From Patescibacteria group bacterium AH-259-L05 (GTDB lineage: Bacteria > Patescibacteriota > Patescibacteriia > UBA2591 > UBA6264), in assembly GCA_027717985.1 (NCBI GenBank), contig JALLOO010000004.1, positions 1-62,586 on the forward strand: a stretch of 62,586 nucleotides of DNA, in the 5' to 3' direction. Shown one piece after another: positions 1-62,586 of this stretch (the first letter of the stretch is position 1; each line of letters starts with the position of its first letter). The notes below the pieces were generated by a model. It was given only the letters and a program-made list of their open reading frames with translations, did not search any database and was not told the DNA's origin. Both the position numbers and the translations under genes were made by a program.

Positions 1-17
1 GACATAATAGCATAAAT

Positions 18-101
18 GCCGAGGTGGTGAAATTGGAAAACACGCATGATTCAAAATCATGTGGGCGCAAGCCCTTGAGGGTTCAAGTCCCTCCCTCGGC
101 A
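18..101 (+). tRNA. tRNA-Leu(CAA)
   Basis: Acceptor stem GCCGAGG/CCTCGGC, anticodon arm CATGA-TTCAAAA-TCATG, long variable arm GGGC-GCAA-GCCC, T arm GAGGG-TTCAAGT-CCCTC; CCA not encoded. Confidence 0.97.
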
Positions 102-128
102 CTTTAAAATATTTTAACATTTAATTTT

Positions 129-1076
129 ATGGCAGAACAATCAGAAAAATATGCGCCAGAAAAGGAACAAAATTTTGCTGAACAACTTTGTAAACAAGCA
201 AATGATTATTTGCAAAATATTGCTTTTCCTCAATTTAAAAAATTACAAAAAAATTTCAAAACGTTTAGTGAGGAAATCGAAGCAAAAATAAAGTCCAAAA
301 AAAAAATAACACAAGACGAATTATATAAATTTCGTCAAGTTGGAAAGGAGGTTAATGTAGGGGTAGATAAAATACTAGCTGGGAGCGAACAATTGGACAA
401 GGAAAATTTCATGTTAACAAATCTACTAATGATGCGCACTCGTGGACTCAAAAATCAATTATTTGGGAATCTCTATGAGAGAGACGACCCAGAATCTTAT
501 ACGCATCAATTAGAGGCCTATATAGAAACAGGTGAAAAGGCCCCGCGATTAAATCTTCCTGCCATGAATTTAGATGAATTAAAGTTTATCCCTGAAAATC
601 TAGTACCTGTAAAAGATAGTGTAAGTGGAATAGGAAACCGTTCATTTTTTGCTGCTCTTGCAAGAGAGGGCATACGAGAGAGGGATGATATAAACATCAA
701 TCTTTCTCCTGCAACCATTGATGAGGAGAAGTTTTCTATTGCCCATCTTCCAGACTTCACAACTGAAGCCTTTCAAGAATTGATAAGGAACGCGGTTGAT
801 GCAATGCCGAGCGGCGGTACCATAGAGTATAAAGAAAAAAAACAAGGAGACAATCTTGTTATAACCATCTCAGATACGGGCAAGAGTATCTCACCGGAAA
901 ATCTTAAAAAAATCTTTGAAAAAGGACTTACCACAAAAGCTAAGGAAACAGGCATGGGCCTACCACTTGTTAAAACCTATTTTGAGGACATATTAGGCGG
1001 TAAATTTGAAATAAAGAGCAAAGAAGGAAAAGGTACAACTGTAACGATCGCGCTTCCCCTATCAAAGGAAAAATAA
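129..1076 (+). CDS. Histidine-kinase-like HATPase_c domain protein without a clear H-box
   Basis: C-terminal N box ELIRNAVDAM, G1 DTGKSI, F box IFEKGLTTK, G2 GMGL and EGKGTTV. Confidence 0.75.
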   Translation: MAEQSEKYAPEKEQNFAEQLCKQANDYLQNIAFPQFKKLQKNFKTFSEEIEAKIKSKKKITQDELYKFRQVGKEVNVGVDKILAGSEQLDKENFMLTNLLMMRTRGLKNQLFGNLYERDDPESYTHQLEAYIETGEKAPRLNLPAMNLDELKFIPENLVPVKDSVSGIGNRSFFAALAREGIRERDDININLSPATIDEEKFSIAHLPDFTTEAFQELIRNAVDAMPSGGTIEYKEKKQGDNLVITISDTGKSISPENLKKIFEKGLTTKAKETGMGLPLVKTYFEDILGGKFEIKSKEGKGTTVTIALPLSKEK

Positions 1077-1085
1077 AAGAATTCT

Positions 1086-1604
1086 ATGACTCATAAACAT
1101 CCTTTTGATGAATATATAGATCTTGTTGATGAACATGATAATGTTATTGGAAAGAAAAAACGATCTGAAATCTATGCAAAAAATCTATCAAACTTCAGGG
1201 TCGTAGATGCTTTTATTATAAACTCAAAAAAGGAAATCTGGATACCGCGACGTACTGTCAATAAAAGAATCTTTCCCCTGTGCTTAGATACGAGTATGGG
1301 CGGGCATGTTGAAACCGGCGAAACATACGAACATGCATTTAAACGAGAGATGAGAGAATAATTAAATATTGATATCGAAAAGACGCCATATCACTTCTTG
1401 GGGTATCTCACGCCACATAAGCATGGTGTTTCAGCATACACAAAAGTATATGAAATACAGATAGATCGTGCGCCAAATTATAATAAAGATGATTTTGTTG
1501 AGTACTTCTGGCTCACGCCAAAAAAACTATTTCAAAAAATAAAAAGTGGTGACAAAGCAAGGGGCGATCTGCCCAAATTAGTAAAATTTTTTTATGGAGC
1601 TTAA
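1086..1604 (+). pseudogene. NUDIX hydrolase (IDI/YfcD-like) interrupted by an in-frame TAA at 1359-1361
   Basis: ORFs 1086-1361 and 1398-1604 share one frame; Nudix box reads GGHVETGETYEHAFKREMRE*LNI. Confidence 0.85.
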
Positions 1605-1613
1605 AAATAAACT

Positions 1614-2429
1614 ATGAAAACTACACTGATTAAAGCATTAAAAATTGCAGGGAAAATTTCTATGAAATATTTTGGAAAGATTGATACCGTTAAAACAAAA
1701 GAAAATCATAGTGATATTGTGACTCAAGCAGATCTTGAAGCTGATAAAGCAATTATTAAAACCATTACGGAACACTTTCCCAATCATAGTATTATCTCCG
1801 AAGAAACTGGATTTATTAACCCAGGATCAGACTATATTTGGCTTGTTGATTCCATTGACGGAACTTCGGGGTATGCCGCAGGCACTCCTTATTTTGGGAC
1901 CATTATTGGGGTATTGCAAAACTACCAACCGGTAATGGCAGGTATGTATCTACCTTTTTATCATGACCTGTACTTTGCAGAAAGAAATAAAGGCGCGTAT
2001 TGCAATGGTAAAAAAATATCAGTCACTGCTGAGACCAATTTAAAAAATGTACTGGTTGCACATTCCCTAAACTTTTCTAAAACTAAGGCACATATACAAC
2101 GAGATATAAATATTATAAAACAGGTAATTTTAAATGCACGCGCACATCGAGCCACGAATTGTTTAATTGATTATTGCTATACTGCTGATGGACGCTTTGG
2201 CGCAGTTATTCAACAATCAAACCATATATGGGAAGCACCGGCGCATTATCTTCTTATAAAAGAGGCAGGCGGTATTGCAACAGAGATAAATGGCAGACCA
2301 CTTAATTTTTATGTTGATCAAAGCAATTATACCAAAGAGTTCACTATTATTGGCGCAAATAAAACATTGCATTCAAACCTTTTAAAATTAATTGCTAAAG
2401 CCTACACTACCCGTTACAAGCTTTCATAA
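1614..2429 (+). CDS. Inositol monophosphatase family protein (SuhB-like)
   Basis: VTQAD, SEE, WLVDSIDGT, WE-x-PAH-LL-EAGG motifs. Confidence 0.9.
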   Translation: MKTTLIKALKIAGKISMKYFGKIDTVKTKENHSDIVTQADLEADKAIIKTITEHFPNHSIISEETGFINPGSDYIWLVDSIDGTSGYAAGTPYFGTIIGVLQNYQPVMAGMYLPFYHDLYFAERNKGAYCNGKKISVTAETNLKNVLVAHSLNFSKTKAHIQRDINIIKQVILNARAHRATNCLIDYCYTADGRFGAVIQQSNHIWEAPAHYLLIKEAGGIATEINGRPLNFYVDQSNYTKEFTIIGANKTLHSNLLKLIAKAYTTRYKLS

Positions 2430-2445
2430 ACAAAAATTACATAAC

Positions 2446-2475
2446 AAAAAATCGGACACCAGGATGCCGATTTTT
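2446..2475. terminator. Bidirectional intrinsic terminator
   Basis: AAAAAATCGG...CCGATTTTT hairpin between convergent genes. Confidence 0.6.
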
Positions 2476-2497
2476 GTTTTTATGTCTAATAAGACTG

Positions 2498-3367
2498 TTA
2501 CACCTCTATATTTAAAAATGTTCGTACTAAAAATCCAATAATAAAAGTAAAGAGAGCAATAGATAAGCTCAATCCAGCCATTTCAATAAACCGTTTTTTA
2601 AATGAAATAGTTTTTACGGTCGAAACATAAAACGTAAAAATAGAAATAACAATAAGCGCATTAAAAATTGCCCATCCAAGGGAAATATAAATATTGTTTA
2701 CAATAAGGTATGGAAAAATAAGAAAGAGTACCGTAGATACATAGGCAACTCCGGTATAGATCGCTGCGGTAAGCGGATTCCGTTTCCCGCCTTCTGCACG
2801 GGTAGACAAATACTCAGACGCACCCATAGACAGTGAGGCCGCAATACCAGTGATAAATCCAGCAGCCCCAATAAGTTTTGCATTCTGAAGCGCTAAGGTC
2901 AACCCTGCTAATGCTCCGGTTAATTCTACCAACGCATCATTTAATCCTAATACCATTGAACCAATATATTTTAATTTTTCCTCCCCGATCATATCAATCA
3001 ATTTTTGTTCATGCTGATCTTCCTCTGCAACAAATTTTTGAGCTTCGGGAAAGAGTGTAAAAATCTTTTTATATCTTTCTTGTGATTGTTTTTCTCCTCC
3101 CTCCATAAGCTTAATACCAAAGGTAATGCCAAATATTTTTGAAAGCACATAATACCACCATATGGTAATCCTTTTTGGTCTTACCTCCTTTTTGGTTATT
3201 TCTTTCCAAAAGGTATAGTGTTTGAGCTCATCATTGGCAATATGCTTGAGAAGCTTTCTATTGTCCTCATTCTTTATAGCATTCGCCAGCTTAGTATAAA
3301 TAACATGGTGCGTAATCTCATCACGCTGCGCAGCTATGATTTGTTTTTTGGTTTGTTTATCAAGCAT
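2498..3367 (-). CDS. Ferritin-like (rubrerythrin) domain fused to VIT1/CCC1 iron transporter
   Basis: N-terminal ExxH pairs (DEITHH, DELKH, EEDQH); C-terminal GLNDALVE and SLSMGASEYLS VIT1 motifs with TM helices. Confidence 0.9.
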   Translation of the reverse strand: MLDKQTKKQIIAAQRDEITHHVIYTKLANAIKNEDNRKLLKHIANDELKHYTFWKEITKKEVRPKRITIWWYYVLSKIFGITFGIKLMEGGEKQSQERYKKIFTLFPEAQKFVAEEDQHEQKLIDMIGEEKLKYIGSMVLGLNDALVELTGALAGLTLALQNAKLIGAAGFITGIAASLSMGASEYLSTRAEGGKRNPLTAAIYTGVAYVSTVLFLIFPYLIVNNIYISLGWAIFNALIVISIFTFYVSTVKTISFKKRFIEMAGLSLSIALFTFIIGFLVRTFLNIEV

Positions 3368-3407
3368 ACCTTAATGATACCATAAATTTTATAATTGAGG
3401 AATCTGA

Positions 3408-3440
3408 AAAATCCTTGAAATTAATAATTTCAAGGATTTT
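3408..3440. repeat. Perfect intergenic palindrome with 16-bp arms
   Basis: AAAATCCTTGAAATTA-A-TAATTTCAAGGATTTT. Confidence 0.85.
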
Positions 3441-3527
3441 CCCAAGATTCTGAGATTAGTTATGTGCCGAAGGCACATGTCCAATTTGTAACCCTATATC
3501 AAAAAATCAGAAGACCGATCTTCTGAT

Positions 3528-3875
3528 TTAGAGCAATATATATGTAAACACTGCTGTATTGCGAAACCACGGATACGATTCCAATGTATCCTCAATATAT
3601 GGCTTTAAAACTTTCAAACCTTCTTCCTTGGTCCGATACCGCGGCCATATATAAATTGCAGGTTGTTTTTCATCTCTTGATACCGAAATCAACAACAACG
3701 CAGCAAGTTTTTCCTTTCCAAATCGTGCAATAATACCACGCGCTTCCTCAAACGATTTTTCCTTAGTGTAATAGTGCGGATCATAATACAGACAGTATGT
3801 AGTTTTTGCACCGTTTTTCATGTAAAAACAAAGTTCATATCCACTATTCGGTCTTGATAATCCTTGATCTGACAT
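3528..3875 (-). CDS. Hypothetical protein
   Basis: ORF preceded by AAGGAGG and its own TTGACG promoter. Confidence 0.65.
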   Translation of the reverse strand: MSDQGLSRPNSGYELCFYMKNGAKTTYCLYYDPHYYTKEKSFEEARGIIARFGKEKLAALLLISVSRDEKQPAIYIWPRYRTKEEGLKVLKPYIEDTLESYPWFRNTAVFTYILL

Positions 3876-3939
3876 CAATGCCTCCTTTAATAGTCTACAA
3901 TGAACATCTTTTTATATAATAACCCTAAAACACAAATGA

Positions 3940-4016
3940 CGTCAAGGGGTATTGACAAATTATACACTTCCTCTATATTATATAATATAAGTTCTTTTCA
4001 TATAAACCAAAAGGAG
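3940..4016. promoter_or_regulatory. Back-to-back divergent sigma70 promoters; the plus-strand one is followed by boxA-like AGTTCTTTTCAT and an SD
   Basis: CGTCAA-N6-TTGACA (3940-3957), TATATT/TATAAT at 3974-3986, motif 3990-4001, AAGGAG 4011-4016. Confidence 0.7.
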
Positions 4017-4022
4017 AATATC

Positions 4023-5924
4023 ATGAGTGATATCAAAAAAAAGATGGGCAAGAGTATAGCCTTTGCAGAAGAACAGCGTGATACACGGCGTCTTGAAGGA
4101 TTTGCTGCTGATCTGTTTCGCGGTAAAGCAAACTTTGATCTACTTGACCCATGGTATACCCAACCAGAAGCAGAACGTCAAAAAGTAGAAGTCTTAGCAC
4201 AGAAATTTGAAAACTTCCTTACCGCACGCATTGATCCAGATAAGGTTGATCGAACTGATGAATTGCCGCCTGGAGCAATTGACTGGCTTTCTGATCATGG
4301 CTTTTTTGCATTGAAAAATCCAAAAAAATACGACGGACACGAATTATCACAAACAAGTTATAATAAGCTCATGGGTTTGAATAGCAGCTGGTGCGGAGGC
4401 ATTACTGCACTACTCTCAGCTAACAATACGATTGGCGTGGGTTTTCCTTTGAAAAAGTATGGAACACCAGAACAAAAAGAAAGGTTTTTAAAAACCGTTG
4501 GCAAGTCTCCTTCTGGATTTTCGTTTACTGAAGAAAAAGCAGGATCTGACCCCTCAAGTATGGAAGCGTATGCTGTACGGATACGTGATGCCGATGGCAA
4601 TGTTATCGGCTATGAAATCACTGGGGAAAAATGGTGGACGACCAACGCACCGCTCAATCATGAAGAGTTTCTTGCACCATATTTGTGTGTAGTTGTCAAA
4701 ACTGTAGACAAACCCGAGGATATACAAGACGAGAATTATAAGCCAGTATTTAGTGCCTTTTTTGTTCCGACTGATTTAGATGGAGTAGGGATAAAGCAGA
4801 GATGTAAGTTTCAGGGACTGCGCGGTATGTATAATGGTATCCCCCTGTTTAATCGTGTCTATGTACCGAAAAATCACCTCATAGGTGAAAAAGAAGGAAC
4901 TGGCTTTCGGATTGGTCTTGAAGCATTAAATACGGGGCGTATTTCTATCGCGGCCTCCTGTACTGCAATTTCAAAGCAATGCTTGCTTCTTGGACGCTGG
5001 TGGGGAAAAACCAGAGAACAATGGGGAAAACCTCTTGGCTATCATGAATTGCTTGGTAGCGGAATGCTTGCTTCAGGTATAGCTGATACTCTCGCAATGG
5101 AGGCAATGGTGAACTTTACCTCAGGACGACTTGATCAGGGGTTTGACACGCGACTCGAGGCAGCAATATGTAAAGTATTTGCATCTGAACGCGGCCAGAC
5201 AATAGTAGATAATACAGCACAGATATTTGGTGGTCGTGGATATGAAACAGCAAGCTCACTTGCGCGCCGTGGTGAACCACCACTGCCGGTAGAGCGTACT
5301 CTCCGGGACTTCAGGCCAGAACGTATTTTTGAAGGACCTACTGAAGTATTAGAGCTCTATGTCGTACGCGAAGGAACTGATAAATGTAAAAGGATGGGCG
5401 AAACCGTTAAGTATTCAAAAGATTGGGGGAAAAAATTAAAAGCTGCTGCTTTTTTCCCAGAAAGATACTTACTGCTCAAATTCCCCAGACGTATACCTGA
5501 TCACGTAGAAAAAAATATTGATCAGAAATTGTATAAACATGCCATCTTTGTAGAAAAAAATACGCGGAAATTCGCAAGAGCGATCATTGCAACCTATCTT
5601 AGATATCGAACAAAACTTATGCATAAGCAACTGGTGTTTGATCGACTGTTTTGGATCGCTGCCGAACTAAATGCGATGAGTATGGTATGCCTCTATGGAA
5701 CTCTCCTTGCAGAAAAATACGGTGAACAGTTCATCGATCTCGCAAACTTCTACTGTTACGAAGCACGCAATAATATCTATCAGAAACCGTTATTTAAATC
5801 TCTTAAGAAAAATAACGACGCGCTTGCCCGAAAGATTGCAAATGCACTTTTAGACGGTGCCTATGACGAGTGGCTGAAAGAAGATATTATCTCTTTTGTT
5901 CATGAACATGGATTATTGAAATAA
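4023..5924 (+). CDS. fadE: Acyl-CoA dehydrogenase (long, VLCAD/FadE-like)
   Basis: FTEEKAGSD, GEKWWTTNA, LNTGRI, QIFGGRGY, RIFEGPTE (catalytic Glu); start at the SD-preceded ATG 4023. Confidence 0.92.
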   Translation: MSDIKKKMGKSIAFAEEQRDTRRLEGFAADLFRGKANFDLLDPWYTQPEAERQKVEVLAQKFENFLTARIDPDKVDRTDELPPGAIDWLSDHGFFALKNPKKYDGHELSQTSYNKLMGLNSSWCGGITALLSANNTIGVGFPLKKYGTPEQKERFLKTVGKSPSGFSFTEEKAGSDPSSMEAYAVRIRDADGNVIGYEITGEKWWTTNAPLNHEEFLAPYLCVVVKTVDKPEDIQDENYKPVFSAFFVPTDLDGVGIKQRCKFQGLRGMYNGIPLFNRVYVPKNHLIGEKEGTGFRIGLEALNTGRISIAASCTAISKQCLLLGRWWGKTREQWGKPLGYHELLGSGMLASGIADTLAMEAMVNFTSGRLDQGFDTRLEAAICKVFASERGQTIVDNTAQIFGGRGYETASSLARRGEPPLPVERTLRDFRPERIFEGPTEVLELYVVREGTDKCKRMGETVKYSKDWGKKLKAAAFFPERYLLLKFPRRIPDHVEKNIDQKLYKHAIFVEKNTRKFARAIIATYLRYRTKLMHKQLVFDRLFWIAAELNAMSMVCLYGTLLAEKYGEQFIDLANFYCYEARNNIYQKPLFKSLKKNNDALARKIANALLDGAYDEWLKEDIISFVHEHGLLK

Positions 5925-5933
5925 TCACAACTA

Positions 5934-5963
5934 AAAATGTCCTGAAACGTTTCAGGACATTTT
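5934..5963. terminator. Bidirectional terminator / perfect palindrome
   Basis: AAAATGTCCTGAAAC-GTTTCAGGACATTTT between convergent fadE and fadA. Confidence 0.75.
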
Positions 5964-5968
5964 GTTTT

Positions 5969-7195
5969 TTAATACAGGAGTTTAAAAATTGCCGCTGCGC
6001 CCATACCGAGTCCAATACACATCGTTACCATAAGGTACTGACTATTTCTTCTTCGCGCTTCATTGATTCCTTTAATGGTAAGGTACGCACCAGTACATCC
6101 TAACGGATGGCCTAGTGCAATTGCACCGCCGTTAACATTTAATCGATCCAGTGGCATCTCAATTCCTTTTTCACTCTTTAACCGTTTAATCACCGAAATT
6201 ACCTGAGAGGCAAATGCTTCGTTTAATTCAATCAAATCTATATCATCCATAGTCAAGTGAGCGCTTCTCAAGGCCCTATCAATCGCATTCACCGGCCCAA
6301 TGCCAAAGATCTCAGGAGATACACCAGTAACCTTATAAGTGACAAGCCGAGCTAAGGGCTCTAACCCCGTACGCTCTGCCTCATCTAAGGTCATTATCAG
6401 TACTGCTGCTGCGCCATCACTCTTCTGTGATGAATTCCCTGCCGTAACGGTACCTGTGCCATCTATCTTAAAAACTGGTGGTAACTGCGCTAAGACTTCG
6501 AGCGATGTATCTTTGCGCGGGCACTCATCAATTTTTGCCTCGGATTCTTCAACGACCCTATTTCCTGATACATCAAGAGATACGTTTCGTACTGGGTAAG
6601 GCAGAATTTCAGATTTAAATTTATTTTCCTCTAATGCTTTCAGCGCTTTTTGATGAGAGTGAAAAGCAAATTCATCTTGCTCTTCTCGAGTACTGCTATC
6701 TTGTTTGGCTAAAACTTCCGCGCCTAATCCCATTGACGTATAGGTTTCTTCTTGTTCTTTCGCCAGATACGGATTCGGCGCATATCGGGTTCCGCCCATG
6801 GGAACCATAGACATACTTTCTACACCACCGGCAATAGCAACCGTTTCTAGTCCTACCGCAATATCTGTTATCTTATCAACAATAGCCTGAAGACCAGAAG
6901 AACAAAAACGATTAATCGTAGCACCCGGTATTTCAACAGGCAAACCAGCTCTTAATACTGCCACCCGAGCTACATCCATCCCTTGTTCTGACTCGGGAAA
7001 CGAACATCCAAGTCTCACATCTTCAACCGTATACGGATCAATTCCTGTACTCTCTACTATTCCTTTAAACACATGAGCGGCAAGATCATCAGGACGGGTA
7101 TTTTTAAAAACACCTCTGTTTGCTTTTCCAATTGCGGTACGGTATCCAGCAACAATAACTACGTCTTTCAATAAGTTTCTTTGATCCTTATTCAT
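5969..7195 (-). CDS. fadA: Acetyl-CoA C-acyltransferase (3-ketoacyl-CoA thiolase)
   Basis: INRFCSSGL, NEAFA, GGAIALGHPLGCTG, MCIGLGMG catalytic motifs. Confidence 0.96.
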   Translation of the reverse strand: MNKDQRNLLKDVVIVAGYRTAIGKANRGVFKNTRPDDLAAHVFKGIVESTGIDPYTVEDVRLGCSFPESEQGMDVARVAVLRAGLPVEIPGATINRFCSSGLQAIVDKITDIAVGLETVAIAGGVESMSMVPMGGTRYAPNPYLAKEQEETYTSMGLGAEVLAKQDSSTREEQDEFAFHSHQKALKALEENKFKSEILPYPVRNVSLDVSGNRVVEESEAKIDECPRKDTSLEVLAQLPPVFKIDGTGTVTAGNSSQKSDGAAAVLIMTLDEAERTGLEPLARLVTYKVTGVSPEIFGIGPVNAIDRALRSAHLTMDDIDLIELNEAFASQVISVIKRLKSEKGIEMPLDRLNVNGGAIALGHPLGCTGAYLTIKGINEARRRNSQYLMVTMCIGLGMGAAAIFKLLY

Positions 7196-9705
7196 TTTCT
7201 GCCTCCTTTCTTTAAAACATTTAATCGAGAAAGTGTATTTTTTGCTTTGAGTCCCAGTCCTAACATTTTTAATGATTTGATGCTTTTACCAATTCGATTC
7301 GCGATTCGTTCAAGCGTTTGATCTTGTGTGGCCAAAAACATCATTGCCTCACGTTCGCGATCAAGGACCACTTGCTCTGAAACGCGCTCGGGTTCACTTA
7401 AATCTCCACCAGTTAAGACTTTAACAATTTGAGTTGCAATCACCTCATCATATTCACCAATCACTCCTCCTTCTCTCATCAAGTAAAGTCCGGATTTGAG
7501 TGCACTGTAGAGTCGCTCGCCATATAGTATTACGCTTTGCTGTCGTGGAGGCTGATAATTTCTAGACAAGGTGAGTACCAATTGCTTTGCTTCGGCAATC
7601 AAGCGGTCTTTATTCATAACAATCACATCACTCTCTCTTAAATATCCTAGTTCTTTAGCTTCAAACGCTGAGGTAGATACTTTTGCCATACCAATAGTCA
7701 TTAGTGTCCTTTGGATAAATGGTAAGGGATCAAATTCGCGCTTGAGTCCTAAATCATGAGGGACATTCTCAAAGGTTCTCAATAACATTTCTTTTGTTCC
7801 ACCTCCGGCAGGAATTAAACCAACTGCAACCTCGACAAGACCCATATAGGTTTCATGTGCTGCGCACACCATATCGGCATGAAGACATACTTCGCTTCCG
7901 CCGCCAAACGTAACACCAAACGGTGCTGCGACTACCGGCTTGGGCATATATTTTAATGCCATATTCGCGTCCTGAAACTCCTTTAAAAAACGCTCAACTT
8001 TATCTTCCTTTCCTTCAAGCAGTGTCTTGACAATTAATTTCAGATTTGCGCCTGCGGAAAAATGCTCGCCATTATTACCAATTACCAATCCTTTGCATGC
8101 ATCATTTGTGCTTGCCTCTTCTGCCGCAGTATACATCATAGAAATGGCATCTAAACCAATCGTATTCATTTTTGAATGAAACTCCAAGCACCACACGCCG
8201 TCTCGCATGTCAATCAAGCTTGCCTCACTGTTCTCTTCAATAACATGTCCTGTATCTTTTAGGTCTTTGAGAATAATAACCCCTTCTGGTCTGTTTAATT
8301 TCTCATACTGTCTGTTATTACAACCAAAAAAGTATGTTGTTCCATTTTCGCTAAAATAAAATGACTTACGCTTGGTCTTTAACACATCGTTAGCAAGTGC
8401 GGGAACTGGTTGTTTATTTTTCTCTAAGAGCTTAACTACTTCAGATACACCTAAGGCATCCCAGATTTCAAACGGGCCTAACTCCCATAAAAATCCTTTT
8501 TTCATGGATAGATCAACGGCAACAATATCATCAGCAACTTCAGACACATATTCAGCTGCATGAGATAAAGTGGATAAAAGCGTTTTTTGAAGATATGATG
8601 CTACGCGGTCTTCCCCATTGATAAGAAACTTGATTCGCTGGGCAGTATCTATGATCTTTTTCCCTTGCTTAATGCTTTTGAACTTTGGCTTTTTCCGCGG
8701 ATGATACTCCAGGGTTTGAGGATCAACAGCCAGTATTTTACTCTTTTGTCCTTCTCGCTTGATTTTTTCATAAAATCCTTTTCCTGCCTTTTGTCCGATC
8801 CATCCGTTAGCAACCAATTGATTGACAAACTCAGGAAGAACCAGTGTTTCTTTATAAAAGTCGTCGGGAAGCGCTTCATGAAGATTGTTTACCACGCTGG
8901 CGACTATATCAATTCCCACCACATCAAGAGTGCGAAAGGTTGCACTCTTAGGCCAACCAATGGCCTTGCCCGTAATCGTGTCAACCTCTTCAATACTATA
9001 GCCATCTTCTATCATTGCAGAGATATTCTTTACTACGCCAGGGATCGCAATACGATTGGCAATAAAGCCAGGAACATCATGCGCAATAACTACGGTTTTA
9101 CCAAGTCTTTGATCACAAAAATCACTGATATACGCCAACACTTCTTTACTGGTCTCATTCGTAGGAATCATCTCTACAATAGCCTGATAGCGCGGGGGGT
9201 TAAAAAAGTGTGTTCCTAAAAAATTCTTGCGTAGATCATCAGGTAATACTTGAGCTAACGTAACCAAGGGAATTCCTGACGTATTTGAACTAATAATGGT
9301 ATCGGGGGAAACTATATCAGCTACCTGACGGAAAAGTTTATGTTTAATATCTACCTTTTCAACCACTGCCTCTATAACCCAATCTACGTCCTTTAGTTTT
9401 TCAAGATCGTCATTCCACTCAACATTTTCAAGTTTTTCTCGCGAATCACTAAAACTGCCAATCTCGATCAATTTGGCAAATTCAGACAACGCAAATGGGG
9501 TCGGATTTAACGACTTTGCCATTGCCAGTCCTTTGAGCACAAGAGAATTTCTATTTGCTGCATCTTCGAGTTCATCACTATCAAACTCCCAGTCAGGAAT
9601 CACATCTAAAAGTAACACGTCGCATCCGGCATTAACAAGATGGGCAGCAATTTGGCTTCCCATCACACCAGCGCCTAACACACCGACTTTTCTGATACTT
9701 GTCAT
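7192..9705 (-). CDS. 3-hydroxyacyl-CoA dehydrogenase / enoyl-CoA hydratase (FadN-type domain order)
   Basis: GAGVMG Rossmann motif, SNTSGI, HFFNPP, GFIANR; C-terminal crotonase FSAGANL, GGGSE, GLVEVAVGLIPAGGG; ATGA overlap with thiolase. Confidence 0.95.
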   Translation of the reverse strand: MTSIRKVGVLGAGVMGSQIAAHLVNAGCDVLLLDVIPDWEFDSDELEDAANRNSLVLKGLAMAKSLNPTPFALSEFAKLIEIGSFSDSREKLENVEWNDDLEKLKDVDWVIEAVVEKVDIKHKLFRQVADIVSPDTIISSNTSGIPLVTLAQVLPDDLRKNFLGTHFFNPPRYQAIVEMIPTNETSKEVLAYISDFCDQRLGKTVVIAHDVPGFIANRIAIPGVVKNISAMIEDGYSIEEVDTITGKAIGWPKSATFRTLDVVGIDIVASVVNNLHEALPDDFYKETLVLPEFVNQLVANGWIGQKAGKGFYEKIKREGQKSKILAVDPQTLEYHPRKKPKFKSIKQGKKIIDTAQRIKFLINGEDRVASYLQKTLLSTLSHAAEYVSEVADDIVAVDLSMKKGFLWELGPFEIWDALGVSEVVKLLEKNKQPVPALANDVLKTKRKSFYFSENGTTYFFGCNNRQYEKLNRPEGVIILKDLKDTGHVIEENSEASLIDMRDGVWCLEFHSKMNTIGLDAISMMYTAAEEASTNDACKGLVIGNNGEHFSAGANLKLIVKTLLEGKEDKVERFLKEFQDANMALKYMPKPVVAAPFGVTFGGGSEVCLHADMVCAAHETYMGLVEVAVGLIPAGGGTKEMLLRTFENVPHDLGLKREFDPLPFIQRTLMTIGMAKVSTSAFEAKELGYLRESDVIVMNKDRLIAEAKQLVLTLSRNYQPPRQQSVILYGERLYSALKSGLYLMREGGVIGEYDEVIATQIVKVLTGGDLSEPERVSEQVVLDREREAMMFLATQDQTLERIANRIGKSIKSLKMLGLGLKAKNTLSRLNVLKKGGRK

Positions 9706-9865
9706 TTTCTACTCCTTTTTGTAATGAACGTTTACATCCGCGATGTGCAAGATGTAATCGTATTATATCAATTGTGGATATTGTGTCAATGCTTATTGAC
9801 ATATTATGTTACTATATGGTATAATAATATTAAATCTGTTCAATACAAAATAGGAGGAAATTAAT

Positions 9866-10036
9866 ATGCGTGCACGACCTGCTTTCTTCATTGTTGTTGG
9901 TGCCGGACTTATAATCGGAGCTGCTCTAGGATATGTGCCTGCTACCATACCAATCGCATTTATCGCAACTCCTGTAGGTATAAAAATACAAGCATGGTGG
10001 CGTAAATCAAGGAGAGAAAAAAAGACCATATCGTAA
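9866..10036 (+). CDS. 56-aa small membrane protein (MRARPAFFIVVGAGLIIGAALG...WWRKSRREKKTIS), absent from the ORF track
   Basis: TTGACA 9796, TATAAT 9820, SD AGGAGG, hydrophobic segment, terminator overlapping the stop. Confidence 0.7.
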   Translation: MRARPAFFIVVGAGLIIGAALGYVPATIPIAFIATPVGIKIQAWWRKSRREKKTIS

Positions 10037-10085
10037 TAAGAGATATGGTCTATTTTTTTATCCAAAAGCAAAAGGATAGCATTCG

Positions 10086-10700
10086 CTATCCTTGTAAGGC
10101 AATTTTGATTACGTCTGGACGTTGCAATGTGTTAACTGAAGCAATGTCGAGCGCCTCGGCTACTAATAAAAGCAGCTCATCTCTAGTTGCTAAAATCACC
10201 TTTTTAGAATTTTGTTTTTGCAAACGGTGCGCATCAGTCAAAATCTTGATATCAGTTTGTCCAATAAGGTCATAAACGGTTATCTTAAAATAATCTATCG
10301 CCTGCTTGTCTCTGGTGGCCTTTCTTTTGAAAAATTTGCGCAGTTTCTCCTGGCCTTCGTTGCTGAAGTCTCTTAATTGCATCCGGGTAATTTTTTCTTT
10401 TACATCAGTTTCTTTTGATTTAAAACGACGCCACTTATTTTGCTTACGCATTTGGAAAAGCATCTTTTTCACCAGTTTTGCCTGTTTTCGAACATAGGGA
10501 CCTCCTCTTACTGACCCCTTGCGACTAATTTTCTTAATTTGCCATGAAACAGCAGATGGAATATAGACATTGAAAAAATGTGTTAAGCAATGTCTCTCTT
10601 TATATTTGAGAAGAATAGAAGTGTCAACAATAATTAATGGCTCGGTAAAGATTTGCTTTTCTTGATAATCAGCAAGCGAACAACATTCTGATTCTGACAC
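10086..10700 (-). CDS. PIN-domain protein
   Basis: IIVDTSILL ... TDIKIL ... LATRDELL acidic PIN motifs; own TTGACA-N17-TATACT promoter. Confidence 0.7.
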   Translation of the reverse strand: MSESECCSLADYQEKQIFTEPLIIVDTSILLKYKERHCLTHFFNVYIPSAVSWQIKKISRKGSVRGGPYVRKQAKLVKKMLFQMRKQNKWRRFKSKETDVKEKITRMQLRDFSNEGQEKLRKFFKRKATRDKQAIDYFKITVYDLIGQTDIKILTDAHRLQKQNSKKVILATRDELLLLVAEALDIASVNTLQRPDVIKIALQG

Positions 10701-10863
10701 GTAACCCCCTTTCTTGTTTGTTTGGAAATTTATTGATCAAAGAACCAACCTGTATTATCAATAGTATATCACATTTTACTGTCTATGTCAATAGCACTTG
10801 CTTTTTTATTTGTTAATGATATAATCTACATATAGTTTTTTTTATACAGAGGAAGGAGGAAAC

Positions 10864-11466
10864 ATGAAAAGATATGTAATTGACCCCAAACTTTTCCAAG
10901 AAGCACAGCAAAATGCTGTTATCACAATGAGCACACTTATATCCAAAAATAACACGATAGAAGGTGCAGGAATCATTATTTCAGAAAATAAAGTCCTTGT
11001 GCCACTTCACTGTACCACAGGCAAAACAGTAGTTGTCAAAGATGGAAGAACATATCCGGCGAGAAATGAAGGTTCTTTTCTAGGCGAAGCAGAGATAGCA
11101 GTACTCACGATAAACAATTCTGCATTTCATAAACCTAATCTAAAAATAGGACCTAATCTTGAACAAGGAGAATTTGTTTTTTGGACCGCACCATTTAACA
11201 AATTTAAAAAACCAGTATTTAGTGGATATATTACTACCTCAAGTATTGGCGATGATGATATGGTGTACTATTATGTTGATGGCATTGTTATCCCGGGTAT
11301 GTCTGGAGCCGGCGTATATAACTATAGAGGTGAATTAGTTGGTATGCTCAAGGGCATTCAAACGTATAATGAGGCGAAAATGGGCATTATATTACCGGTT
11401 ACCTATCTTTTGCCATTTATTTACTCATACAGAGAAGATTTACGTCCGCCAAAAGCAGAAGCATAA
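10864..11466 (+). CDS. Trypsin-like serine protease (S1)
   Basis: GAGIII, VPLHC (His), PGMSGAGV (Ser); SD AAGGAGG. Confidence 0.8.
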   Translation: MKRYVIDPKLFQEAQQNAVITMSTLISKNNTIEGAGIIISENKVLVPLHCTTGKTVVVKDGRTYPARNEGSFLGEAEIAVLTINNSAFHKPNLKIGPNLEQGEFVFWTAPFNKFKKPVFSGYITTSSIGDDDMVYYYVDGIVIPGMSGAGVYNYRGELVGMLKGIQTYNEAKMGIILPVTYLLPFIYSYREDLRPPKAEA

Positions 11467-11656
11467 AATTGCATATTAAAAAGACCGCTTCATATACAGT
11501 GAGTGGTCTTTTTATTTGACTCTTGCTTTTTTTATTTTGTGTGTTACTATAATTCCTAAGGGCGAATCAAATAGAAAAGTTTACTTTTATATTTGTGAGC
11601 CCTGACGGAATTTCAAGCTTTGCTTATATATATGCTATTTGACATTTTATTAATGA

Positions 11657-11729
11657 CGCGGGGTAGAGCAATTGGCAGCTCGCCAGGCCCATAACCTGGA
11701 GGTTGAGGGTTCGAGTCCCTCCCCCGCAA
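11657..11729 (+). tRNA. tRNA-fMet(CAT), initiator
   Basis: C1:A72 mismatch (CGCGGGG...CCCCGCA-A), anticodon arm CCAGG-CCCATAA-CCTGG, T arm GAGGG-TTCGAGT-CCCTC. Confidence 0.92.
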
Positions 11730-11767
11730 TATGGCCCTTCATTGCCTAAAGCAATGGAGGGCAACTT

Positions 11768-11839
11768 GGCAGGGTAGCTCAGCGGTAGAGCACCAGTATC
11801 ATAAACTGGCCGTCACGGGTTCAAATCCCGTCCCTGCTA
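11768..11839 (+). tRNA. tRNA with CAT anticodon (probably elongator Met; Ile2 not excluded)
   Basis: GGCAGGG/CCCTGCT acceptor, CCAGT-ATCATAA-ACTGG anticodon arm, ACGGG-TTCAAAT-CCCGT T arm. Confidence 0.9.
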
Positions 11840-11984
11840 CTCTCAAAAAAGCGAGATCATTGCCTCGCTTTTTTGGTTGGGGAAAAGTGGTGTTGACAAG
11901 AACGAACATTTGTGTTATAATGGACAATGAAAGTGAAAGAGAGGTTCTTTCATAAATATCACTCCAAACAAAAGGGAGGAAAAC

Positions 11985-12146
11985 ATGAAAAAGTTTATCG
12001 AGTTGCTTCTAGTCGCAATACCTGTAAGGTTTTATCGGGATTTTCTTTGTAAAGATGCAGGACATATCTGCAGGGACTGTTTTATGCGAAAAGGCTATTA
12101 TTTATGGTACATGGATTCTTTCGGTGAAAAAAGGCCAGGGTTGTAA
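11985..12146 (+). CDS. 53-aa small protein with C-x4-H-x-C-x2-C, absent from the ORF track
   Basis: TTGACA-N17-TATAAT promoter, SD GGGAGG, terminator AAAAGGCCAG...CTGGCCCTTTT overlapping the stop. Confidence 0.65.
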   Translation: MKKFIELLLVAIPVRFYRDFLCKDAGHICRDCFMRKGYYLWYMDSFGEKRPGL

Positions 12147-12360
12147 CTCTGGCCCTTTTTTAAGAAATAGTGTGCAGCAGGGTGGGGTAGATTAGAGCTT
12201 AAACCCCAAGAGTAAGGGCTACCTCACTTTTCAATCGCTGCCAAACCATTAATTCTCTCATAATCTGGTTCCCCCAGTAGTAGAGCATAGCTCACTACGG
12301 GGCAGGCAACTAAATCCCACGAGGTCTATTTTTTTATTTAAAACAAAAAACGGCGTGCAT

Positions 12361-13605
12361 TTATTTGCAGCCGTCTTTTTTTATCAGTTTTTTCCAAGTC
12401 ATTGCTGGTATGTAATTCTCTAAAATTTCAATAAAATCTTGTACAAGTGTCGGGCCGCTCAATGTTTTCATCAATCTCCCGTCTACAAATATCGGAGCTT
12501 TCGGATCTTCTCCCGTGCCAGGCAATGAGATTCCAATATCAGCATGTTTTGACTCGCCTGGTCCATTTACCACACATCCCATAACTGCAATATTTAAATC
12601 TTCAACGCCTGGATATCTTTCTTTCCATTGCGGCATTTGTTTTGCAATATATGTGGTAATCTCCTCTGCCATTGCCATAAAAAAGGTGCTGGTTGTGCGT
12701 CCACATCCTGGACACGCAGCAACTGAAAGCATAAAATTTCGTATGCCCAGTGATTGAAGCACATGCTGGCATATATATACCTCTGTTGTGCGATCCTCGT
12801 CTGGGGCAGGGGTTAGTGAAGCTCGAATCGTATCCCCTATTCCTTCCGAGAGCAAACAGGTCAATGCCGCAGTTATGGCAACAATACCTTGTAAGCCCAT
12901 ACCAGCCTCGGTGAGCCCGATATGAAGCGGATAATCACAGCGGCTCGCAAGTACCCGATTAACGGTAACAACATCTGAAACTGACGAAAGTTTTGCGCTC
13001 ACCACAATTTTATTATGAGCAAATCCGAGTTTTTCTGCCTGCTGTGCTGATTCTAATACACTTTCTACCACCGCATCCAAGAGCACCGTATGGGAATCCT
13101 GTGGACTCTGACGTTTTGCATTTTCATCCATGAGACGCGTCAAAAGCTGTTGATCAATTGATCCCCAGTTCACCCCAATGCGTACGGGCTTATTGTTTTT
13201 GATCGCAACCTCGATGATCTGTTGAAAATGCGGATCACGGTTCTTGCCCGCACCAACATTTCCTGGATTAATACGGTACTTATCTAAAGTCTTCGCACAT
13301 TCAGGAAAATCACGCAATAAAATATGTCCGTTATAATGAAAATCGCCGATTAAAGGCACATCTATATCCTGATCTATTAATGCCTTTTTTATCTCTGACA
13401 CCGTTGCTGCGGCTTGCTTGGTATTTACGGTAATACGCACCAACTCAGACCCTGCTTCAAAAAGCTCTCTTATCTGCTTAACCGTAGATTTAACATCTGC
13501 CGTATCAGTATTGGTCATTGATTGAACCCGTATCGGGTTATCTCCACCAATACCAACATCACCGACCATAACAACTTGAGAAACGCGTCTTGTATATGTA
13601 TTCAT
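12361..13605 (-). CDS. ispG: (E)-4-hydroxy-3-methylbut-2-enyl-diphosphate synthase, [4Fe-4S]
   Basis: [44 protein letters not shown]. Confidence 0.97.
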
Positions 13606-14555
13606 TTCCTCTTCCTCTCTGCTTCTTTTCGAAGCCGTTTTAAGGCAGGAGAAGCAAAAGTTATATCTTCATCTATGCCTTGAAGCTCCTCAATATCATC
13701 TGCGCCAAACTCTCGAAGCTTATCAACTACCGCTTGGAGTATACGCTCTGGCGTTGATGCTCCTGAACTTACCCCTATTACGTTCTTATCTTTTAATTGA
13801 TCTTTGTTCAAACCATTCGCATCCTCAATAAAATAGGTGGGAACACCGCAGGAAACAGCAACCTCAAACAAACGATTGGTATTAGAACTCCTCTCTTGAG
13901 ATCCGACAATATATATGATATCAGAAACCTTTGCAAGATTTTTTACTGCATCCTGTCTATACTGTGTTGCATAGCAGATATCTGAAGTCTGTGGCCCTAT
14001 AATAGGGGGGAAACGTTTTTTAAGAGTCTGGATTATCTCTTTGGTCTCATCAACACTCAGAGTTGTCTGTGTTACGTACGCTACTTTTAATGGATTAGAA
14101 ACAACAACACGTTCTGCTTCCTCAACTGACCCTACTACAACCACGTGATCAGGTGCCTCACCCGTCACCCCTATTTCCTCAGGATGTCCTTCGTGGGCAA
14201 TATAAATAATAGTATAATCATCTCGTGCCCAACGCTTAACTTCAAGGTGAACCTTGAGTACCAAGGGACACGTTGCATCAAGAATATCCAGATACTTTTC
14301 ACGCGCTTCATCCCATACGGTTGGCGCTACGCCATGAGCACGTAACACTACTTTTGCTCCTCGCGGTATATGTTTGATTTCCTCAACAAATACAGCTCCT
14401 TTTTGTGCCAATGGCTCAATCGCATGTCTATTATGAACAATCCAGCCATATACATAAACTGGCGAACCATACACTTTAAGCGCAAGATCTACTACCTCAA
14501 TTGCCTGATCAACACCTGCACACGGACCTTGTGGTTTTGCTAATTTAACTTGCAT
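13602..14555 (-). CDS. ispH: 4-hydroxy-3-methylbut-2-enyl diphosphate reductase, [4Fe-4S]
   Basis: GPCAGV, IVHN, AHG, DATCPLV, QTT, ICYAT, SSN, GASTP; start at the SD-preceded ATG 14555. Confidence 0.96.
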
Positions 14556-14703
14556 GGAATCCTCCTTTCTCAATGATCTAATTCCTACATACCATATCAA
14601 AAATATGATATGGTGTCAATGCTCTTGACAAAAACTTTGATTTGTGGCAGACTATATACAAAGTTCATTCACATACATAAACCAAACAATCAAGGAGGAA
14701 CAC

Positions 14704-16026
14704 ATGATGTGGAAAAAGTACTTTGGTGCAATACTGGTCATAAGTATTTTCTTTGCCTGCAGCTTTGATAGCCCGACGAAACCAACGCAAGAACAACCGG
14801 AAACAGTACTGAATGATACAACGCGCTATATTATAACATTTGAAACAGCCGAGGGCGCCGATATAGCAGAGATGATTTTTACGACCTTATTTGGCTATAA
14901 CATCTTTTACGTTGCTACAGAAATCCACAGCCTTATTGTTGATATGCCGCGGTTAAAAACATTGTCAAAAACAGTTTCAAGTCCGGGAGGAAGTTTTCGT
15001 CTTGAAAAGGTCACAGGAGAGCTACGCGCAACCTTTACAACTGCAAGTGGTGATGAATTTAATGCAATGTATGTAGAGGAAGATGATCCAAAAATGTATT
15101 GGCAGCTCAATACTGATACATATGAACTCCAGGGAGATACCAGCTGGCTTTGGCATATCAATATGATTCAAGCAGATCAATCATGGAATGCTGGTTTTAA
15201 AGGAGATGGAGTAACAACCATCTATACTGATGGAGGATTATGTCCTGACTATCAATCACATCCAGCATTTGCTGCCATTGATACCTCTATATCATTTAAC
15301 CCCTATACTGATTCAACTGATATAGAGGCAGACAAATACGAAACAAACCATGGATCTCTTGTTTTCTATTTAGGAGTAGGACAACCTTATCCTTATCAAG
15401 AAAACCAGTACTTGAGTGGTGTAGCTCCTGGGAGCAGAGCTGGATTGGTTAAACTATTTGAAATGCCGTGGGCGTCTCGGGCAATGGCAATTAAAGCAAC
15501 TGATATCGCCATCGACTTTAACCCGGACGTCATCTCAATGAGCTGGGGCGGCGGCGGAAAATCACCCACACTTCAATTACTTTTTGAAAAAGCTTATGAA
15601 AAAAGAATTGTACTGGTGGCCGCTGCTGGAAATGATGATGATTCTCCTGTACTGTATCCTGCGGGCTATTCCCAGGTCATTGCAGTCGGCGCTGTTTACG
15701 GTAATGGAGAAAAAGCATATTTTAGTAATTATGGACAAGACCTTGAAATTATGGCGCCAGGAGTAAATGTTACATCATTTTATGGTTGTGAAATTGGAGC
15801 AGCTTCTGGAACCTCTGTGTCAACGCCTTTGGTTGCAGGAGCAATAGCACTGTATATTCAAAAGTATAGGCAGATCAGAAATAATGCTTATACTAGACCA
15901 TCGCTTCTGATGCTTCGCTATCATTTACACAATTCTGCAGAAAAAGAAAATATGGGCAATAACGACTGGACTAATTACATGGGCTTTGGAATCGTAAAAG
16001 CCATGAATTTATTAGCGCAACTTTGA
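14704..16026 (+). CDS. Subtilisin-like S8 serine peptidase, predicted lipoprotein
   Basis: Signal ending in lipobox FFAC; DGG, NHGS, AAAGN, SGTSVSTP catalytic motifs; SD AAGGAGG. Confidence 0.88.
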   Translation: MMWKKYFGAILVISIFFACSFDSPTKPTQEQPETVLNDTTRYIITFETAEGADIAEMIFTTLFGYNIFYVATEIHSLIVDMPRLKTLSKTVSSPGGSFRLEKVTGELRATFTTASGDEFNAMYVEEDDPKMYWQLNTDTYELQGDTSWLWHINMIQADQSWNAGFKGDGVTTIYTDGGLCPDYQSHPAFAAIDTSISFNPYTDSTDIEADKYETNHGSLVFYLGVGQPYPYQENQYLSGVAPGSRAGLVKLFEMPWASRAMAIKATDIAIDFNPDVISMSWGGGGKSPTLQLLFEKAYEKRIVLVAAAGNDDDSPVLYPAGYSQVIAVGAVYGNGEKAYFSNYGQDLEIMAPGVNVTSFYGCEIGAASGTSVSTPLVAGAIALYIQKYRQIRNNAYTRPSLLMLRYHLHNSAEKENMGNNDWTNYMGFGIVKAMNLLAQL

Positions 16027-16099
16027 TTAGCAAACGTCATAAAAAGCTCTCATCGCACTATTGATGAAGAGCTTTTTACTTTTGATATATAATGCAAAA

Positions 16100-16636
16100 C
16101 TACTTTTGGTGTAAAATGTTGAATCGTTTTGTCAAAAATTCTATGACAAAAACTGCAAGGATGGCAGTAACAATCCCGCCTACAATATCAATGGGGTAAT
16201 GAACACCAACAAATATTCTGCTTAACCCAACTAAAAAAGCAGGGATTAATAAAATTAAGCCAAACTTTTTCCAATCAACTAATACGCTGAATACCATGAC
16301 AAACGCAAGAGAGGTATGCCCTGAGGGAAAAGAATAGTCAGTAGGAGGAACGAAAAACTTTGTTAATTGATAAATTTCATTATGCGTTATAAACGGGCGA
16401 GGACGAGCGACGACTTGATTGGTTATATATTCAACAAGAGCGACAAGAATAACCGCGCTTATGATTTTAACTGCCATGATACCAATTTTTTTTCTTTTTT
16501 TTGAGAAAAAATATACCCCAAAAATAATAAGAGGAAGGGCATAAATTAAAAAATCAGAAAATATAATGCCTATCATATCAAGCCACAACCACTTGCCTGC
16601 AAAGCTATTAATAAATGTAAGTAAAGAATAATCCAT
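16100..16636 (-). CDS. PAP2 family phosphatase (undecaprenyl-PP phosphatase-like)
   Basis: RPRP, SFPSGH, SRIFVGVHYPID motifs. Confidence 0.92.
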   Translation of the reverse strand: MDYSLLTFINSFAGKWLWLDMIGIIFSDFLIYALPLIIFGVYFFSKKRKKIGIMAVKIISAVILVALVEYITNQVVARPRPFITHNEIYQLTKFFVPPTDYSFPSGHTSLAFVMVFSVLVDWKKFGLILLIPAFLVGLSRIFVGVHYPIDIVGGIVTAILAVFVIEFLTKRFNILHQK

Positions 16637-17052
16637 TATTCGCCTACTACTTTAACAATTAAAGTCCTCTCACGAGATCGGTTATCAAAATCGCATAGTA
16701 CAACATTCTCCCACGTACCTAAGGTCATTTTACCTTTGCTGATCGGAACAGCTAACGATGGTCCGATTAAACTGGCGCGCAGATGTGAAAATCCATTATC
16801 ATCGCCCCAGGTTGCACCATGGTGATACTGTTTATTCTTTGGTATAATCTTTTCTAACAATTCTTCAAAATCTTTAACTAAATTCGGCTCATGTTCAATC
16901 GTAGTAATCGCCGAGGTCGAGCTCGTACTAAAAACCACGACAATCCCCTCTTTTATTTTGGAATCAGATACAATATCACTAACGCGATCGGTTATATCAA
17001 CAACATCGCAAAACCCTTTGGTTGAAACACTGATTTCTTCTTGATATGTCAT
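16636..17052 (-). CDS. YjbQ/UPF0047 family protein
   Basis: HHG-x3-DDNGFSHLRASL, LGTWE-x-V-x-CDFD. Confidence 0.9.
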   Translation of the reverse strand: MTYQEEISVSTKGFCDVVDITDRVSDIVSDSKIKEGIVVVFSTSSTSAITTIEHEPNLVKDFEELLEKIIPKNKQYHHGATWGDDNGFSHLRASLIGPSLAVPISKGKMTLGTWENVVLCDFDNRSRERTLIVKVVGE

Positions 17053-17116
17053 ATATATTAGTCTATTATAAAAATAAACACTTAACAACTGGTATTTTCT
17101 TTGATACAATCATACC

Positions 17117-17434
17117 ATGGCAAAAATAACTAAACAACACATTATCAAAGCTCTTCAGCAATGTATTGATCCTGAACTTCGCATTGATATATGGAGCTTA
17201 GGGTTAATTTATGACATTCGTATAAAAACGAAAGATAAACAAACCATTGTTGATATTACGGCGACCTTAACCACGCCTGCATGCGCGCTTGGCCCTCATA
17301 TCTTACAAGACATTACCACTAACGTAGAAAAAATATCTGGTGTTAAACAATGCAATGTGGTCATTACCTTTGAGCCGCGCTGGACGCCAGAGAAAATGAC
17401 TGAAGAAGCAAAAGCACAATTAGGATTTTTATAA
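17117..17434 (+). CDS. DUF59 (SufT/PaaD-like) metal-sulfur cluster assembly factor
   Basis: DPEL-x-IDI-x2-LGLIY, TLTTPAC, EPRWT. Confidence 0.9.
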   Translation: MAKITKQHIIKALQQCIDPELRIDIWSLGLIYDIRIKTKDKQTIVDITATLTTPACALGPHILQDITTNVEKISGVKQCNVVITFEPRWTPEKMTEEAKAQLGFL

Positions 17435-17502
17435 AGGTCTTGACACTTTTAGCCAATTCTTCTATACTACTAAGGTAACTAACAAATAAAAGGAGAAACA
17501 CT

Positions 17503-18357
17503 ATGGCACAATCGAAAAGTAACGTACTCACGGTCAATTACCAATCAAAAGATGCTCCGCAAACGTTTGTACGATCACTGAAAAGTACTGGCTTTGCGGT
17601 TATCTCAAATCATGGAATTAAACACTCGCTGATTACCAAAGTATATAATGAATGGAAAAAATTCTTTGCAAGCACGGCAAAACATGACTATTTGCGTGAT
17701 AAAGGAAAACAGGCTGGCTATTTCCCTTTTCTCTCTGAAAATGCAAAAGGATATTCTAAAAAGGATCTGAAAGAATTCTATCACTTCTATCTCTGGGGAC
17801 GATTGCCGAAAGGAATGAGCAACGCCACGAAAAAACTGTTTAAGCAATTGGTCGCGTGCGCTGCAACGCTTCTTCAATGGACAGAAGAACAAACACCTGA
17901 AACTGTACGATCGCAATTTTCTATGCCACTTCCTGAAATGATCAAGGGGAGCAACCGAAATCTCCTCAGAATTATCCACTATCCGCCGCTCACCGGGAAA
18001 GAAGAGGAAGGCACGGTACGAGCAGCTGCCCATGAAGATATTAATCTTTTGACCGTACTCGTTGCGGGAACACAAATCGGACTTCAGGCACAAGATCTTG
18101 AAGGAAACTGGCATATGGTCTCCTGTGACCCGGGAATGCTGGTGGTAAATGCTGGTGATATGCTCAAAATGTGCTCAGGCGGCTATTATCCCTCAACCAA
18201 ACACCGTGTTATCAATCCAACAGGTGAAGATGCAAAAAAATCTCGATATTCTATGCCGCTCTTCCTCCATCCGCGTGATGAGGTCAGACTTTCCAAGACC
18301 CATACAGCCAAGAGTTATCTATTAGAACGGCTGGAAGAAATTGGCTTGAAAAAATAA
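17503..18357 (+). CDS. 2-oxoglutarate/Fe(II) oxygenase, isopenicillin N synthase family
   Basis: HEDINL (HxD), NAGDML, HRV, RYS motifs. Confidence 0.92.
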   Translation: MAQSKSNVLTVNYQSKDAPQTFVRSLKSTGFAVISNHGIKHSLITKVYNEWKKFFASTAKHDYLRDKGKQAGYFPFLSENAKGYSKKDLKEFYHFYLWGRLPKGMSNATKKLFKQLVACAATLLQWTEEQTPETVRSQFSMPLPEMIKGSNRNLLRIIHYPPLTGKEEEGTVRAAAHEDINLLTVLVAGTQIGLQAQDLEGNWHMVSCDPGMLVVNAGDMLKMCSGGYYPSTKHRVINPTGEDAKKSRYSMPLFLHPRDEVRLSKTHTAKSYLLERLEEIGLKK

Positions 18358-18486
18358 AGTACTAAAATAAAAAAGAAATAAAAAAGACTCTGATTACTAT
18401 ATCAGAGTTTTTTTCTTGACGTAGGTAGGTGTATATGCTATACTAAATCTGTTCTTTTCAAAAACATCAACAGGGAGGTAGTAACG

Positions 18487-19032
18487 ATGAAAAGTAATGA
18501 AGTTGTTACCTTGCGTCGTGATTGTGAAGGAACATTGATTCCTGCAGGCACTAAAGTTGCTCTCAGGAAAGGTCACGAGGTGAGAATCACCCAATCGCTT
18601 GGAGGAAACTATACAGTAGTTATCCATGATAATATGGTACGTATTGATAGCAAAGATGCTGATGCGCTTGGAAAAGAACCTATAAGTTCATCAAAGGGCA
18701 TCAAGCTAACAGGTAATAGAACGATTGAGGAATTAGTATGGGAACAGATGAAAACGTGCTATGATCCTGAAATTCCGGTCAACATTGTTGATCTCGGCCT
18801 CATCTACTCTTGTGAAATCAAACAGTTGTCAGACCACGGAAACAAGGTAGAGATAAAAATGACACTAACCGCTCCTGGCTGCGGCATGGGAAATATTATT
18901 GCGGATGAGGTTAAGAATAAGGTTCTATCCATACCTGGTGTTACCGAAGCAAGTGTAGAGCTGGTCTGGGATCCGCAATGGAATCAAAGTATGATGTCTG
19001 AAACAGCTAAACTTCAACTCGGGATGTTATAA
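18487..19032 (+). CDS. sufT: Long-form SufT Fe-S cluster assembly protein
   Basis: N-terminal QSLGGNYT domain plus DPEIPVNIVDLGLIY, TLTAPGCGMG, WDPQW. Confidence 0.9.
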   Translation: MKSNEVVTLRRDCEGTLIPAGTKVALRKGHEVRITQSLGGNYTVVIHDNMVRIDSKDADALGKEPISSSKGIKLTGNRTIEELVWEQMKTCYDPEIPVNIVDLGLIYSCEIKQLSDHGNKVEIKMTLTAPGCGMGNIIADEVKNKVLSIPGVTEASVELVWDPQWNQSMMSETAKLQLGML

Positions 19033-19056
19033 CAATTCAAACATATTGCTCTGATA

Positions 19057-19099
19057 TCCACACAACCTCCTCTTGATTTTTTTCACTATGTGTGCTATA
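19057..19099 (+). repeat. 43-bp promoter module, copy 1 (identical to 20124-20166)
   Basis: TCCACACAACCTCCTCTTGATTTTTTTCACTATGTGTGCTATA, containing TTGATT-N17-TATA. Confidence 0.9.
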
Positions 19100-19142
19100 G
19101 TATTACTGCTCTTTAAAACCAAAACATGAAAGGGAAAAAATA

Positions 19143-20054
19143 ATGAGTAATAAAAAGAAGAAAACCGCTGGCAAGCCTCAAGTCACGATATCTCCAAAGG
19201 ATTACAAGGGAAAGGTTAATCCAGATTGGTGTGTCGGATGTGGAGATTTTGGTGTCTTGAACGCCTTTCAAAAGGCGTGTTCAGAACTTGGACTCCCGTC
19301 CCATAAGATTCTAGTGGTTAGTGGTATCGGCTGTTCCTCAAATTTCCCTGGATTTTTCAACTCCTACGGTATGCATACACTTCATGGCCGTCCCCTCCCC
19401 GTGGCCACAGGCGCTAAACTTGCCAATCATGAACTGACCGTAATCGTTACTGCCGGTGACGGAGATGGTTATGGGATTGGTGGTAACCATTTTACACACA
19501 CTGCGCGTCGAAATATTGATCTCACCTACCTGGTCATGAACAACCAGATCTACGGACTCACCACCGGCCAGATATCTCCCACGAGTCGTATGGGAATGAA
19601 GACCAAGAGCACGCCATACGGAAGCGTGGAATTACCCGTTAACCCCCTTACGTTAGCTATCATGGGCGGAGCCACCTTTGTGGCTCGAGCCTACAGTAGT
19701 GAGGGCAGCTACTTCGTAAACCTTATAAAACAGGCAATTCAGCATAAAGGCTTTTCCTTTATTGATATATTCAGCCCTTGCGTCACCTATAATCACGAGA
19801 ATACTCATACATTCTTTAAGCAACGGATAAAGCACTTGGAAGACGAGGGTCACGACCCCACTGACTGGAAAACAGCATGCGAGAAGGCCATGATCTGGGG
19901 GGATGAAATCTATACCGGGCTCTTCTTACAAAACACAGAGAGACGGACACTTGAGCAATTGGAACCGATTCTTGACAAAGGAGGACCTCTTGCACATCGG
20001 TCACTCGGCCTTACTGAAGCGCAGTCTTCAAAAATCATTGAGAAGCTAATGTAG
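19143..20054 (+). CDS. korB: 2-oxoacid:ferredoxin oxidoreductase beta subunit
   Basis: WCVGCGD, SGIGCSS, LHGR, GDGD TPP motif, NNQIYGLTTGQ, SPCVTYN. Confidence 0.93.
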   Translation: MSNKKKKTAGKPQVTISPKDYKGKVNPDWCVGCGDFGVLNAFQKACSELGLPSHKILVVSGIGCSSNFPGFFNSYGMHTLHGRPLPVATGAKLANHELTVIVTAGDGDGYGIGGNHFTHTARRNIDLTYLVMNNQIYGLTTGQISPTSRMGMKTKSTPYGSVELPVNPLTLAIMGGATFVARAYSSEGSYFVNLIKQAIQHKGFSFIDIFSPCVTYNHENTHTFFKQRIKHLEDEGHDPTDWKTACEKAMIWGDEIYTGLFLQNTERRTLEQLEPILDKGGPLAHRSLGLTEAQSSKIIEKLM

Positions 20055-20123
20055 GGAGAGAGTAGGATTTAGAATAAACCCCGCTTCAGCTAAAACTGAT
20101 GGCGGGGTTTTCCTTTTTACTTG

Positions 20124-20166
20124 TCCACACAACCTCCTCTTGATTTTTTTCACTATGTGTGCTATA
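20124..20166 (+). repeat. 43-bp promoter module, copy 2
   Basis: Exact match to 19057-19099. Confidence 0.9.
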
Positions 20167-20235
20167 CTATATGTGCTCTTTGAAAACTGGCTCACCTCGT
20201 ATGAGGCGAACCACAAAATATAAGGAGGTTATGTC

Positions 20236-20550
20236 ATGACCTTTATTATCACTGAACCATGTATTGGCGTGTGTGATACTGCATGTGTGGATGTATGCCC
20301 GGTTGATTGTATTCATTTTGACGTGGACGAGAAAGATGCCGGACAAAAAATGAAAGAAATGAAAGCAGCAGATCCGAATGTGGACCTAGAAAAACTTCAG
20401 CTGTTTATTGATCCTGAAGAATGTATTGACTGCGCTGCATGTGAACCAGAGTGTCCGGTAGAAGCCATCTTTCCCGAAGATGAAGTCCCTGATGTATGGA
20501 AAGACTTTATTAAGATGAACTATGAGGCCTTTGGTCAAGAGGCCCCGTAA
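20236..20550 (+). CDS. Dicluster ferredoxin (FdxA-like)
   Basis: CIGVCDTACVDVCPVDC and CIDCAACEPECP. Confidence 0.93.
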   Translation: MTFIITEPCIGVCDTACVDVCPVDCIHFDVDEKDAGQKMKEMKAADPNVDLEKLQLFIDPEECIDCAACEPECPVEAIFPEDEVPDVWKDFIKMNYEAFGQEAP

Positions 20551-20897
20551 TGGTAAAAAAGAAAGCTCATTCACACTATAAGGATGTGCCTGAATGCGTT
20601 GATAAAATTGGTACCAAGAAAAAAAGACCACGGCTTATGGCAGTGGTTGACGAAGATAGCTGCACCGGATGTCAGGTATGTATTCCATTTTGTCCTGTTG
20701 ACTGTATTGAAACGGTCCCGTATGAAAAGTACGATATCCCTATCCCGCCGGTTCAAATCAGATTTGATGAATGTATTGGATGTCAAATCTGCGCACGGGT
20801 ATGCACTAAGCTTACCTGGGACGCCATTCGGATGATTCCCACAGACGAATTTGAACAAACCTATGGTATTAAAATATCTGATAAAGGCCCGCAATAA
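20550..20897 (+). CDS. 2x[4Fe-4S] ferredoxin-like protein
   Basis: CTGCQVCIPFCP and CIGCQICARVC; TAATG coupling to the upstream ferredoxin. Confidence 0.9.
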   Translation: MVKKKAHSHYKDVPECVDKIGTKKKRPRLMAVVDEDSCTGCQVCIPFCPVDCIETVPYEKYDIPIPPVQIRFDECIGCQICARVCTKLTWDAIRMIPTDEFEQTYGIKISDKGPQ

Positions 20898-20987
20898 AAT
20901 AAAACTATTGTGAGGCCTTTTCTTTTTTTAATACTGTGCTATACTGTGTATAGATTCTTTGAAAACAAATATGAAAGGAGATAACAA

Positions 20988-21521
20988 ATGGCAAAAGATG
21001 GATCTGGTAATATAATTGTTGCGCCTCTCAATAAACTTCTGAATTGGGCTCGCTCAACCTCGCCCTGGTATTTCCAGTTCGGTTTAGCGTGCTGTGCGAT
21101 TGAGATGATGGCAACGGCTGCCTCCCGACACGATTTAGAACGTATTGGTATGATGCCTCGCTCCTCGCCCCGCCAGGCAGATGTTATGATTGTTGCCGGA
21201 ACGGTTACCATGAAAATGGCGCTTCGAATAAAACGGCTGTACGAACAAATGGCAGAGCCAAAATATGTGGTCTCTATGGGGAGCTGCGCTACCAGCGGCG
21301 GCCCGTACTGGCAGTATGGGTATCATGTGCTCAAGGGTGTTGATTTGGTAATTCCCGTTGATGTGTATGTTCCTGGTTGTCCACCACGGCCTGAACAGCT
21401 TATTGAAGGTCTTCTGCGGTTGCAGGAAAAAATTCAAAAAGAACGACCAGTTCAGGAAATAATTGTGCCCAACATCAAGGAAATACTCAAGAAAAAGAAA
21501 AACAAGGAGAAAAAAAAATGA
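20988..21521 (+). CDS. nuoB: NADH-quinone oxidoreductase subunit B
   Basis: [35 protein letters not shown] (N2 cluster ligands). Confidence 0.95.
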
Positions 21522-22090
21522 ATGGGGTAAAACAATATTTTACAAATATCTGGCAAGCGATAACCACCCTCTCTGCAGGTATGCGCGTTACTATGAGGCA
21601 TTTACTCCATGCTCGCAAAGGAATTGTCACTCTTCAATATCCTGAAGAACGCTGGCCTCGACCTGAAAGAAATATTGGATTCCCAGAACAAGACTATAAT
21701 GTGATTCGCTCACGTCTGCATGTTGATATGGATGACTGTATTGGATGCTTAAAATGTGAGCGGGTATGTCCAGTTGATTGCATCAAAATTGAAACCGTTA
21801 AAGTTGATAAAGGTGTTGATATTCCTGATGCTGGCCATACGGGTATCACCTCACACGGAACACAGAAACGACTGCTCGTTACCCGATTTGATATTGATAT
21901 GACCGAATGCTGCTACTGTAATCTCTGTGTATATCCTTGTCCGGAAGAGTGTATTTATATGGTGGGCGGCCCGAATGCTGACAAATATCCTCTAGATTAT
22001 GAATTTTCAGAATACGATAGGGCTGACATGATCTACCGATTTGCAAAACCAGAAACTAAACCATGGGCAAAAGAGAATCTGCCTGAATAA
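21518..22090 (+). CDS. nuoI: NADH-quinone oxidoreductase subunit I
   Basis: [38 protein letters not shown]. Confidence 0.9.
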
Positions 22091-22092
22091 TA

Positions 22093-22124
22093 AAAACCCT
22101 GTATCAAACCGATATCAGGGTTTT
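22093..22124 (+). terminator. Intrinsic terminator, same family as 24113-24148 and about 18382-18413
   Basis: AAAACCCTG-TATCAAACCGATAT-CAGGGTTTT. Confidence 0.75.
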
Positions 22125-22189
22125 CTTTTTTTTATACTATGGTATACTAAACCTGTTCTTTTGAAATCTAAGAATGGAGGGGAAAATCT

Positions 22190-22549
22190 ATGACAAAAAC
22201 GAAAGAAAAAACTCAAGAACCAATCCTTGAAGGAGTTACCCTAACTGAACAAGCTGCCCAACAGATTAAGAAGGTAAAAAAAGAAGATGAGGGAGAATAC
22301 CTTCGCGCATCAGTAACTGGGGGTGGATGTTCTGGCCTAAACTATCAACTTACCTGGGATAGTACGCTCAACGAATTTGATAAACAATTCGAAAGTCACG
22401 GCATTACCATTGTCGTGGATCTGAAATCTCTGCTCTACCTCAAAGGCATGGAAATTGATTACTCCACTGATATGCTCTCGGGAGGATTTCAATTCAGAAA
22501 TCCTAATGCCACAAGAACATGCGGTTGCGGAACATCATTTTCCGTATAA
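22190..22549 (+). CDS. iscA: A-type Fe-S carrier (IscA/SufA/ErpA, HesB family)
   Basis: GGGCSG, NPNA-x-TCGCGTSF. Confidence 0.93.
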   Translation: MTKTKEKTQEPILEGVTLTEQAAQQIKKVKKEDEGEYLRASVTGGGCSGLNYQLTWDSTLNEFDKQFESHGITIVVDLKSLLYLKGMEIDYSTDMLSGGFQFRNPNATRTCGCGTSFSV

Positions 22550-22654
22550 AAATAGAAAGAAAAGTCCCTTACAATCAGGGGCTTTCTTTTTTTATATAGT
22601 ATGCTATACTATTATATATGTTCTTTAGAATCTATAATATAAGGAGATACACTC

Positions 22655-24106
22655 ATGCGTACCACGAAAAAACAAGCACAAGCGTTAGCAGAAGAACAAG
22701 AACAATACAAATATGGATTTGTTACTGATATTGAAGAAGAAAGCATTCCTGCCGGACTTAATGAAGATATTATTCGACTGATCTCTCTAAAAAAGAACGA
22801 GCCTGAGTTTATGTTACAATGGCGGCTCAAGGCCTATCAAAGGTGGTTGAAAATGAAAGAACCAACATGGGCAAACGTCAAATACCCCAAAATTGACTAT
22901 CAACGTATTGTCTACTACGCTGCGCCAAAGCAGCAAAAACAACTCCAAAACCTTGACGAAGTTGACCCAGAACTCCTGAAAACCTATGAAAAACTCGGTA
23001 TTCCCTTAGAAGAACGAAAACGACTTTCTGGTGTAGCGGTGGATGCAATTTTTGACAGTGTCTCGGTCGCCACAACGTTTAAACAAGAACTTGAAAAACA
23101 CGGTGTTATTTTTTGCGCTTTTTCTGAGGCAGTTGAAAAACATCCTGATTTGATTAAACAATACCTTGGTTCAGTCGTCCCGTATAATGACAACTTTTTT
23201 GCAACACTTAACTCAGCAGTATTTAGTGATGGATCATTTTGTTACATTCCTAAAGGGGTACGCTGTCCTATGGAGCTCTCAACATATTTCCGTATGAATG
23301 CAGCAATGGCTGGTCAGTTTGAACGAACCCTTATTATTGCTGAAGAAGATAGTTATGTAAGCTATTTAGAAGGATGCTCAGCGCCGATGCGAGATGAAAA
23401 TCAGCTCCACGCTGCGGTGGTTGAATTAATTGCACTCAAAAATGCTGAAATCAAATACTCGACCATTCAAAACTGGTATCCCGGCGATAAGAAAGGAAAA
23501 GGAGGCATTTATAACTTTGTTACCAAGCGCGGTATCTGTCGAGGCGACAATGCTAAAATTTCTTGGACACAAGTTGAAACCGGATCTGCGATTACCTGGA
23601 AATATCCAAGCGTGATTCTCAAAGGGAACAATACCACGGGAGAATTTTTTTCAGTCGCACTTACCAATAACTATCAGCAAGCAGATACCGGAACCAAGAT
23701 GATACATATTGGAAAAAATACTAAAAGCACGATCATTTCCAAAGGCATCTCAGCCGGTCATGGACAAAACACCTACCGCGGCAAAGTACAAATCATGAAA
23801 GGTGCACATAACGCACGTAATTACTCTCAGTGTGATTCAATTCTTATCGGCGACAAGTGTGGTGCACACACTTTCCCCTATATTGATGTTCGAAATCCAA
23901 CCGCGCAAATGGAACATGAAGCATCAACTTCAAATATTGGTGATGATCAACTATTCTACTGTGCGCAACGCGGCATTAGTACTGAAGATGCAGTTAACAT
24001 GATTGTCAATGGATTTTCTAAAGAAGTATTTCGCGAATTACCTATGGAATTTGCAGTCGAAGCCCAACGGCTTCTTGAAGTGAGTATGGAAGGGAGTATT
24101 GGATAA
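22655..24106 (+). CDS. sufB: Fe-S cluster assembly scaffold SufB
   Basis: [52 protein letters not shown]. Confidence 0.97.
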
Positions 24107-24112
24107 AAAAAT

Positions 24113-24148
24113 AAAAAACCCTGAATCAAAATGATATCAGGGTTTTTT
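24113..24148. terminator. Bidirectional terminator closing the Fe-S array
   Basis: AAAAAACCCTG-AATCAAAATGATAT-CAGGGTTTTTT. Confidence 0.8.
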
Positions 24149-24155
24149 GAAAAAA

Positions 24156-24542
24156 CTATTTAAAAAAATATTCGACCCACAACTTAATATTAGAATTCTT
24201 TTTACCAAAATAATTATTATTTACACCAGAGCTTTCCCGCTCGTCGTCATCTTCAAGTATGACAACGACCTCCTCACCTGGCTTTGATAGACCAAACTTA
24301 AGCCGGGCTTGTTTTTCCTTGTAGTATTCAGTCTTTCTTTTTAACAGCTCGTCAATTAACTCTTGGTTCTCTGCCTCAAGTGTTTGAATTCGTACTTCTT
24401 TTCGTACTAATTCTTTTTTCAAAGACAAACGGTACGTAATTTCACGGCCCAATGAAACAAGACCAAAAATCAAAAGCAAAATTAATACATATGAAAATGT
24501 TTTTGAAGAAATAACTCGCTTTAAAAATGATGATTTTGTCAT
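24156..24542 (-). CDS. Septum formation initiator (FtsB/DivIC family)
   Basis: One TM helix, coiled coil, EKQARLKFGLSKPGE motif. Confidence 0.8.
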   Translation of the reverse strand: MTKSSFLKRVISSKTFSYVLILLLIFGLVSLGREITYRLSLKKELVRKEVRIQTLEAENQELIDELLKRKTEYYKEKQARLKFGLSKPGEEVVVILEDDDERESSGVNNNYFGKKNSNIKLWVEYFFK

Positions 24543-24620
24543 ATTATTTTCAAGTGAGTGAGTGAAATGCAAAAATTTGTATTTTTGCATTTCCGAACGA
24601 ACGCAGGAAACAAGGTTCCC

Positions 24621-26435
24621 TTATTTTTTTATAATTTCCCAATATGCCTCAGGAGGAATATTAACCTTGCCTAATTTTACTAATTTTTTCTTTCCTTTTT
24701 TTTGCTTTGCTAATAATTTCTTTTTCCGGGTTACATCACCACCGTAGAGCTTTGCCGTTACATCCTTGCGCAATGGCGGAATTCTTTCTGATGCTAAAAT
24801 CCTTCCTCCTATTGCTGCTTGAATCTTAACCTCAAACAACTGCCGCGGTAAAATCTGTTTTAATTTTTTAACAACGTTTCGCCCCTCTCTATACGCCTCA
24901 TCTTTATATACCATACTCGACAGCTGATCAACCGGCTCTCCTGCTACTAAAATATCACGCTTAACGACGTCAGCTGATCTATATTCTAAAAACTGATAAC
25001 TATATGAAGCATATCCCTGGCTCACGCTTTTTAGCTCATCATAAAAACCAGTCAAAAGCAAAAATAAGGGCATATGATAATGAAGGAGCGCTCGCTGATA
25101 TAAATCTTTATCTGCTCCGCCAATATATTCTAAAGATATAAATTTAACTCGCTTCTCTTTTTGCCCGCCAATATTTGAGAGCCAATCCATAATTGAACCA
25201 ATATATGCTTTTGGTGTAATAATATCTATCTTCATCCATGGCTCTTCAATATATGAGATAGTGCTTGGGTCAGGAAGCTCAAGCGGAGAATGAACAACCT
25301 CATACTCATCATCCCCTTTTTTAAACACATGATATGCAACGCTGGGGGTTGATATAATGATTTCAAGATCATACTCTCGTTTGAGCCGTTCGCGCACAAT
25401 ATCCATATGCAGTAACCCTAAAAACCCGGCACGAAACCCAAAACCAAGTGCAGGAGAATGCATAGCCTCATATATCAAACTCGCATCATTTAACTTAAGC
25501 CTTGCCAAACCTTGGCGCAGATTTCCTTTATCAGTTCCTGCTTTTGGATAAAGGCCGGCAAATACTACTTGCTGCGGTGTGACATATCCTGCTAATGGTT
25601 TAATTGACTGATTGTTATGTGCAATCGTATCGCCAACCCGGCATTTTTCAATATCTTTTAATCCCGTGATAATATAGCCTATCTCTCCTGCTTCTAAGAC
25701 ATCTTTCTTTTTCAGATCCGGTGAAAAAATACCAACTTCTTGAACCTCAGAAAATGCATTGCTTGCTAAAAAGGTAATGTTTTCTTCTGATCTCACGTTG
25801 CCATCAAATATGCGTACATACGCAATCACGCCTTTGTATTCATCAAAGTATGAATCAAAAATAAGAGCCCGAAATGGGCTTTTTATATTATCTGGAGGCG
25901 GCGGAACCTTATCAACAATAGTTGCTAAAACGTCCTCAACTCCAGTCCCCTCTTTTGCTGAAATACAGATAATTTCTTTCTCACGTATTTTTAAAAGATT
26001 CGCAAGCTCTTTTTTTCTCTCATCAATATCAATATTTTCTAAATCAATCTTATTAATCACCGGAATAATAACTAAATTCTGTTTTTGTGCTAAATATAAA
26101 TTCGCCAAGGTTTGTGCCTGAATCCCTTGGCTTGCATCAACTAATAAAATGGCACCCTCGACTGCTGCTAATGAGCGCGAAACTTCATAGGAAAAATCAA
26201 CATGACCAGGAGTATCGATCAGGTTCAGAACATAATCCTTCCACATCATAGTGGCTGGTTGAAGCTTAATCGTAATCCCTCGCTCTCGCTCAAGCGGCAT
26301 TCTATCAAGATATTGCGGCTCCATTTTTTCTTTAGGGACAGTTTTGGTTAATTCTAAAAACCTATCAGCTAAAGTTGATTTTCCATGGTCCACGTGAGAA
26401 ATAATACAGAAATTTCGAATGCTTGAACTCGCCAT
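24621..26435 (-). CDS. lepA: Translation elongation factor 4
   Basis: HVDHGKST, ERERGITIK, DTPGH, GFLGLLH, DVTAKLYGGDVTRK. Confidence 0.98.
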   Translation of the reverse strand: MASSSIRNFCIISHVDHGKSTLADRFLELTKTVPKEKMEPQYLDRMPLERERGITIKLQPATMMWKDYVLNLIDTPGHVDFSYEVSRSLAAVEGAILLVDASQGIQAQTLANLYLAQKQNLVIIPVINKIDLENIDIDERKKELANLLKIREKEIICISAKEGTGVEDVLATIVDKVPPPPDNIKSPFRALIFDSYFDEYKGVIAYVRIFDGNVRSEENITFLASNAFSEVQEVGIFSPDLKKKDVLEAGEIGYIITGLKDIEKCRVGDTIAHNNQSIKPLAGYVTPQQVVFAGLYPKAGTDKGNLRQGLARLKLNDASLIYEAMHSPALGFGFRAGFLGLLHMDIVRERLKREYDLEIIISTPSVAYHVFKKGDDEYEVVHSPLELPDPSTISYIEEPWMKIDIITPKAYIGSIMDWLSNIGGQKEKRVKFISLEYIGGADKDLYQRALLHYHMPLFLLLTGFYDELKSVSQGYASYSYQFLEYRSADVVKRDILVAGEPVDQLSSMVYKDEAYREGRNVVKKLKQILPRQLFEVKIQAAIGGRILASERIPPLRKDVTAKLYGGDVTRKKKLLAKQKKGKKKLVKLGKVNIPPEAYWEIIKK

Positions 26436-26512
26436 ACCTCAATAGTATGAGATTTAGGAGACGATGTCAATAAATATAAAAGACGCCCATGCTTATTATT
26501 TGCTTGGACGTC

Positions 26513-26977
26513 CTAATCATCTTGAAGCTCCTGTCGTATTTTGTACAACATCCGTATGAATTTACGAGCTGGCAGTGAAGTATGTGGTGATTCAGGATGG
26601 CCAAGATTATGCGTCAATGTTGCATCTCTGGTTGAAACAAGTGCTTTTCGGGCTCGATTACTTTGTGTAAACTTAGCCCTCAATGCTCTTTCAATCAGTG
26701 CAAAATGCTCTGGCGAACGAAAACCGAATTCCTGGCCCTGCCACCAAACCTTTTGTTTATGACGAATCCGCCTGTTAGCTTTCTTTCCCTTGAATTTTGC
26801 TGCTCTGCCAACAAGGCTGCAAACATGTGTTTGCATCTCAGGATTTGGAAACTTCAAAGCCTGAATAAAACCTTCAGCAGAAGCGCACTCAACTCCGTCA
26901 ATCACAAATGGAGTCGCAGCAAAATTCGAAAGAACATTAGCCGCCCATCCACCTTTGCTTCCAATATTAATTGCCAT
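26513..26977 (-). CDS. NADAR family protein (YbiA / T4 gp30.3-like)
   Basis: LSNF-x3-PF-x-IDGVECASAEGFIQALKF, RAKFTQ, LTH. Confidence 0.7.
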   Translation of the reverse strand: MAINIGSKGGWAANVLSNFAATPFVIDGVECASAEGFIQALKFPNPEMQTHVCSLVGRAAKFKGKKANRRIRHKQKVWWQGQEFGFRSPEHFALIERALRAKFTQSNRARKALVSTRDATLTHNLGHPESPHTSLPARKFIRMLYKIRQELQDD

Positions 26978-27147
26978 TTCAGGGCCTCCCTTTGTTTATT
27001 GTTATTTATATTATAACACAAAAATCTAAAAATGTCAAGAGCAATGTTGGGGATAAATCAAAATACCTTGACATTTATGAATAATAATGGTAGAATTATA
27101 TTATAGTAGTTCGTTTCACTATATAAACTGTATAAATGGAGGGAAAC

Positions 27148-27633
27148 ATGAAAAGAAAACCATGGCCGAATACTGAATACAAAGAAGTTTCAGACAAGTA
27201 CGCTCCGGCAATTCTAGCACTATATGAAGGGCATCCATTTCAGCCCCTTATACGGAAGAGAATCTTTACCACATACGCGGTCATTAAACCATTCAATGTT
27301 CGCAGAACAATAGCGCAAGATGAATATATAAATATGCTCAAAGGACTTTCGGCAAAAGAGCTGCCAAAAATACTTGCACAATGTGAGGATAAACAAGAAG
27401 CCCGGACTGTACTCCATTTTGCTACCACGATTGCGCTTCATACCGGATCCGAGCAAGCCGCTGTTTATGCAGCAAAAGTTGGACTTGCCTATCGAACTAA
27501 CGATAAACAGACAGAATTAACTGAGATCTTTTCTGATCTTACCAGCTGGGCTAAAGAAAATCCTGACAAGCGAATAGCTGCAGGTAATGTTATCTCGGCA
27601 GCCAAACAGTATCTCTCTAGCCTAAGTCAATAA
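27148..27633 (+). CDS. Hypothetical helical protein
   Basis: Own TTGACA-N17-TAGAAT promoter and SD GGAGGG before ATG 27148. Confidence 0.65.
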   Translation: MKRKPWPNTEYKEVSDKYAPAILALYEGHPFQPLIRKRIFTTYAVIKPFNVRRTIAQDEYINMLKGLSAKELPKILAQCEDKQEARTVLHFATTIALHTGSEQAAVYAAKVGLAYRTNDKQTELTEIFSDLTSWAKENPDKRIAAGNVISAAKQYLSSLSQ

Positions 27634-27638
27634 ATAGA

Positions 27639-27764
27639 GTAGGAGGAGGGCTTCGCCGCTCCTCCGTACTATATAAATGGTTCGCTCGGTCGAGATAAAA
27701 GCAAGCTTTCATTTCTCCCTCGCTGCCATTTATGAAACAAATCCCGCGATACATGCGGGATTTT
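27639..27764. repeat. Cluster of intergenic hairpins (REP-like) plus terminator
   Basis: GGAGGAG...CTCCTCC, ATAAATGG...CCATTTAT, AAATCCCGC...GCGGGATTT. Confidence 0.55.
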
Positions 27765-27938
27765 CTGGTTCAAAATAACATCTGCATAAAGCTAGACTAT
27801 GTTCTTTCATGCCTACTTCCTTGTTTTTTTGGTTATCAACCGCTTAACCTTGCCCTTGGTATCTATCACCAGTAATCCTCGTAAAACAGCCTCTTTTACC
27901 TCCTCTTTTCTTGCAAAAGGCGACTTTAAAAACTTTTG

Positions 27939-29522
27939 TCAAGATAAACGCTTTTTCTTAGGAGCCAGTTTTTTGGCAAACACAGTATATAAGACTTCTA
28001 CTTCTTTGAATTTGAAAAGTAAGCTAAGAATAACATAAAATGCAATGCCGCCAATTGCTGCAAGCAAGGCTTGCGTAAACACGCCGGCAAAGGTCTGCAT
28101 GTTTACCACTGATCCTACTGTATATTTAATGATCTGAACAATGATTACCATTAAAATTGAAGCTCCGATAAACCGCGCTACTGAATACATGAGTTGCTTA
28201 TGTTTTAAATGCACCACTTTTTTATCTAAATATACATACAACAGACCAAACTGAACAATGGAAGCAATGGAAAACGCAAGCGCAAGTCCTTTAACACCTA
28301 AAAAGTGAGAAAATACTGCTGCACCAATGGCATTGATGATAAAACTGATAAAGGCAATTTTTACTGGTGTTTTGGTATCCTGAGCTGCATAAAATGCTTT
28401 GGCAAAAATAGGAATCAAACTTTGGGCGAATAATGAAAGGCTAAAAAAACCTAATGTTTGATACGTTAAAATTGTATCGCGCCAGGTAAATGCCCCTGCA
28501 CCGAGAATTATCCTGACAATTTGCGCGCGCAATGCAATAAATAATATGGTGGTAGGAATAATAAGATAAAAAATCTGGCCAATAGCTTTTGAAAATTGCT
28601 TCCGAAATCGTCGATGATCACCAATCGCAAAGGTTTTACTCAAGAGTGGAAATAAAGAAATCGCCAATGAGATACCAAAAATACTCACCGGCACATTTAC
28701 TAAATTAAATGCCAAGTTATATACTGCCACTGCACCAATAGTTATAAAAGAAGCAATAAAGGTAACCACAATAAAATTTAATTGACTTACAATTAATCCG
28801 AAACACCTCGGCACCATTAACGTAACAATCCGTTTTAAGGCAGGATGGGTAAATTCAAGGAGTGGCTTCCATCGATATCCAGTTTTAATCAGCGCAGGAA
28901 CTTGGATTAAAAAATGTAATACTGAACCTAATGCCACACCCCATGCAAGACCGAGCACACCCATTGTTTTAGTAAATATCACAATACCTATAATAATACC
29001 AATGTTATACATCACGGGCGCTATACTGTAGGCTACAAATTTACGAAATGAATTTAATACACTCCCGGCAACATTCGATAAGGTAAAAAATAAAATACCA
29101 ATGAGCATGATGCGGGTAAGACTAATGGTTAAATCTTTCACGCCCTCGCTAAAACCAGGAACGAGGAAGGGAATAAGAATGGGGGCTAATATAAAAAATA
29201 AAGCAGTAAAAAAGAAAATAATTAAAAACAATATATTTAAAACAGAATTAGTAATGCGCCACGCCTGCTCCTTATCATAGGAAAAATACTCTAAAAAAAC
29301 GGGAATAAACGCGGCTGAGAGCGCACCTAATACAAGGGTATGAAAAATTAAATCAGGAAGACGAAACGCAGCATAGTATGCATCTAATACTTCACCGGCG
29401 CCGAACGAAGAAGAGAGTAACCGATCACGAAATAATCCTAAGAGTCGTGAAAAAATAGAAAAAAGAGCAATAATCATTGCTCCGCCAGTGATCGTATTTT
29501 CAATATTATTTATCTTGAACAT
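27939..29522 (-). CDS. murJ: Lipid II flippase MurJ
   Basis: SRLLGLFRD, AAFRLPD, GALSAAFIP, AFYA-x-QDTKTP. Confidence 0.96.
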   Translation of the reverse strand: MFKINNIENTITGGAMIIALFSIFSRLLGLFRDRLLSSSFGAGEVLDAYYAAFRLPDLIFHTLVLGALSAAFIPVFLEYFSYDKEQAWRITNSVLNILFLIIFFFTALFFILAPILIPFLVPGFSEGVKDLTISLTRIMLIGILFFTLSNVAGSVLNSFRKFVAYSIAPVMYNIGIIIGIVIFTKTMGVLGLAWGVALGSVLHFLIQVPALIKTGYRWKPLLEFTHPALKRIVTLMVPRCFGLIVSQLNFIVVTFIASFITIGAVAVYNLAFNLVNVPVSIFGISLAISLFPLLSKTFAIGDHRRFRKQFSKAIGQIFYLIIPTTILFIALRAQIVRIILGAGAFTWRDTILTYQTLGFFSLSLFAQSLIPIFAKAFYAAQDTKTPVKIAFISFIINAIGAAVFSHFLGVKGLALAFSIASIVQFGLLYVYLDKKVVHLKHKQLMYSVARFIGASILMVIIVQIIKYTVGSVVNMQTFAGVFTQALLAAIGGIAFYVILSLLFKFKEVEVLYTVFAKKLAPKKKRLS

Positions 29523-30600
29523 GATTTTTCACCAATGATTGTATTTTTGATTTAAATTGATCTTTTGAAAAGGTGCGTGCATGATTTTGTATTATTTGAG
29601 CATCAAACTCATTACTCTTAAACTTAATCACTGCCTCAGCCAGGCTTTCCCAGGTCTGCTCATTAAAAAATACACCGGTTCTACCCTCAACTATAGTCTC
29701 TAACGCCCCACCTCCCTTATACGCAATCACGGGGCGCCCGCTTGCCATTGCCTCTAATGGCACAATGCCAAAATCTTCTTCTTGCGGATGAATCAATGCT
29801 TTACAATGAGAAAGATATTGCACTTTTTCTCTATCGTTAACAAATCCTAAAAACTCAATATATGGCCCGGCTATTTTTTTAAGCATGGTGTCATCACCTG
29901 TACCAATAATTTTTAACGGAATCTTTAACTTATTAAATGCTTTAATCGCGCAATCCACTCGTTTATATGGACGAAATCGAGAAATGAGTAAAAAATAATC
30001 ATCAATCTTGGATGAAATTTTAAACTTATCTGTCTCAACTGGTGGATGAATAACCGTATCTGGTTTTCGACGATAATATTTTTCAATTCTGCGCGCAACA
30101 AAATCAGAATTCGCAATAATATAGTCAGGCCGTTGAGCAGCAATAAAATCCCACTGGCGTAAATATGTTAAAATAGGAGGGAGTATTTTTTTAAACAATT
30201 TCTCAGCCCCTGATAAGCCTTCGAGGTATTTATATGTATCAGACCACAAGTACCGGGTTGGTGAATGAATATATGAAATATGAACTGTATTCGGCTGAGT
30301 AATCACACCCTTACTATACGCTGAACTATCTGAAATAACAAGATTAAAATCAGACAAATCAAATCGTTCAATTGCTGCAGACATTAACGATAAATACCAG
30401 CGATATTTTTTTATGGCAAACGGTAAATTAGCAATGGGAGAAACCTTAATATCCCAGCCTTTAAATATATCACCTACTGCTTTTTTATCATAAAATAAGG
30501 TAAAAACAGGTGCTTTTGGCCATATTTCATGAAATGCCTCAAGCACTTTTTCTGCGCCGCCATATTGGGTTAAAAAATCATGGACTAAAGCTACTCTCAT
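29506..30600 (-). CDS. Glycosyltransferase family 4
   Basis: HDFLTQYGGAEKV, EDFGIVPLEAMASG. Confidence 0.93.
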   Translation of the reverse strand: MRVALVHDFLTQYGGAEKVLEAFHEIWPKAPVFTLFYDKKAVGDIFKGWDIKVSPIANLPFAIKKYRWYLSLMSAAIERFDLSDFNLVISDSSAYSKGVITQPNTVHISYIHSPTRYLWSDTYKYLEGLSGAEKLFKKILPPILTYLRQWDFIAAQRPDYIIANSDFVARRIEKYYRRKPDTVIHPPVETDKFKISSKIDDYFLLISRFRPYKRVDCAIKAFNKLKIPLKIIGTGDDTMLKKIAGPYIEFLGFVNDREKVQYLSHCKALIHPQEEDFGIVPLEAMASGRPVIAYKGGGALETIVEGRTGVFFNEQTWESLAEAVIKFKSNEFDAQIIQNHARTFSKDQFKSKIQSLVKNHVQDK

Positions 30601-31475
30601 TTTGTTCTTTTAAACAATAAAAACTGACTCGCAATAGCAATGGATGAATACGTACCAATACCAATGCCAACCATCATCGCAAGTACAAAATTTTGAATTG
30701 ACGCTCCGCCAAATAAATAAACAACCAATAAGACAAAAAGGGTGGTCAGCGAGGTATTTAATGATCGCACAATAGTCTCGTTAAGAGATACGTTAATCGC
30801 CTCCTCCATAGTCTTAAACGAATGGGTTAATAAATTTTCTCGAATACGGTCATAAATTACAATGGTATCATTTACTGAATATCCAAGCACGATTAAAATT
30901 GCGGTAATAAATGCCGTATTTATTTCCGCTCCTTTAAAATATCCCATAAGTGCAAAAAATCCTAGCAAAATTAGAACATCATGAAATAATGCTAAGAGCG
31001 CTCCTAAACCATAACGCCATGATTCTCCTTTTTTTGCAATCTTTGACAATTTTCGAAATGCCCAGGCAATATAAAGGATAATTGCAATTAAGGCTAACGC
31101 TATTGTCCATTGCACTTTTTGCGTTAGCTCTTTGCCAATGACAGGTCCAATTGATTCAAACCGTACCTCTTCAGGATCATCTAAGACAGCTAAAATTTCT
31201 TGATGTGTCTTTTCATCAACGTCTTTAAATCGTATAAGATACCCTTTTGTTCCTGTTGCCTGAATCTTCACCTTTCCTATTTCAAAACCTGATAAACGCT
31301 CTTGAATTTCATCACTTGAAAGAGTCACCTCTATATACTCGATCTCCATCATAGATCCGCCCGTAAAATCAATACCTGGTTTGAGCCCAAAAATAAGCAA
31401 AGACAAAATTGAAATACCAAGCAGAACACCTGAGATAATAAAGAATGTTTTACGATGAGAAACAAAATCAAACAT
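30597..31475 (-). CDS. secF: Protein translocase subunit SecF
   Basis: GIDFTGG, GYSVNDTIVIYDRIRE, RSLNTS. Confidence 0.97.
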   Translation of the reverse strand: MFDFVSHRKTFFIISGVLLGISILSLLIFGLKPGIDFTGGSMMEIEYIEVTLSSDEIQERLSGFEIGKVKIQATGTKGYLIRFKDVDEKTHQEILAVLDDPEEVRFESIGPVIGKELTQKVQWTIALALIAIILYIAWAFRKLSKIAKKGESWRYGLGALLALFHDVLILLGFFALMGYFKGAEINTAFITAILIVLGYSVNDTIVIYDRIRENLLTHSFKTMEEAINVSLNETIVRSLNTSLTTLFVLLVVYLFGGASIQNFVLAMMVGIGIGTYSSIAIASQFLLFKRTK

Positions 31476-31478
31476 GGG

Positions 31479-33155
31479 TTATTTTGTGGTTAATTTTAAA
31501 AACGTTTTGGTTACCACAATAGCGGTAAACATGCTCATTAAAATCCCAATGCCTAACGTGAGTCCAAATCCGCGCACCAAGCCTGTCCCAAACTGATATA
31601 AAATAAAACACACAATCAACGTGGTGATATTCCCATCTCGAATTGCAGTCCATGCATGCGCAATTCCGTCATCAATGGCAGTCTTTAATGGTTTGCCTAA
31701 GCGCTCTTCATCTTTAATGCGCTCAAAAATTAAAATATTGGCATCAACCGCCATACCCAACGATAAAATAAATCCGGCTACCCCTGCTAAAGTCAAAGTA
31801 ACAGGGATAAGTTTAAATAATGCCATGACAATCAAGATATAAATAAACAGCGCCACCGAGGCAAGCAATCCTCGAAACCGGTACAATGATATCATCAATA
31901 TCACAATAATTATAAAGCCCAGGATGCCTGCCACAAAACTTTTTTGCACAGAAATCTTTCCCAAGCTCGGTCCAACATTTTGCTGGCTGATAAGTGTAAT
32001 AGGGACAGGCAATGCTCCTGCTTCAAGCCGCTGTGCAAGCTGCCGCGCCTCTGGTACTGAAAAGTCACCAGTAATTACTGCGCGACCAGTGGTAATTGCT
32101 TCACGTACATTAGGAATGCTTAACGGGCTATTATCTAAAAAAATCGCCACTGGTTTTCCTACGTTTCGTGTGGTAATTTCACCAAAGAGCTTTGTTCCCT
32201 CATCATTAAACTCTAATGATATTTCTGGCTGGTTGGTCTGGGAGTTAAATGAAACAAATGCCGCTTTTAACTGCTTTCCTGTCAGCCCTGTATATTGCCA
32301 TTGTGCAATTGATTGTTTTGCTATCTCTTCTGTTAGAATGGCAATCAAAATATGACTAGCTCGTACCTCTGGGCGTGGCTCTACCTCTGTTTCTCCGCCT
32401 TCTTCTCCCTCTACCTCTACCGATACCTCTGGACTAATAACCCTTTCATCAGTTTTATAAATAATATGATAGCCAAATTGACTTTGTACCAGCTCTTTTG
32501 TAATCTCTCCTACTGCTAAGTCCTCAAATACTGCTTTCTCAAACTTGGGGATCATGGCTCCTTTGCCAAACCATCCTAAGTCTCCGCCTTGATCTTTTGA
32601 GCCAGGATCTTCTGAATACTGCTTCGCTAATGTGTCAAAATCAGCGCCCTCAACCAAAGCTTGTACTAAGATATCCTGTGTGCGCTCTTTTGCCTTTTGA
32701 TTATACTCCTCAATTTGCTGTTTTTCTTCCTGCGTAAGATCTCTCTCAGGTGCTGGCTCTTTAAATTCTAAAATAGGCGTCTCGCCAATCATTCCAATCG
32801 CCTCATTAACATCTTTGACGCCGGGGAGCTCGACAATGAGCCGCCATTTATCTTTTACTTTTGCGGTTTGAATCACGGGCTCAGCCACCCCAAAAATATT
32901 TACCCGACGTTCTATAACATCACGGACTCCTTCAATCGCGGAGGTCCGTTGATTTGAAGGAATATCACTCATATCAGCTGAAAACATGAGCTGTGTCCCA
33001 CCTTGGAGATCAAGACCTAAATGTATAGATTGTTTTGAAAACCACGCATTGCCGGGAATCCATGACGGTAGTTGCGGAATATCAACTAAAAACGCAAAAA
33101 GCGCCAATGCAATAATTACAACAAAAGTTGTCCACAATTTATTATGCTGATCCAT
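31479..33155 (-). CDS. secD: Protein translocase subunit SecD with an inserted parvulin PPIase domain
   Basis: [25 protein letters not shown]; insert carries SEDPGS-x3-[19 protein letters not shown]. Confidence 0.95.
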
Positions 33156-33268
33156 AAACGTGCTATATCATTATACTATTGTAACATTTAAACAAAATAT
33201 TACAATACGAATTTATTTACTGATCCATTTTCTTAAAGTTTGGATACAAATCTCATTCCTTACAAGGT

Positions 33269-34729
33269 TCAAGGTTCTGCGAACGGAGTGAGCAGGTTCT
33301 TATAAAGAATAACGCCCCTTTTATCATAAATCTTTTGGTAGCCCTCATCTTGCTCAATTTCTTGCCACCTCGTATATGCTGCTTCCCTATATTCTATATC
33401 ATTGCTCAACTGCAAATTAGTAATGCTTAATATTATATATTCACTATTATTTTCTTCTGGGAATAATAAAATATTATCTCTATTTGTTAAGTGCGGAACA
33501 AGAGCATTCTCCGCGCTTACTGAAGCATTATAAGGTATTAATTTTATTGCTTCCATTAGCTCATTTCTTTTACTGAGATCTGTTGAATAATAACTTGGGA
33601 GAAAAATTCTTGTCAATTTTGATCCATCAAAAAAGTGGACGTTAAGCAATAAAAATATATTTGCAAACAAGAGAATACATATAAAAGAATACTTTAAAAA
33701 CGGATACGCAATTGCCTTTCTCAATCGGTGGATTGCCGCCATTGCCCCTATAGAAATAATAGGCGCAAATTCAACAAAATAATGAAATCCATAGTCAACT
33801 CTATACTTCTCCACACTGCTTGAAAGAAAATTGCGAAACAATAAAGGCACGGCTAATAACAAATACTTGGGTCTTAAAAAAACAAGTACTCCACCAGAAG
33901 CCAAAAGAAACATCATGGACTCTCTTTTTATTTCCGAGTTAAATAACAAAGAAATAGTATATAAGGGCCGTGCAATAATATTTTTTAAAATCTCAAATGG
34001 CGATGAACCTTCATAAATTGACAAATGAACATATGATCCGCCATTTGCAAAATAAGGAACAAATACCTTAATAACTAGAAAAAAATATATACTAGATATT
34101 ATAATAGTAATGATTCCGTGAATTTTAAATTTTTTCTCTTCAAAAAGTATAAGAGCAAGCCCTAAAAATACTGCTATAAAGGCGAGGTCTTCTCGAGAAA
34201 TTAATAATAAAAATAAAAAAACATAATAGAACCCTATCTTTTGTTTTTTTAAAAAATACAACAACCAGGGCAAAAACATTATTCCCACGACATTATTATG
34301 ATACCCAAATGCAAGAGCTATAAAAATTCCGAAAAAAGAATAAAACAACAATAGCCCAACAATAGAAAGAATTTTATCTTGCGTTTCTTCTTTTAAAAAT
34401 AATAAAACGCCTATGCCGCCAAAGATTACAGCAAAAATTTGAACAATAAGCAAGGTATATGTTTTGAATAAAAAATATAACGGTGCTAGTAAAATTAAAA
34501 TCAATTCAAAATGATCTGCTAAGAGCGTAGGCACATCTCGAATAGTATTAGGCCCTAAATTAAAGTGAGCATAATGGTAAAGTGTTTGATTAAAAATGCT
34601 TAAATCCCATGCAGTGGTACGAAAATTATAATGCGGAACCAATGATATTAAACTATATAAGATAAAAAATACCATTATTAAAAAAATAATAGCGTTGCGA
34701 AAATTTTTATTTTGGGCTTTTAACTTCAT
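33269..34729 (-). CDS. DUF2079-like multi-pass membrane protein (GT-C-like)
   Basis: WDLSIFNQ, LADHFE, REDLA, HL-x-NR motifs with many TM helices. Confidence 0.75.
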   Translation of the reverse strand: MKLKAQNKNFRNAIIFLIMVFFILYSLISLVPHYNFRTTAWDLSIFNQTLYHYAHFNLGPNTIRDVPTLLADHFELILILLAPLYFLFKTYTLLIVQIFAVIFGGIGVLLFLKEETQDKILSIVGLLLFYSFFGIFIALAFGYHNNVVGIMFLPWLLYFLKKQKIGFYYVFLFLLLISREDLAFIAVFLGLALILFEEKKFKIHGIITIIISSIYFFLVIKVFVPYFANGGSYVHLSIYEGSSPFEILKNIIARPLYTISLLFNSEIKRESMMFLLASGGVLVFLRPKYLLLAVPLLFRNFLSSSVEKYRVDYGFHYFVEFAPIISIGAMAAIHRLRKAIAYPFLKYSFICILLFANIFLLLNVHFFDGSKLTRIFLPSYYSTDLSKRNELMEAIKLIPYNASVSAENALVPHLTNRDNILLFPEENNSEYIILSITNLQLSNDIEYREAAYTRWQEIEQDEGYQKIYDKRGVILYKNLLTPFAEP

Positions 34730-34748
34730 ACTAATGAGTTCACAATAA

Positions 34749-35504
34749 TTAATGTCTTGCGTAGTCTTGGGGTGAGGACTTTTGAGCTATACATATAATT
34801 GAAACCCCGAATGGAAAATTAAGGAATCTTAATAAAAAAGCTTCGAATTGTAGGGCCAAAACAAAAAAATTATTAATAAATTTAGGGAGTGTAATATAGG
34901 CAATATTCTTTTTGTCTTTAGTGGGGAAAATTTTTCTCGCCGTTCGATATACCAAAACAATAGGAAACACAAAGCTGATAATATAACTCATTTTAATAAT
35001 ATCAAAACCCGCATCCTGCATTTTGTTTAAAAAACTTGAAAACAAATATCTTCTGTGATGATGCAGGACCTCATCATGCTCGCTCCAAAGAAACTGATAA
35101 GCAGGAACAGTTGCTAAAAAGTAGCCGCCTGGTTTTAAAATTCTCCAAGTTTCTTTAATAGCCTTTTTGTCGTTCTCGATATGTTCTAATACATCCATGG
35201 CCACAACCAAATCAAATGTTTTGTCAGAAACATTAATACGCTCCGCCGTTGATAAAATTAAATTATTAAATCCTCTTTTCCGACAAAAATTTAAAGCTTC
35301 TTCAGAAATATCTAGTCCTGTAACCTTCCCCCATCTACTTAAAACCTCTAAATTTCCGCCGGTCCCGCAGCCAATTTCTAAAATTTGATTTTCATTATTT
35401 TTTAAAAATCTTCTAAGCAAAGAGGATAAAATCTTTCTTCTCCCAACATGCCACCAATAAAACTGTTCAAATTTATATAACTTTTGTATTTCTTCGCTAT
35501 TCAT
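34749..35504 (-). CDS. Class I SAM-dependent methyltransferase
   Basis: LEIGCGTG, DVLEH, LKPGG. Confidence 0.9.
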   Translation of the reverse strand: MNSEEIQKLYKFEQFYWWHVGRRKILSSLLRRFLKNNENQILEIGCGTGGNLEVLSRWGKVTGLDISEEALNFCRKRGFNNLILSTAERINVSDKTFDLVVAMDVLEHIENDKKAIKETWRILKPGGYFLATVPAYQFLWSEHDEVLHHHRRYLFSSFLNKMQDAGFDIIKMSYIISFVFPIVLVYRTARKIFPTKDKKNIAYITLPKFINNFFVLALQFEAFLLRFLNFPFGVSIICIAQKSSPQDYARH

Positions 35505-35527
35505 ATATATTACAAAATTTTGGATAA

Positions 35528-35980
35528 TTATCTCTCTTTTGCTTTTTGAAATTTATCTACCAGCCAGGAACTGGATTGCAGTTTGCCTCCTTTACCTACA
35601 TTAAATATCATTTTACATCCTATTTTTTTACAAGTTGCAACTTCAGGGATATTTTTTTTAGTTCGATCACCGCCATTGGCAAAAATATCAGGGTGTATGA
35701 TTTCAAGCTCTTTACACACGCTCATATCTTTTGGATGTTCAGGATGCTGCGTCAGAACAACCTCATCAACACTGGCGAGTTCCTCAATAATTTCTTTTCG
35801 TTCCGCTCCTGGCATGAAAACATGCCCTTTTTTCTTTATAAGCCAATTATCATTATTGAGAATGACAATAAGCTTGTCGCCCAGTTTACGCGCTGCTCGA
35901 AACAAACGAACATGTCCAATGTGAATTGGATCCCAACCTCCACTCACGGCAACCACAACTTGTTTTTTGTTTTTATTCAT
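35528..35980 (-). CDS. Cytidylyltransferase-like (HIGH) nucleotidyltransferase
   Basis: SGGWDPIHIGH, FANGGDR, QSSSWL. Confidence 0.9.
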   Translation of the reverse strand: MNKNKKQVVVAVSGGWDPIHIGHVRLFRAARKLGDKLIVILNNDNWLIKKKGHVFMPGAERKEIIEELASVDEVVLTQHPEHPKDMSVCKELEIIHPDIFANGGDRTKKNIPEVATCKKIGCKMIFNVGKGGKLQSSSWLVDKFQKAKER

Positions 35981-36062
35981 AGCTATTGACATAAATTAAT
36001 TCTTATGATAAACTATATACATCGTTCGTTAACGTTCATCTCTTTAGAGGAGGAAAGCTAAG

Positions 36063-36434
36063 ATGACATATCTCCGATGTGTGATAAGAAATAGATTCAC
36101 GTTTTGTGGTTTTATCATGCTATTCCTATTTATCCCCTTGACGCTGTACTTTGTATCGCTTGGGACTGTCTATCCTTGGCCTGCCAAGCCCATTTTTATC
36201 CTTATGACCATTTGCTTTGTGTCTGGCCTTCTCCTTTTGGCGGCAACAGGATATGGAGAGTCAACATATGATATGTATAAGAGGACTATCAGTCATATAC
36301 AAAGCCATGGAAAACTGGGTAAACGGTTTGGACGTAAAGTGCCTCATGAATATTGTGATCAAATAGGATTCAAAATAGCGCTTAAGGATTTAGGAATAGA
36401 GCAACCCTCCAACCATCCAGCCACGAAGTCTTAA
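36063..36434 (+). CDS. Hypothetical two-TM protein
   Basis: Own promoter TTGACA-N17-TAAACT and SD GAGGAGG. Confidence 0.7.
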   Translation: MTYLRCVIRNRFTFCGFIMLFLFIPLTLYFVSLGTVYPWPAKPIFILMTICFVSGLLLLAATGYGESTYDMYKRTISHIQSHGKLGKRFGRKVPHEYCDQIGFKIALKDLGIEQPSNHPATKS

Positions 36435-36455
36435 AAACGATTCTCGTGGCTTTTG
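36418..36455 (+). repeat. 38-bp direct repeat, left flank of AbiE module 1 (partner 37921-37958)
   Basis: CAGCCACGAAGTCTTAAAAA-N7-CGTGGCTTTTG, 33 of 38 positions identical. Confidence 0.85.
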
Positions 36456-36471
36456 TTTTTAACGAAATAAG

Positions 36472-37200
36472 CTATACAAATCTTTTTATCTCTTTTATCA
36501 GCTGAGATTTAAAATCTTTTAAAATTATTTGATGACTTATAGGTAAAAATTCTTTTATTCCTTTTCTGAAATCTGTTTGTGATCTTTTTAGCTTTTCCAA
36601 AAACCCTGGAAGCAATTTTTTATGTTTTGCTTCTAATATATTAGCGCGAAGCAAAAAATATAAATCGTACCAATCTCTGGCTTTTGCGCGTGCTAAAAGA
36701 GCAGATAACTTTCCATCAATAAGTTTAGATTGGGGAACTTGATACACATCATAATGAGGTATATACTCATTTTTTACTCTGGAAACAGTGCCCCGGCTTT
36801 TCTGCTTTCTAATACGAAAAGAAATCTCTATCACCAGAATCAAACTAAAATCGGAAAAAGAAAAATTTATTTTACTTAAATATCCGCCCGTAGTTTTTTT
36901 AGCTTCTATTATTTCAAGTTCAAATCCCCATGCATTTAAATTAGCTAAAGTTTCCATTAGCAAATCTTCTATCTCGCGGTATCTAATATTATTTATTCCT
37001 GTAAAGTCTATATCTCTAGAATATCTTGGACTTTGATAAATTAAACGCAAAGCTGTTCCCCCTTTAAACAACAATCTATCTGAATTCTTCAGTTTATAAA
37101 ATTCTGATAAAAAACAATTCTGGACATACTCACGAGCAATGTTCAGTGTAGACGTCTGATGCCTAGCAGATAATCGTTTTACTTCTTCTGCGCTGATCAT
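36472..37200 (-). CDS. AbiEii-family nucleotidyltransferase toxin (type IV TA)
   Basis: FKGGTAL, RYSRDIDF, R-x-KARDWYD. Confidence 0.9.
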   Translation of the reverse strand: MISAEEVKRLSARHQTSTLNIAREYVQNCFLSEFYKLKNSDRLLFKGGTALRLIYQSPRYSRDIDFTGINNIRYREIEDLLMETLANLNAWGFELEIIEAKKTTGGYLSKINFSFSDFSLILVIEISFRIRKQKSRGTVSRVKNEYIPHYDVYQVPQSKLIDGKLSALLARAKARDWYDLYFLLRANILEAKHKKLLPGFLEKLKRSQTDFRKGIKEFLPISHQIILKDFKSQLIKEIKRFV

Positions 37201-37792
37201 AAATTTTATTAACTAATTTAGATAAAGATTTTCTTTTAAATAATTGGGCATAGGTAATTAATTTACTTTTTGATAACCTGCTTACATCTAAACGGTCGTA
37301 GATTACTTTCTTGCCTAAATTAACAAAATAAAGATAATCAACAAAAGCCTTTTCTGGCTCAGCAATTAAAACAATATTGTCATGTATTGACTTTCTTAGA
37401 TAACCTTTAAAAGCAGATTTTTTAATTTTACTATATGTGTAAGATACATTATTGACCACGAATTCACGCGTCTGCTTAGTTGTAACAGAGGTAACCGTAT
37501 AGACCGTGTCAGGAAGTATTGAAAAATACATCATTGCATATTCAAGGGAAAGATACGAGGGGCTATACATTCTGTTAGCAATTTCTAATTCTGACGGTGG
37601 ATGCATCTTAAGCGCGTAAAGACCGTTCTTTAACTTTATAAAAAAATCATCTTTCAAATGGTAGTTTATGAAAAAGCTAGCTGCATTTTCTGTAACATCA
37701 AAGAGTCTCCTGAATTCTAAAGGAGAAAAAATCGGGATACCTTTCTCAAGTAATTTCCTTTGGACTTTGATTGGATTTAGCTTTTTTGACAT
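37163..37792 (-). CDS. AbiEi-family antitoxin / transcriptional regulator
   Basis: LKNGLY, PSYLSLE, AEPEKAFVDYLY; overlaps the toxin gene. Confidence 0.85.
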   Translation of the reverse strand: MSKKLNPIKVQRKLLEKGIPIFSPLEFRRLFDVTENAASFFINYHLKDDFFIKLKNGLYALKMHPPSELEIANRMYSPSYLSLEYAMMYFSILPDTVYTVTSVTTKQTREFVVNNVSYTYSKIKKSAFKGYLRKSIHDNIVLIAEPEKAFVDYLYFVNLGKKVIYDRLDVSRLSKSKLITYAQLFKRKSLSKLVNKIYDQRRRSKTIIC

Positions 37793-37920
37793 AGATTTAT
37801 ACAGTTTCGTTTTTTGTAGTAAATTCTAAAAAAAATAAAACGTCTTTAGTTCATTTTATCTTTTTTAAAGACGTTGTCAATATGGTTAAAATCCTCGCCT
37901 GTGGATAACTCATATCACCT

Positions 37921-37958
37921 CAGCCACGAAGTCTTAAAAATGACATGCGTGGCTTTTG
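37921..37958 (+). repeat. 38-bp direct repeat, right flank of AbiE module 1
   Basis: Matches 36418-36455. Confidence 0.85.
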
Positions 37959-37969
37959 CTTTTTCCTTA

Positions 37970-38623
37970 CTAAATTCTTATTTCCTTGCCCTTGCCAACT
38001 AATTTTATCTTGCTATTTCTTACAAGGAGAGCTTGGTCATTAGTCAGTATTTTAACAGGATACTTAGTATTCTCAATGTACTTTTTAAGGACATTTTTCC
38101 ATTCCGGCCGATAATGTGCCTTTACTATAAAGGGCACGAGGTTAAGAGCGCTCAGATCAATAACGCCATAATTATCTTTGATTTTTTTGCCCGGAAGTTC
38201 CCATCGAGACATCTCAATTGTTGGGCATACAATATATGCACCTGCACTTGATCCAATATATACGATACCATTCTCTACTAAATCTTTTATTACTTTATCA
38301 AATCCGCTCTCACGAACATATTTTAATAGATAAAACGTATTGCCGCCATCAACATACACTGCGTCTTTATTTTTTAGTACTTCATACAATTCTTTTTCAT
38401 CTTTTCCCTCAATGTCTATCTCTTCAAAATTATATCCTAAATCAAGCATTTTTTGCTTATGTCTATCTATATAAGATTTATCATCAACACCATCTGACGC
38501 AGTGGTGACATATGCAATTTTAATTTGATCAAGCGGCTTTAAAAATGCTTTATATTTATGCAATATTTTAAAACCCTGCTCTATAACAAACGAACCGCTT
38601 GACGCTAATAATAAAGTTTTCAT
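37970..38623 (-). CDS. Peptidase S51 (dipeptidase E-like)
   Basis: GGNTFYLL, GSSAGA, AHY. Confidence 0.88.
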   Translation of the reverse strand: MKTLLLASSGSFVIEQGFKILHKYKAFLKPLDQIKIAYVTTASDGVDDKSYIDRHKQKMLDLGYNFEEIDIEGKDEKELYEVLKNKDAVYVDGGNTFYLLKYVRESGFDKVIKDLVENGIVYIGSSAGAYIVCPTIEMSRWELPGKKIKDNYGVIDLSALNLVPFIVKAHYRPEWKNVLKKYIENTKYPVKILTNDQALLVRNSKIKLVGKGKEIRI

Positions 38624-38633
38624 AATTTCCTCG

Positions 38634-39218
38634 CTATGAGGACCTGCTTATTATTTTTAAAACGTTTTTTAAAATAAGGGGTGATTCTCGTACAAGAAAA
38701 TGCCCGGCATGGGGGACCACAATAAGTTCCGCACCTAATAATTTACGCAATATTTCTCCACTTTCAAGCGGCACAAGGTGATCATTATCTGAATGAATTA
38801 CAATAATTTTACCCACTCTCTCTTTTATTTTTACATAATTAACCGATTTTTCAACAAAATCATGAAGCCAGGGAAGATGATCAACCGGCGAAGGCAGTTC
38901 TGAAAACCCGGAAACCAAAACAGCCCCGCCTATCTTTTGCCCTGTATCAAGTGATTCTAAAAATCGTAGAATCGTAATCACGCCTAAACTATGGCCAACT
39001 AAATATGTATTGTTATCTACCCTGCCAGCAACTTCTTGTATATACGAAAGCCACTCATTAAAATCAGGTGTAAGCGTGTTTGGCATTTGCGGCACGGTAA
39101 CGATAAAGCCGCGATCTTCTAATTTCTGCTTTAACCATGGAAACCAATTTGAATCAGGTGAGGCACCCCATCCATGAATGATATAGACACGTTTTTGACT
39201 TGATTTTTTATTTACCAT
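38634..39218 (-). CDS. RBBP9/YdeN-family alpha/beta hydrolase
   Basis: IHGW, NWFPWL, GHSLG, SDND, AGHF. Confidence 0.9.
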   Translation of the reverse strand: MVNKKSSQKRVYIIHGWGASPDSNWFPWLKQKLEDRGFIVTVPQMPNTLTPDFNEWLSYIQEVAGRVDNNTYLVGHSLGVITILRFLESLDTGQKIGGAVLVSGFSELPSPVDHLPWLHDFVEKSVNYVKIKERVGKIIVIHSDNDHLVPLESGEILRKLLGAELIVVPHAGHFLVRESPLILKNVLKIISRSS

Positions 39219-39232
39219 ATGCTATTATTAAT

Positions 39233-39354
39233 ATAAGAACCTCTCGTTTCGCTCGAGAACCTTGAAATTTAGCTTACAGCTAAATTGTTAAATAAGAACC
39301 TCTCGCTTCGCTCGAGAACCTTGAAATTTAGCTTACAGCTAAATTGTTAAATAA
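39233..39354. repeat. Tandem duplication of a 59-bp unit containing two hairpins
   Basis: Units start at 39233 and 39292 with one mismatch; TCTCG..CGAGA and AATTTAGC-TTACA-GCTAAATT. Confidence 0.9.
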
Positions 39355-39384
39355 ATCAATGATACTTTAAAAGGAGGAATAGCA

Positions 39385-39804
39385 ATGCGTCCAAAACTAT
39401 ATTTTGGGCACCCCATTAACACCTATAATACTGATTTGGAAAAGAAATTGCTTCAAATAATTAGTAAAAAATTTCATGGATGGGTTATTGAAAACCCAAG
39501 CCAGAAGTGCCATCAACAAGGATGCCAACGATATAGAGAAACAACCGGCAGACCCATGGATTACTTTACTAAAGAAGTAATTCCCAAATGTAGTGGCGGT
39601 GTCTTTCTTGCCTTTCGTGATGGTGCATGGGGCGCAGGAATATTTAAAGAAGCAAAAACACTGACAAAATTTGATTGTCCTATCTGGGAAATCAATATAG
39701 ACGGAATGTTGTCCCAACCGATCCTTGATAAAGTAAACGTACTAACTATTGAACAAACACGTGCGCGTATTCGCAACACTAATGGCACTACAAAACCGTA
39801 CTAA
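39385..39804 (+). CDS. Hypothetical protein, possibly nucleoside 2-deoxyribosyltransferase-like fold
   Basis: SD AAGGAGG; LYFGHP ... NP ... GAGIFKE pattern is only suggestive. Confidence 0.55.
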   Translation: MRPKLYFGHPINTYNTDLEKKLLQIISKKFHGWVIENPSQKCHQQGCQRYRETTGRPMDYFTKEVIPKCSGGVFLAFRDGAWGAGIFKEAKTLTKFDCPIWEINIDGMLSQPILDKVNVLTIEQTRARIRNTNGTTKPY

Positions 39805-39834
39805 ACCTGGCTCGTATGAGACAGGTTTTTTCTT

Positions 39835-40341
39835 TTAAAATCTGATCTCTTCTAGAATTTGAATGTAATTCTTAGTGGTTGATTGGTTCCAGTCAAGCTT
39901 TAATAACTGAGCTAATTCATTGATCCGCTCTTTTACAGCTTCAATCTCAACAAAATAATTATTTTCTAATATATCTAACTCAACTACCGCATCTTTGAGC
40001 TTCCAATGCTCTCGATGTTTCCTATATTCAAGCCATTGAACAAAACCAAGTCCTTTTAAAATCTCTTTCGCGGTCTTAATATCATTGATCACTATTTCAT
40101 ACTCATCTTTTATCTTATATTTTTTATCTCTGCTGTAAGGTGGTCCTTTAAATGTAAGTGTATACTTATCTTGTTTTTTTATTCGTAACATTTGATCTTT
40201 CTTATTTAACATATTATTTGGTGTATCAAAAAAATAACTGTGCTCCATTCCCTTGAACATACATCGAGCACCAAGCTTTCTGAGCTTGGGGCGAACACTT
40301 TTAAAATTATTAACTTTAAATTTTAGCTCAACTTCTTTCAT
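39835..40341 (-). CDS. CYTH family (class IV adenylate cyclase-like) protein
   Basis: EVELKF, YFFD, LTFKGP, VELD, FVEIE. Confidence 0.88.
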   Translation of the reverse strand: MKEVELKFKVNNFKSVRPKLRKLGARCMFKGMEHSYFFDTPNNMLNKKDQMLRIKKQDKYTLTFKGPPYSRDKKYKIKDEYEIVINDIKTAKEILKGLGFVQWLEYRKHREHWKLKDAVVELDILENNYFVEIEAVKERINELAQLLKLDWNQSTTKNYIQILEEIRF

Positions 40342-40410
40342 ATTGACAAAATTTTATAACATGATATAATTAGAGTGTTATTCTTCCCCCTAAAACAAGG
40401 AGGCGTTATC

Positions 40411-40593
40411 ATGGCCCAAACAGAAAGCCGAGAAGATCGAGATGTACACATGCAGAAAATTATGAAACGGCTGCAAAACTATAAGGAACGTCGTAATGGC
40501 GATGCAGTAAATGAACTGCAAAACCATGCTGCCGAAGACATTGATTTTTTACTCAAAGAATTAGTAAAACTTGAGCGAAAACTATTTTTGTAA
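40411..40593 (+). CDS. Small hypothetical protein
   Basis: TTGACA-N16-TATAAT promoter and SD AAGGAGG before ATG 40411. Confidence 0.65.
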   Translation: MAQTESREDRDVHMQKIMKRLQNYKERRNGDAVNELQNHAAEDIDFLLKELVKLERKLFL

Positions 40594-40773
40594 AAAGATT
40601 TAGCGGTCCACGAGTCCCTCGACAACCCCGCCGAGAAATGAAATAACTCGAGGTGCAAACCTGCTCACAACTGAGCGGGTTTTTTTAGTTTCCATGACAT
40701 CTTTAATAAAATTCTAGCCTGCCCCCTCCCATTCAATACTTGTAAGGTTATTTTATATTGATATAATTACAAT

Positions 40774-40953
40774 ATGGAGACAAAAACCGATAAAGAAACA
40801 TACTATAAATGTAGGAAATGCGGCGATGAGATCTATTGGAATACGCGCAAACAAATGACATGGTGTAAATGTAAGACCATAGCTGTTGATGGTTGTGAGT
40901 TTTATGTGCGATTAACTGGAGACGAAAAAAATTTTAAAGAGATACAAAAATAA
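40774..40953 (+). CDS. 59-aa Cys-rich, zinc-ribbon-like protein (CRKCGD...WCKC...VDG), absent from the ORF track
   Basis: Open frame with ATG 6 nt after TGA-TATAAT. Confidence 0.65.
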   Translation: METKTDKETYYKCRKCGDEIYWNTRKQMTWCKCKTIAVDGCEFYVRLTGDEKNFKEIQK

Positions 40954-41113
40954 ATTCTTTAATATAGTTTAACTGCATTTTTATATTATACCATATTAGA
41001 AAAATAATGTTTAAATTTTCCTCAACACCTCAACAAATACACTTGACTTTTAATAATGTTATGATATACTATTAATAACAACTTTTTCATCCTAAAAAAG
41101 GAGGAGAAAACAA

Positions 41114-41320
41114 ATGGAAGCTATTCAAAAAGAGCTGCGCGACTTAGTACGTACTTATCTGTCTAACAATCCAGGAAGTGAACGCCAACTTGCTGATGAA
41201 CTCGGCGCGTCAATTCCAATAATAAAACATTGGGCAAGCGGAAAAAACAGTCCCCCTCCTATCATAGCTCAACCATTAGTTGAAAAACTGAAAGAGATAT
41301 TGCAAAAGCAGGACAACTAG
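41114..41320 (+). CDS. Small XRE-like helix-turn-helix protein
   Basis: SERQLADELGASIPIIKHWASGKNSP; SD AAGGAGG. Confidence 0.75.
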   Translation: MEAIQKELRDLVRTYLSNNPGSERQLADELGASIPIIKHWASGKNSPPPIIAQPLVEKLKEILQKQDN

Positions 41321-41352
41321 TCCTGCTTTCTCTTTTTATATATATCCCCTTC

Positions 41353-41482
41353 TGTCATTCCGCTTCGCGGAATGACAAGGAGCGCGGAATGACAAGGAGC
41401 GCGGAATGACAAGGAGCGCGGAATGACAAGAGCGGGATGACAAGGGAACGCAGGATGATAAAAGGGGCGTGGAATGACAAGA
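41353..41482. repeat. REP-like palindrome with tandem 17-bp right-arm copies
   Basis: TGTCATTCCGC-TTC-GCGGAATGACA, then CGCGGAATGACAAGGAG repeated 3-4 times, then degenerate copies. Confidence 0.9.
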
Positions 41483-41553
41483 GAGGATTGACAGGATTTT
41501 ATACCATAATATACTAATAGTGTTGTTCTTCAAATTTTAAAGCAAAAGGAGGG

Positions 41554-41847
41554 ATGATCATGGGTGAAGTGATTCACGAGGAAAACGGAAATGTGAGATT
41601 TGAATTTCACGAATCAGAAGCACTGCAGTTTAAGGATCTAAAAGTCGGTGACAAATTCATTGCAATGCCGTTACCCGGCGATGACAGCGGGCACGGAGGA
41701 TTTAAGGGAGAATTCCCGATCTTTAAAAAAATTGAAGTCACTCCTAACTATAAATTTTCTGGCACGCTCACAGATAACGCAATTCTATTAAGTGATGGCA
41801 CTGCGAGAATACTTTCCTCTAATATATGGGTTATCCAAATCCGGTAA
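41554..41847 (+). CDS. Hypothetical protein
   Basis: Promoter, boxA-like motif, SD AAGGAGG, downstream terminator GGCCCAGCTG-TTG-CAGCTGGGCC. Confidence 0.7.
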   Translation: MIMGEVIHEENGNVRFEFHESEALQFKDLKVGDKFIAMPLPGDDSGHGGFKGEFPIFKKIEVTPNYKFSGTLTDNAILLSDGTARILSSNIWVIQIR

Positions 41848-41977
41848 CTAATTCTGCTTTCTTCTGGCCCAGCTGTTGCAGCTGGGCCCTTTTGTTTATT
41901 TTTACTAATGTCGTCTCCGGAAGACTTGCCTAGTTATACTAATTGACACAAATAATATTAATGTCATAATAAAAAGT

Positions 41978-42253
41978 ATGGGAAATCCATTTGAAACAAT
42001 TAAGTCACCAGAATCTTCAAAAGAAAAAGCTGAACGGTTTGAAAAAGAAGAAAAGGAATATTTTGCTGAACTTAAAAAATTAGCCAATGAAAAACAGAAT
42101 GAATTGGATCAACTTTTAGCATTGTCTGAAGAGCAGCAAGACCTTGCCAGAATATCAACCCTTACAGAAGAGTTGCGAGAAATAAATGATCAGATTACAA
42201 TGTTTGAAGAGTTTGGAGACGATTTTGAGATTGAATTTGAAGGCAGTGAGTAG
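41978..42253 (+). CDS. Acidic coiled-coil hypothetical protein
   Basis: TTGACA-N16-CATAAT, 7 nt before the ATG. Confidence 0.65.
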   Translation: MGNPFETIKSPESSKEKAERFEKEEKEYFAELKKLANEKQNELDQLLALSEEQQDLARISTLTEELREINDQITMFEEFGDDFEIEFEGSE

Positions 42254-42373
42254 AAATTAAAGACCTCAATAATTGGCTATACAAAAGCAAGCAAAGTTAA
42301 AAATCTATGGAAATTTTGACTTATCTACAATAACGCCTCTTGACAAATTTTTAATATTGTGTATAATATATAA

Positions 42374-42514
42374 TAGGAACGCTTGAGTAGGTTCCCCGGT
42401 TTCTCCCGGTCTTAGAGGACGTCAAGGTAGACAGAGCGGCGCAAGCCCCAGATCTACCGCCGGTACGTCAAGCTGGCCGAAATTTGAGTCCCCAATGCCA
42501 CGGCGTTGGGGCTC
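42374..42514 (+). ncRNA. Candidate structured non-coding RNA of unknown family
   Basis: TTGACA(42340)-N16-TATAAT(42362); GC-rich nested stems ending in a GCAA tetraloop; terminal hairpin 42486-42514; no ORF. Confidence 0.6.
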
Positions 42515-42518
42515 CTTA

Positions 42519-45284
42519 TTATTTCCCATGACATTTTTTATATTTCACTGGTTTGCCGGTTTCAGAATTGACTTTTCCGCACGGACAGGGGTCATTACGA
42601 CCTACTTTTCCACCTTTTTGTGGAAGTCCGATCCCCACTTTTTTGCTTGTCTTGGGTGCACCTGCTAATCGTATTTCTTGATGTCGGTGTTCTGGCACTT
42701 TTTCTACCATCCCCACCTTATATATAGAAAACACGATTTGTTTATCTACGGCATCCATTAATTCTTGAAACTTTTGATATGATTCTTTCTTATACTCAAC
42801 CAAGGGATCGCGCTGGCCATAGGCGCGAAGACCAATGCCACCTTTTAAATTCTCAATTATTTGTAAATGATACAGCCAATATCGATCAATGCTTTGTAAG
42901 GTAATGGACTTTGCAATTGTTGTCATAATTCCTTTTGGCGGTTTCTGCAGCCCTAATTGCTCTCGCGATTCTGCTATTTGTTGTTCTAAACCATCATATG
43001 CGTTAGTTGCAAGACCTGTTAAATACTTTATTAATCGATCTCTACTATATTCATCAGACTTTTTATCGCCCGCTTGTTTATATATATCAGTAAGCGCCTC
43101 ACCCAAATCATCAGATGCGGGAAAAATATTTCTTACCACCTCAACGATTTTATTAATCTCCCACTTACTCTCATCGTCTGTTTGGGTATGAAACCTAACG
43201 ACTTTTGCCAATTCCTGCTCTACTATAGTTAAAACTTCATCTCGTAACTCTTGTTCATTCATATCTAATATTTTTTTTCGTCTACGATAAATTGCTTCTC
43301 GGTGCTTATTTAATACGTCATCATACTCTAACAAATGCTTACGCGTATCAAAATTAAACCCCTCAACTTTTTGCTGAGATTTTTCAATAGAGCTCGATAC
43401 AACTTTGCTTTCAATTGGCATATCTTCTGGCACTTTTAAGGTTTGCATAACACTTGCCAGGCGTGCACCACCAAAAATACGCATCAAGTCATCTTCTAAT
43501 GATATAAAAAACTGGGATGAGCCAGGATCTCCCTGACGGCCGCTTCTTCCGCGCAATTGATTATCAATTCTGCGCGCTTCATGCCGTTCAGTGCCAATAA
43601 TATGCAATCCGCCTAACTCTAATATTTTTTGTTGTTCATTTTTATCTGGTGGATTACCGCCTAAAATAATATCAACCCCGCGGCCTGCCATATTGGTCGC
43701 AACCGTAATGGCACCACGTTTTCCGGCTTGGGCAATAATCTGTCCTTCTCGTTCATGATTGGTTGCATCCAAAACCTCGCATGGTATCCCTTGCCGTTCA
43801 AGTAAATCTTTAATAATTTTATTTTTTTCTATGGCGCCTACGGTTTGCTCGCCAATAGTAAACCCTCCTGTCCCAATCAAAATAGGTTGTCCTTTTTTGT
43901 GCCGCTCTTTTACATCACTTACAATGGCTTTAAACTTTGCCTCTTTAGTGCGGTAAATTCGATCTGACAAACTCTTTCGTATCATTTCCTTGTTAGGAGG
44001 AATCACCACTACATCAAGATCATAGATTTTATTAAATTCTTCTGCCTCAGTTACCGCCGTGCCGGTCATACCGCTCAGTTTTTCATAGTAACGAAAATAA
44101 TTTTGGAACGTAATGGTTGCTAAAGTTTGTGACTCTTTTTTAATATCAACATTTTCCTTTGCCTCAATTGCCTGATGAATTCCTTCAGAATATCGGCGGC
44201 CTTCCATGAGACGCCCGGTAAACTCATCAACAATAATAATCTCATTGTCTTTAATTACATAATCGCGGTCTTTTTGAAAAAGTGTTTGTGCTTTTAATGC
44301 CACATCAATATGGTGAATCAAGGTAAAATTATTATTTTCCCATGGATCTTCACCAAGATATGCAGTCATTTTATTAATACCGCCCTCAGTTAAGATAACG
44401 GCGCGCATTTTTTCATCAACCATATAATCTTCATCTCGTTTTAACCCCTTAATCAATCGCGCTAGTTTATAATACAAATCTGCTGATTCTTCAGCTGGTG
44501 CTGAAATAATCAAGGGAGTCCTGGCCTCATCAATTAAAATGCTGTCAATCTCATCTATAATAGCATAGTGAAGGTCGCGTTGGGCAATATTATTTAGATC
44601 ATGCGCTAAGTTATCGCGCAAATAATCAAATCCGAATTCATTATTGGTCCCATAGGTAATATCTGCAGCATATGCTTGTTTTCGAGAAATGGGCCGAAGA
44701 TAAGAATCTTCAATTCGAAAACTGCCCGTCTCATCCCGCTCCTCATCTACCTCATTTTTAGGCTTGTCTGTTGAAATTTTGACATAGGACGAATCATATA
44801 TATAGGCAGTATCATGAGCAATACAACTTACTGACAACCCAAGTGCATGATAAATCTGACCCATCCATACGGTATCTCGTTTTGCTAAATAATCATTAAC
44901 GGTTATCACATGAACGCCTTTCTGGTCTAGCGCATTTAAATATACGGGCAGTGTTGCTGATAAGGTTTTCCCTTCTCCAGTTTTCATTTCCGCAATTTTG
45001 CCCTGATGTAAGACAATACCACCCATTAATTGCACATCATAGTGCCTTTGGCCTAAGGTTCGCTTTGCAGCTTCACGAACCAGGGCAAACGCATAAGGTA
45101 AGATATCATCTTTTGTTTCATTATTGTGCAGTCTTTTTTCAAATTCTTTGGTTTTTTCAATTAAATCCTTGTCCGATAGTTTTTCAAATTCTTTTTCTGC
45201 TATATTAATAGCCTCAACCACTGGCTGAAGCTTTTGTAACTCTTTTTCATTTGGATCACCAAAAATTTTAGATACAATACCCAT
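42519..45284 (-). CDS. secA: Preprotein translocase subunit SecA
   Basis: MKTGEGKT, DEIDSILIDEARTPL, QLRGRSGRQGDPG, C-terminal GRNDPCPC...CHG. Confidence 0.99.
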   Translation of the reverse strand: MGIVSKIFGDPNEKELQKLQPVVEAINIAEKEFEKLSDKDLIEKTKEFEKRLHNNETKDDILPYAFALVREAAKRTLGQRHYDVQLMGGIVLHQGKIAEMKTGEGKTLSATLPVYLNALDQKGVHVITVNDYLAKRDTVWMGQIYHALGLSVSCIAHDTAYIYDSSYVKISTDKPKNEVDEERDETGSFRIEDSYLRPISRKQAYAADITYGTNNEFGFDYLRDNLAHDLNNIAQRDLHYAIIDEIDSILIDEARTPLIISAPAEESADLYYKLARLIKGLKRDEDYMVDEKMRAVILTEGGINKMTAYLGEDPWENNNFTLIHHIDVALKAQTLFQKDRDYVIKDNEIIIVDEFTGRLMEGRRYSEGIHQAIEAKENVDIKKESQTLATITFQNYFRYYEKLSGMTGTAVTEAEEFNKIYDLDVVVIPPNKEMIRKSLSDRIYRTKEAKFKAIVSDVKERHKKGQPILIGTGGFTIGEQTVGAIEKNKIIKDLLERQGIPCEVLDATNHEREGQIIAQAGKRGAITVATNMAGRGVDIILGGNPPDKNEQQKILELGGLHIIGTERHEARRIDNQLRGRSGRQGDPGSSQFFISLEDDLMRIFGGARLASVMQTLKVPEDMPIESKVVSSSIEKSQQKVEGFNFDTRKHLLEYDDVLNKHREAIYRRRKKILDMNEQELRDEVLTIVEQELAKVVRFHTQTDDESKWEINKIVEVVRNIFPASDDLGEALTDIYKQAGDKKSDEYSRDRLIKYLTGLATNAYDGLEQQIAESREQLGLQKPPKGIMTTIAKSITLQSIDRYWLYHLQIIENLKGGIGLRAYGQRDPLVEYKKESYQKFQELMDAVDKQIVFSIYKVGMVEKVPEHRHQEIRLAGAPKTSKKVGIGLPQKGGKVGRNDPCPCGKVNSETGKPVKYKKCHGK

Positions 45285-45415
45285 ACATATACTGTAGCAA
45301 ATTTAACTATAAAAACAAGATGCGGGATTATTATTGACAAAGAAAATTTTTTCTGATATACTGTAATTACATAATCAAAAAGTCCTTTTCACAATCAAAA
45401 AATAAAGGGGAAATA

Positions 45416-45781
45416 ATGGATTCAGTTGTGTTCTGGGGAATTGAGTTTCGCTCTGTCACGCATATGGAATGGTTTCAAACAAGTATAGAATTTTTTGTTA
45501 CCACTATACTATTGTTTATGCTGATGGGGATCCTTGTCAAAATAGGTCAAGCAGAGCCTGAATTACTATTTATACCTGTAGTCTTTTGGGTCGTACTGAT
45601 TTTCTTTCACGGACTGGCATCGTTTGCTGCGTATATTATCACAAAAGGAGGAGCTATTAACGGCCCTGCGTGGTCTGTTGACTGCATCTGGTTCAACGCT
45701 CTCGTGGCTGGTGTCTACATAGTGTTTTGCTTGATAACGGCGAGATATTGGAAAAAACTCAAAGTAAAAACGGGGCCATAG
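45416..45781 (+). CDS. Hypothetical three-TM membrane protein
   Basis: Own TTGACA-N17-TATACT promoter, SD AAGGGG, hydrophobic helices. Confidence 0.65.
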   Translation: MDSVVFWGIEFRSVTHMEWFQTSIEFFVTTILLFMLMGILVKIGQAEPELLFIPVVFWVVLIFFHGLASFAAYIITKGGAINGPAWSVDCIWFNALVAGVYIVFCLITARYWKKLKVKTGP

Positions 45782-45813
45782 GTTTATGTCCCGTTTTTTT
45801 GTTTTAATATAAT

Positions 45814-46149
45814 TTATTTGCCTGTTGCCTTTTTGCTTTTGCGCTTGCGTTTTTGCCAGGTACCGCGGTATTTTTCAATTTGTCGTCGCAATTTTTTATC
45901 AACTATATCAAGAGCGGTTTGTAAATCTGGACCACGTGCAACTCCTCGAAGTATTTTATCAGGCAGGCGCAGATTAATTTCTAATCGAAACACCTGATTT
46001 TTATTATGTGTTGGGCTATAACTAAGATCAACGCGTGCCTCCCAAATGGTATCTACAAACTTATTCAACTTTAGGATTTTCTCTTCGACAAAATCCTTTA
46101 ACTCTCCAGTTAATGTTATATTTTGTGTAAAATACTTTATCTCTAACAT
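45814..46149 (-). CDS. hpf: Ribosome hibernation factor (short HPF/RaiA)
   Basis: NITLT, EEKILKL, DLQTALD-x-VDKKLRRQIEKY; downstream of gpmI and upstream of secA. Confidence 0.85.
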   Translation of the reverse strand: MLEIKYFTQNITLTGELKDFVEEKILKLNKFVDTIWEARVDLSYSPTHNKNQVFRLEINLRLPDKILRGVARGPDLQTALDIVDKKLRRQIEKYRGTWQKRKRKSKKATGK

Positions 46150-46161
46150 AAATCTAAAATC

Positions 46162-47745
46162 TTAAATCAGAGAGGTGCCAGTCATCTCTTTAGGACTAGG
46201 AATGCCCATAATTTTTAAAATGGTTGGCGCGACATCAGCTAACACGCCGCTTGGCGTCTGAAGACTTAAATCAGGTAAATGTTCAGGCGGATTTTTATTT
46301 TCCAAAGACGGGTCGACAATAATAAAGGGTACGGGAGAAAGGTTATGCCCTTTGTCAATCTCCCCGGTTTTTAAACTTACTAATACTTCTGCATTGCCAT
46401 GATCAGCAGTAATACATATAGCAAAATCCTTTTGAATCGCCATCTTTATAATTTGCCCTATAAGTGTATCAGTTGTTTCAAGCGCTGAAATAGTTGCAGA
46501 TAAATTCCCCGTATGGGCAACCATATCAAGGTTGGCAAAATTCACCACAATAAATGAATATATATCACGATCTAATGCATATAAAATCCGGTGTGTCACC
46601 TCTTGCGCTGACATCTCCGGCTTTTGATCATATGAAGCAATTTTTGGTGACGGAATCAATATTCTGTCTTCATCTTTATATGGCTCTTCTCTGCTGCCGT
46701 TTAAAAAAAACGTTACATGGGCATACTTTTCTGTTTCTGCAATATGAAGTTGTTGTAATCCGTTGTCAGAAATAATCTTGGCCAATGGATTTTTGATACT
46801 TACTGGCGGAAACGCAATGGCAACCGGCAGACCTTTTTCATACTCGGTCATCGTAACAAAAAATAAATTTTTTAATTTTTTTCGCTTAAATTCTTTAAAA
46901 TCATCACGAACAAATGCTTTGGTAAGCTCTCTGGTCCTATCTGTTCTAAAATTAAAATAAATTACTGCATCATTGTCCTTAACCACACTCACGGGCTTAC
47001 TGTTTGATTCCATTATCACGCTTGGCTTAAACTCTTCATCATACACTTCATTTTTATATGACTCCTCAACTACACGTAACGGATCAGTGCCTTCTTTTTC
47101 TGCCAGCCCCTTGGTCATAGCAATGTAGGAGGTTTCAATTCTGTCCCACCGGTTGTCTCTATCCATAGACCAAAACCTGCCGCTTATGGTTGCGATTTTC
47201 CCTATCCCTATTGTTTTTGCTTTTTCCTCAATGTCTGCAATAAAATGTTTACCCGCGTCATGCGGCGTATCTCTACCGTCTAAAATCGCGTGGATATAAA
47301 CAGTTGAAACATTGTGCTGTGCAATAAGTTCCAATATCGCATACATATGCTCAATTGACGCGTGTACATTGCCATCAGAAGTAAGCCCTACTAAATGAAG
47401 ATCTGAATTATTTTTTTTAACATGTTCAATTGCATCTAAAAATGCAAGATTATTAAAAAAACTGCCATCAGTGATTGCGCGATTAATCAACGGTAAACTT
47501 TGCCAAATAATTTTACCTGCCCCCATATTTAAGTGCCCTACTTCAGAATTTCCTGGCTCACCCCAGCTCAACCCCACTGCCTCACCCGAAGCTTGCAGGG
47601 TAAACGTAGGATATTTTTTAATCAACGTTTGAAAAACAGGAAGGTTTGCCTGAGTAATCGCATTTGACGGGCCTGCTGGTGCAATACCAAAACCATCTAA
47701 AATTATTAACATAGCTGGTCTGATTTTATTTGTTTCGCTATTCAT
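46162..47745 (-). CDS. gpmI: 2,3-bisphosphoglycerate-independent phosphoglycerate mutase, copy 1
   Basis: ILDGFG, GNSEVGH, DGRD, ETEKYAHVTFF, DMVAH, ADHGNAE. Confidence 0.96.
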   Translation of the reverse strand: MNSETNKIRPAMLIILDGFGIAPAGPSNAITQANLPVFQTLIKKYPTFTLQASGEAVGLSWGEPGNSEVGHLNMGAGKIIWQSLPLINRAITDGSFFNNLAFLDAIEHVKKNNSDLHLVGLTSDGNVHASIEHMYAILELIAQHNVSTVYIHAILDGRDTPHDAGKHFIADIEEKAKTIGIGKIATISGRFWSMDRDNRWDRIETSYIAMTKGLAEKEGTDPLRVVEESYKNEVYDEEFKPSVIMESNSKPVSVVKDNDAVIYFNFRTDRTRELTKAFVRDDFKEFKRKKLKNLFFVTMTEYEKGLPVAIAFPPVSIKNPLAKIISDNGLQQLHIAETEKYAHVTFFLNGSREEPYKDEDRILIPSPKIASYDQKPEMSAQEVTHRILYALDRDIYSFIVVNFANLDMVAHTGNLSATISALETTDTLIGQIIKMAIQKDFAICITADHGNAEVLVSLKTGEIDKGHNLSPVPFIIVDPSLENKNPPEHLPDLSLQTPSGVLADVAPTILKIMGIPSPKEMTGTSLI

Positions 47746-49343
47746 CCTTTCTTTATTAAACTTACCCCGGTCATCTCAACTGCCTTTTCAATGCCCATTA
47801 TATCTAAAATCGTCGGCGCAACATCTGAGAGCGCGCGGCCTTTTCGCAATTTCAATCGCTTATGTTTGTTAATAAAGACAAAGGGCACAGGATTGGTAGT
47901 ATGGCTTGTTTCTATTTCATTAGTCTTTACATTAATCATTTGCTCAGCCCCACCATGATCAGCAGTAATCATACACACATATTTTTTCTTTTGCGCTACT
48001 CGTATCAAGCGCGCCACTATTGTATCAAGAAATTCTATACCTTTAATCGTGGCTTCTAAACTGCCCGTATGGGCAACCATATCAGCATTACAAAAGTTAA
48101 CACAAGCAAAATCAGGAGGGTCTTTTTTTATTTTTCCCAAAAGCGTACTGCAAATTTTTTCAGATCGCATCTCATACCGATAATCATAATGTGCTACTCT
48201 AGATGAACGAATTGCAATACGCTCTTCTCCAACAACTGGATGATCATACCCGCCATTGAAAAAAAACGTTACATGGGCATATTTTTCTGTTTCTGTAATG
48301 TAATATTGATCTAAACCGCCTAAAACCACGGGCAAGCTATTTTTAACTTCGCGTGAGGGATATGCCGTTCGCACATCATCAAGATCAGGGCCAAAATCAG
48401 TTAACGCAACAAAAAAAGTCTGGGGGAATTTTTTTCGCTTAAACGAATATGGATTTTTTTTATTAAAATCATGCTGAACAAATGCTTTGGCAAGCTCACG
48501 CGCACGATCTGAACGCAAATTCATAAATATGACCACATCATTATTATCAACCGTTGCGACGGGCTTATTATCTTTACCAACAACCACCGTAGGCGCTATA
48601 AACTCATCAGTTTCTTTCCGATTATATCCCATAACAATTGCTTCATGCACGCTTCCTGCCTTATGCCCTGCTCCTAATGTGAGAAGATCATATGTTTTTT
48701 CAATTCGCTCCCATGTTTTAGTCCGATCCATAGCATAAAACCGTCCACAGATACTGGCAATTTTTACCGCAATGTGATGGTTTAACCGTTTCTGGTTATT
48801 ACCCATCTGATCTTGAAACCGCTGTAAAATCTTAATTGCTCCATGCTGGGATGAATCTCTTCCATCCGTAAAAAGATGAAGATACACGGTATCAATATTT
48901 TGCTGATCTAAAAATTGAATCATAGCGCGCCAATGTTCTGGCGAAGAATGTGCACTGTTTTCCTCGGTAACTAATCCTATTAAATGGACTTTGGGATAGG
49001 TATGATTTTTTTTATCCAAATGACGTATTGCCTCATAAAAAATTGGATTTTTAAAAAACGTGCCGTCTTTAATACTGTCTGAAATATAGACCGCATCATC
49101 TTTTACCACTCTGCCGGCTCCTAAATTAAGATGTCCTGCTTCAGAATTGCCTACTTGATTTTTGGGTAAACCAACACATTCTCCATGAGCGCACAACTGA
49201 GTGTATGGATACTTTTTAACCAAAGAGTCAAAAAAAGGAGTTTTTGCTGATGTGATTGCATTCCCCTTATTTGGCAGTGCAATGCCCCAGCCGTCGAGTA
49301 TTACTAATAAGACTTTAGTTTTGATATTTGGTTTATCGGACAT
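47742..49343 (-). CDS. gpmI: 2,3-bisphosphoglycerate-independent phosphoglycerate mutase, copy 2
   Basis: ILDGWG, GNSEAGH, DGRD, ETEKYAHVTFF, DMVAH, ADHGGAE. Confidence 0.95.
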   Translation of the reverse strand: MSDKPNIKTKVLLVILDGWGIALPNKGNAITSAKTPFFDSLVKKYPYTQLCAHGECVGLPKNQVGNSEAGHLNLGAGRVVKDDAVYISDSIKDGTFFKNPIFYEAIRHLDKKNHTYPKVHLIGLVTEENSAHSSPEHWRAMIQFLDQQNIDTVYLHLFTDGRDSSQHGAIKILQRFQDQMGNNQKRLNHHIAVKIASICGRFYAMDRTKTWERIEKTYDLLTLGAGHKAGSVHEAIVMGYNRKETDEFIAPTVVVGKDNKPVATVDNNDVVIFMNLRSDRARELAKAFVQHDFNKKNPYSFKRKKFPQTFFVALTDFGPDLDDVRTAYPSREVKNSLPVVLGGLDQYYITETEKYAHVTFFFNGGYDHPVVGEERIAIRSSRVAHYDYRYEMRSEKICSTLLGKIKKDPPDFACVNFCNADMVAHTGSLEATIKGIEFLDTIVARLIRVAQKKKYVCMITADHGGAEQMINVKTNEIETSHTTNPVPFVFINKHKRLKLRKGRALSDVAPTILDIMGIEKAVEMTGVSLIKKG

Positions 49344-49375
49344 TTCATTAAAAATTAGGAATTGGGAATTAGAAA

Positions 49376-50635
49376 TTATTTTAATTCGTTCTCAATTTCC
49401 ATTAACCGGTTATATTTGGCAACGCGTTCTCCTCGATTGGGCGCCCCTGCTTTTATATAATCAGCGTCAACTGCAACAGCAAGATCGGCAATAAATGTAT
49501 CATTGGTCTCGCCTGAACGATGCGAAATAACTACTTGGTAGTTATTGTCTTGGGCCATATCAATACATTTCATGGTCTCGGTAAGCGTACCAATTTGATT
49601 TACCTTTACCAAAATTGCATTTGCCGCATGTGATGTAATGCCCTTTTCAAGCCTTTCAACATTGGTGGCTAACAGATCATCACCGACTACTAAAAACTTC
49701 TCATTCAATGTTGTTATTTTCTTTGTTAAGTTTGTCCACGCCTCCCAATCATCTTCTGCAAACGGATCTTCAATCAATGCTAAAGGATAACGCTTAAACC
49801 AGTGATAATACAGTTTTGCCATATCAGCACTGGAACTTCTTTTCCTTCCAAACATATAATACTTTTTTGTTTCATCATAAAACACTGATGCAGCTATGTC
49901 TAAACCAAAAAATATTTCATCTCCTAAGCTATGTTTTGAAAACTCTGAAATACTAACCAATAAATCAAATACTTTTTTTGTATTTTTTAATTTTGGCGCA
50001 AATCCACCTTCATCGCCAACCGCAAAGGTCAACCCTCTTTTTTCCAATACCTCGCGCAATGCAGAAAAGACTTCTACGCCTGTTTGTACTTTTTGACCAA
50101 AACTATCGCCTTTCATAGGGATAATCATAAATTCTTGAATATCAAGACCTGAATCAGAATGCTTACCGCCATTGATCACATTAAACAAAGGCGTAGGCAA
50201 ACGATATGACGTAGAGGGAATATCATACGCCTGGCGAATGTACTTATATAAAGGTAGGCCTTGAGATCGCGCTGCTGCCCGTGCTAATGCTAATGATACT
50301 GCTAAAATCGCATTGGCGCCTAATCGCGACTTATTATTCGTGCCATCTAAAGCAATCATTATGTTATCAACATCTTGCGGATTTGCTTCTTTGCCAAGGA
50401 TGGCGGGCGCAATAATTTCAGTAATATTTTTTATGGCGCCTAACACGCCTTTACCATAGAACCGATTCGGGTCTTTATCACGCAACTCTAACGCTTCATA
50501 CTTGCCCGTTGAAGCGCCAGAGGGAACGGCGGCCTTCGCGCTTATCCCGTTATCTAACATTACGTTTGCCTCCACGGTTGGATTACCACGCGAGTCTAAA
50601 ATTTCTCGTGCAAAAACTTGTTTTATTTTCGCCAT
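49376..50635 (-). CDS. eno: Enolase
   Basis: ILDSRGNPTVE, PSGASTG, GDEGG, VKVNQIG, SHRSGET. Confidence 0.99.
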   Translation of the reverse strand: MAKIKQVFAREILDSRGNPTVEANVMLDNGISAKAAVPSGASTGKYEALELRDKDPNRFYGKGVLGAIKNITEIIAPAILGKEANPQDVDNIMIALDGTNNKSRLGANAILAVSLALARAAARSQGLPLYKYIRQAYDIPSTSYRLPTPLFNVINGGKHSDSGLDIQEFMIIPMKGDSFGQKVQTGVEVFSALREVLEKRGLTFAVGDEGGFAPKLKNTKKVFDLLVSISEFSKHSLGDEIFFGLDIAASVFYDETKKYYMFGRKRSSSADMAKLYYHWFKRYPLALIEDPFAEDDWEAWTNLTKKITTLNEKFLVVGDDLLATNVERLEKGITSHAANAILVKVNQIGTLTETMKCIDMAQDNNYQVVISHRSGETNDTFIADLAVAVDADYIKAGAPNRGERVAKYNRLMEIENELK

Positions 50636-50678
50636 ATGTTTTAAAATTAAATTGATTAGTCAAAATTTCCGTTCCCCT

Positions 50679-50793
50679 TTGTCATTCCGCGCTTTCTTTC
50701 TTTGTCATTCCTACAACTTTCTTTTTTTGTCATTCCGCGATTCACGCGGAAAGACAAGAGGGCCCGGAAAGACAAGAGGGTGCGGAATGACAG
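50679..50793. repeat. Nested REP-like element, same family as 41353
   Basis: Three TTGTCATTCC left arms followed by three GGAA(A/T)GACA right arms. Confidence 0.85.
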
Positions 50794-50845
50794 GAGAATG
50801 ATAGGATACAAATCTGTATACTATCATTGTATAAAATTTTATCTT

Positions 50846-51541
50846 TTATGCCAAGTTGCTTAAATACAGACGAAACAAAAACAAAACATCCTTTTTAAGA
50901 TGCTTTTTTGCCCATATCTTCTGCTTTGCATCAAGCAATTCGCCCATACCAGCTAAAATATCGCGATCATCAAACTTCTTTAATACATCAATACACTCCT
51001 TTAAAAAGGATTTGAATGGCTTATTGACGCGGCCTTGCACCAGCTCTTTATTAATTGGCCAATTCTTTTCAAGAAAAAACCAGATATCATAAATATCACG
51101 ATTGCTTCTGCCAAGTCTTTCATACATAGCAACCAACTTATTTGCGGACATATATTCTTTTTTCATCACCAGAATTGAGACTCCAAGGTGTGTTTTTAAT
51201 TCATATTGAGAGCCAAATGGTCTGCGATTAATTTCAATTTTAATATTTTGAGCCTTTTCTTCATACGAAAGCAGAAAAAATAGATTAAATCTTTTTTTTC
51301 TAGCATCTTTGATTTGCCCATACTTCTTAACAATTTGCTTCACTCTTAGAAAAACATATTCTTCTTTTGTTTCATCCAGTAAATCAAAGTCAAGATCAAT
51401 AGAAAAACGAGGCAAACCGTAAAATATATAAGCTGCTGTTCCACCCTTGAATCCTAAAAATGGCGATATAGTGGTATCATAATAAATATCTTTAAGGATT
51501 TTAAATAATATATTTTTATGTTTTGGTATGTTTAGCGCCAT
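50846..51541 (-). CDS. AbiEii-family nucleotidyltransferase toxin, module 2
   Basis: FKGGTA, RFSIDLDF, NRDIYD. Confidence 0.9.
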   Translation of the reverse strand: MALNIPKHKNILFKILKDIYYDTTISPFLGFKGGTAAYIFYGLPRFSIDLDFDLLDETKEEYVFLRVKQIVKKYGQIKDARKKRFNLFFLLSYEEKAQNIKIEINRRPFGSQYELKTHLGVSILVMKKEYMSANKLVAMYERLGRSNRDIYDIWFFLEKNWPINKELVQGRVNKPFKSFLKECIDVLKKFDDRDILAGMGELLDAKQKIWAKKHLKKDVLFLFRLYLSNLA

Positions 51542-51545
51542 AAAA

Positions 51546-52130
51546 TTATTGATTAGATGTGAAATCTTGATAAATTTCTTTTACATCTTTAGCCATTCTT
51601 TTATTGTTGTATATGGGCAATATCTCAAAAACCTTATCCCAATTAAGAGGAGCTGCGTTATCAAAATAATACTGTTTATATAAATATAATGTATCTAAAA
51701 ACGCTCTTTCCTTAGAAGCCATTAAATACTCTCCTTCATTCTCTAATCCTGATTTATCTGTTAAAACAATGTCCTTTATTTTCCTAAAAGAATAAACCTG
51801 TCCATCGCAAGTTATTTCTCTGGTTAAATAAGAAGCAACGAAAATCTGACTGTAGTATTGGAACGTTATGCCTGCCTGCCCCAAAACAGTTTCAAAACTA
51901 ATATATGACGGGGTAAATATTCTTGTCGCTAATTCAAATCTATCATAATTTTTGTCCTTAGCGTAAAGACCTTTGCGAATACGATATAAATCTTTGTTTT
52001 TAGTATAATAATTAACCCTGACCATAGCAGTTTTTATGCCGGCATCTCTCCATAACAAAACAATATCTTTAAAAGAAAAGACTGTTTTTTTTGAGCGTAA
52101 AATTGTTGAAAGATAATCACCTTTCTTCAT
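51546..52130 (-). CDS. AbiEi-family antitoxin, module 2
   Basis: IRKGLY, PSYISFE, ASKERAFLDTLY. Confidence 0.85.
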   Translation of the reverse strand: MKKGDYLSTILRSKKTVFSFKDIVLLWRDAGIKTAMVRVNYYTKNKDLYRIRKGLYAKDKNYDRFELATRIFTPSYISFETVLGQAGITFQYYSQIFVASYLTREITCDGQVYSFRKIKDIVLTDKSGLENEGEYLMASKERAFLDTLYLYKQYYFDNAAPLNWDKVFEILPIYNNKRMAKDVKEIYQDFTSNQ

Positions 52131-52250
52131 ATTTAGGACTGAACATTAGTTTAAACCTTATGTTTAGTTTACAAAACAAAAAATGGGTTGTCAACCCCTA
52201 TCTGTGGATAACTCCATACTGTTGACATCGGGTGTCAACCACGTTTATTA

Positions 52251-53723
52251 CTAATCTGTTTTCTTTACTAATGCATCGGTTAAAAGTTTGCTTTGATATT
52301 GATAGGCATGGCTTGCGGGCAGACGAACTTTTTTCATCAATACTACTTCCTGGGTAATTAACCGCAGCAGATGAAGGGTAAATAAATCTTTTTTCTTATA
52401 TAGTTTTTTATATAACGGGTGGTCAGCATTAATATAGACCATATTGCCAACGGATTCAACCTCTGGTCCATCTTCACCTAAATGCGCAATACCGCAGCTA
52501 ACCCCAAACTTTTTAATACGAATTCGTTTTACCACAGAAGGTCGGGGCATAACTTTTTTTTCCTCCTTCGCTCCTGACGGAGCTTCGGAGGATGCGTCTT
52601 TCTCTTCCTCTATTTTTTCTTGTTTTTTTTCTGGAGGGACTGCACTGCCAACTAAAGTACTGCCGGTTTGTTTTTTAAGTCTGGTAATGGCTCTGCCCGA
52701 AGGAAAAAGATCTGGATTTGCTACCAAGGCCTGACGAACCTTATCTAATGCCTCGCGCAATTGCCGGGACATCTTGGCTAAATTCTTAGCATCCTGTTCT
52801 TTCTTTATCTCTTTTAAAATTGTTCCCAATTGCGCGCGCATTACAGAATAAAACAGCTTATACTTGGGATCGTCATGGATAAAATCATTGCGTGAAGTTG
52901 TAATGGGCAAAAAATCTGCATTCACATTGCCCGTAATACGCCGGACAAGGGTTCGATATTTCTCATCTAACCCAAATAGCTCTTGTTTTATAAACACCTG
53001 TTTTACCCGACACCCAATGCCTGGCCGAGAAACTAACCCCGGCCGCGCAGCTACAATAATCTCGCCCTCAATTCCCCCATACATTGTCTTTATATTCACC
53101 CCAATACTTCGTCCAGGAATGTATTTAGTGACAATGCGCTTACCGTTCAAAAAGACTCCAAACCTTTTCGCATGCAATGGCGTGGCAATTTTTAAATATT
53201 TTTCAACTTCAGCAGGGCTAAATTTCTTTTTTAGTTTTTTCAGTATTACTTTGGTGCCACGGCGCTCAAGTGACGCGGCTCGGACACGAATAATAGGCAG
53301 CTCCCAACTCGCATCTCTTTTCCATAATTCTCTATCAAAAATAACTCTATACAACCACACGCCTTTGTGGCTCTCGACTATAAATTGATCAGCCGCTGCC
53401 AATGCGGCAAATTTGCCAATTCCAAACTGACCAATTCGTTTTCTGCCAAATCGAGGCGAAACACTGCGAATCTTTTTTTCTTCTGATCCAACCGTAAAAA
53501 ATTGCCCTAACTGCCTTGCATCCATACCCGTACCATTATCCTCAACTGTAATTTTATTTGGTGTGACGGTTACATATACGTGTGTCGCATCAGCATCGTA
53601 CGCGTTATTCACTAATTCTCTAATCAGCTCAATACTTTCCACATACATTCTCTCACCCAAGGTTAACAAATGCGACTTATCAACCGTCACCGTAATAGTT
53701 TTAGGTTGTTTCGTACGTGTCAT
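52251..53723 (-). CDS. GHKL (Hsp90/MutL/MORC-like) ATPase
   Basis: RELVNNAYDA, DNGTGM, GQFGIGK, GTKV; downstream S5-like region with ADFLPITTSR. Confidence 0.85.
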   Translation of the reverse strand: MTRTKQPKTITVTVDKSHLLTLGERMYVESIELIRELVNNAYDADATHVYVTVTPNKITVEDNGTGMDARQLGQFFTVGSEEKKIRSVSPRFGRKRIGQFGIGKFAALAAADQFIVESHKGVWLYRVIFDRELWKRDASWELPIIRVRAASLERRGTKVILKKLKKKFSPAEVEKYLKIATPLHAKRFGVFLNGKRIVTKYIPGRSIGVNIKTMYGGIEGEIIVAARPGLVSRPGIGCRVKQVFIKQELFGLDEKYRTLVRRITGNVNADFLPITTSRNDFIHDDPKYKLFYSVMRAQLGTILKEIKKEQDAKNLAKMSRQLREALDKVRQALVANPDLFPSGRAITRLKKQTGSTLVGSAVPPEKKQEKIEEEKDASSEAPSGAKEEKKVMPRPSVVKRIRIKKFGVSCGIAHLGEDGPEVESVGNMVYINADHPLYKKLYKKKDLFTLHLLRLITQEVVLMKKVRLPASHAYQYQSKLLTDALVKKTD

Positions 53724-53898
53724 AATTTATGCTGTCATATACTTTTTTTAAAATAGACAGCCGTAATCGGCTGCTCTTTTCTTTTTCAAATTCTTTTAAA
53801 ATAATTGATTCTTTATTTTTCCATCGATTATCCCAACCCCTTTTATGCGGCTTACATAAAGCACAACTATACCTTTTATTTTTTAACCTCTTTCTCAT
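53701..53898 (-). CDS. Small basic protein with CALCKPHK motif
   Basis: ATG 6 nt after TATAAT; CxxC motif. Confidence 0.5.
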   Translation of the reverse strand: MRKRLKNKRYSCALCKPHKRGWDNRWKNKESIILKEFEKEKSSRLRLSILKKVYDSINYDTYETT

Positions 53899-54213
53899 AA
53901 TGGCATTATACTATATTTTATAAAAATTGCAATGCTATTTGTATTACATTTGTATACGATTGTATAAAATTTGTATACAAACTTTTATTTTATCAAATGG
54001 ATAACTTATTAAATATGTCCTATAATTTAGCTATAACTAAATTATAATACATATTAGACCTTAAAAGCAATTCTTCCCCCATAAATAAAAAGATATATGT
54101 CTCTTACTATCCGCCTCTTATTATGGTACTATATTTATACCCCTCTCTCATTACCATAATATAAAATATATGATCTCTCTTAAATTAAAAGTAACAAAAA
54201 ATAATAAACTATT

Positions 54214-54774
54214 ATGATCTCTTCATCTTCAAAAAGGACATATCTCATTATTGATTTGGAGGCAACGTGTTGGGAAAATCCTCAAAATAGAAAAAATATG
54301 GAAATAATTGAAATAGGAGCTGTTCTTGTTAATAATAATTACCAAATCATTGAAGAATATCAAACGTTTATAAAACCACTAAAAAATCCTGTCCTGTCTA
54401 AATTCTGTAAAGACTTAACTAATATTTGTCAAAAAGATATTGACAATGCCAGAATGTTTCCCATTGCTTTTAAAAAATTTATCCAATGGGCGGAAAAAAC
54501 AGCAAAGCAAAATATCGTCAATATCATTTTCTGTTCTTGGGGATATTATGACAAAAAACAAATACTACAAGATTGCGAACTGCACAATATTGAATATCCA
54601 TTTTCAACCCACTATAGTTTAAAACACAAATTCGCTGAAATAAAAAAAAGAAAACCGGTAGGAATGAAAAAAGCGCTCCGGCTATGCAACATTGATTTAA
54701 CAGGCGCTCACCATAGAGGCATTGACGATGCTAAAAATATCACAAAAATATTTATTAAAGAAAAAATTTTATAG
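54214..54774 (+). CDS. DEDDh 3'-5' exonuclease (KapD/ERI1-like)
   Basis: IDLEATCW, EIIEIGA, WGYYD, HHRGIDDA. Confidence 0.92.
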   Translation: MISSSSKRTYLIIDLEATCWENPQNRKNMEIIEIGAVLVNNNYQIIEEYQTFIKPLKNPVLSKFCKDLTNICQKDIDNARMFPIAFKKFIQWAEKTAKQNIVNIIFCSWGYYDKKQILQDCELHNIEYPFSTHYSLKHKFAEIKKRKPVGMKKALRLCNIDLTGAHHRGIDDAKNITKIFIKEKIL

Positions 54775-54805
54775 AGCCCTTAATTATTTTATCTTTCCGC
54801 GCCAA

Positions 54806-56005
54806 CTATTGTATCAAGGGCTTAATGCCGGGCAAGGATTTGCCAGATAAAAACGCCAACATGGCACCACCGCCGGTAGAAATGAAGACTCTACCTTCAT
54901 TTCTAACTCTAGACTGTAAACTATAAACTTTAAACTTACGTAGAGCTGATATTGTTTCTCCACCGCCAATAATAATTTTGGCTGTTTTATTTTTCAAAAT
55001 TTCCTGTGCTATTGCTTTTGTGCCTTTTCCAAATTTTTTATTTTCAAAATAGCCCATAGGCCCATTCCATACTATCATTTTTGCTTTGCTAATATATGGT
55101 GAAAATAACTTAATAGTTTCGGATCCGATATCCAATATTTCGGATTGTGTCGGGGATCGGGGCTCCGATTTTGTTTTGAAGTCAACAGGCAGTACAATTT
55201 TTTTATTTTGTAATAATTTTTTAGCTGTTTTAATCATTTTTGGTTCATAAACTGATTTCCCTATATTCACTCCTTGTGCTTTTAAAAAATTATTGGACAG
55301 GGCGCCGCCAACTAAAATATGGTCTGCAAATTTGCTTAAATTTTCTATAGCACCTATTTTAGTTGAAATCTTTACTCCGCCCATTATAACCACAAATGGA
55401 TGCTGTGGTTTTTGTAATACCTGTGACAGATTGTCAACTTCTTTTTCTAGTAAATATCCAGCATAGCTGGGTAAATACTTTGTAATCGCTGAAACTGACG
55501 CATGTTTGCGGTGTGAAACTGAAAACGCGTCATTAATATATATATCAGCCAAATCAGCTAACTGCTTTGCAAACTTTGGATCATTTTCTTCTTCTTGTGC
55601 ATAAAACCGTAGATTTTCTAGCAGCGCCACCTCGCCTGCTTTCATACTATCAACGGCCTGCTTAACTTTCTTACCAAGACAATCATTTATAAACCTCACT
55701 TTTATTTTTGGAAACCGAGTCTCCAAATTTCTATATATTAGCTTTAAGCTGTACTTTTCTACTCTTTCTCCTCTTGGTCTACCAAGATGACTGATTAAAA
55801 TCACTTTTGCGCCTCGTTCCACTAAATACTCAATCGTCGGCAGTGCAAACCGAATACGGCAATCGTCAACTACTTTTAAACAGGTCCGACCTCTTATTTT
55901 TAAAATACGAGGTCGGACATCCTCAAGCGGACAATTAAAATCAACCCGGACTAATACTCTTCTATTTCTGAAATCTTTAATTTGTCGCAATGTTTTCAAC
56001 TTCAT
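54806..56005 (-). CDS. pgk: Phosphoglycerate kinase carrying in-frame repeat-derived inserts
   Basis: RVDFN, SHLGRP, LENLRF, DAFSVSHR, WNGPMG, STGGGA. Confidence 0.97.
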   Translation of the reverse strand: MKLKTLRQIKDFRNRRVLVRVDFNCPLEDVRPRILKIRGRTCLKVVDDCRIRFALPTIEYLVERGAKVILISHLGRPRGERVEKYSLKLIYRNLETRFPKIKVRFINDCLGKKVKQAVDSMKAGEVALLENLRFYAQEEENDPKFAKQLADLADIYINDAFSVSHRKHASVSAITKYLPSYAGYLLEKEVDNLSQVLQKPQHPFVVIMGGVKISTKIGAIENLSKFADHILVGGALSNNFLKAQGVNIGKSVYEPKMIKTAKKLLQNKKIVLPVDFKTKSEPRSPTQSEILDIGSETIKLFSPYISKAKMIVWNGPMGYFENKKFGKGTKAIAQEILKNKTAKIIIGGGETISALRKFKVYSLQSRVRNEGRVFISTGGGAMLAFLSGKSLPGIKPLIQ

Positions 56006-56048
56006 GTTTTACTGTTTTAATTCTATTTGGACTCCCGTCCAAAGGAAA

Positions 56049-56109
56049 TCGGGATGACAAGTGGTGAGGTGCGGGGTGACCAGGAGAGTAAAGAAGTCGG
56101 GATGACAAA
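56049..56109. repeat. Degenerate REP-like right arms (CGGGATGACAA)
   Basis: Three CGGG(A/G)TGAC units related to the 41353 and 50679 family. Confidence 0.6.
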
Positions 56110-56117
56110 GGGAGAAT

Positions 56118-56225
56118 CTATGGGCAGTTGCCTGATTTTTTAAATCCAGCTGCGATCGCTTCTTGTTCCGTACAAAAATATTGCTCTCCTTTTTGTATCA
56201 ATTTTTTAATTTTATTTTCGCTCAT
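56118..56225 (-). pseudogene. 35-aa chimeric mini-ORF: AlbA-protein N-terminus fused to thermonuclease C-terminus
   Basis: MSENKIKKLIQKGE resembles the start of 57738-59111; KGEQYFCTEQEAIAAGFKKSGNCP equals the end of 59389-60408. Confidence 0.85.
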
Positions 56226-56341
56226 TTTATTACTGTCAGAGATTAGTCCTTTAACTGCTTATTACTCCATTAGTATATCGAAAATAAACAAAAAAGACAG
56301 GTTAGGGCCTGATCTCCTCACGTCTTCCTTGTTATTCCTCT

Positions 56342-56656
56342 TTAGGACATGCGCCTCCGGCACATAAAAAACTCTTTTTGTATTCTTGCTTTTGTTGTAC
56401 TGACACGATTGATAAACATTTGTAAAAAGGGTTTTATATTTTTGAGCTGAACCTTAACTCCTTTTTTCTTAAATTTGTTTAATCCATTTAAAAATTCATC
56501 AATAAAGCTCCGCGAAAAAAAATCTACACCAGAAAAATCAATAACAATATGCCTTGCGCCGTCTTGTTTAATTTTTCTGTTAATGCGCTGAAACAATTTT
56601 TGCGCATCAGATCGAAAGATGAGTTGTTTTTTTGTAAAATGAATTGAACTTGTCAT
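56342..56656 (-). CDS. STAS-like (DUF4325) protein
   Basis: FRSDA, IDFSGVDFFSRSFIDE. Confidence 0.8.
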   Translation of the reverse strand: MTSSIHFTKKQLIFRSDAQKLFQRINRKIKQDGARHIVIDFSGVDFFSRSFIDEFLNGLNKFKKKGVKVQLKNIKPFLQMFINRVSTTKARIQKEFFMCRRRMS

Positions 56657-56657
56657 A

Positions 56658-57221
56658 TTATGTAATGATTTTATAAAAATTAATATTTTTCACAGGTACT
56701 TCAACGTCAACTTTTACTCCTGTTATCCTTTTATTCAGATTTTGAAACGTAATCTTATTTTTTTGTATCATCGCCCTTGCTAAACCTGTCTTCATAATCA
56801 TCTTCCCTTCTAATTCTTGTGCTAATTTTCTTATAGAATGCAGGCCAAAACCTCTTCCTTCAAAATCCTTAGTAGAAAGTCCACTTAATGCAAATTCTAT
56901 AGCAGAAAAATCATCTTTGGCATAAATTTGCTTTAAAAGATATGATTTCCTCAGCCCTATGCCATTGTCAGCAATATTGATTAAGCATAATTGTTTGCTG
57001 ATTTTTAAAAATACCGTTGCTTTTTTTGCCTGTGAATGCTCATTAATATTTGCAAAAAGTTCTGAGATTACATAAAGAACAAAGGTTAAAAACCCTTTGG
57101 GCAGATTCATTTGTTTTATTTGATCAGATATTATATTCAGCTCATGCTCTAATTTTGCAACCGGTATTATGTTTTTCTGTTTATAAAAGGTCATATTTTT
57201 TATTGCTTTAATTTTTGACAT
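56658..57221 (-). CDS. RsbW-like HATPase (anti-sigma-type kinase) paired with the STAS protein; start uncertain
   Basis: SELFANINEHS, DNGIG, GRGFGL. Confidence 0.8.
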   Translation of the reverse strand: MSKIKAIKNMTFYKQKNIIPVAKLEHELNIISDQIKQMNLPKGFLTFVLYVISELFANINEHSQAKKATVFLKISKQLCLINIADNGIGLRKSYLLKQIYAKDDFSAIEFALSGLSTKDFEGRGFGLHSIRKLAQELEGKMIMKTGLARAMIQKNKITFQNLNKRITGVKVDVEVPVKNINFYKIIT

Positions 57222-57458
57222 AAAATCTCGCCTTTTTAGATATAGACAACCCAATATTACATTGCACTATCATTATAATATATTCTATAAAACATTGCAA
57301 TGGCGTTGTAATATATTGTTCTTTTGAACCTAATCTGTTTTAAATTCGATATCAAGGCCGCATTTAATTTTTAGAAACAATACGTAGGTTAAGCCTGTAT
57401 ATAAATATGTTTCCGGGAGACGTATTTAAAAAATCGGAGATCGGGACTCCGATTTTGA

Positions 57459-57535
57459 CTATGGGCAGTTGCCTGATTTTTTAAATCCAGCTGCGATCGC
57501 TTCTTGTTCCGTGCAAAAATATTGCTCTCCTTTTT
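57459..57535 (-). repeat. Second orphan copy of the thermonuclease 3' end
   Basis: 77 bp, one mismatch to 56118-56194; in-frame stop a few codons upstream and no start codon. Confidence 0.9.
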
Positions 57536-57717
57536 CTGTTCTATTTTCCCTTTAACTTCCGGATATTTCCGAATACATCCTGTATTTTATTAGTCTTGCC
57601 CTGCCTTGTTTAAGAAGCAGTCTTAACAAGACCATTTTTGATAAGTTTGTCCCTTTGTGTCCTCTTTATGTCCCCTTTATATATAGGGCTTAAAACATTT
57701 TGCTTATCATTCGGAAA

Positions 57718-57750
57718 AAATTTCCGCTAAATTTCCGCTAAATTTCCGCT
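57718..57750. repeat. 11-bp tandem repeat x3 overlapping the stop codon of the AlbA gene
   Basis: (AAATTTCCGCT)3. Confidence 0.9.
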
Positions 57751-59111
57751 AAGACATAATATGCCAACTTATCACTAACGCCCCTTTTCTGAATAACCTT
57801 TTTATCTGCAAGTCCTTTTAAATCGTTCCTCGCCATACGTTCGGTAATTTTAAAAAGCTCAGCATATTTCTTGCTCGTTATTTTTTTATATTCTTTAAGA
57901 TATTCGATCGCCTTAATCTGTCTTTCATTTAAGTTAAGTTCTTCAAGAAATTTTTCTGTTAACTTAGTTTTCCAGAATGTAATCACTAAACTTTCAGTAA
58001 TTTCTTCAAATAAAGGTTCGGGCAAACCATGTTTCAAACATTCTTCAATAATCCTATTTGTTCCAGTTCCCCATTGCTCAATAAATTTTATCAAAAAGAA
58101 ACATTTGCCAATTAAATGGTTTCTTAAAATAGAATCGTGCTTTTTCTTTAAATCTTCTAATCTTAAGGGATTTGGTAAAGGACCAACGCCCCAAACCTCT
58201 ATTCTGTCATCAAATATCCTGACCTGAACATTGCTGGATATTTCATAATCCCTATGACAGATGGCATTCGTTATAGCTTCTCTTATGGCTTCAATTGGAT
58301 ATTCCCATTTCTCAACCCTTTCTATTCCTACGATTTTAGCGTGCAGTTTGATATGTTCTTTCACAAACTCAACCGCATCATCCCTTTGATTGATAATATT
58401 TCCTTCAAAAACTTTCATATCAATAAATTCTAAAGGTTTTATTCCTTTAAACCTGGCGCATCTGGTTTGTGCCTGCAAAAAGAATCTTTGCGGTTTTTTA
58501 CCAAACAGCAGAATAGCAGCATTTGTTAATTTCCCATTTTTTATCAACCCCAACCTTTCTAATGCTTCCCCGACTGGTGTTTCTGGTTCAACATTAAAAT
58601 TTCTTTCGTACTTTGCTTTCCTTAAAAACCACTTAATTTTTTCTTCGTCAATGTCTTTAAGTGCTGCTTCTTCACAAATCTGTTCATCCCAATAAACCTT
58701 TTTCTTTTCTACAATTAATCTTTCTATTTCCTGTCTTGACATTCTCAGAGTGGACTTGCCAACTCTTTTGAAAACCCTGCCAAAAGCAAAAACTGGTTTT
58801 TCTTTGGCTTCGCTTACCTCAATAATGATTATTTTCTTTCCGTCAATTTCTTTAACTTCAATTTTGGGGTAAATTTTTGGCTCTAAGCTGGTTGAAATTT
58901 TGTTTGTTAATCTTTCTATTGTGTCCTTGCCAATTTGTAACCCCAAAATATTACCCTTAGAATAGGCCCCAATAATAATTTTACCGCCATTTTTATTAAC
59001 AAGTCCGGCAATTGTTTGGATAATCTCCTTTATTTGAGACAAGGAAGGCTTCAGCTCTAAACTTTCGCTTTCTCCTTTCTCTATCAATTTTTTAATCTTG
59101 TTTTTACTCAT
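57738..59111 (-). CDS. Schlafen/AlbA_2 domain + RecG-C (HATPase_c_4) + wHTH protein
   Basis: GESESLELK, N-x-NGGKIIIG, REAITNAICHRDY, EQWGTG, C-terminal ITERMARNDL wHTH. Confidence 0.88.
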   Translation of the reverse strand: MSKNKIKKLIEKGESESLELKPSLSQIKEIIQTIAGLVNKNGGKIIIGAYSKGNILGLQIGKDTIERLTNKISTSLEPKIYPKIEVKEIDGKKIIIIEVSEAKEKPVFAFGRVFKRVGKSTLRMSRQEIERLIVEKKKVYWDEQICEEAALKDIDEEKIKWFLRKAKYERNFNVEPETPVGEALERLGLIKNGKLTNAAILLFGKKPQRFFLQAQTRCARFKGIKPLEFIDMKVFEGNIINQRDDAVEFVKEHIKLHAKIVGIERVEKWEYPIEAIREAITNAICHRDYEISSNVQVRIFDDRIEVWGVGPLPNPLRLEDLKKKHDSILRNHLIGKCFFLIKFIEQWGTGTNRIIEECLKHGLPEPLFEEITESLVITFWKTKLTEKFLEELNLNERQIKAIEYLKEYKKITSKKYAELFKITERMARNDLKGLADKKVIQKRGVSDKLAYYVLAEI

Positions 59112-59330
59112 TTTATTTCTGTTAGAATCTAATCTTTTGATTGCCTATTACTTCATTATTATAGCAAAGATAAACAAAAAAGACACGGAGTGGCGCCTGG
59201 TCTCCTCAATTAGGAATACCTGCGTCTCTACCTGCGTCTCCAGGAGACATATCCTCCTTTGCCTTCCCCTTCCTTGTGCTTTGCCCGAAATATGGATGAC
59301 AATTGGGTATATGCGGCAGACGATAACCTG

Positions 59331-59359
59331 GTAACTTGGGAACTGAGTTCCCAAGTTAC
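59331..59359. repeat. Perfect palindrome with 14-bp arms
   Basis: GTAACTTGGGAACT-G-AGTTCCCAAGTTAC. Confidence 0.9.
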
Positions 59360-59388
59360 AAGTTATGTTTAAAGCCAGGGGTTAAACA

Positions 59389-60408
59389 TTATGGGCAGTT
59401 GCCTGATTTTTTAAACCCGGCGGCGATCGCTTCTTGTTCAGTGCAAAAATACTGCTCTCCTTTGCGCGTATCTATTTTTACAAGATTATAACTACTGCAA
59501 CCGAGAAAAAAATATACTTTTCCCGCGCCTTGTCTTGAAATATTTCCCTTAATAGTACATTCGGGATCGGTCGGGAGCGCATGCATTTCTCGATATTGGA
59601 TATTTTCTTGTTCATACTCGTCTACATACTCATCACACGCACCCCATAAACCGCGCCGCGCCATAAATGCCTGATCCCGCGCCTTAATAAAAACATTGGT
59701 ATACAGCTTATTGCGTCCGTATGAAAATTCTCGCACATAACCCTGGCGTAAAAGATGGTCATTTACAAATATATTATTTTCCAGCAAGTCACCACTGGGC
59801 AAAAACACATAGCTGAGTATACGGCCACGATCATCTACTGCCGTAACATCTTTTTCCAGCCGCACATACTTTCCCTGCACCAGTCGCACCAGCTCATTCC
59901 TTGCTTCTTCGTAATAACATTTGCCGCCTTCTGGTGCATTAATCCCAATAAGGCGGACTTTCATATCTCCCTCTATCTTAATCGTGTCCCCGTCAATCAC
60001 TTCAGTCACCAAATAAAGGTTGTCATCAGCGCGTGAGATTAGATCGCGTATCTGTAATAATTCCTCTGCGGTCAGTGACGGTTCTTGTCCAATATCTACT
60101 CTCTCGGGTGCTGTACTCACTACTTCCTGCTCAACCTCAACCATCTCGGCTGTTGTATCAACTGAATCATCCATCAGATCTGCCACGCTCAAACCTGTAA
60201 ACACAGCAAGAAGCGCGAGAAATGCAATGCTTAATTTTTTTAGTATCGGCCCTTCATACCCTGTTGCTACAAGCAAAGCAATTATACCACCTATGGTAAG
60301 AAGAATCGTGAGAACATATTGCTTAATTACTCTCCGATGTTGTTTTTCCATGCCCCACACCTTTTTATCTTTTAAATCTTTAATTTGTTTAATTGTCTTT
60401 AATTTCAT
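59389..60408 (-). CDS. Membrane-anchored thermonuclease (SNase) with C-terminal Cys-rich domain; first 17 codons are a pgk remnant, alternative start 60351
   Basis: VIDGDT, VRLIGINAPE, GRILSYV, RGLWGAC, CTIKGNIS...FCTEQEA-x-AAGF. Confidence 0.9.
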   Translation of the reverse strand: MKLKTIKQIKDLKDKKVWGMEKQHRRVIKQYVLTILLTIGGIIALLVATGYEGPILKKLSIAFLALLAVFTGLSVADLMDDSVDTTAEMVEVEQEVVSTAPERVDIGQEPSLTAEELLQIRDLISRADDNLYLVTEVIDGDTIKIEGDMKVRLIGINAPEGGKCYYEEARNELVRLVQGKYVRLEKDVTAVDDRGRILSYVFLPSGDLLENNIFVNDHLLRQGYVREFSYGRNKLYTNVFIKARDQAFMARRGLWGACDEYVDEYEQENIQYREMHALPTDPECTIKGNISRQGAGKVYFFLGCSSYNLVKIDTRKGEQYFCTEQEAIAAGFKKSGNCP

Positions 60409-60410
60409 TA

Positions 60411-62585
60411 TTATTCAAGCTGTTTTAAAAATTCATCTATTTGATCTTTAAGAGAGGGGTCAAATTCTAAGGCTTTCTCGGCTGATTCTTGGGCATTTTC
60501 ATTATTTCCTGTTTTAACATAAATTTGAGCCAATTTAAAGTATAAATTTGCATCTTTTGGTTTTATATAAAGGGTCCACCGATACTGCTGAATTGCTTTA
60601 TTATAATCACCTGTTGCAATATAGGCTTGGACTAACTGAAGCATAAATGCAGCATTCTCCCACCATCGGTAATTTAATTCCCAGGCTCTTTCTGCTGCTT
60701 CAATCCCCTTTTCAAGTTGGCCATCCGCCAGATAAGCTACAGATAAATTAAATTGAGATTCTTTAACCTCTGTATCTAATTTAACGGTTTTCTCTAAAAG
60801 CTCTATAGCCTTGTCATAGTTACGTCGGATAATTTCTATACGGGCTAACTCAAAGTAGGTTTGCTGGCGAGAAGGAGATAATTCTAGGGCTTTTTGCAAA
60901 ACCCTTTCCGCATCTTCAAAATAATCTGGCTTATAGCGCGTTCCCAAATTGTGCAACTGACCTAAATATAAATAATGACGAACATCCAATGGGTGTTCTT
61001 CAACATTTTTCTTGTGTTCACTAATTGCAAATTCCGTCATTGCTACCACAGTTTGTGTATCAGGATTTTTTTGCGCATATTGTTCACTTACGGTTTTAGC
61101 TAGCTGAACTCTTATCTCTGGATTAACAAACGACTCTTTTTCTAATGCTTTTTGATACCAATGAAAACCAGACTTTAAATCAACTTTTGAAGTATGAACA
61201 CCTCTAATTGCTAATCTGGACTGTTGAAATGGTTCAACATTAAATTTATATATTGCCAATGGCAGAAAAACAATAATTAAAAATATGAGAACTGGTAGAG
61301 GGAATCTGCCTCTCTTCTGAGGTCTGACCTCCACTTGAAGGTCAGACCTCTGTGTTATAAAATAAACCAACCCCAAACTAAAATAAAAAACAATCAACGG
61401 CGCAGGCGTATCAAACACAAACAGATTCTGAACAAAATAAGCCAAAAACATCAAGCCCAAAATCATTATAGAAATACGTGCTCTATAATTCTCTATCTTT
61501 TTTAACCTTTGCCAAAGCAAATAAAATATCGAACCAAATATAGACAAATATACTAAAGCTCCAAGAGCCCCAGTTAAAGCTAATAAATCAACCATCTGAT
61601 TATGTGAACGATCAAACCATGTATTTTCCTGACCCTTACGAAGATAAAGCGGGTTATAATGTTTATTAAAAACGATATTATAATTTTCCCATCCCCAGCC
61701 TAAAGTTGGACTTTGTTTGAATCCACGCCACCCAACCTCCCAAGCCGTTGTCCTCTCTTGCATTCCATAACTTAAGTTAGCGAAACGACGAATGAAATAC
61801 GGAGCCTTACTTACCAATGGCTGTGTTTGAGGAAGTTGCATAATAAAAAAAGTAACAGTAAAAATGATCAACAAAATACTCAATCCAATTTTTGTCTTCT
61901 GAGAAGCCCGGCTAAACAATAAAAAAATGGTCAATACAAGCAGGCTTAAAGAAAATGCAACCATGACACCGCGCGAAGCTGCTAAAAACAGAATTACTAC
62001 ATTAAATACAAGTAAACTGCCAACAACCTTTTGCTGTAAAATATCTTTTTTATTATAAACTAAAATAAGTCCAGCCCAAAAAATATTAAGCATTGCATAT
62101 ACTGCCAAAAATATTGGATTTCCCAGCGTAGCAGTCATTTGTACGCCCTCTTCTTTTAATAAGAACTTGAACCCTAATTTTTGCCCGAGCCCGTAAAGGC
62201 CAACCAAAAAACTGACTATTAAACTCACATATATAAATTGTCTCCACTCTGACCAATTCTTGAAAACGCTTATCAAAACAATAAATAAAGCATAAAAGTG
62301 AAACATAGTTACAATTCCTGTCATTCTCTCTTGTGAACTCCAAAAACTTTTATAAAAATCAACTCCTGCTAAAGCTGTTAAAATTAAAATGCCCATAAAC
62401 ATGCTCAGGGCAACAACTAATGGATTTCTCCAATGAGGTCTATATTGTTTATCGCCATACATCGCCAAGAAGAGCCATGCAACAAAAATAATTTCAACCA
62501 AAATCTGAAATACTATCACTTTAGAAAATATATACGGAAAAAGAACGGGTCGATATACCAGAAGCGGTAAAAATAAAATAACAAT
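60411..62585 (-). CDS. O-antigen ligase (Wzy_C) domain + TPR protein; 5' end lies outside the window
   Basis: TLGNP, ASRG, GWGWENY, FDRSHN, C-terminal TPRs; frame stays open to the window edge. Confidence 0.88.
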   Translation of the reverse strand: MVILFLPLLVYRPVLFPYIFSKVIVFQILVEIIFVAWLFLAMYGDKQYRPHWRNPLVVALSMFMGILILTALAGVDFYKSFWSSQERMTGIVTMFHFYALFIVLISVFKNWSEWRQFIYVSLIVSFLVGLYGLGQKLGFKFLLKEEGVQMTATLGNPIFLAVYAMLNIFWAGLILVYNKKDILQQKVVGSLLVFNVVILFLAASRGVMVAFSLSLLVLTIFLLFSRASQKTKIGLSILLIIFTVTFFIMQLPQTQPLVSKAPYFIRRFANLSYGMQERTTAWEVGWRGFKQSPTLGWGWENYNIVFNKHYNPLYLRKGQENTWFDRSHNQMVDLLALTGALGALVYLSIFGSIFYLLWQRLKKIENYRARISIMILGLMFLAYFVQNLFVFDTPAPLIVFYFSLGLVYFITQRSDLQVEVRPQKRGRFPLPVLIFLIIVFLPLAIYKFNVEPFQQSRLAIRGVHTSKVDLKSGFHWYQKALEKESFVNPEIRVQLAKTVSEQYAQKNPDTQTVVAMTEFAISEHKKNVEEHPLDVRHYLYLGQLHNLGTRYKPDYFEDAERVLQKALELSPSRQQTYFELARIEIIRRNYDKAIELLEKTVKLDTEVKESQFNLSVAYLADGQLEKGIEAAERAWELNYRWWENAAFMLQLVQAYIATGDYNKAIQQYRWTLYIKPKDANLYFKLAQIYVKTGNNENAQESAEKALEFDPSLKDQIDEFLKQLE

Positions 62586-62586
62586 T

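Follow-up and report, generated by a model that had tools for sequence, protein, structure and literature searches.

A boxA-like motif in the mRNA leaders of mostly accessory genes in a Patescibacteria genome, a candidate target of NusB-S10

The usual role of boxA is to tag ribosomal RNA for the Nus transcription factors. Its consensus, as given in the excerpts of the papers cited here, is UGCUCUUUAACA in E. coli and AUGAUCUUUGAAA in B. subtilis (PMC13753749), and GYTCTTTAANA in the gamma-proteobacteria (PMC5725501). An 8-nt core is contacted by NusB-NusE; according to the excerpt of PMC3177189, G2, C5, and U6 of this core are conserved and do not tolerate transversion, and U8 is held in a NusB-NusE pocket. 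The gamma-proteobacteria also have a boxA in mRNA, of the suhB type, which the excerpted text places on Nus-factor genes, with 0–7 perfect sites per genome and with Rho termination following (PMC5725501). The translational repression in this system is described there as independent of close contact with the Shine-Dalgarno (SD) sequence (Baniulyte et al. 2017, PMC5725501). The B. subtilis boxA-like element, for which binding of NusB was observed by NMR, is described for rRNA operons only in the part of PMC13753749 cited.

The DNA analyzed here is a 62,586-nt stretch of contig JALLOO010000004.1 of Patescibacteria group bacterium AH-259-L05 (the window). An earlier note on it had reported boxA-like motifs 5–8 nt after the -10 in six consecutive units of an Fe-S array. 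Indeed, all six 12-mers are present on the + strand at the positions given below, and they follow an extended -10, TGnTATA(C/G)T, at distances of 5, 5, 5, 7, 5, and 8 nt in units 1–6. Scores in bits refer to a matrix built only from the 16S leader boxA sites of 17 relatives (the rrn matrix).

18436..18444, + strand: unit 1 extended -10 TGCTATACT, with a -35-like TTGACG at 18416
18450..18461, + strand: unit 1 boxA-like motif TGTTCTTTTCAA, 5 nt past the -10, 11.5 bits; its G is the predicted +1
18487..19032, + strand: unit 1 gene, Fe-S assembly protein of SufT/DUF59 type (PF01883)
19093..19101, + strand: unit 2 extended -10 TGCTATAGT
19107..19118, + strand: unit 2 boxA-like motif TGCTCTTTAAAA, 15.0 bits
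19143..20054, + strand: unit 2 gene, 2-oxoacid:ferredoxin oxidoreductase beta subunit (PF02775, PF12367)
20160..20168, + strand: unit 3 extended -10 TGCTATACT
20174..20185, + strand: unit 3 boxA-like motif TGCTCTTTGAAA, 14.2 bits
20236-20550 and 20550-20897, + strand: unit 3 genes, two 4Fe-4S ferredoxins
20937..20945, + strand: unit 4 extended -10 TGCTATACT, without a -35 match
20953..20964, + strand: unit 4 boxA-like motif GATTCTTTGAAA, core G replaced by A, 8.4 bits
20988-21521, + strand: unit 4 NuoB-like gene (PF01058)
21518-22090, + strand: unit 4 NuoI-like ferredoxin gene
22140..22148, + strand: unit 5 extended -10 TGGTATACT
22154..22165, + strand: unit 5 boxA-like motif TGTTCTTTTGAA, 7.1 bits, 8-nt core intact
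22190..22549, + strand: unit 5 gene, IscA/ErpA-type Fe-S carrier (PF01521)
22561..22595, + strand: end of unit 5, intrinsic-terminator-like hairpin, then a T run
22602..22610, + strand: unit 6 extended -10 TGCTATACT
22619..22630, + strand: unit 6 boxA-like motif TGTTCTTTAGAA, 10.3 bits
22655..24106, + strand: unit 6 gene, SufB (PF01458, PF19295)

The consensus of the array is TG(T/C)TCTTTnnAA (one unit deviates, with GATTCTTT). The likeness to the core contacted by NusB-NusE is borne out, as five of the six sites read TG(T/C)TCTTT and the remaining one has A at position 2. From its G onward, the unit 2 motif is an exact match to the published gamma-proteobacterial consensus, and three array sites share the G/A-AAA tail (TCTTTGAAA) of the B. 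subtilis rrn boxA. Matches to the pattern KRYTCTTTNNAA in the window number 10, versus 3.86 expected, and none of 100 shuffles attains 10; six of the 10 are the array sites. Units 2 and 3 are near-identical over the 40 nt upstream of the extended -10.

The related sites that had been listed elsewhere in the window all exist, but their scores are uneven, from 4.5 to 13.0 bits.

3990..4001, + strand: AGTTCTTTTCAT in the leader of an acyl-CoA dehydrogenase gene (4023-5924), 8.8 bits
9719..9730, - strand: boxA-like CGTTCATTACAA, 24 nt 5' of the ATG, 13.0 bits
10735..10746, - strand: GGTTCTTTGATC in the leader of a PIN-domain gene, core present, low score of 4.5 bits
11943: boxA-related site, 5.7 bits
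14568-14579, - strand: boxA-related site, 6.1 bits
14662..14673, + strand: AGTTCATTCACA in the leader of a subtilase gene (14704-16026), 9.5 bits
36024..36034, + strand: GTTCGTTAACG, a further site that the earlier note did not mention, 9 nt after a TAAACT -10
41524..41535, + strand: TGTTCTTCAAAT following TTGACA-17-TATACT, 7.2 bits

The gene behind the 9719 site encodes a 3-hydroxyacyl-CoA dehydrogenase/enoyl-CoA hydratase fusion (7192-9705); its promoter TGATATAAT lies at about 9770, and the hairpin claimed ahead of the site was confirmed (-9.2 kcal/mol). The 36024 site precedes the ATG of a 123-aa gene by 39 nt and has a G variant in common with this genome's own rrn boxA, and the 41524 leader belongs to a 97-aa gene (41554-41847); neither gene has a Pfam family. 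About 20 more matches of at least 10 bits fall within coding sequence of the window, mostly antisense to genes, so a bare match outside leaders says little.

By the lineage consensus, about 47 transcription units of the 1.03-Mb assembly carry the motif, whose strand-specific form in leaders is G(T/C)TCTTT(A/G/T)(A/C)AA. Among the hexamers that follow 169 strong promoters, GTTCTT is the one most over-represented (28 versus 0.7 expected; 2 antisense), outranking the SD hexamers. Scanning of 737 upstream zones with the rrn matrix gave 46, 35, and 19 sense matches at thresholds of at least 9, 10, and 12 bits, against 12, 6, and 2 antisense matches and 7.0, 3.8, and 1.1 in shuffles; genes were called with a crude ORF caller, and the shuffles in the hexamer and matrix tests keep base composition only. 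Positional enrichment over shuffled leaders, which the earlier note's reading implied, was thus found, with a peak 6–11 nt past the -10. The strict consensus GYTCTTTAANA yields three sites within 50 nt of a start, inside the published range for suhB-type sites, and the size of the set therefore hinges on the looser lineage consensus. A crude pattern gave 25 matches versus 11 in its control for this genome and 15 versus 24 for one relative (G001); enrichment of this pattern in relatives was weak, most others being at or below their own control. Since the 47 leaders form 37 groups on their flanks alone, recurrence of the motif is not the product of leader duplication. Orthologous leaders of a same-genus genome retain the motif in 11 pairs, which at 85–94% overall identity cannot demonstrate selection on it. 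As a -35 box, the match could serve in just one of the 47 cases.

The mRNA motif agrees with a boxA-like element in 16S leaders across the order. Twenty such leaders were compared, this genome's own and one from each of 19 relatives among the 30 searched, and G[TCA][TA]C[TGA]TT[ATG][AC], an expression composed after the sites had been viewed, is present in 18 of them; the order-wide rrn consensus is GTTCTTTAACA. In this genome, the 16S element GTTCGTTGACA is located directly 5' of the leader-trailer processing duplex (-54.3 kcal/mol; shuffles, mean -25.4 and minimum -38.8 kcal/mol), which indicates that it is transcribed, and the 23S leader carries GTTCGTTAACA after a hairpin. Both copies read GTTCGTT(G/A)ACA and so carry a G at U6, a position occupied by T in at least 28 mRNA copies; the mRNA motif is nearer to the rrn consensus of the relatives than to the rrn sites of its own genome. 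The mRNA-leader variants GTTCATTACAA, GCTCATTACAA, and GATCTTTAAAA recur as variants of relatives' rrn leaders.

Analogous to the rrn leader boxA, the motif comprises an 8-nt core TG(C/T)TCTTT and in a minority of cases lies behind a hairpin; it would likewise be single-stranded and confined to the sense strand. A stable hairpin precedes 5 of the 47 sites, none of which adjoins a -10, and the same is true of the 23S leader; the 23S leader and the 9719 site resemble the B. subtilis layout, in which boxA comes after a 5'-terminal hairpin. Unlike the rrn boxA, the motif is found in protein-coding leaders, mostly 24–36 nt from the start codon (50 nt or less in 37 of 47 sites) and often at the predicted 5' terminus of the transcript, in a lineage with no Rho to counteract, and the genome's own rrn copies differ from it at one core position. 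NusB, shown by NMR to bind the B. subtilis element, is a predicted binder here.

The bases under selection were apparent from the leaders. Of 32 leader occurrences of TTCTT, 28 have a G immediately before them, compared with 15% genome-wide, TTCTTT occurs 20 times in leaders versus 1.8 expected, and GCTCTT occurs six times versus 0.36 expected. Judged from these counts, the bases selected in the leaders are those important in boxA. We estimate the probability that the element is an mRNA boxA, with NusB-S10 as its predicted partner, at roughly one half.

The alternative offered by the earlier note is an initial-transcribed element. Such an element, or a start-site element, would act at the DNA level, setting the start at G and tuning escape from strong sigma-70-type promoters without involving Nus factors; this explanation draws on the position of the motif. 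At 26 promoter-like sites the motif's G lies 6–11 nt past the -10 hexamer; beyond this interval matches drop to about 0.26 per position, and hardly any are antisense. A -10 is found 2–14 nt from the motif in 32 of the 47 sites. The predicted +1 is the motif's G in four of the six array units; with that start, the transcript may miss the first core nucleotide, and such an element fits these units equally well. These placements rest on predicted rather than mapped transcription start sites. The whole spacing range, however, is 2–23 nt, which is broad for a feature read by the initiating polymerase, and the five sites behind hairpins are at least about 25 nt from a -10. In addition, the motif recurs in rRNA leaders as a conserved element immediately 5' of the processing stem, mostly with no evident adjoining promoter, and the selected G and C are boxA contact bases. 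The start-site explanation is weakened by these observations, and we consider it unlikely.

The motif could instead pair as UUCUUU with the SD sequence (AAAGGAG), to give a weak hairpin in the leader, which would reduce translation initiation or stabilize the 5' end. When 37 leaders were folded to minimum energy, pairing between motif and SD was frequent, and a mean of 5.4 of the 11 motif nt was paired; folds of -11.9 and -11.1 kcal/mol were obtained for a pair of paralogous leaders on contig C12. The folds are nevertheless weak (median, -3.1 kcal/mol) and do not exceed shuffles (mean z -0.31). A GGAGG partner would favor a CCTCC-like sequence, not an invariant G, a T-flanked C, and an A-rich tail, and the GTTCATT variant pairs less well yet is still recurrent. 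Such pairing thus appears quite improbable as the reason for the motif.

Still less probable is a NusG-dependent pause signal of the B. subtilis kind, in which a non-template TTNTTT would stop polymerase about 6 nt later, at about +15 to +20, and let a ribosome load. Both are T-rich motifs of the non-template strand and lie in 5' leaders outside the proteobacteria; four of the six array sites contain TTCTTT, which conforms to TTNTTT, and NusG is encoded in the genome. The pause motif accepts any base at N, and its last three T are critical. In the excerpts cited, it is located at -11 to -6 and is spread outside the proteobacteria (PMC9963633), and 5' leaders hold about 20% of 1600 NusG pauses (PMC11602163). 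Here, in contrast, the middle base is fixed as C. Only this form is over-represented in leaders, whereas TTATTT, TTGTTT, and TTTTTT are near expectation (7/5.2, 2/2.0, and 7/3.0, observed/expected). The selected upstream G is no requirement for NusG pausing, and the recurrent CTCTTT and TTCATT variants do not fit TTNTTT. Finally, an operator for a DNA-binding Fe-S regulator (IscR/SufR type) overlapping the start site would suit six neighboring Fe-S/redox units, but can be given almost no credence for an asymmetric motif that lacks a consistent palindrome, precedes about 40 unrelated genes, and shows strong strand specificity (46 sense versus 12 antisense).

If the element is an mRNA boxA, the RNA motif would mark the 5' end of short mRNA leaders or lie only a few nucleotides from it, and the NusB-S10 heterodimer would bind it as it emerges. 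Bound NusB-S10 would then remain tethered to the transcribing polymerase via NusG and NusA, as on rRNA, perhaps with a SuhB-family protein as a further part of the tether. As in rrn boxA systems, the genome has NusA, NusB, NusE, NusG, and SuhB-family genes. NusA, S10, and two SuhB-family genes were found, one of the latter in the window:

1614..2429, + strand: SuhB/inositol-monophosphatase-family gene, a possible Nus-complex partner, with no boxA-like site upstream

The presence of nusB and nusG had been left to be checked. NusG was found, and nusB is seen only as a C-terminal piece of 35 codons at the edge where contig C30 starts, adjoining the gene that follows nusB in four relatives; a Pfam search by itself gave no NusB in this genome. 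NusB is present in 27 of the 31 genomes searched, and that of one relative matches solved NusB chains (best E = 9e-24).

Protection of acquired genes from termination, one of the outcomes proposed in the earlier note, is not supported where Rho is concerned: none of 31 genomes searched in this order, of which 25 have a completeness of at least 90%, yielded the Rho RNA-binding domain. In a lineage without Rho, the outcome would be another. The motif lies 7–20 nt upstream of the SD, and for this reason a suhB-type damping of translation initiation would be favored, in which the RNA loop between boxA and polymerase would exclude the ribosome. Altered elongation, with less pausing, is a second possible outcome of the same binding event. 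An mRNA boxA within 50 nt of the start codon and translational repression as the proposed outcome are features shared with the suhB-type system. Unlike that system, there are about 35–47 sites here by the lineage consensus and three by the strict one, mostly on accessory genes. Neither Rho-dependent termination nor a Nus-factor target was found: Rho is absent, and no boxA-like site is located upstream of rpsJ, nusG, or either SuhB-family gene, so the otherwise widespread autoregulation of Nus factors is not observed.

The mRNA boxA reading suggests that Nus factors may be regulators of these mostly accessory genes too, in which case accessory-gene output would follow the pool of free NusB/S10 and hence the state of ribosome synthesis. 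The accessory nature assigned to these genes is confirmed, with a homologue in a relative for 3 of 47 motif genes versus 144 of 690; the motif genes are mostly lineage-specific. Among the roughly 40 unrelated genes that it precedes, 20 of 40 have no Pfam family, and the set includes an IDO-family dioxygenase, proline dehydrogenase, acyl-CoA dehydrogenase, a GH57 enzyme, and FtsH.

The six 12-mers that an earlier note had reported from the Fe-S array were all found where it had placed them. Each follows an extended −10 element, TGnTATA(C/G)T, by 5–8 nt and lies ∼22–50 nt ahead of a gene led by a Shine-Dalgarno (SD) sequence.

Features of the array
18450–22630 (+): motif sites of six consecutive Fe-S/redox units
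Products: SufT-type Fe-S assembly protein; 2-oxoacid:ferredoxin oxidoreductase beta subunit; two ferredoxins; NuoB-like and NuoI-like proteins; IscA-type carrier; SufB
Array-type motif sequences: GUUCUUUGAAAAC, GCUCUUUAAAACC
Motif type distinct from the array type: GUUCAUUACAA

The sequences between −10 and motif and between motif and SD differ from unit to unit. A near-identical ∼40-nt promoter segment (…CCACACAACCTCCTCTTGATTTTTTTCACTATGTGTGCTATA…) ahead of units 2 and 3 (window 19066–19106 and 20133–20173) is a local promoter duplication. In the window, KRYTCTTTNNAA occurs 10 times against 3.9 expected. A matrix built from the boxA sites in the 16S leaders of 17 relatives (the rrn matrix) scored four of the six array sites at 10.3–15.0 bits; the remaining two reached 8.4 and 7.1. 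The additional sites claimed for other leaders also exist but are of uneven quality, the best being the one at 9719, which lies behind a hairpin (13.0 bits), and the poorest scoring 4.5 bits.

The association with leaders extends over the whole source genome, G000. When hexamers in the 32 nt that follow the −10 were ranked by enrichment over 169 strong gene-facing promoters, with no prior motif assumed, GTTCTT came first (28 seen, 0.7 expected, 2 antisense), above AGGAGG; the aligned bases 3′ of it are T/A, A/T, A/C, A (24/28), A, A. Among 717 promoter-like sites, GTTCTT clusters 7–14 nt after the −10 (29 versus ∼0.3 per position further on). When the genome was scanned with the rrn matrix, a check that the earlier note had proposed, sense matches exceeded both the shuffled and the antisense counts.

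Rrn-matrix matches in 737 gene-upstream zones of G000
At least 9 bits: 46 sense, 12 antisense, shuffle mean 7.0
At least 10 bits: 35 sense, 6 antisense, shuffle mean 3.8
At least 12 bits: 19 sense, 2 antisense, shuffle mean 1.1

At 10 bits or more, the density of matches is 0.91/kb in leaders and 0.08/kb (sense) or 0.20/kb (antisense) in coding sequence; the shuffles behind the density, upstream-zone, and hexamer tests preserve base composition only. Matches peak 6–11 nt after the −10 (n = 26, versus 0.26 per position beyond 22 nt), which bears out the positional enrichment. A −10 lies within 2–14 nt of the motif in 32 of the 47 upstream sites, a stable hairpin precedes it instead in 5, and a start codon follows within 50 nt in 37. 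The distance from motif to SD is 7–20 nt. Because the rrn matrix has TTGACA-like columns, −35 boxes could have been mistaken for boxA; only 1 of the 47 sites could serve as a −35. Recurrence through duplicated leaders was also rejected: the 47 leaders fall into 37 flank groups, and only two pairs are clear duplicates (13546/14396 on contig C12 and the upstream halves of window units 2 and 3). The C12 region (13546–15010) holds two adjacent paralogous units whose leaders are long and near-identical and fold so that the boxA-like motif and the SD pair (−11.9 and −11.1 kcal/mol).

The regions upstream of 16S were compared in G000 and in 19 of 30 relatives searched. A pattern composed after the sequences had been seen, G[TCA][TA]C[TGA]TT[ATG][AC], is present in 18 of these 20 leaders (consensus GTTCTTTAACAATT). 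In G000 the element reads GTTCGTTGACA and lies 187 nt before 16S, directly 5′ of the stretch that pairs with the trailer. The leader-trailer duplex has an energy of −54.3 kcal/mol; with shuffled trailers the mean is −25.4 and the minimum −38.8. Since the element adjoins this duplex, it belongs to the precursor RNA and occupies the classical position of a boxA. The 23S leader contains GTTCGTTAACA, 148 nt before 23S and behind a hairpin. The genome’s own rrn boxA type is GUUCGUUGACAAU, with G where the mRNA sites have T; this G variant is not predominant in mRNAs, which counts mildly against one shared reader.

The rRNA genes of G000 are unusual in other respects. The 16S gene is not linked to the 23S gene (contigs C12 and C2; loci L001, L004, and L005), and a tRNA and a protein gene lie downstream of 16S. 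An insertion of ∼1.1 kb near the 3′ end of 16S (C12, L001 3298–4390) carries an ORF resembling, as judged by eye, a LAGLIDADG-type homing endonuclease and an Rfam match to group-II-intron D1–D4 (L001 3587–3701). The 23S match spans ∼5.4 kb for a 2.9-kb model, so this gene probably also holds insertions. The 16S 3′ end reads …GGATCACCTCATTT, not the usual …CCTCCTTT, though leaders use GGAGG.

The strongest rival to a boxA is a start-site or initial-transcribed element. It would agree with the array, where the motif G is the predicted +1 in four units. Three observations weaken it: the 2–23 nt spread of distances from the −10, the sites that follow a hairpin, and the copies of the motif in rRNA leaders. 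Were it correct, the motif would still be the most over-represented hexamer after the strong promoters of G000 and useful for annotating transcription units in its genus. Pairing of the motif with the SD, in a hairpin that sequesters the latter, is rejected as the main explanation, the folds (median −3.1 kcal/mol, mean z −0.31) being no better than those of shuffles.

The bases under apparent selection bear on a further rival, the generic NusG pause motif TTNTTT (PMC9963633). Of its four versions only that with N = C is enriched in leaders (TTCTTT, 20 versus 1.8 expected); TTATTT, TTGTTT, and TTTTTT show no enrichment there, and a generic pause motif is rejected. TTCTT is preceded by G in 28 of 32 leader cases, versus 15% genome-wide, and GCTCTT is also enriched in leaders (6 versus 0.36 expected). 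In boxA, G2, C5, and U6 are reported as intolerant of transversion and U8 as sitting in a NusB-NusE pocket (PMC3177189). The selected G and C of the motif correspond to G2 and C5. Selection at these contact positions sets the motif apart from a generic T-rich signal.

G000 encodes NusG, S10, NusA, and two SuhB-family proteins, one of them in the window (∼1614–2393). Pfam searching detected no NusB in either G000 or the same-genus genome G001 (both ∼75% complete); the protein was found in 27 of the 31 genomes of the order searched, and relatives such as G004 carry nusB in full. In four relatives nusB is followed by a gene of 225–230 aa. Tblastn with these neighbors located the homolog on contig C30 of G000, starting at base 122–125, and in bases 1–108 the first 35 codons read VLGAIYED..., the conserved NusB C terminus. 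The rest of nusB and its upstream neighbors are missing from the assembly. The gene is therefore cut by the assembly and not missing, and its absence from G000 is ruled out; both nusB and nusG, whose presence the earlier note had wanted checked, are accounted for. Among the solved NusB chains matched by one relative’s NusB is the Aquifex protein from the NusB-NusE-boxA crystal (E = 1.7e-20). A search of 31 genomes of the order, of which 25 are at least 90% complete, detected the Rho RNA-binding domain in none, and control genomes scored as expected. The effect of the motif thus cannot be protection from Rho, and that proposal is not supported. No motif site lies upstream of rpsJ, nusG, or the SuhB-family genes in G000.

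Outside the window the motif precedes 40 genes, 20 of them without a Pfam family. Those assigned include a fused 2-oxoacid dehydrogenase E1, acyl-CoA dehydrogenase, proline dehydrogenase, an indoleamine-dioxygenase-family protein, class III aminotransferase, a GH57 enzyme, M49 peptidase, DUF444, FtsH, and a ClpP-family protein. With the motif asymmetric and present on ∼40 unrelated genes, an Fe-S-specific operator is rejected. Homologs in 400 kb of the family member G011 (tblastn E ≤ 1e-10) exist for only 3 of 47 motif genes, versus 144 of the 690 remaining genes that have an upstream region (Fisher p = 0.013), so the label “accessory,” proposed earlier, is a fair one. Gene calls are from our own ORF picker.

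The Fe-S array of G001 is 84%–89% identical to that of G000 and retains the motif in the units that could be aligned. Its units 1 and 2 are separated by ∼1.3 kb of unaligned sequence (L037–L039), and ahead of its SufB unit, at the place of unit 5 in G000, is a different promoter-leader (…TATAGTTATAGATGCTCTTTCGAGA…). In 11 orthologous leader pairs the core is identical at 9–11 of 11 positions and the flanks equally so; at 85%–94% overall identity, this test of selection is uninformative. The rrn matrix found 11 sense and 4 antisense matches in 400 kb of G011 (2.8 in shuffles), several of them grouped on one stretch of one contig, with the same promoter-motif-SD layout. At least five units occur in G011 within ∼20 kb (C1 ∼140–180 kb; L066 and L067), each with a TTGACA promoter, a G(T/A)(T/A)CATTAAA motif, and then an SD; this cluster may represent an accessory island whose leaders follow the same design. 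In 55 genomes of the order, which are kin and not independent samples, a motif followed by an SD within 4–16 nt was counted 112 times (our sum), versus 52 for a back-to-front control; the counts are 12 versus 0 in G000 and 8 versus 0 in G001. A cruder motif pattern was enriched over its control in G000 only. These counts indicate that the layout exists in the family and is commonest in the genus of G000. Several genomes of three other families share a 30-nt match that resembles a conserved boxA leader. It was taken as a false positive; at the two loci inspected the opposite strand appears to be coding there, and no start codon follows the match.

The simplest account, we infer, is that the motifs are boxA elements read as RNA by NusB-S10. 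An mRNA boxA within 50 nt of the start represses translation through an RNA loop to the polymerase and not by direct occlusion (PMC5725501). The favored outcome here is likewise that the motif would damp translation initiation via such a loop, because the motifs lie so close to the SD; an effect on elongation is the second option. More broadly, and tentatively (probability about 0.35), this Rho-less ultra-small bacterium may have made the ribosomal boxA a general 5′ tag on about one in twenty gene-upstream regions, chiefly those of lineage-specific accessory metabolism genes, as a NusB-S10 regulon coupling accessory expression to ribosome synthesis. Such a regulon would be several times the 0–7 perfect boxA sites reported per gamma-proteobacterial genome, in a genome a fraction of their size, although by the strict rule (GYTCTTTAANA within 50 nt of the start) G000 has only 3 sites by our count. 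The coupling to the state of ribosome synthesis would operate in an organism where classical regulators are very scarce.

The usual view of Nus factors is that they specialize in rRNA and have only a few mRNA targets, which work through or against Rho. Should the motif function as a boxA, Nus-factor control could develop into a broad program at the mRNA level, and could do so in a lineage without Rho. It would also offer a handle on gene regulation in small-genome uncultivated bacteria, of which, to our knowledge, almost nothing is known. A full-text search, which is not proof of absence, gave no paper on boxA or NusB in Patescibacteria or the candidate phyla radiation among those listed.

The G000 assembly comprises 1.03 Mb in 63 contigs (77.5% complete, ∼38% G+C), the window being contig C34. 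Genome sizes among relatives are 0.5–1.4 Mb, and the G000 and G001 assemblies (1.0 and 1.4 Mb, each ∼75% complete) rank with the largest assemblies searched. For such a small genome the metabolism is rich, both in the window (3900–16100) and on other contigs, with proline dehydrogenase, an indoleamine-dioxygenase-family gene, and fused 2-oxoacid dehydrogenase E1 outside the window.

Metabolic genes in the window
4023–5924: acyl-CoA dehydrogenase, beta-oxidation-type
7192–9705: 3-hydroxyacyl-CoA dehydrogenase/enoyl-CoA hydratase fusion, beta-oxidation-type
12361–14555: IspG/IspH

There is also a dispersed repeat family, 70–180-nt stretches of G000 matching dozens of places in G001 at 75%–97% identity.

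Dispersed-repeat stretches in G000
C45 ∼48257–48439
C45 ∼44093–44205
C12 ∼18451–18530
C23 ∼48070–48142

Follow-up and report, generated by a model that had tools for sequence, protein, structure and literature searches.

The stretch between positions 17,117 and 24,106 raises a simple question: why does a CPR-like bacterium carry, side by side, Fe-S subunits of unrelated complexes? The window (the whole stretch of DNA analysed, 62,586 nucleotides) belongs to AH-259-L05 (G000), a 1.03 Mb genome, 77.5% complete, of a very small and probably symbiotic bacterium; the second species of the genus (G001) is about 75% complete, and both genomes are metagenome-derived. We give an even chance to the following joint answer: the array is a genus-specific island, domesticated as a kit that provides the cell's own enzymes with Fe-S maturation and with carriers of low-potential electrons. 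A sequence-only reading had proposed an array of ten plus-strand genes in eight units, captured for their cofactor, and every open reading frame was found where that reading had placed it. The ten intact genes are, in order:

17117..17434, plus strand: DUF59, a short SufT-like Fe-S assembly protein, 105 aa (PF01883, 48.8 bits, cut-off 23.5)
17503..18357, plus strand: 2OG-Fe(II) oxygenase, 284 aa, in G000 only (PF03171, 2OG-FeII_Oxy, and PF14226, DIOX_N, 64.3 and 48.1 bits)
18487..19032, plus strand: long SufT, 181 aa (TIGR03406, 250.4 bits, cut-off 202.6)
19143..20054, plus strand: KorB, beta subunit of a two-subunit 2-oxoacid:ferredoxin oxidoreductase (OFOR), without cognate alpha (TIGR02177, 341.6 bits, cut-off 261.9)
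20236..20550, plus strand: ferredoxin 1 (Fdx1), 104 aa, FdxA-like (Fer4 family matches)
20550..20897, plus strand: ferredoxin 2 (Fdx2), 115 aa, two [4Fe-4S] motifs, PorD/RnfB-like (Fer4_21, 48.2 bits)
20988..21521, plus strand: NuoB, the PSST or N2-cluster subunit of complex I (TIGR01957, 227.8 bits, cut-off 142.7)
21518..22090, plus strand: NuoI, the TYKY or N6a-N6b subunit (TIGR01971, 64.1 bits, below the cut-off of 113.05)
22190..22549, plus strand: A-type carrier of the IscA/ErpA type, 119 aa (TIGR00049, 123 bits, cut-off 58.8)
22655..24106, plus strand: SufB of E. coli/FCB type, 483 aa, the second sufB of the genome (NF008773, 912.2 bits, cut-off 717)

The cofactor motifs were said to be intact, and alignments show that the ligands are indeed kept in NuoB, NuoI, KorB and SufB. 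NuoB, which bears a Lys-rich C-terminal tail, retains its 4 Cys and, of the 59 columns in which 80 reference NuoB sequences show at least 90% conservation, 58. NuoI has both CxxCxxCxxxCP motifs with their 8 Cys, and 17 of the 17 columns conserved across 48 references. The top solved relative of KorB is 6n2n_B (260.5 bits), with Cys and TPP (GDG/NN) motifs kept, and SufB aligns to E. coli SufB (5awf_A, 694.8 bits) with conservation of C254, C405, H433 and E434, which we take to be the key residues. The oxygenase is closest, among solved structures, to 3on7_A, an "iron/ascorbate family oxidoreductase" (306.5 bits). The array is not purely Fe-S: it includes this oxygenase in G000 and a sufS in G001.

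Identities and trees mark most genes of the array, which lies between native flanks, as xenologs whose source is a Marinimicrobia-labelled FCB lineage. Amino-acid identity to the donor-like genome G171 reaches 90.6% for NuoB (a stand-alone gene there; 87% to the in-operon nuoB of a second such genome, G041), 82% for Fdx2 (also stand-alone), 81% for SufB (80% to G041), 79% for NuoI (encoded inside the nuo operon), 70% for KorB (its korB directly follows a 606-aa korA), 65-69% for Fdx1 and 60% for SufT (the same to G041). The FCB affinity of NuoB and NuoI, previously noticed by eye, is borne out by phylogeny: the NuoB tree joins the window with G001 and this pair with G171 (support 95), as sister to L024/L140 and inside the FCB rows, and the NuoI tree gathers the window and G001 with G171, L140 and L024 in a five-row set (support 99). 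At the DNA level, 12 matches to G171 cover the 7.2-kb array and touch 8 of its 10 genes, compared with none in 17.1 kb upstream and two short ones in 19.9 kb downstream. The flanking LepA is 66% identical to proteins of same-family and same-order genomes, against 49% to those of G041 and G042. This attribution does not extend to IscA (54% identical to a G041 iscA that precedes sufB there), to DUF59 (48% identity with the gene that comes first among the structural genes of the suf operon in G041) or to the 2OG oxygenase, for which the G171, G041 and G042 loci that were retrieved gave no match.

In donor-like genomes the array homologues belong to or adjoin complete gene sets (nuoA-N, korAB, a suf operon of nine genes) and are spread over at least five contigs in G171 and four in G041, in agreement with the earlier view that a single transferred operon does not account for the array. 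NuoI is the sole gene retained from G171's nuoA-C-D-H-I-J-K-L-M-N operon, from which nuoB lies apart in that genome. KorB is kept without the KorA that adjoins it there, and DUF59, IscA, SufB and SufT without SufC, SufD and SufE. This comparison is compatible with the suggested capture by cofactor, i.e. retention of the members that bind or handle clusters. The pattern fits post hoc, on few events, and the 2OG oxygenase (G000) and sufS (G001) are also there.

The retained pieces were also expected to be promoter-led. Six units have one duplicated promoter module in common, and terminator-like hairpins were found as well:

18416..18462, plus strand: promoter module 5' of sufT, with -35 hexamer, TGnTATACT and TGYTCTTT box (repeat family D1; kept in G001)
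19057..19118, plus strand: promoter module 5' of korB, one copy of a 62-nt repeat (D3, 92% identical to 20124-20185)
20124..20185, plus strand: promoter module 5' of fdx1, second copy of the 62-nt repeat (D3; pattern-search site)
20918..20983, plus strand: promoter module and leader 5' of nuoB (repeats D4, D12; pattern-search site; kept in G001)
22121..22166, plus strand: promoter module 5' of iscA (repeats D1, D4; pattern-search site)
22583..22649, plus strand: promoter module and leader 5' of sufB (repeats D4, D12; pattern-search site)
20076..20120, plus strand: terminator-like hairpin after korB (-20.5 kcal/mol, z -5.8)
22091..22134, plus strand: terminator-like hairpin with U tract after nuoI (-14.9 kcal/mol, z -5.1; repeat D10)
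24108..24152, no strand assigned: terminator-like hairpin after sufB, between convergent genes (-17.5 kcal/mol, z -5.8; repeat D10)

The module persists in G001, and its pattern occurs at 11 distinct sites in G000, 6 of them in the array, against about 3 in shuffled genomes; a generic promoter scan stayed at chance level (19 sites vs 19.2 +/- 4.7 in shuffles). Module repeats and pattern search thus support a promoter for each unit, and the terminator anticipated after sufB was recovered as a hairpin with a U tract, of which the post-nuoI hairpin is a 91% identical copy. The eight-unit layout fits the spacers (68-181 nt), the common module, the terminators and the two overlapping gene pairs (Fdx2 starts within the end of Fdx1, and nuoI overlaps nuoB by 4 nt).

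A foreign array in a metagenomic assembly could be a chimeric contig, or a contig of an FCB organism, and the GC content of the array (41.7% vs 37.3% in the rest of the window) would suit such an artefact. We hold this to be extremely improbable: the search for similar arrays in related genomes yielded a syntenic one in G001, with the native flanks in the same order and 84-89% nucleotide identity, LepA and other flanks are of recipient type, and the promoter module of the array is found on four other G000 contigs and has 0 occurrences in donor-like loci totalling 120,235 bp. Gene content does differ by species: the oxygenase is missing from G001 at the corresponding site, and in G001 sufT is followed by a sufS (65% identical to G171 SufS) in the order seen in G171.

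These differences, the partial gene sets and a mosaic divergence along the array (dS of 1.59 for nuoB vs 0.13 for korB) are what one would expect of functionless leftovers of larger transferred operons, on their way to being lost. All shared open reading frames are however intact in both species, and dN/dS between G000 and G001 is 0.08-0.21 across the 9 shared array genes (0.14 for DUF59, 0.086 for NuoB, 0.148 for NuoI), like the 0.11-0.20 of 5 flanking genes of housekeeping type. There is therefore no decay, and the neutral evolution that would have undermined the sequence-only reading is rejected. With cluster ligands kept, and conserved promoters, ribosome-binding sites and terminators on the units, the leftover explanation is largely refuted and appears very unlikely.

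Are these subunits truly orphans? Neither korA, sufC/D/S nor any other nuo gene is present within the array itself. A whole-genome search did find partners for two of the three systems, which contradicts the orphan label for KorB and SufB: a native korA and korB lie on contig C12, with an FNR-like gene beside them, and a native sufC-sufB-sufD-sufS operon, whose sufB bears an intein, lies on contig C8. The array genes for KorB and SufB therefore add a foreign copy to a native one (47% and 42-43% identical, respectively) and do not encode lone subunits. No cognate FCB-type korA was found in G000; the native KorA is the only one in the genome and shares 30% identity with the donor-type KorA encoded beside the closest KorB. 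No second IscA copy was found in G000 either.

For the nuo genes the label seems to hold. NuoA, C, D, H, J, K, L, M and N are unmatched in G000 (tblastn with two donor-like sets; PF00346, PF00361), as are PF00346, PF00361 and PF00374 in G001. With genomes about 75-77% complete, partners or native ferredoxins may have escaped assembly, and the array would then be the visible part of a working headless complex I and of an OFOR with its cognate FCB-type KorA. The conservation of NuoB and NuoI, similar to that of subunits of intact complexes, is in favour of this, as is the position of G171 nuoB, an example of scattered nuo genes in the donor lineage. The 58 conserved NuoB columns, more than a free electron carrier seems to need, hint at a large partner and speak against the kit reading. 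Independent misses of nine nuo genes in one genome and three marker families in the other would nevertheless be required, and the overlapping nuoB-nuoI unit is unlike any of 160 fetched loci with full operons. Moreover, of 401 genomes sampled from the phylum, 385 gave no NuoB match at E<=1e-15, as foreseen from the usual absence of complex I in CPR. We consider unassembled partners unlikely.

The domesticated kit would have been assembled from several pieces of a Marinimicrobia-type (FCB-group) genome, acquired separately, of which the recipient would have kept mainly the proteins that bind or transfer Fe-S clusters, each piece receiving a copy of the recipient-type promoter module and its own terminator. 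SufB, IscA, SufT and DUF59 (with SufS in G001) may form an E. coli/FCB-type branch of cluster building and delivery added to the native SufC-B-D-S, with native SufC probably providing the ATPase. Fdx1 and Fdx2 are the candidate soluble low-potential electron carriers of the cell. The motif CxxCxxCxxxC[PGAST] is present in only three G000 open reading frames (Fdx1, Fdx2 and NuoI), all Fer4_7 matches of G000 and G001 fall within the array, and 52 of the 53 other genomes of the order have Fer4 proteins of their own. These ferredoxins could connect the native OFOR and its neighbouring FNR-like reductase to Fe-S enzymes such as IspG and IspH, which depend on ferredoxin or flavodoxin as electron donors and are encoded 2.5 kb upstream of the array:

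12361..14600, minus strand: ispG-ispH pair ([4Fe-4S] enzymes), possible clients of the array (GcpE 379.3 bits, LYTB 288.1 bits)

IspG was found in one of the 55 genomes of the order, that of G000. A stand-alone cluster and electron relay had been one of three models put forward for the array, and it is the best fit among them.

The two other models, an iron or cluster sink and decoy or replacement subunits entering the complex I, OFOR or SUF of a host, suppose host-directed proteins. The donor lineage could be that host, NuoB being 87-91% identical with a nearly unchanged former partner-binding core, and what was retained from the sets are the members that bind cofactors. Nothing supports export, decoy or sponge: no export route or signal was seen, N-termini align (by eye) with those of cytoplasmic donor proteins, the only ferredoxin-motif open reading frames of the genome lie in the array, which indicates use inside the cell, and assembly factors such as SufT, IscA and DUF59 are implausible decoys. 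A host-directed role is in our view quite improbable.

The origin of the array, its synteny, the selection on it, the intact ligands and the failure to find the other nuo genes are results; within the domesticated kit, we infer every pairing of partners and the direction of electron flow. KorB may pair with the native KorA as an alternative beta subunit, or have another role; the OFOR active site is common to alpha and beta subunits and the native KorA is so distant from the donor type that this cross-pairing is doubtful. NuoB and NuoI would not be part of a complex I. They might pair up on their own as a heterodimer that carries three [4Fe-4S] clusters (N6a-N6b-N2), giving electrons to ferredoxin or taking them from it. 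To our knowledge no such stand-alone pair has been described, and the N2 cluster that NuoB holds in complex I sits at the interface with NuoD. If the reading is true, the array may be a stripped-down kit for electron carriage and cluster building that has not previously been described.

Among known cases, the array can be compared with sparse CPR traits gained by lateral transfer (Jaffe et al. 2020, PMC7304191). The genus studied here exceeds its relatives in genome size; unlike the cases given there, it collects at one locus single subunits from three multi-subunit systems, individually re-promoted, and the text available to us makes no mention of nuo genes among the lateral traits. The headless NDH-1 (nuoABCDHIJKLMN; FCB group, Bacteroidota) is an 11-subunit complex without NuoEFG, according to PMC6560451. 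Its two Fe-S subunits have their orthologues in the array NuoB and NuoI, which share 79-91% identity with the G171 and G041 proteins and keep 12 of 12 cluster Cys, whereas its other nine subunits were not found in either genome of the genus, nuoB and nuoI are joined as a two-gene unit and NuoB has gained its basic tail. The array KorB resembles that of KorAB (solved as 6n2n and 5b46) over its full length, including cluster and TPP motifs, and its closest relative, in G171, is second in a korAB pair; it differs in that no cognate korA was found, the only korA being native and paired with its own korB. Likeness to the E. coli-type SUF system (SufA-SufBC2D-SufSE, with SufT/DUF59 helpers) lies in a SufB equivalog with key residues kept and in donor-like gene orders (iscA 5' of sufB as in G041, sufT-sufS adjacent in G001 as in G171). 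In contrast, the array has no donor-type sufC, sufD, sufE or regulator gene, its pieces are rearranged and interleaved with unrelated genes, and a separate native suf operon is found on another contig. Finally, hydrogenosomes keep NuoE and NuoF alone, an example of two complex I redox subunits working without the rest; these form the NADH-oxidising N-module in a eukaryotic organelle, whereas here the pair consists of the connecting Fe-S subunits NuoB and NuoI, in a bacterium.

The ten plus-strand reading frames at 17117-24106 were assigned with Pfam and NCBIfam, and all proved to be present as the sequence-only reading had listed them. They are arranged in eight units with 68-181 nt between them, the overlapping pairs being Fdx1-Fdx2 and NuoB-NuoI. 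The genome that holds them (G000) is an assembly of 1,033,454 bases in 63 contigs, rated 77.5% complete, of which the window is one whole contig (C34).

Genes of the array, with family assignment and protein identity to G171, a Marinimicrobia-labelled genome
DUF59 protein, +, Pfam/NCBIfam assignment
2OG-Fe(II) oxygenase, +, Pfam/NCBIfam assignment
Long SufT, +, TIGR03406 250.4 bits (over cut-off), identity 60%
19143-20054, +, KorB, TIGR02177 341.6 bits (cut-off 261.9), identity 70% (next best in the 121-genome sample 52% or less)
Fdx1, Fer4 ferredoxin, +, Pfam/NCBIfam assignment, identity 65-69%
Fdx2, Fer4 ferredoxin, +, Pfam/NCBIfam assignment, identity 82%
20988-21521, +, NuoB, TIGR01957 227.8 bits (cut-off 142.7), identity 90.6%
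21518-22090, +, NuoI-like protein, TIGR01971 64.1 bits (under the cut-off of 113.05), identity 79%
A-type carrier (IscA), +, TIGR00049 123 bits
SufB, +, NF008773 912.2 bits (cut-off 717), identity 81%

Despite its score under the cut-off, the NuoI-like protein is 79% identical to a NuoI encoded within a nuo operon and falls in the same tree group. The cofactor ligands are intact, as had been claimed, in the four proteins checked (NuoB, NuoI, KorB and SufB). NuoB keeps the four cysteines of the N2 cluster (CC...C...C) and 58 of 59 near-invariant columns, all 59 being kept in G001, a second species of the same genus. Both CxxCxxCxxxCP motifs and 17/17 conserved columns are kept in NuoI; KorB, aligned to 6n2n_B, has the TPP site and the [4Fe-4S] cysteines, and the SufB scaffold aligns to 5awf_A.

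CPR bacteria are characterized by small genomes and by the lack of ribosomal protein L30. In forty relatives from the same family and order, mostly over 90% complete, genome size is 0.5-1.4 Mb, and L30 (PF00327) was found in none of 55 genomes of the order versus 13 of 14 control genomes; both features fit a CPR/Patescibacteria recipient. The flanks of the array are native to the recipient, the LepA encoded there being 66% identical to that of same-family and same-order genomes versus 49% for the two FCB genomes tested. GC content is mildly raised in the array (41.7% versus 37.3% in the rest of the window). Just beyond lepA lies a phage GP30.3/NADAR-domain protein (26513-26977, -). At the other end of the window, a VIT1-family protein (2498-3367, -) carries an N-terminal extension, its VIT1 match beginning only at residue 137; this extension is the part that the sequence-only reading took for a putative ferritin domain. 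Two adjacent tRNA-Met genes are found at 11657-11840, and one of them matches the FCB genomes at 80% on the DNA level, which is not unusual for a tRNA. A beta-oxidation-like set, unusual for so small a genome, occupies 3900-9705; except for one 129-nt patch it has no DNA match to the FCB genomes G171, G041 and G042.

Beta-oxidation-like set, within 3900-9705
Acyl-CoA dehydrogenase, 674 aa, +
Thiolase, 408 aa, -
Fused 3-hydroxyacyl-CoA dehydrogenase/enoyl-CoA hydratase, 837 aa, -

When species-representative genomes were scanned with NuoB, the best match (87% identity) came from the Marinimicrobia-labelled MAG G041 (locus L024), in which nuoB lies within a nuoABCDHIJKLMN operon whose NuoI is 65% identical to that of the array. 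Among 121 genomes sampled from that phylum was G171, which is closer than G041 for most array genes; the names of these donor-like genomes are the submitters' labels. In the NuoB tree the window and G001 group together and then with G171 (support 95), as sister to L024 and a further row, L140, within FCB rows. In the NuoI tree the window and G001 belong to a five-row set with G171, L140 and L024 (support 99). Both trees bear out the FCB affinity that had been noticed by eye for these two proteins. At the DNA level the resemblance to G171 is limited to the array: 12 matches over its 7.2 kb touch 8 of the 10 genes, none occurs in the 17.1 kb upstream, and two short patches occur in the 19.9 kb downstream. 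Within the recipient's order, SufB and KorB of the array type are found in G000 and G001 only, the other genomes having copies at 42-50% or none. An FCB origin is not settled for three genes: IscA and DUF59 are 54% and 48% identical, respectively, to those of G041, and the 2OG oxygenase has no match in the loci compared from G171, G041 and G042.

The array of G000 itself is without korA, sufC, sufD and sufS; the sequence-only reading noted this, called the subunits orphans and named partners elsewhere in the genome as a refutation. For KorB and SufB such partners do occur. Contig C12 carries a native korA (625 aa) and korB (286 aa) adjoining an FNR-like reductase, and C8 a native sufC-sufB-sufD-sufS operon in which sufB has an intein-like insert. 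In view of these copies, KorB and SufB of the array are extra foreign genes and not true orphans; they are 47% and 42-43% identical, respectively, to their native counterparts. The native korA, paired with its own korB, is the sole POR_N match in G000 and the only match to a G171-type KorA query (30% identity), and native SufC, SufD and SufS are 40-41% identical to the donor type. The native SufB frame (G000:C8:9201-11696, -, in L002 and L118) encodes 831 aa, an insert with matches to intein-bearing proteins separating its two SufB halves. Elsewhere on C12, an ORF with a LAGLIDADG-like domain (L119:1246-1899) lies directly 3' of the ribosomal protein L19 gene.

For NuoB and NuoI the orphan label stands. 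Queries from the G041 (L024) and G171 operons gave no tblastn match in G000 for NuoA, C, D, H, J, K, L, M or N; PF00346, detected in the control genome G041, and PF00361 were matched in neither G000 nor G001, each about 75-77% complete. With about a quarter of each genome missing, these searches indicate, and do not prove, that the two genes stand alone. A NiFe-hydrogenase large subunit was considered as a partner for NuoB and rejected, PF00374 being matched in 0 of the same 2 genomes.

In the donor-like genomes the array genes are members of larger sets. G041 has a suf set in which an Rrf2-like gene is followed by DUF59, iscA, sufB, sufC, sufD, sufE, sufT and sufS. G171 has sufB-sufC-sufD...sufT-sufS, a korA-korB pair and a nuoA-C-D-H-I-J-K-L-M-N operon, with nuoB by itself on a different contig (loci L245, G171:C46, and L246, G171:C71); a second, divergent nuoA-B-C-D set follows the nuo operon. 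The recipient holds NuoB, NuoI, KorB, SufB, IscA, SufT, DUF59 and two ferredoxins; assembled G000 is without donor-type KorA, SufC, SufD, SufE or any other Nuo subunit. The proposal that genes were retained for cofactor binding agrees with this comparison. The pattern is a post hoc one drawn from a small number of events, and it has exceptions, namely the 2OG oxygenase of G000 and a sufS of G001 that is 65% identical to that of G171. In G171 the homologues of array genes are dispersed over at least five contigs, in G041 over four, which makes a single block transfer unlikely and agrees with the earlier view that the array is not one transferred operon.

Six units (sufT, korB, fdx1-fdx2, nuoB-nuoI, iscA and sufB) are preceded by the same module, composed of a U-tract hairpin, a -35-like hexamer, an extended -10 (TGnTATACT), a TGYTCTTT box and a ribosome-binding site. 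A 62-nt stretch is 92% identical upstream of korB and fdx1, and the 33-nt terminator after nuoI has a second copy after sufB (91% identity). Upon folding, the array hairpins range from -12.8 to -20.5 kcal/mol (z -3.5 to -6.2); a generic promoter and terminator scan gave counts at chance level and missed these bulged hairpins. The module is conserved in G001. Across the genome its pattern has 11 distinct sites where mononucleotide shuffles give about 3, and six of the 11 lie in the array. No copy of the pattern occurs in 120,235 bp of donor-like loci or 5' of the G171 homologues, which indicates that the foreign genes were placed on recipient-type promoters copied from unit to unit. A regulon specific to the array was considered: all four genome matches to a narrow pattern lie in the array, but a broader pattern also occurs at promoter-like sites on C12, C27, C45 and C47, and the idea was rejected. 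From this distribution we take the module to be a strong-promoter type of the recipient that is enriched in the array, not a private operator. A search of 16900-24700 for known RNA elements with Rfam had no match at E<=0.1; downstream of four similar promoters elsewhere in G000, it gave only one tRNA on the opposite strand. At 17082-17119 a -10-like TACAAT ends 6 nt before the start codon of DUF59 and no ribosome-binding site is visible, so that this transcript is possibly leaderless.

Same-strand, single-gene units of mixed origin call to mind the gene cassettes of an integron, in which attC-like recombination sites separate the cassettes and an integrase is encoded. The repeats in the spacers are promoter/leader/terminator modules and not attC-like sites, and integrase families were absent among the 20 flanking ORFs scanned; an integron was consequently discarded. 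A phage vector or auxiliary metabolic gene island was likewise discarded, close relatives being absent from viral contigs for NuoB and KorB, the two genes tried: NuoB has three relatives there, at 56% identity or less, and KorB none.

In G001 the native flanks and the array, on two contigs, have the same order at 84-89% nucleotide identity. The locus varies between the two species: G001 has neither the upstream protease nor the 2OG gene, and its sufS lies between sufT and korB. Immediately 5' of iscA, G001 encodes two further proteins, of 240 and 173 aa, that match nothing in G000 (G001:C123, bases 87-1332 of the reverse-complemented contig). From a single pairwise estimate between the two genomes, dN/dS is 0.08-0.21 for the nine shared array genes versus 0.11-0.20 for five flanking genes. 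Neutral decay, which the sequence-only reading had named as a possible objection, is contradicted by values so like those of the flanks, and we consider the array to be real and under selection on the basis of two incomplete metagenome-derived genomes. The dS values are mosaic (nuoB 1.59, korB 0.13, nuoI 0.19), and the 3' end of nuoB with its tail is only 48% identical between G000 and G001, with gaps; recombination within the genus or allele replacement is a possible cause of the mosaic.

Only three ORFs of G000 have a ferredoxin-type cysteine motif, namely Fdx1, Fdx2 and NuoI; in G000 and G001 every Fer4_7 match falls within the array, and of the 53 other genomes of the order 52 encode their own Fer4 proteins. 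A further homologue of IscA, SufT or DUF59 was not found in G000. Putative users of ferredoxin in this genome are the native KorAB with its FNR-like neighbour and an ispG-ispH pair (12361-14600, -) located 2.5 kb upstream of the array. As these ORFs are the only ones with the motif and the cell has putative ferredoxin users, we read the array as a kit for electron carriage and Fe-S maturation that belongs to the genus itself. This comes close to the earlier model of a minimal stand-alone cluster and electron relay serving IspG and IspH. The least secure element of our reading is what NuoB-NuoI would do. Of 55 genomes of the order, G000 alone gave an IspG match, G001 giving none. The protein has 40-41% identity to those of G171 and G041, and for this reason ispG/ispH were rejected as part of the array transfer and would represent a separate gain.

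In headless NDH-1, NuoB and NuoI are described as the two Fe-S subunits (PMC6560451). Since neither NuoD nor a membrane arm was found, NuoB-NuoI cannot be complex I here; our best guess is that the pair would act as a three-cluster relay exchanging electrons with ferredoxin. The near-complete conservation of both proteins hints at a further, putative partner. A broader account would have selection act on cofactor binding and not on pathway: a CPR symbiont would repeatedly have taken up DNA of a Marinimicrobia-type partner, retaining from its complex I, OFOR and SUF systems nothing but the subunits that bind Fe-S, each re-promoted; NuoB-NuoI, possibly with KorB and both ferredoxins, would form an undescribed soluble or membrane-peripheral Fe-S relay, and the almost unaltered donor-type surfaces would reflect a new large partner or contact with the donor lineage as host. 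Taken as a whole, we think this account unlikely. The array itself would be a clear case of lateral transfer dismantling multi-subunit machines gene by gene in an ultra-small bacterium, the recipient having kept the cofactor-bearing parts and re-promoted each under strong selection. The array names a concrete candidate donor lineage, possibly the host, for an uncultured CPR genus, suggests that a reduced genome may rebuild its supply of ferredoxin and Fe-S maturation from foreign parts, and poses a testable biochemical question, namely what NuoB-NuoI can do without the rest of complex I.

Of 401 genomes sampled from the phylum, 16 have a NuoB-like gene. Among the others the closest match (57%) has a nuoA-B-C context and the remaining ones resemble small subunits of the group-4-hydrogenase type; in the order they occur in 3 of 41 genomes (G000, G001 and G038, the latter a 38% match). 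Beyond G000 and G001, the same NuoB-NuoI pair was found in no CPR genome among the 41 of the order and 401 of the phylum. Nor is the array repeated in any of 160 loci from genome and metagenome collections, and the 80 best metagenome loci contain no further array of this kind. Pairs of NuoB with a small Fer4 protein in L099, L163, L164 and L203 are only 25-30% like NuoI. A neighbourhood of nuoB and SUF genes recurs in several other phyla, where nuoB directly adjoins sufC-sufB-sufD, or sufS/iscA adjoin nuoB-nuoD-nuoI (L044, L047, L152, L155-L158; L048, L051, L159; L079; L042; labelled Planctomycetota, Armatimonadota and Chloroflexota). The portions of the literature covered, including parts of PMC7304191, PMC12455944 and PMC5220378, hold no description of such an array. 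Compared with known systems, the array shares with complex I and headless NDH-1 a NuoB with the N2 cysteines and a NuoI with two cluster motifs, whereas NuoC, NuoD, NuoA, H, J, K, L, M and N were not found. It shares with alpha-beta OFOR a beta subunit bearing the TPP site and [4Fe-4S] cysteines, but no cognate alpha subunit lies alongside. With the SUF system it has in common the SufB scaffold, SufC, SufD and SufS being present in G000 only as the native copies on C8.
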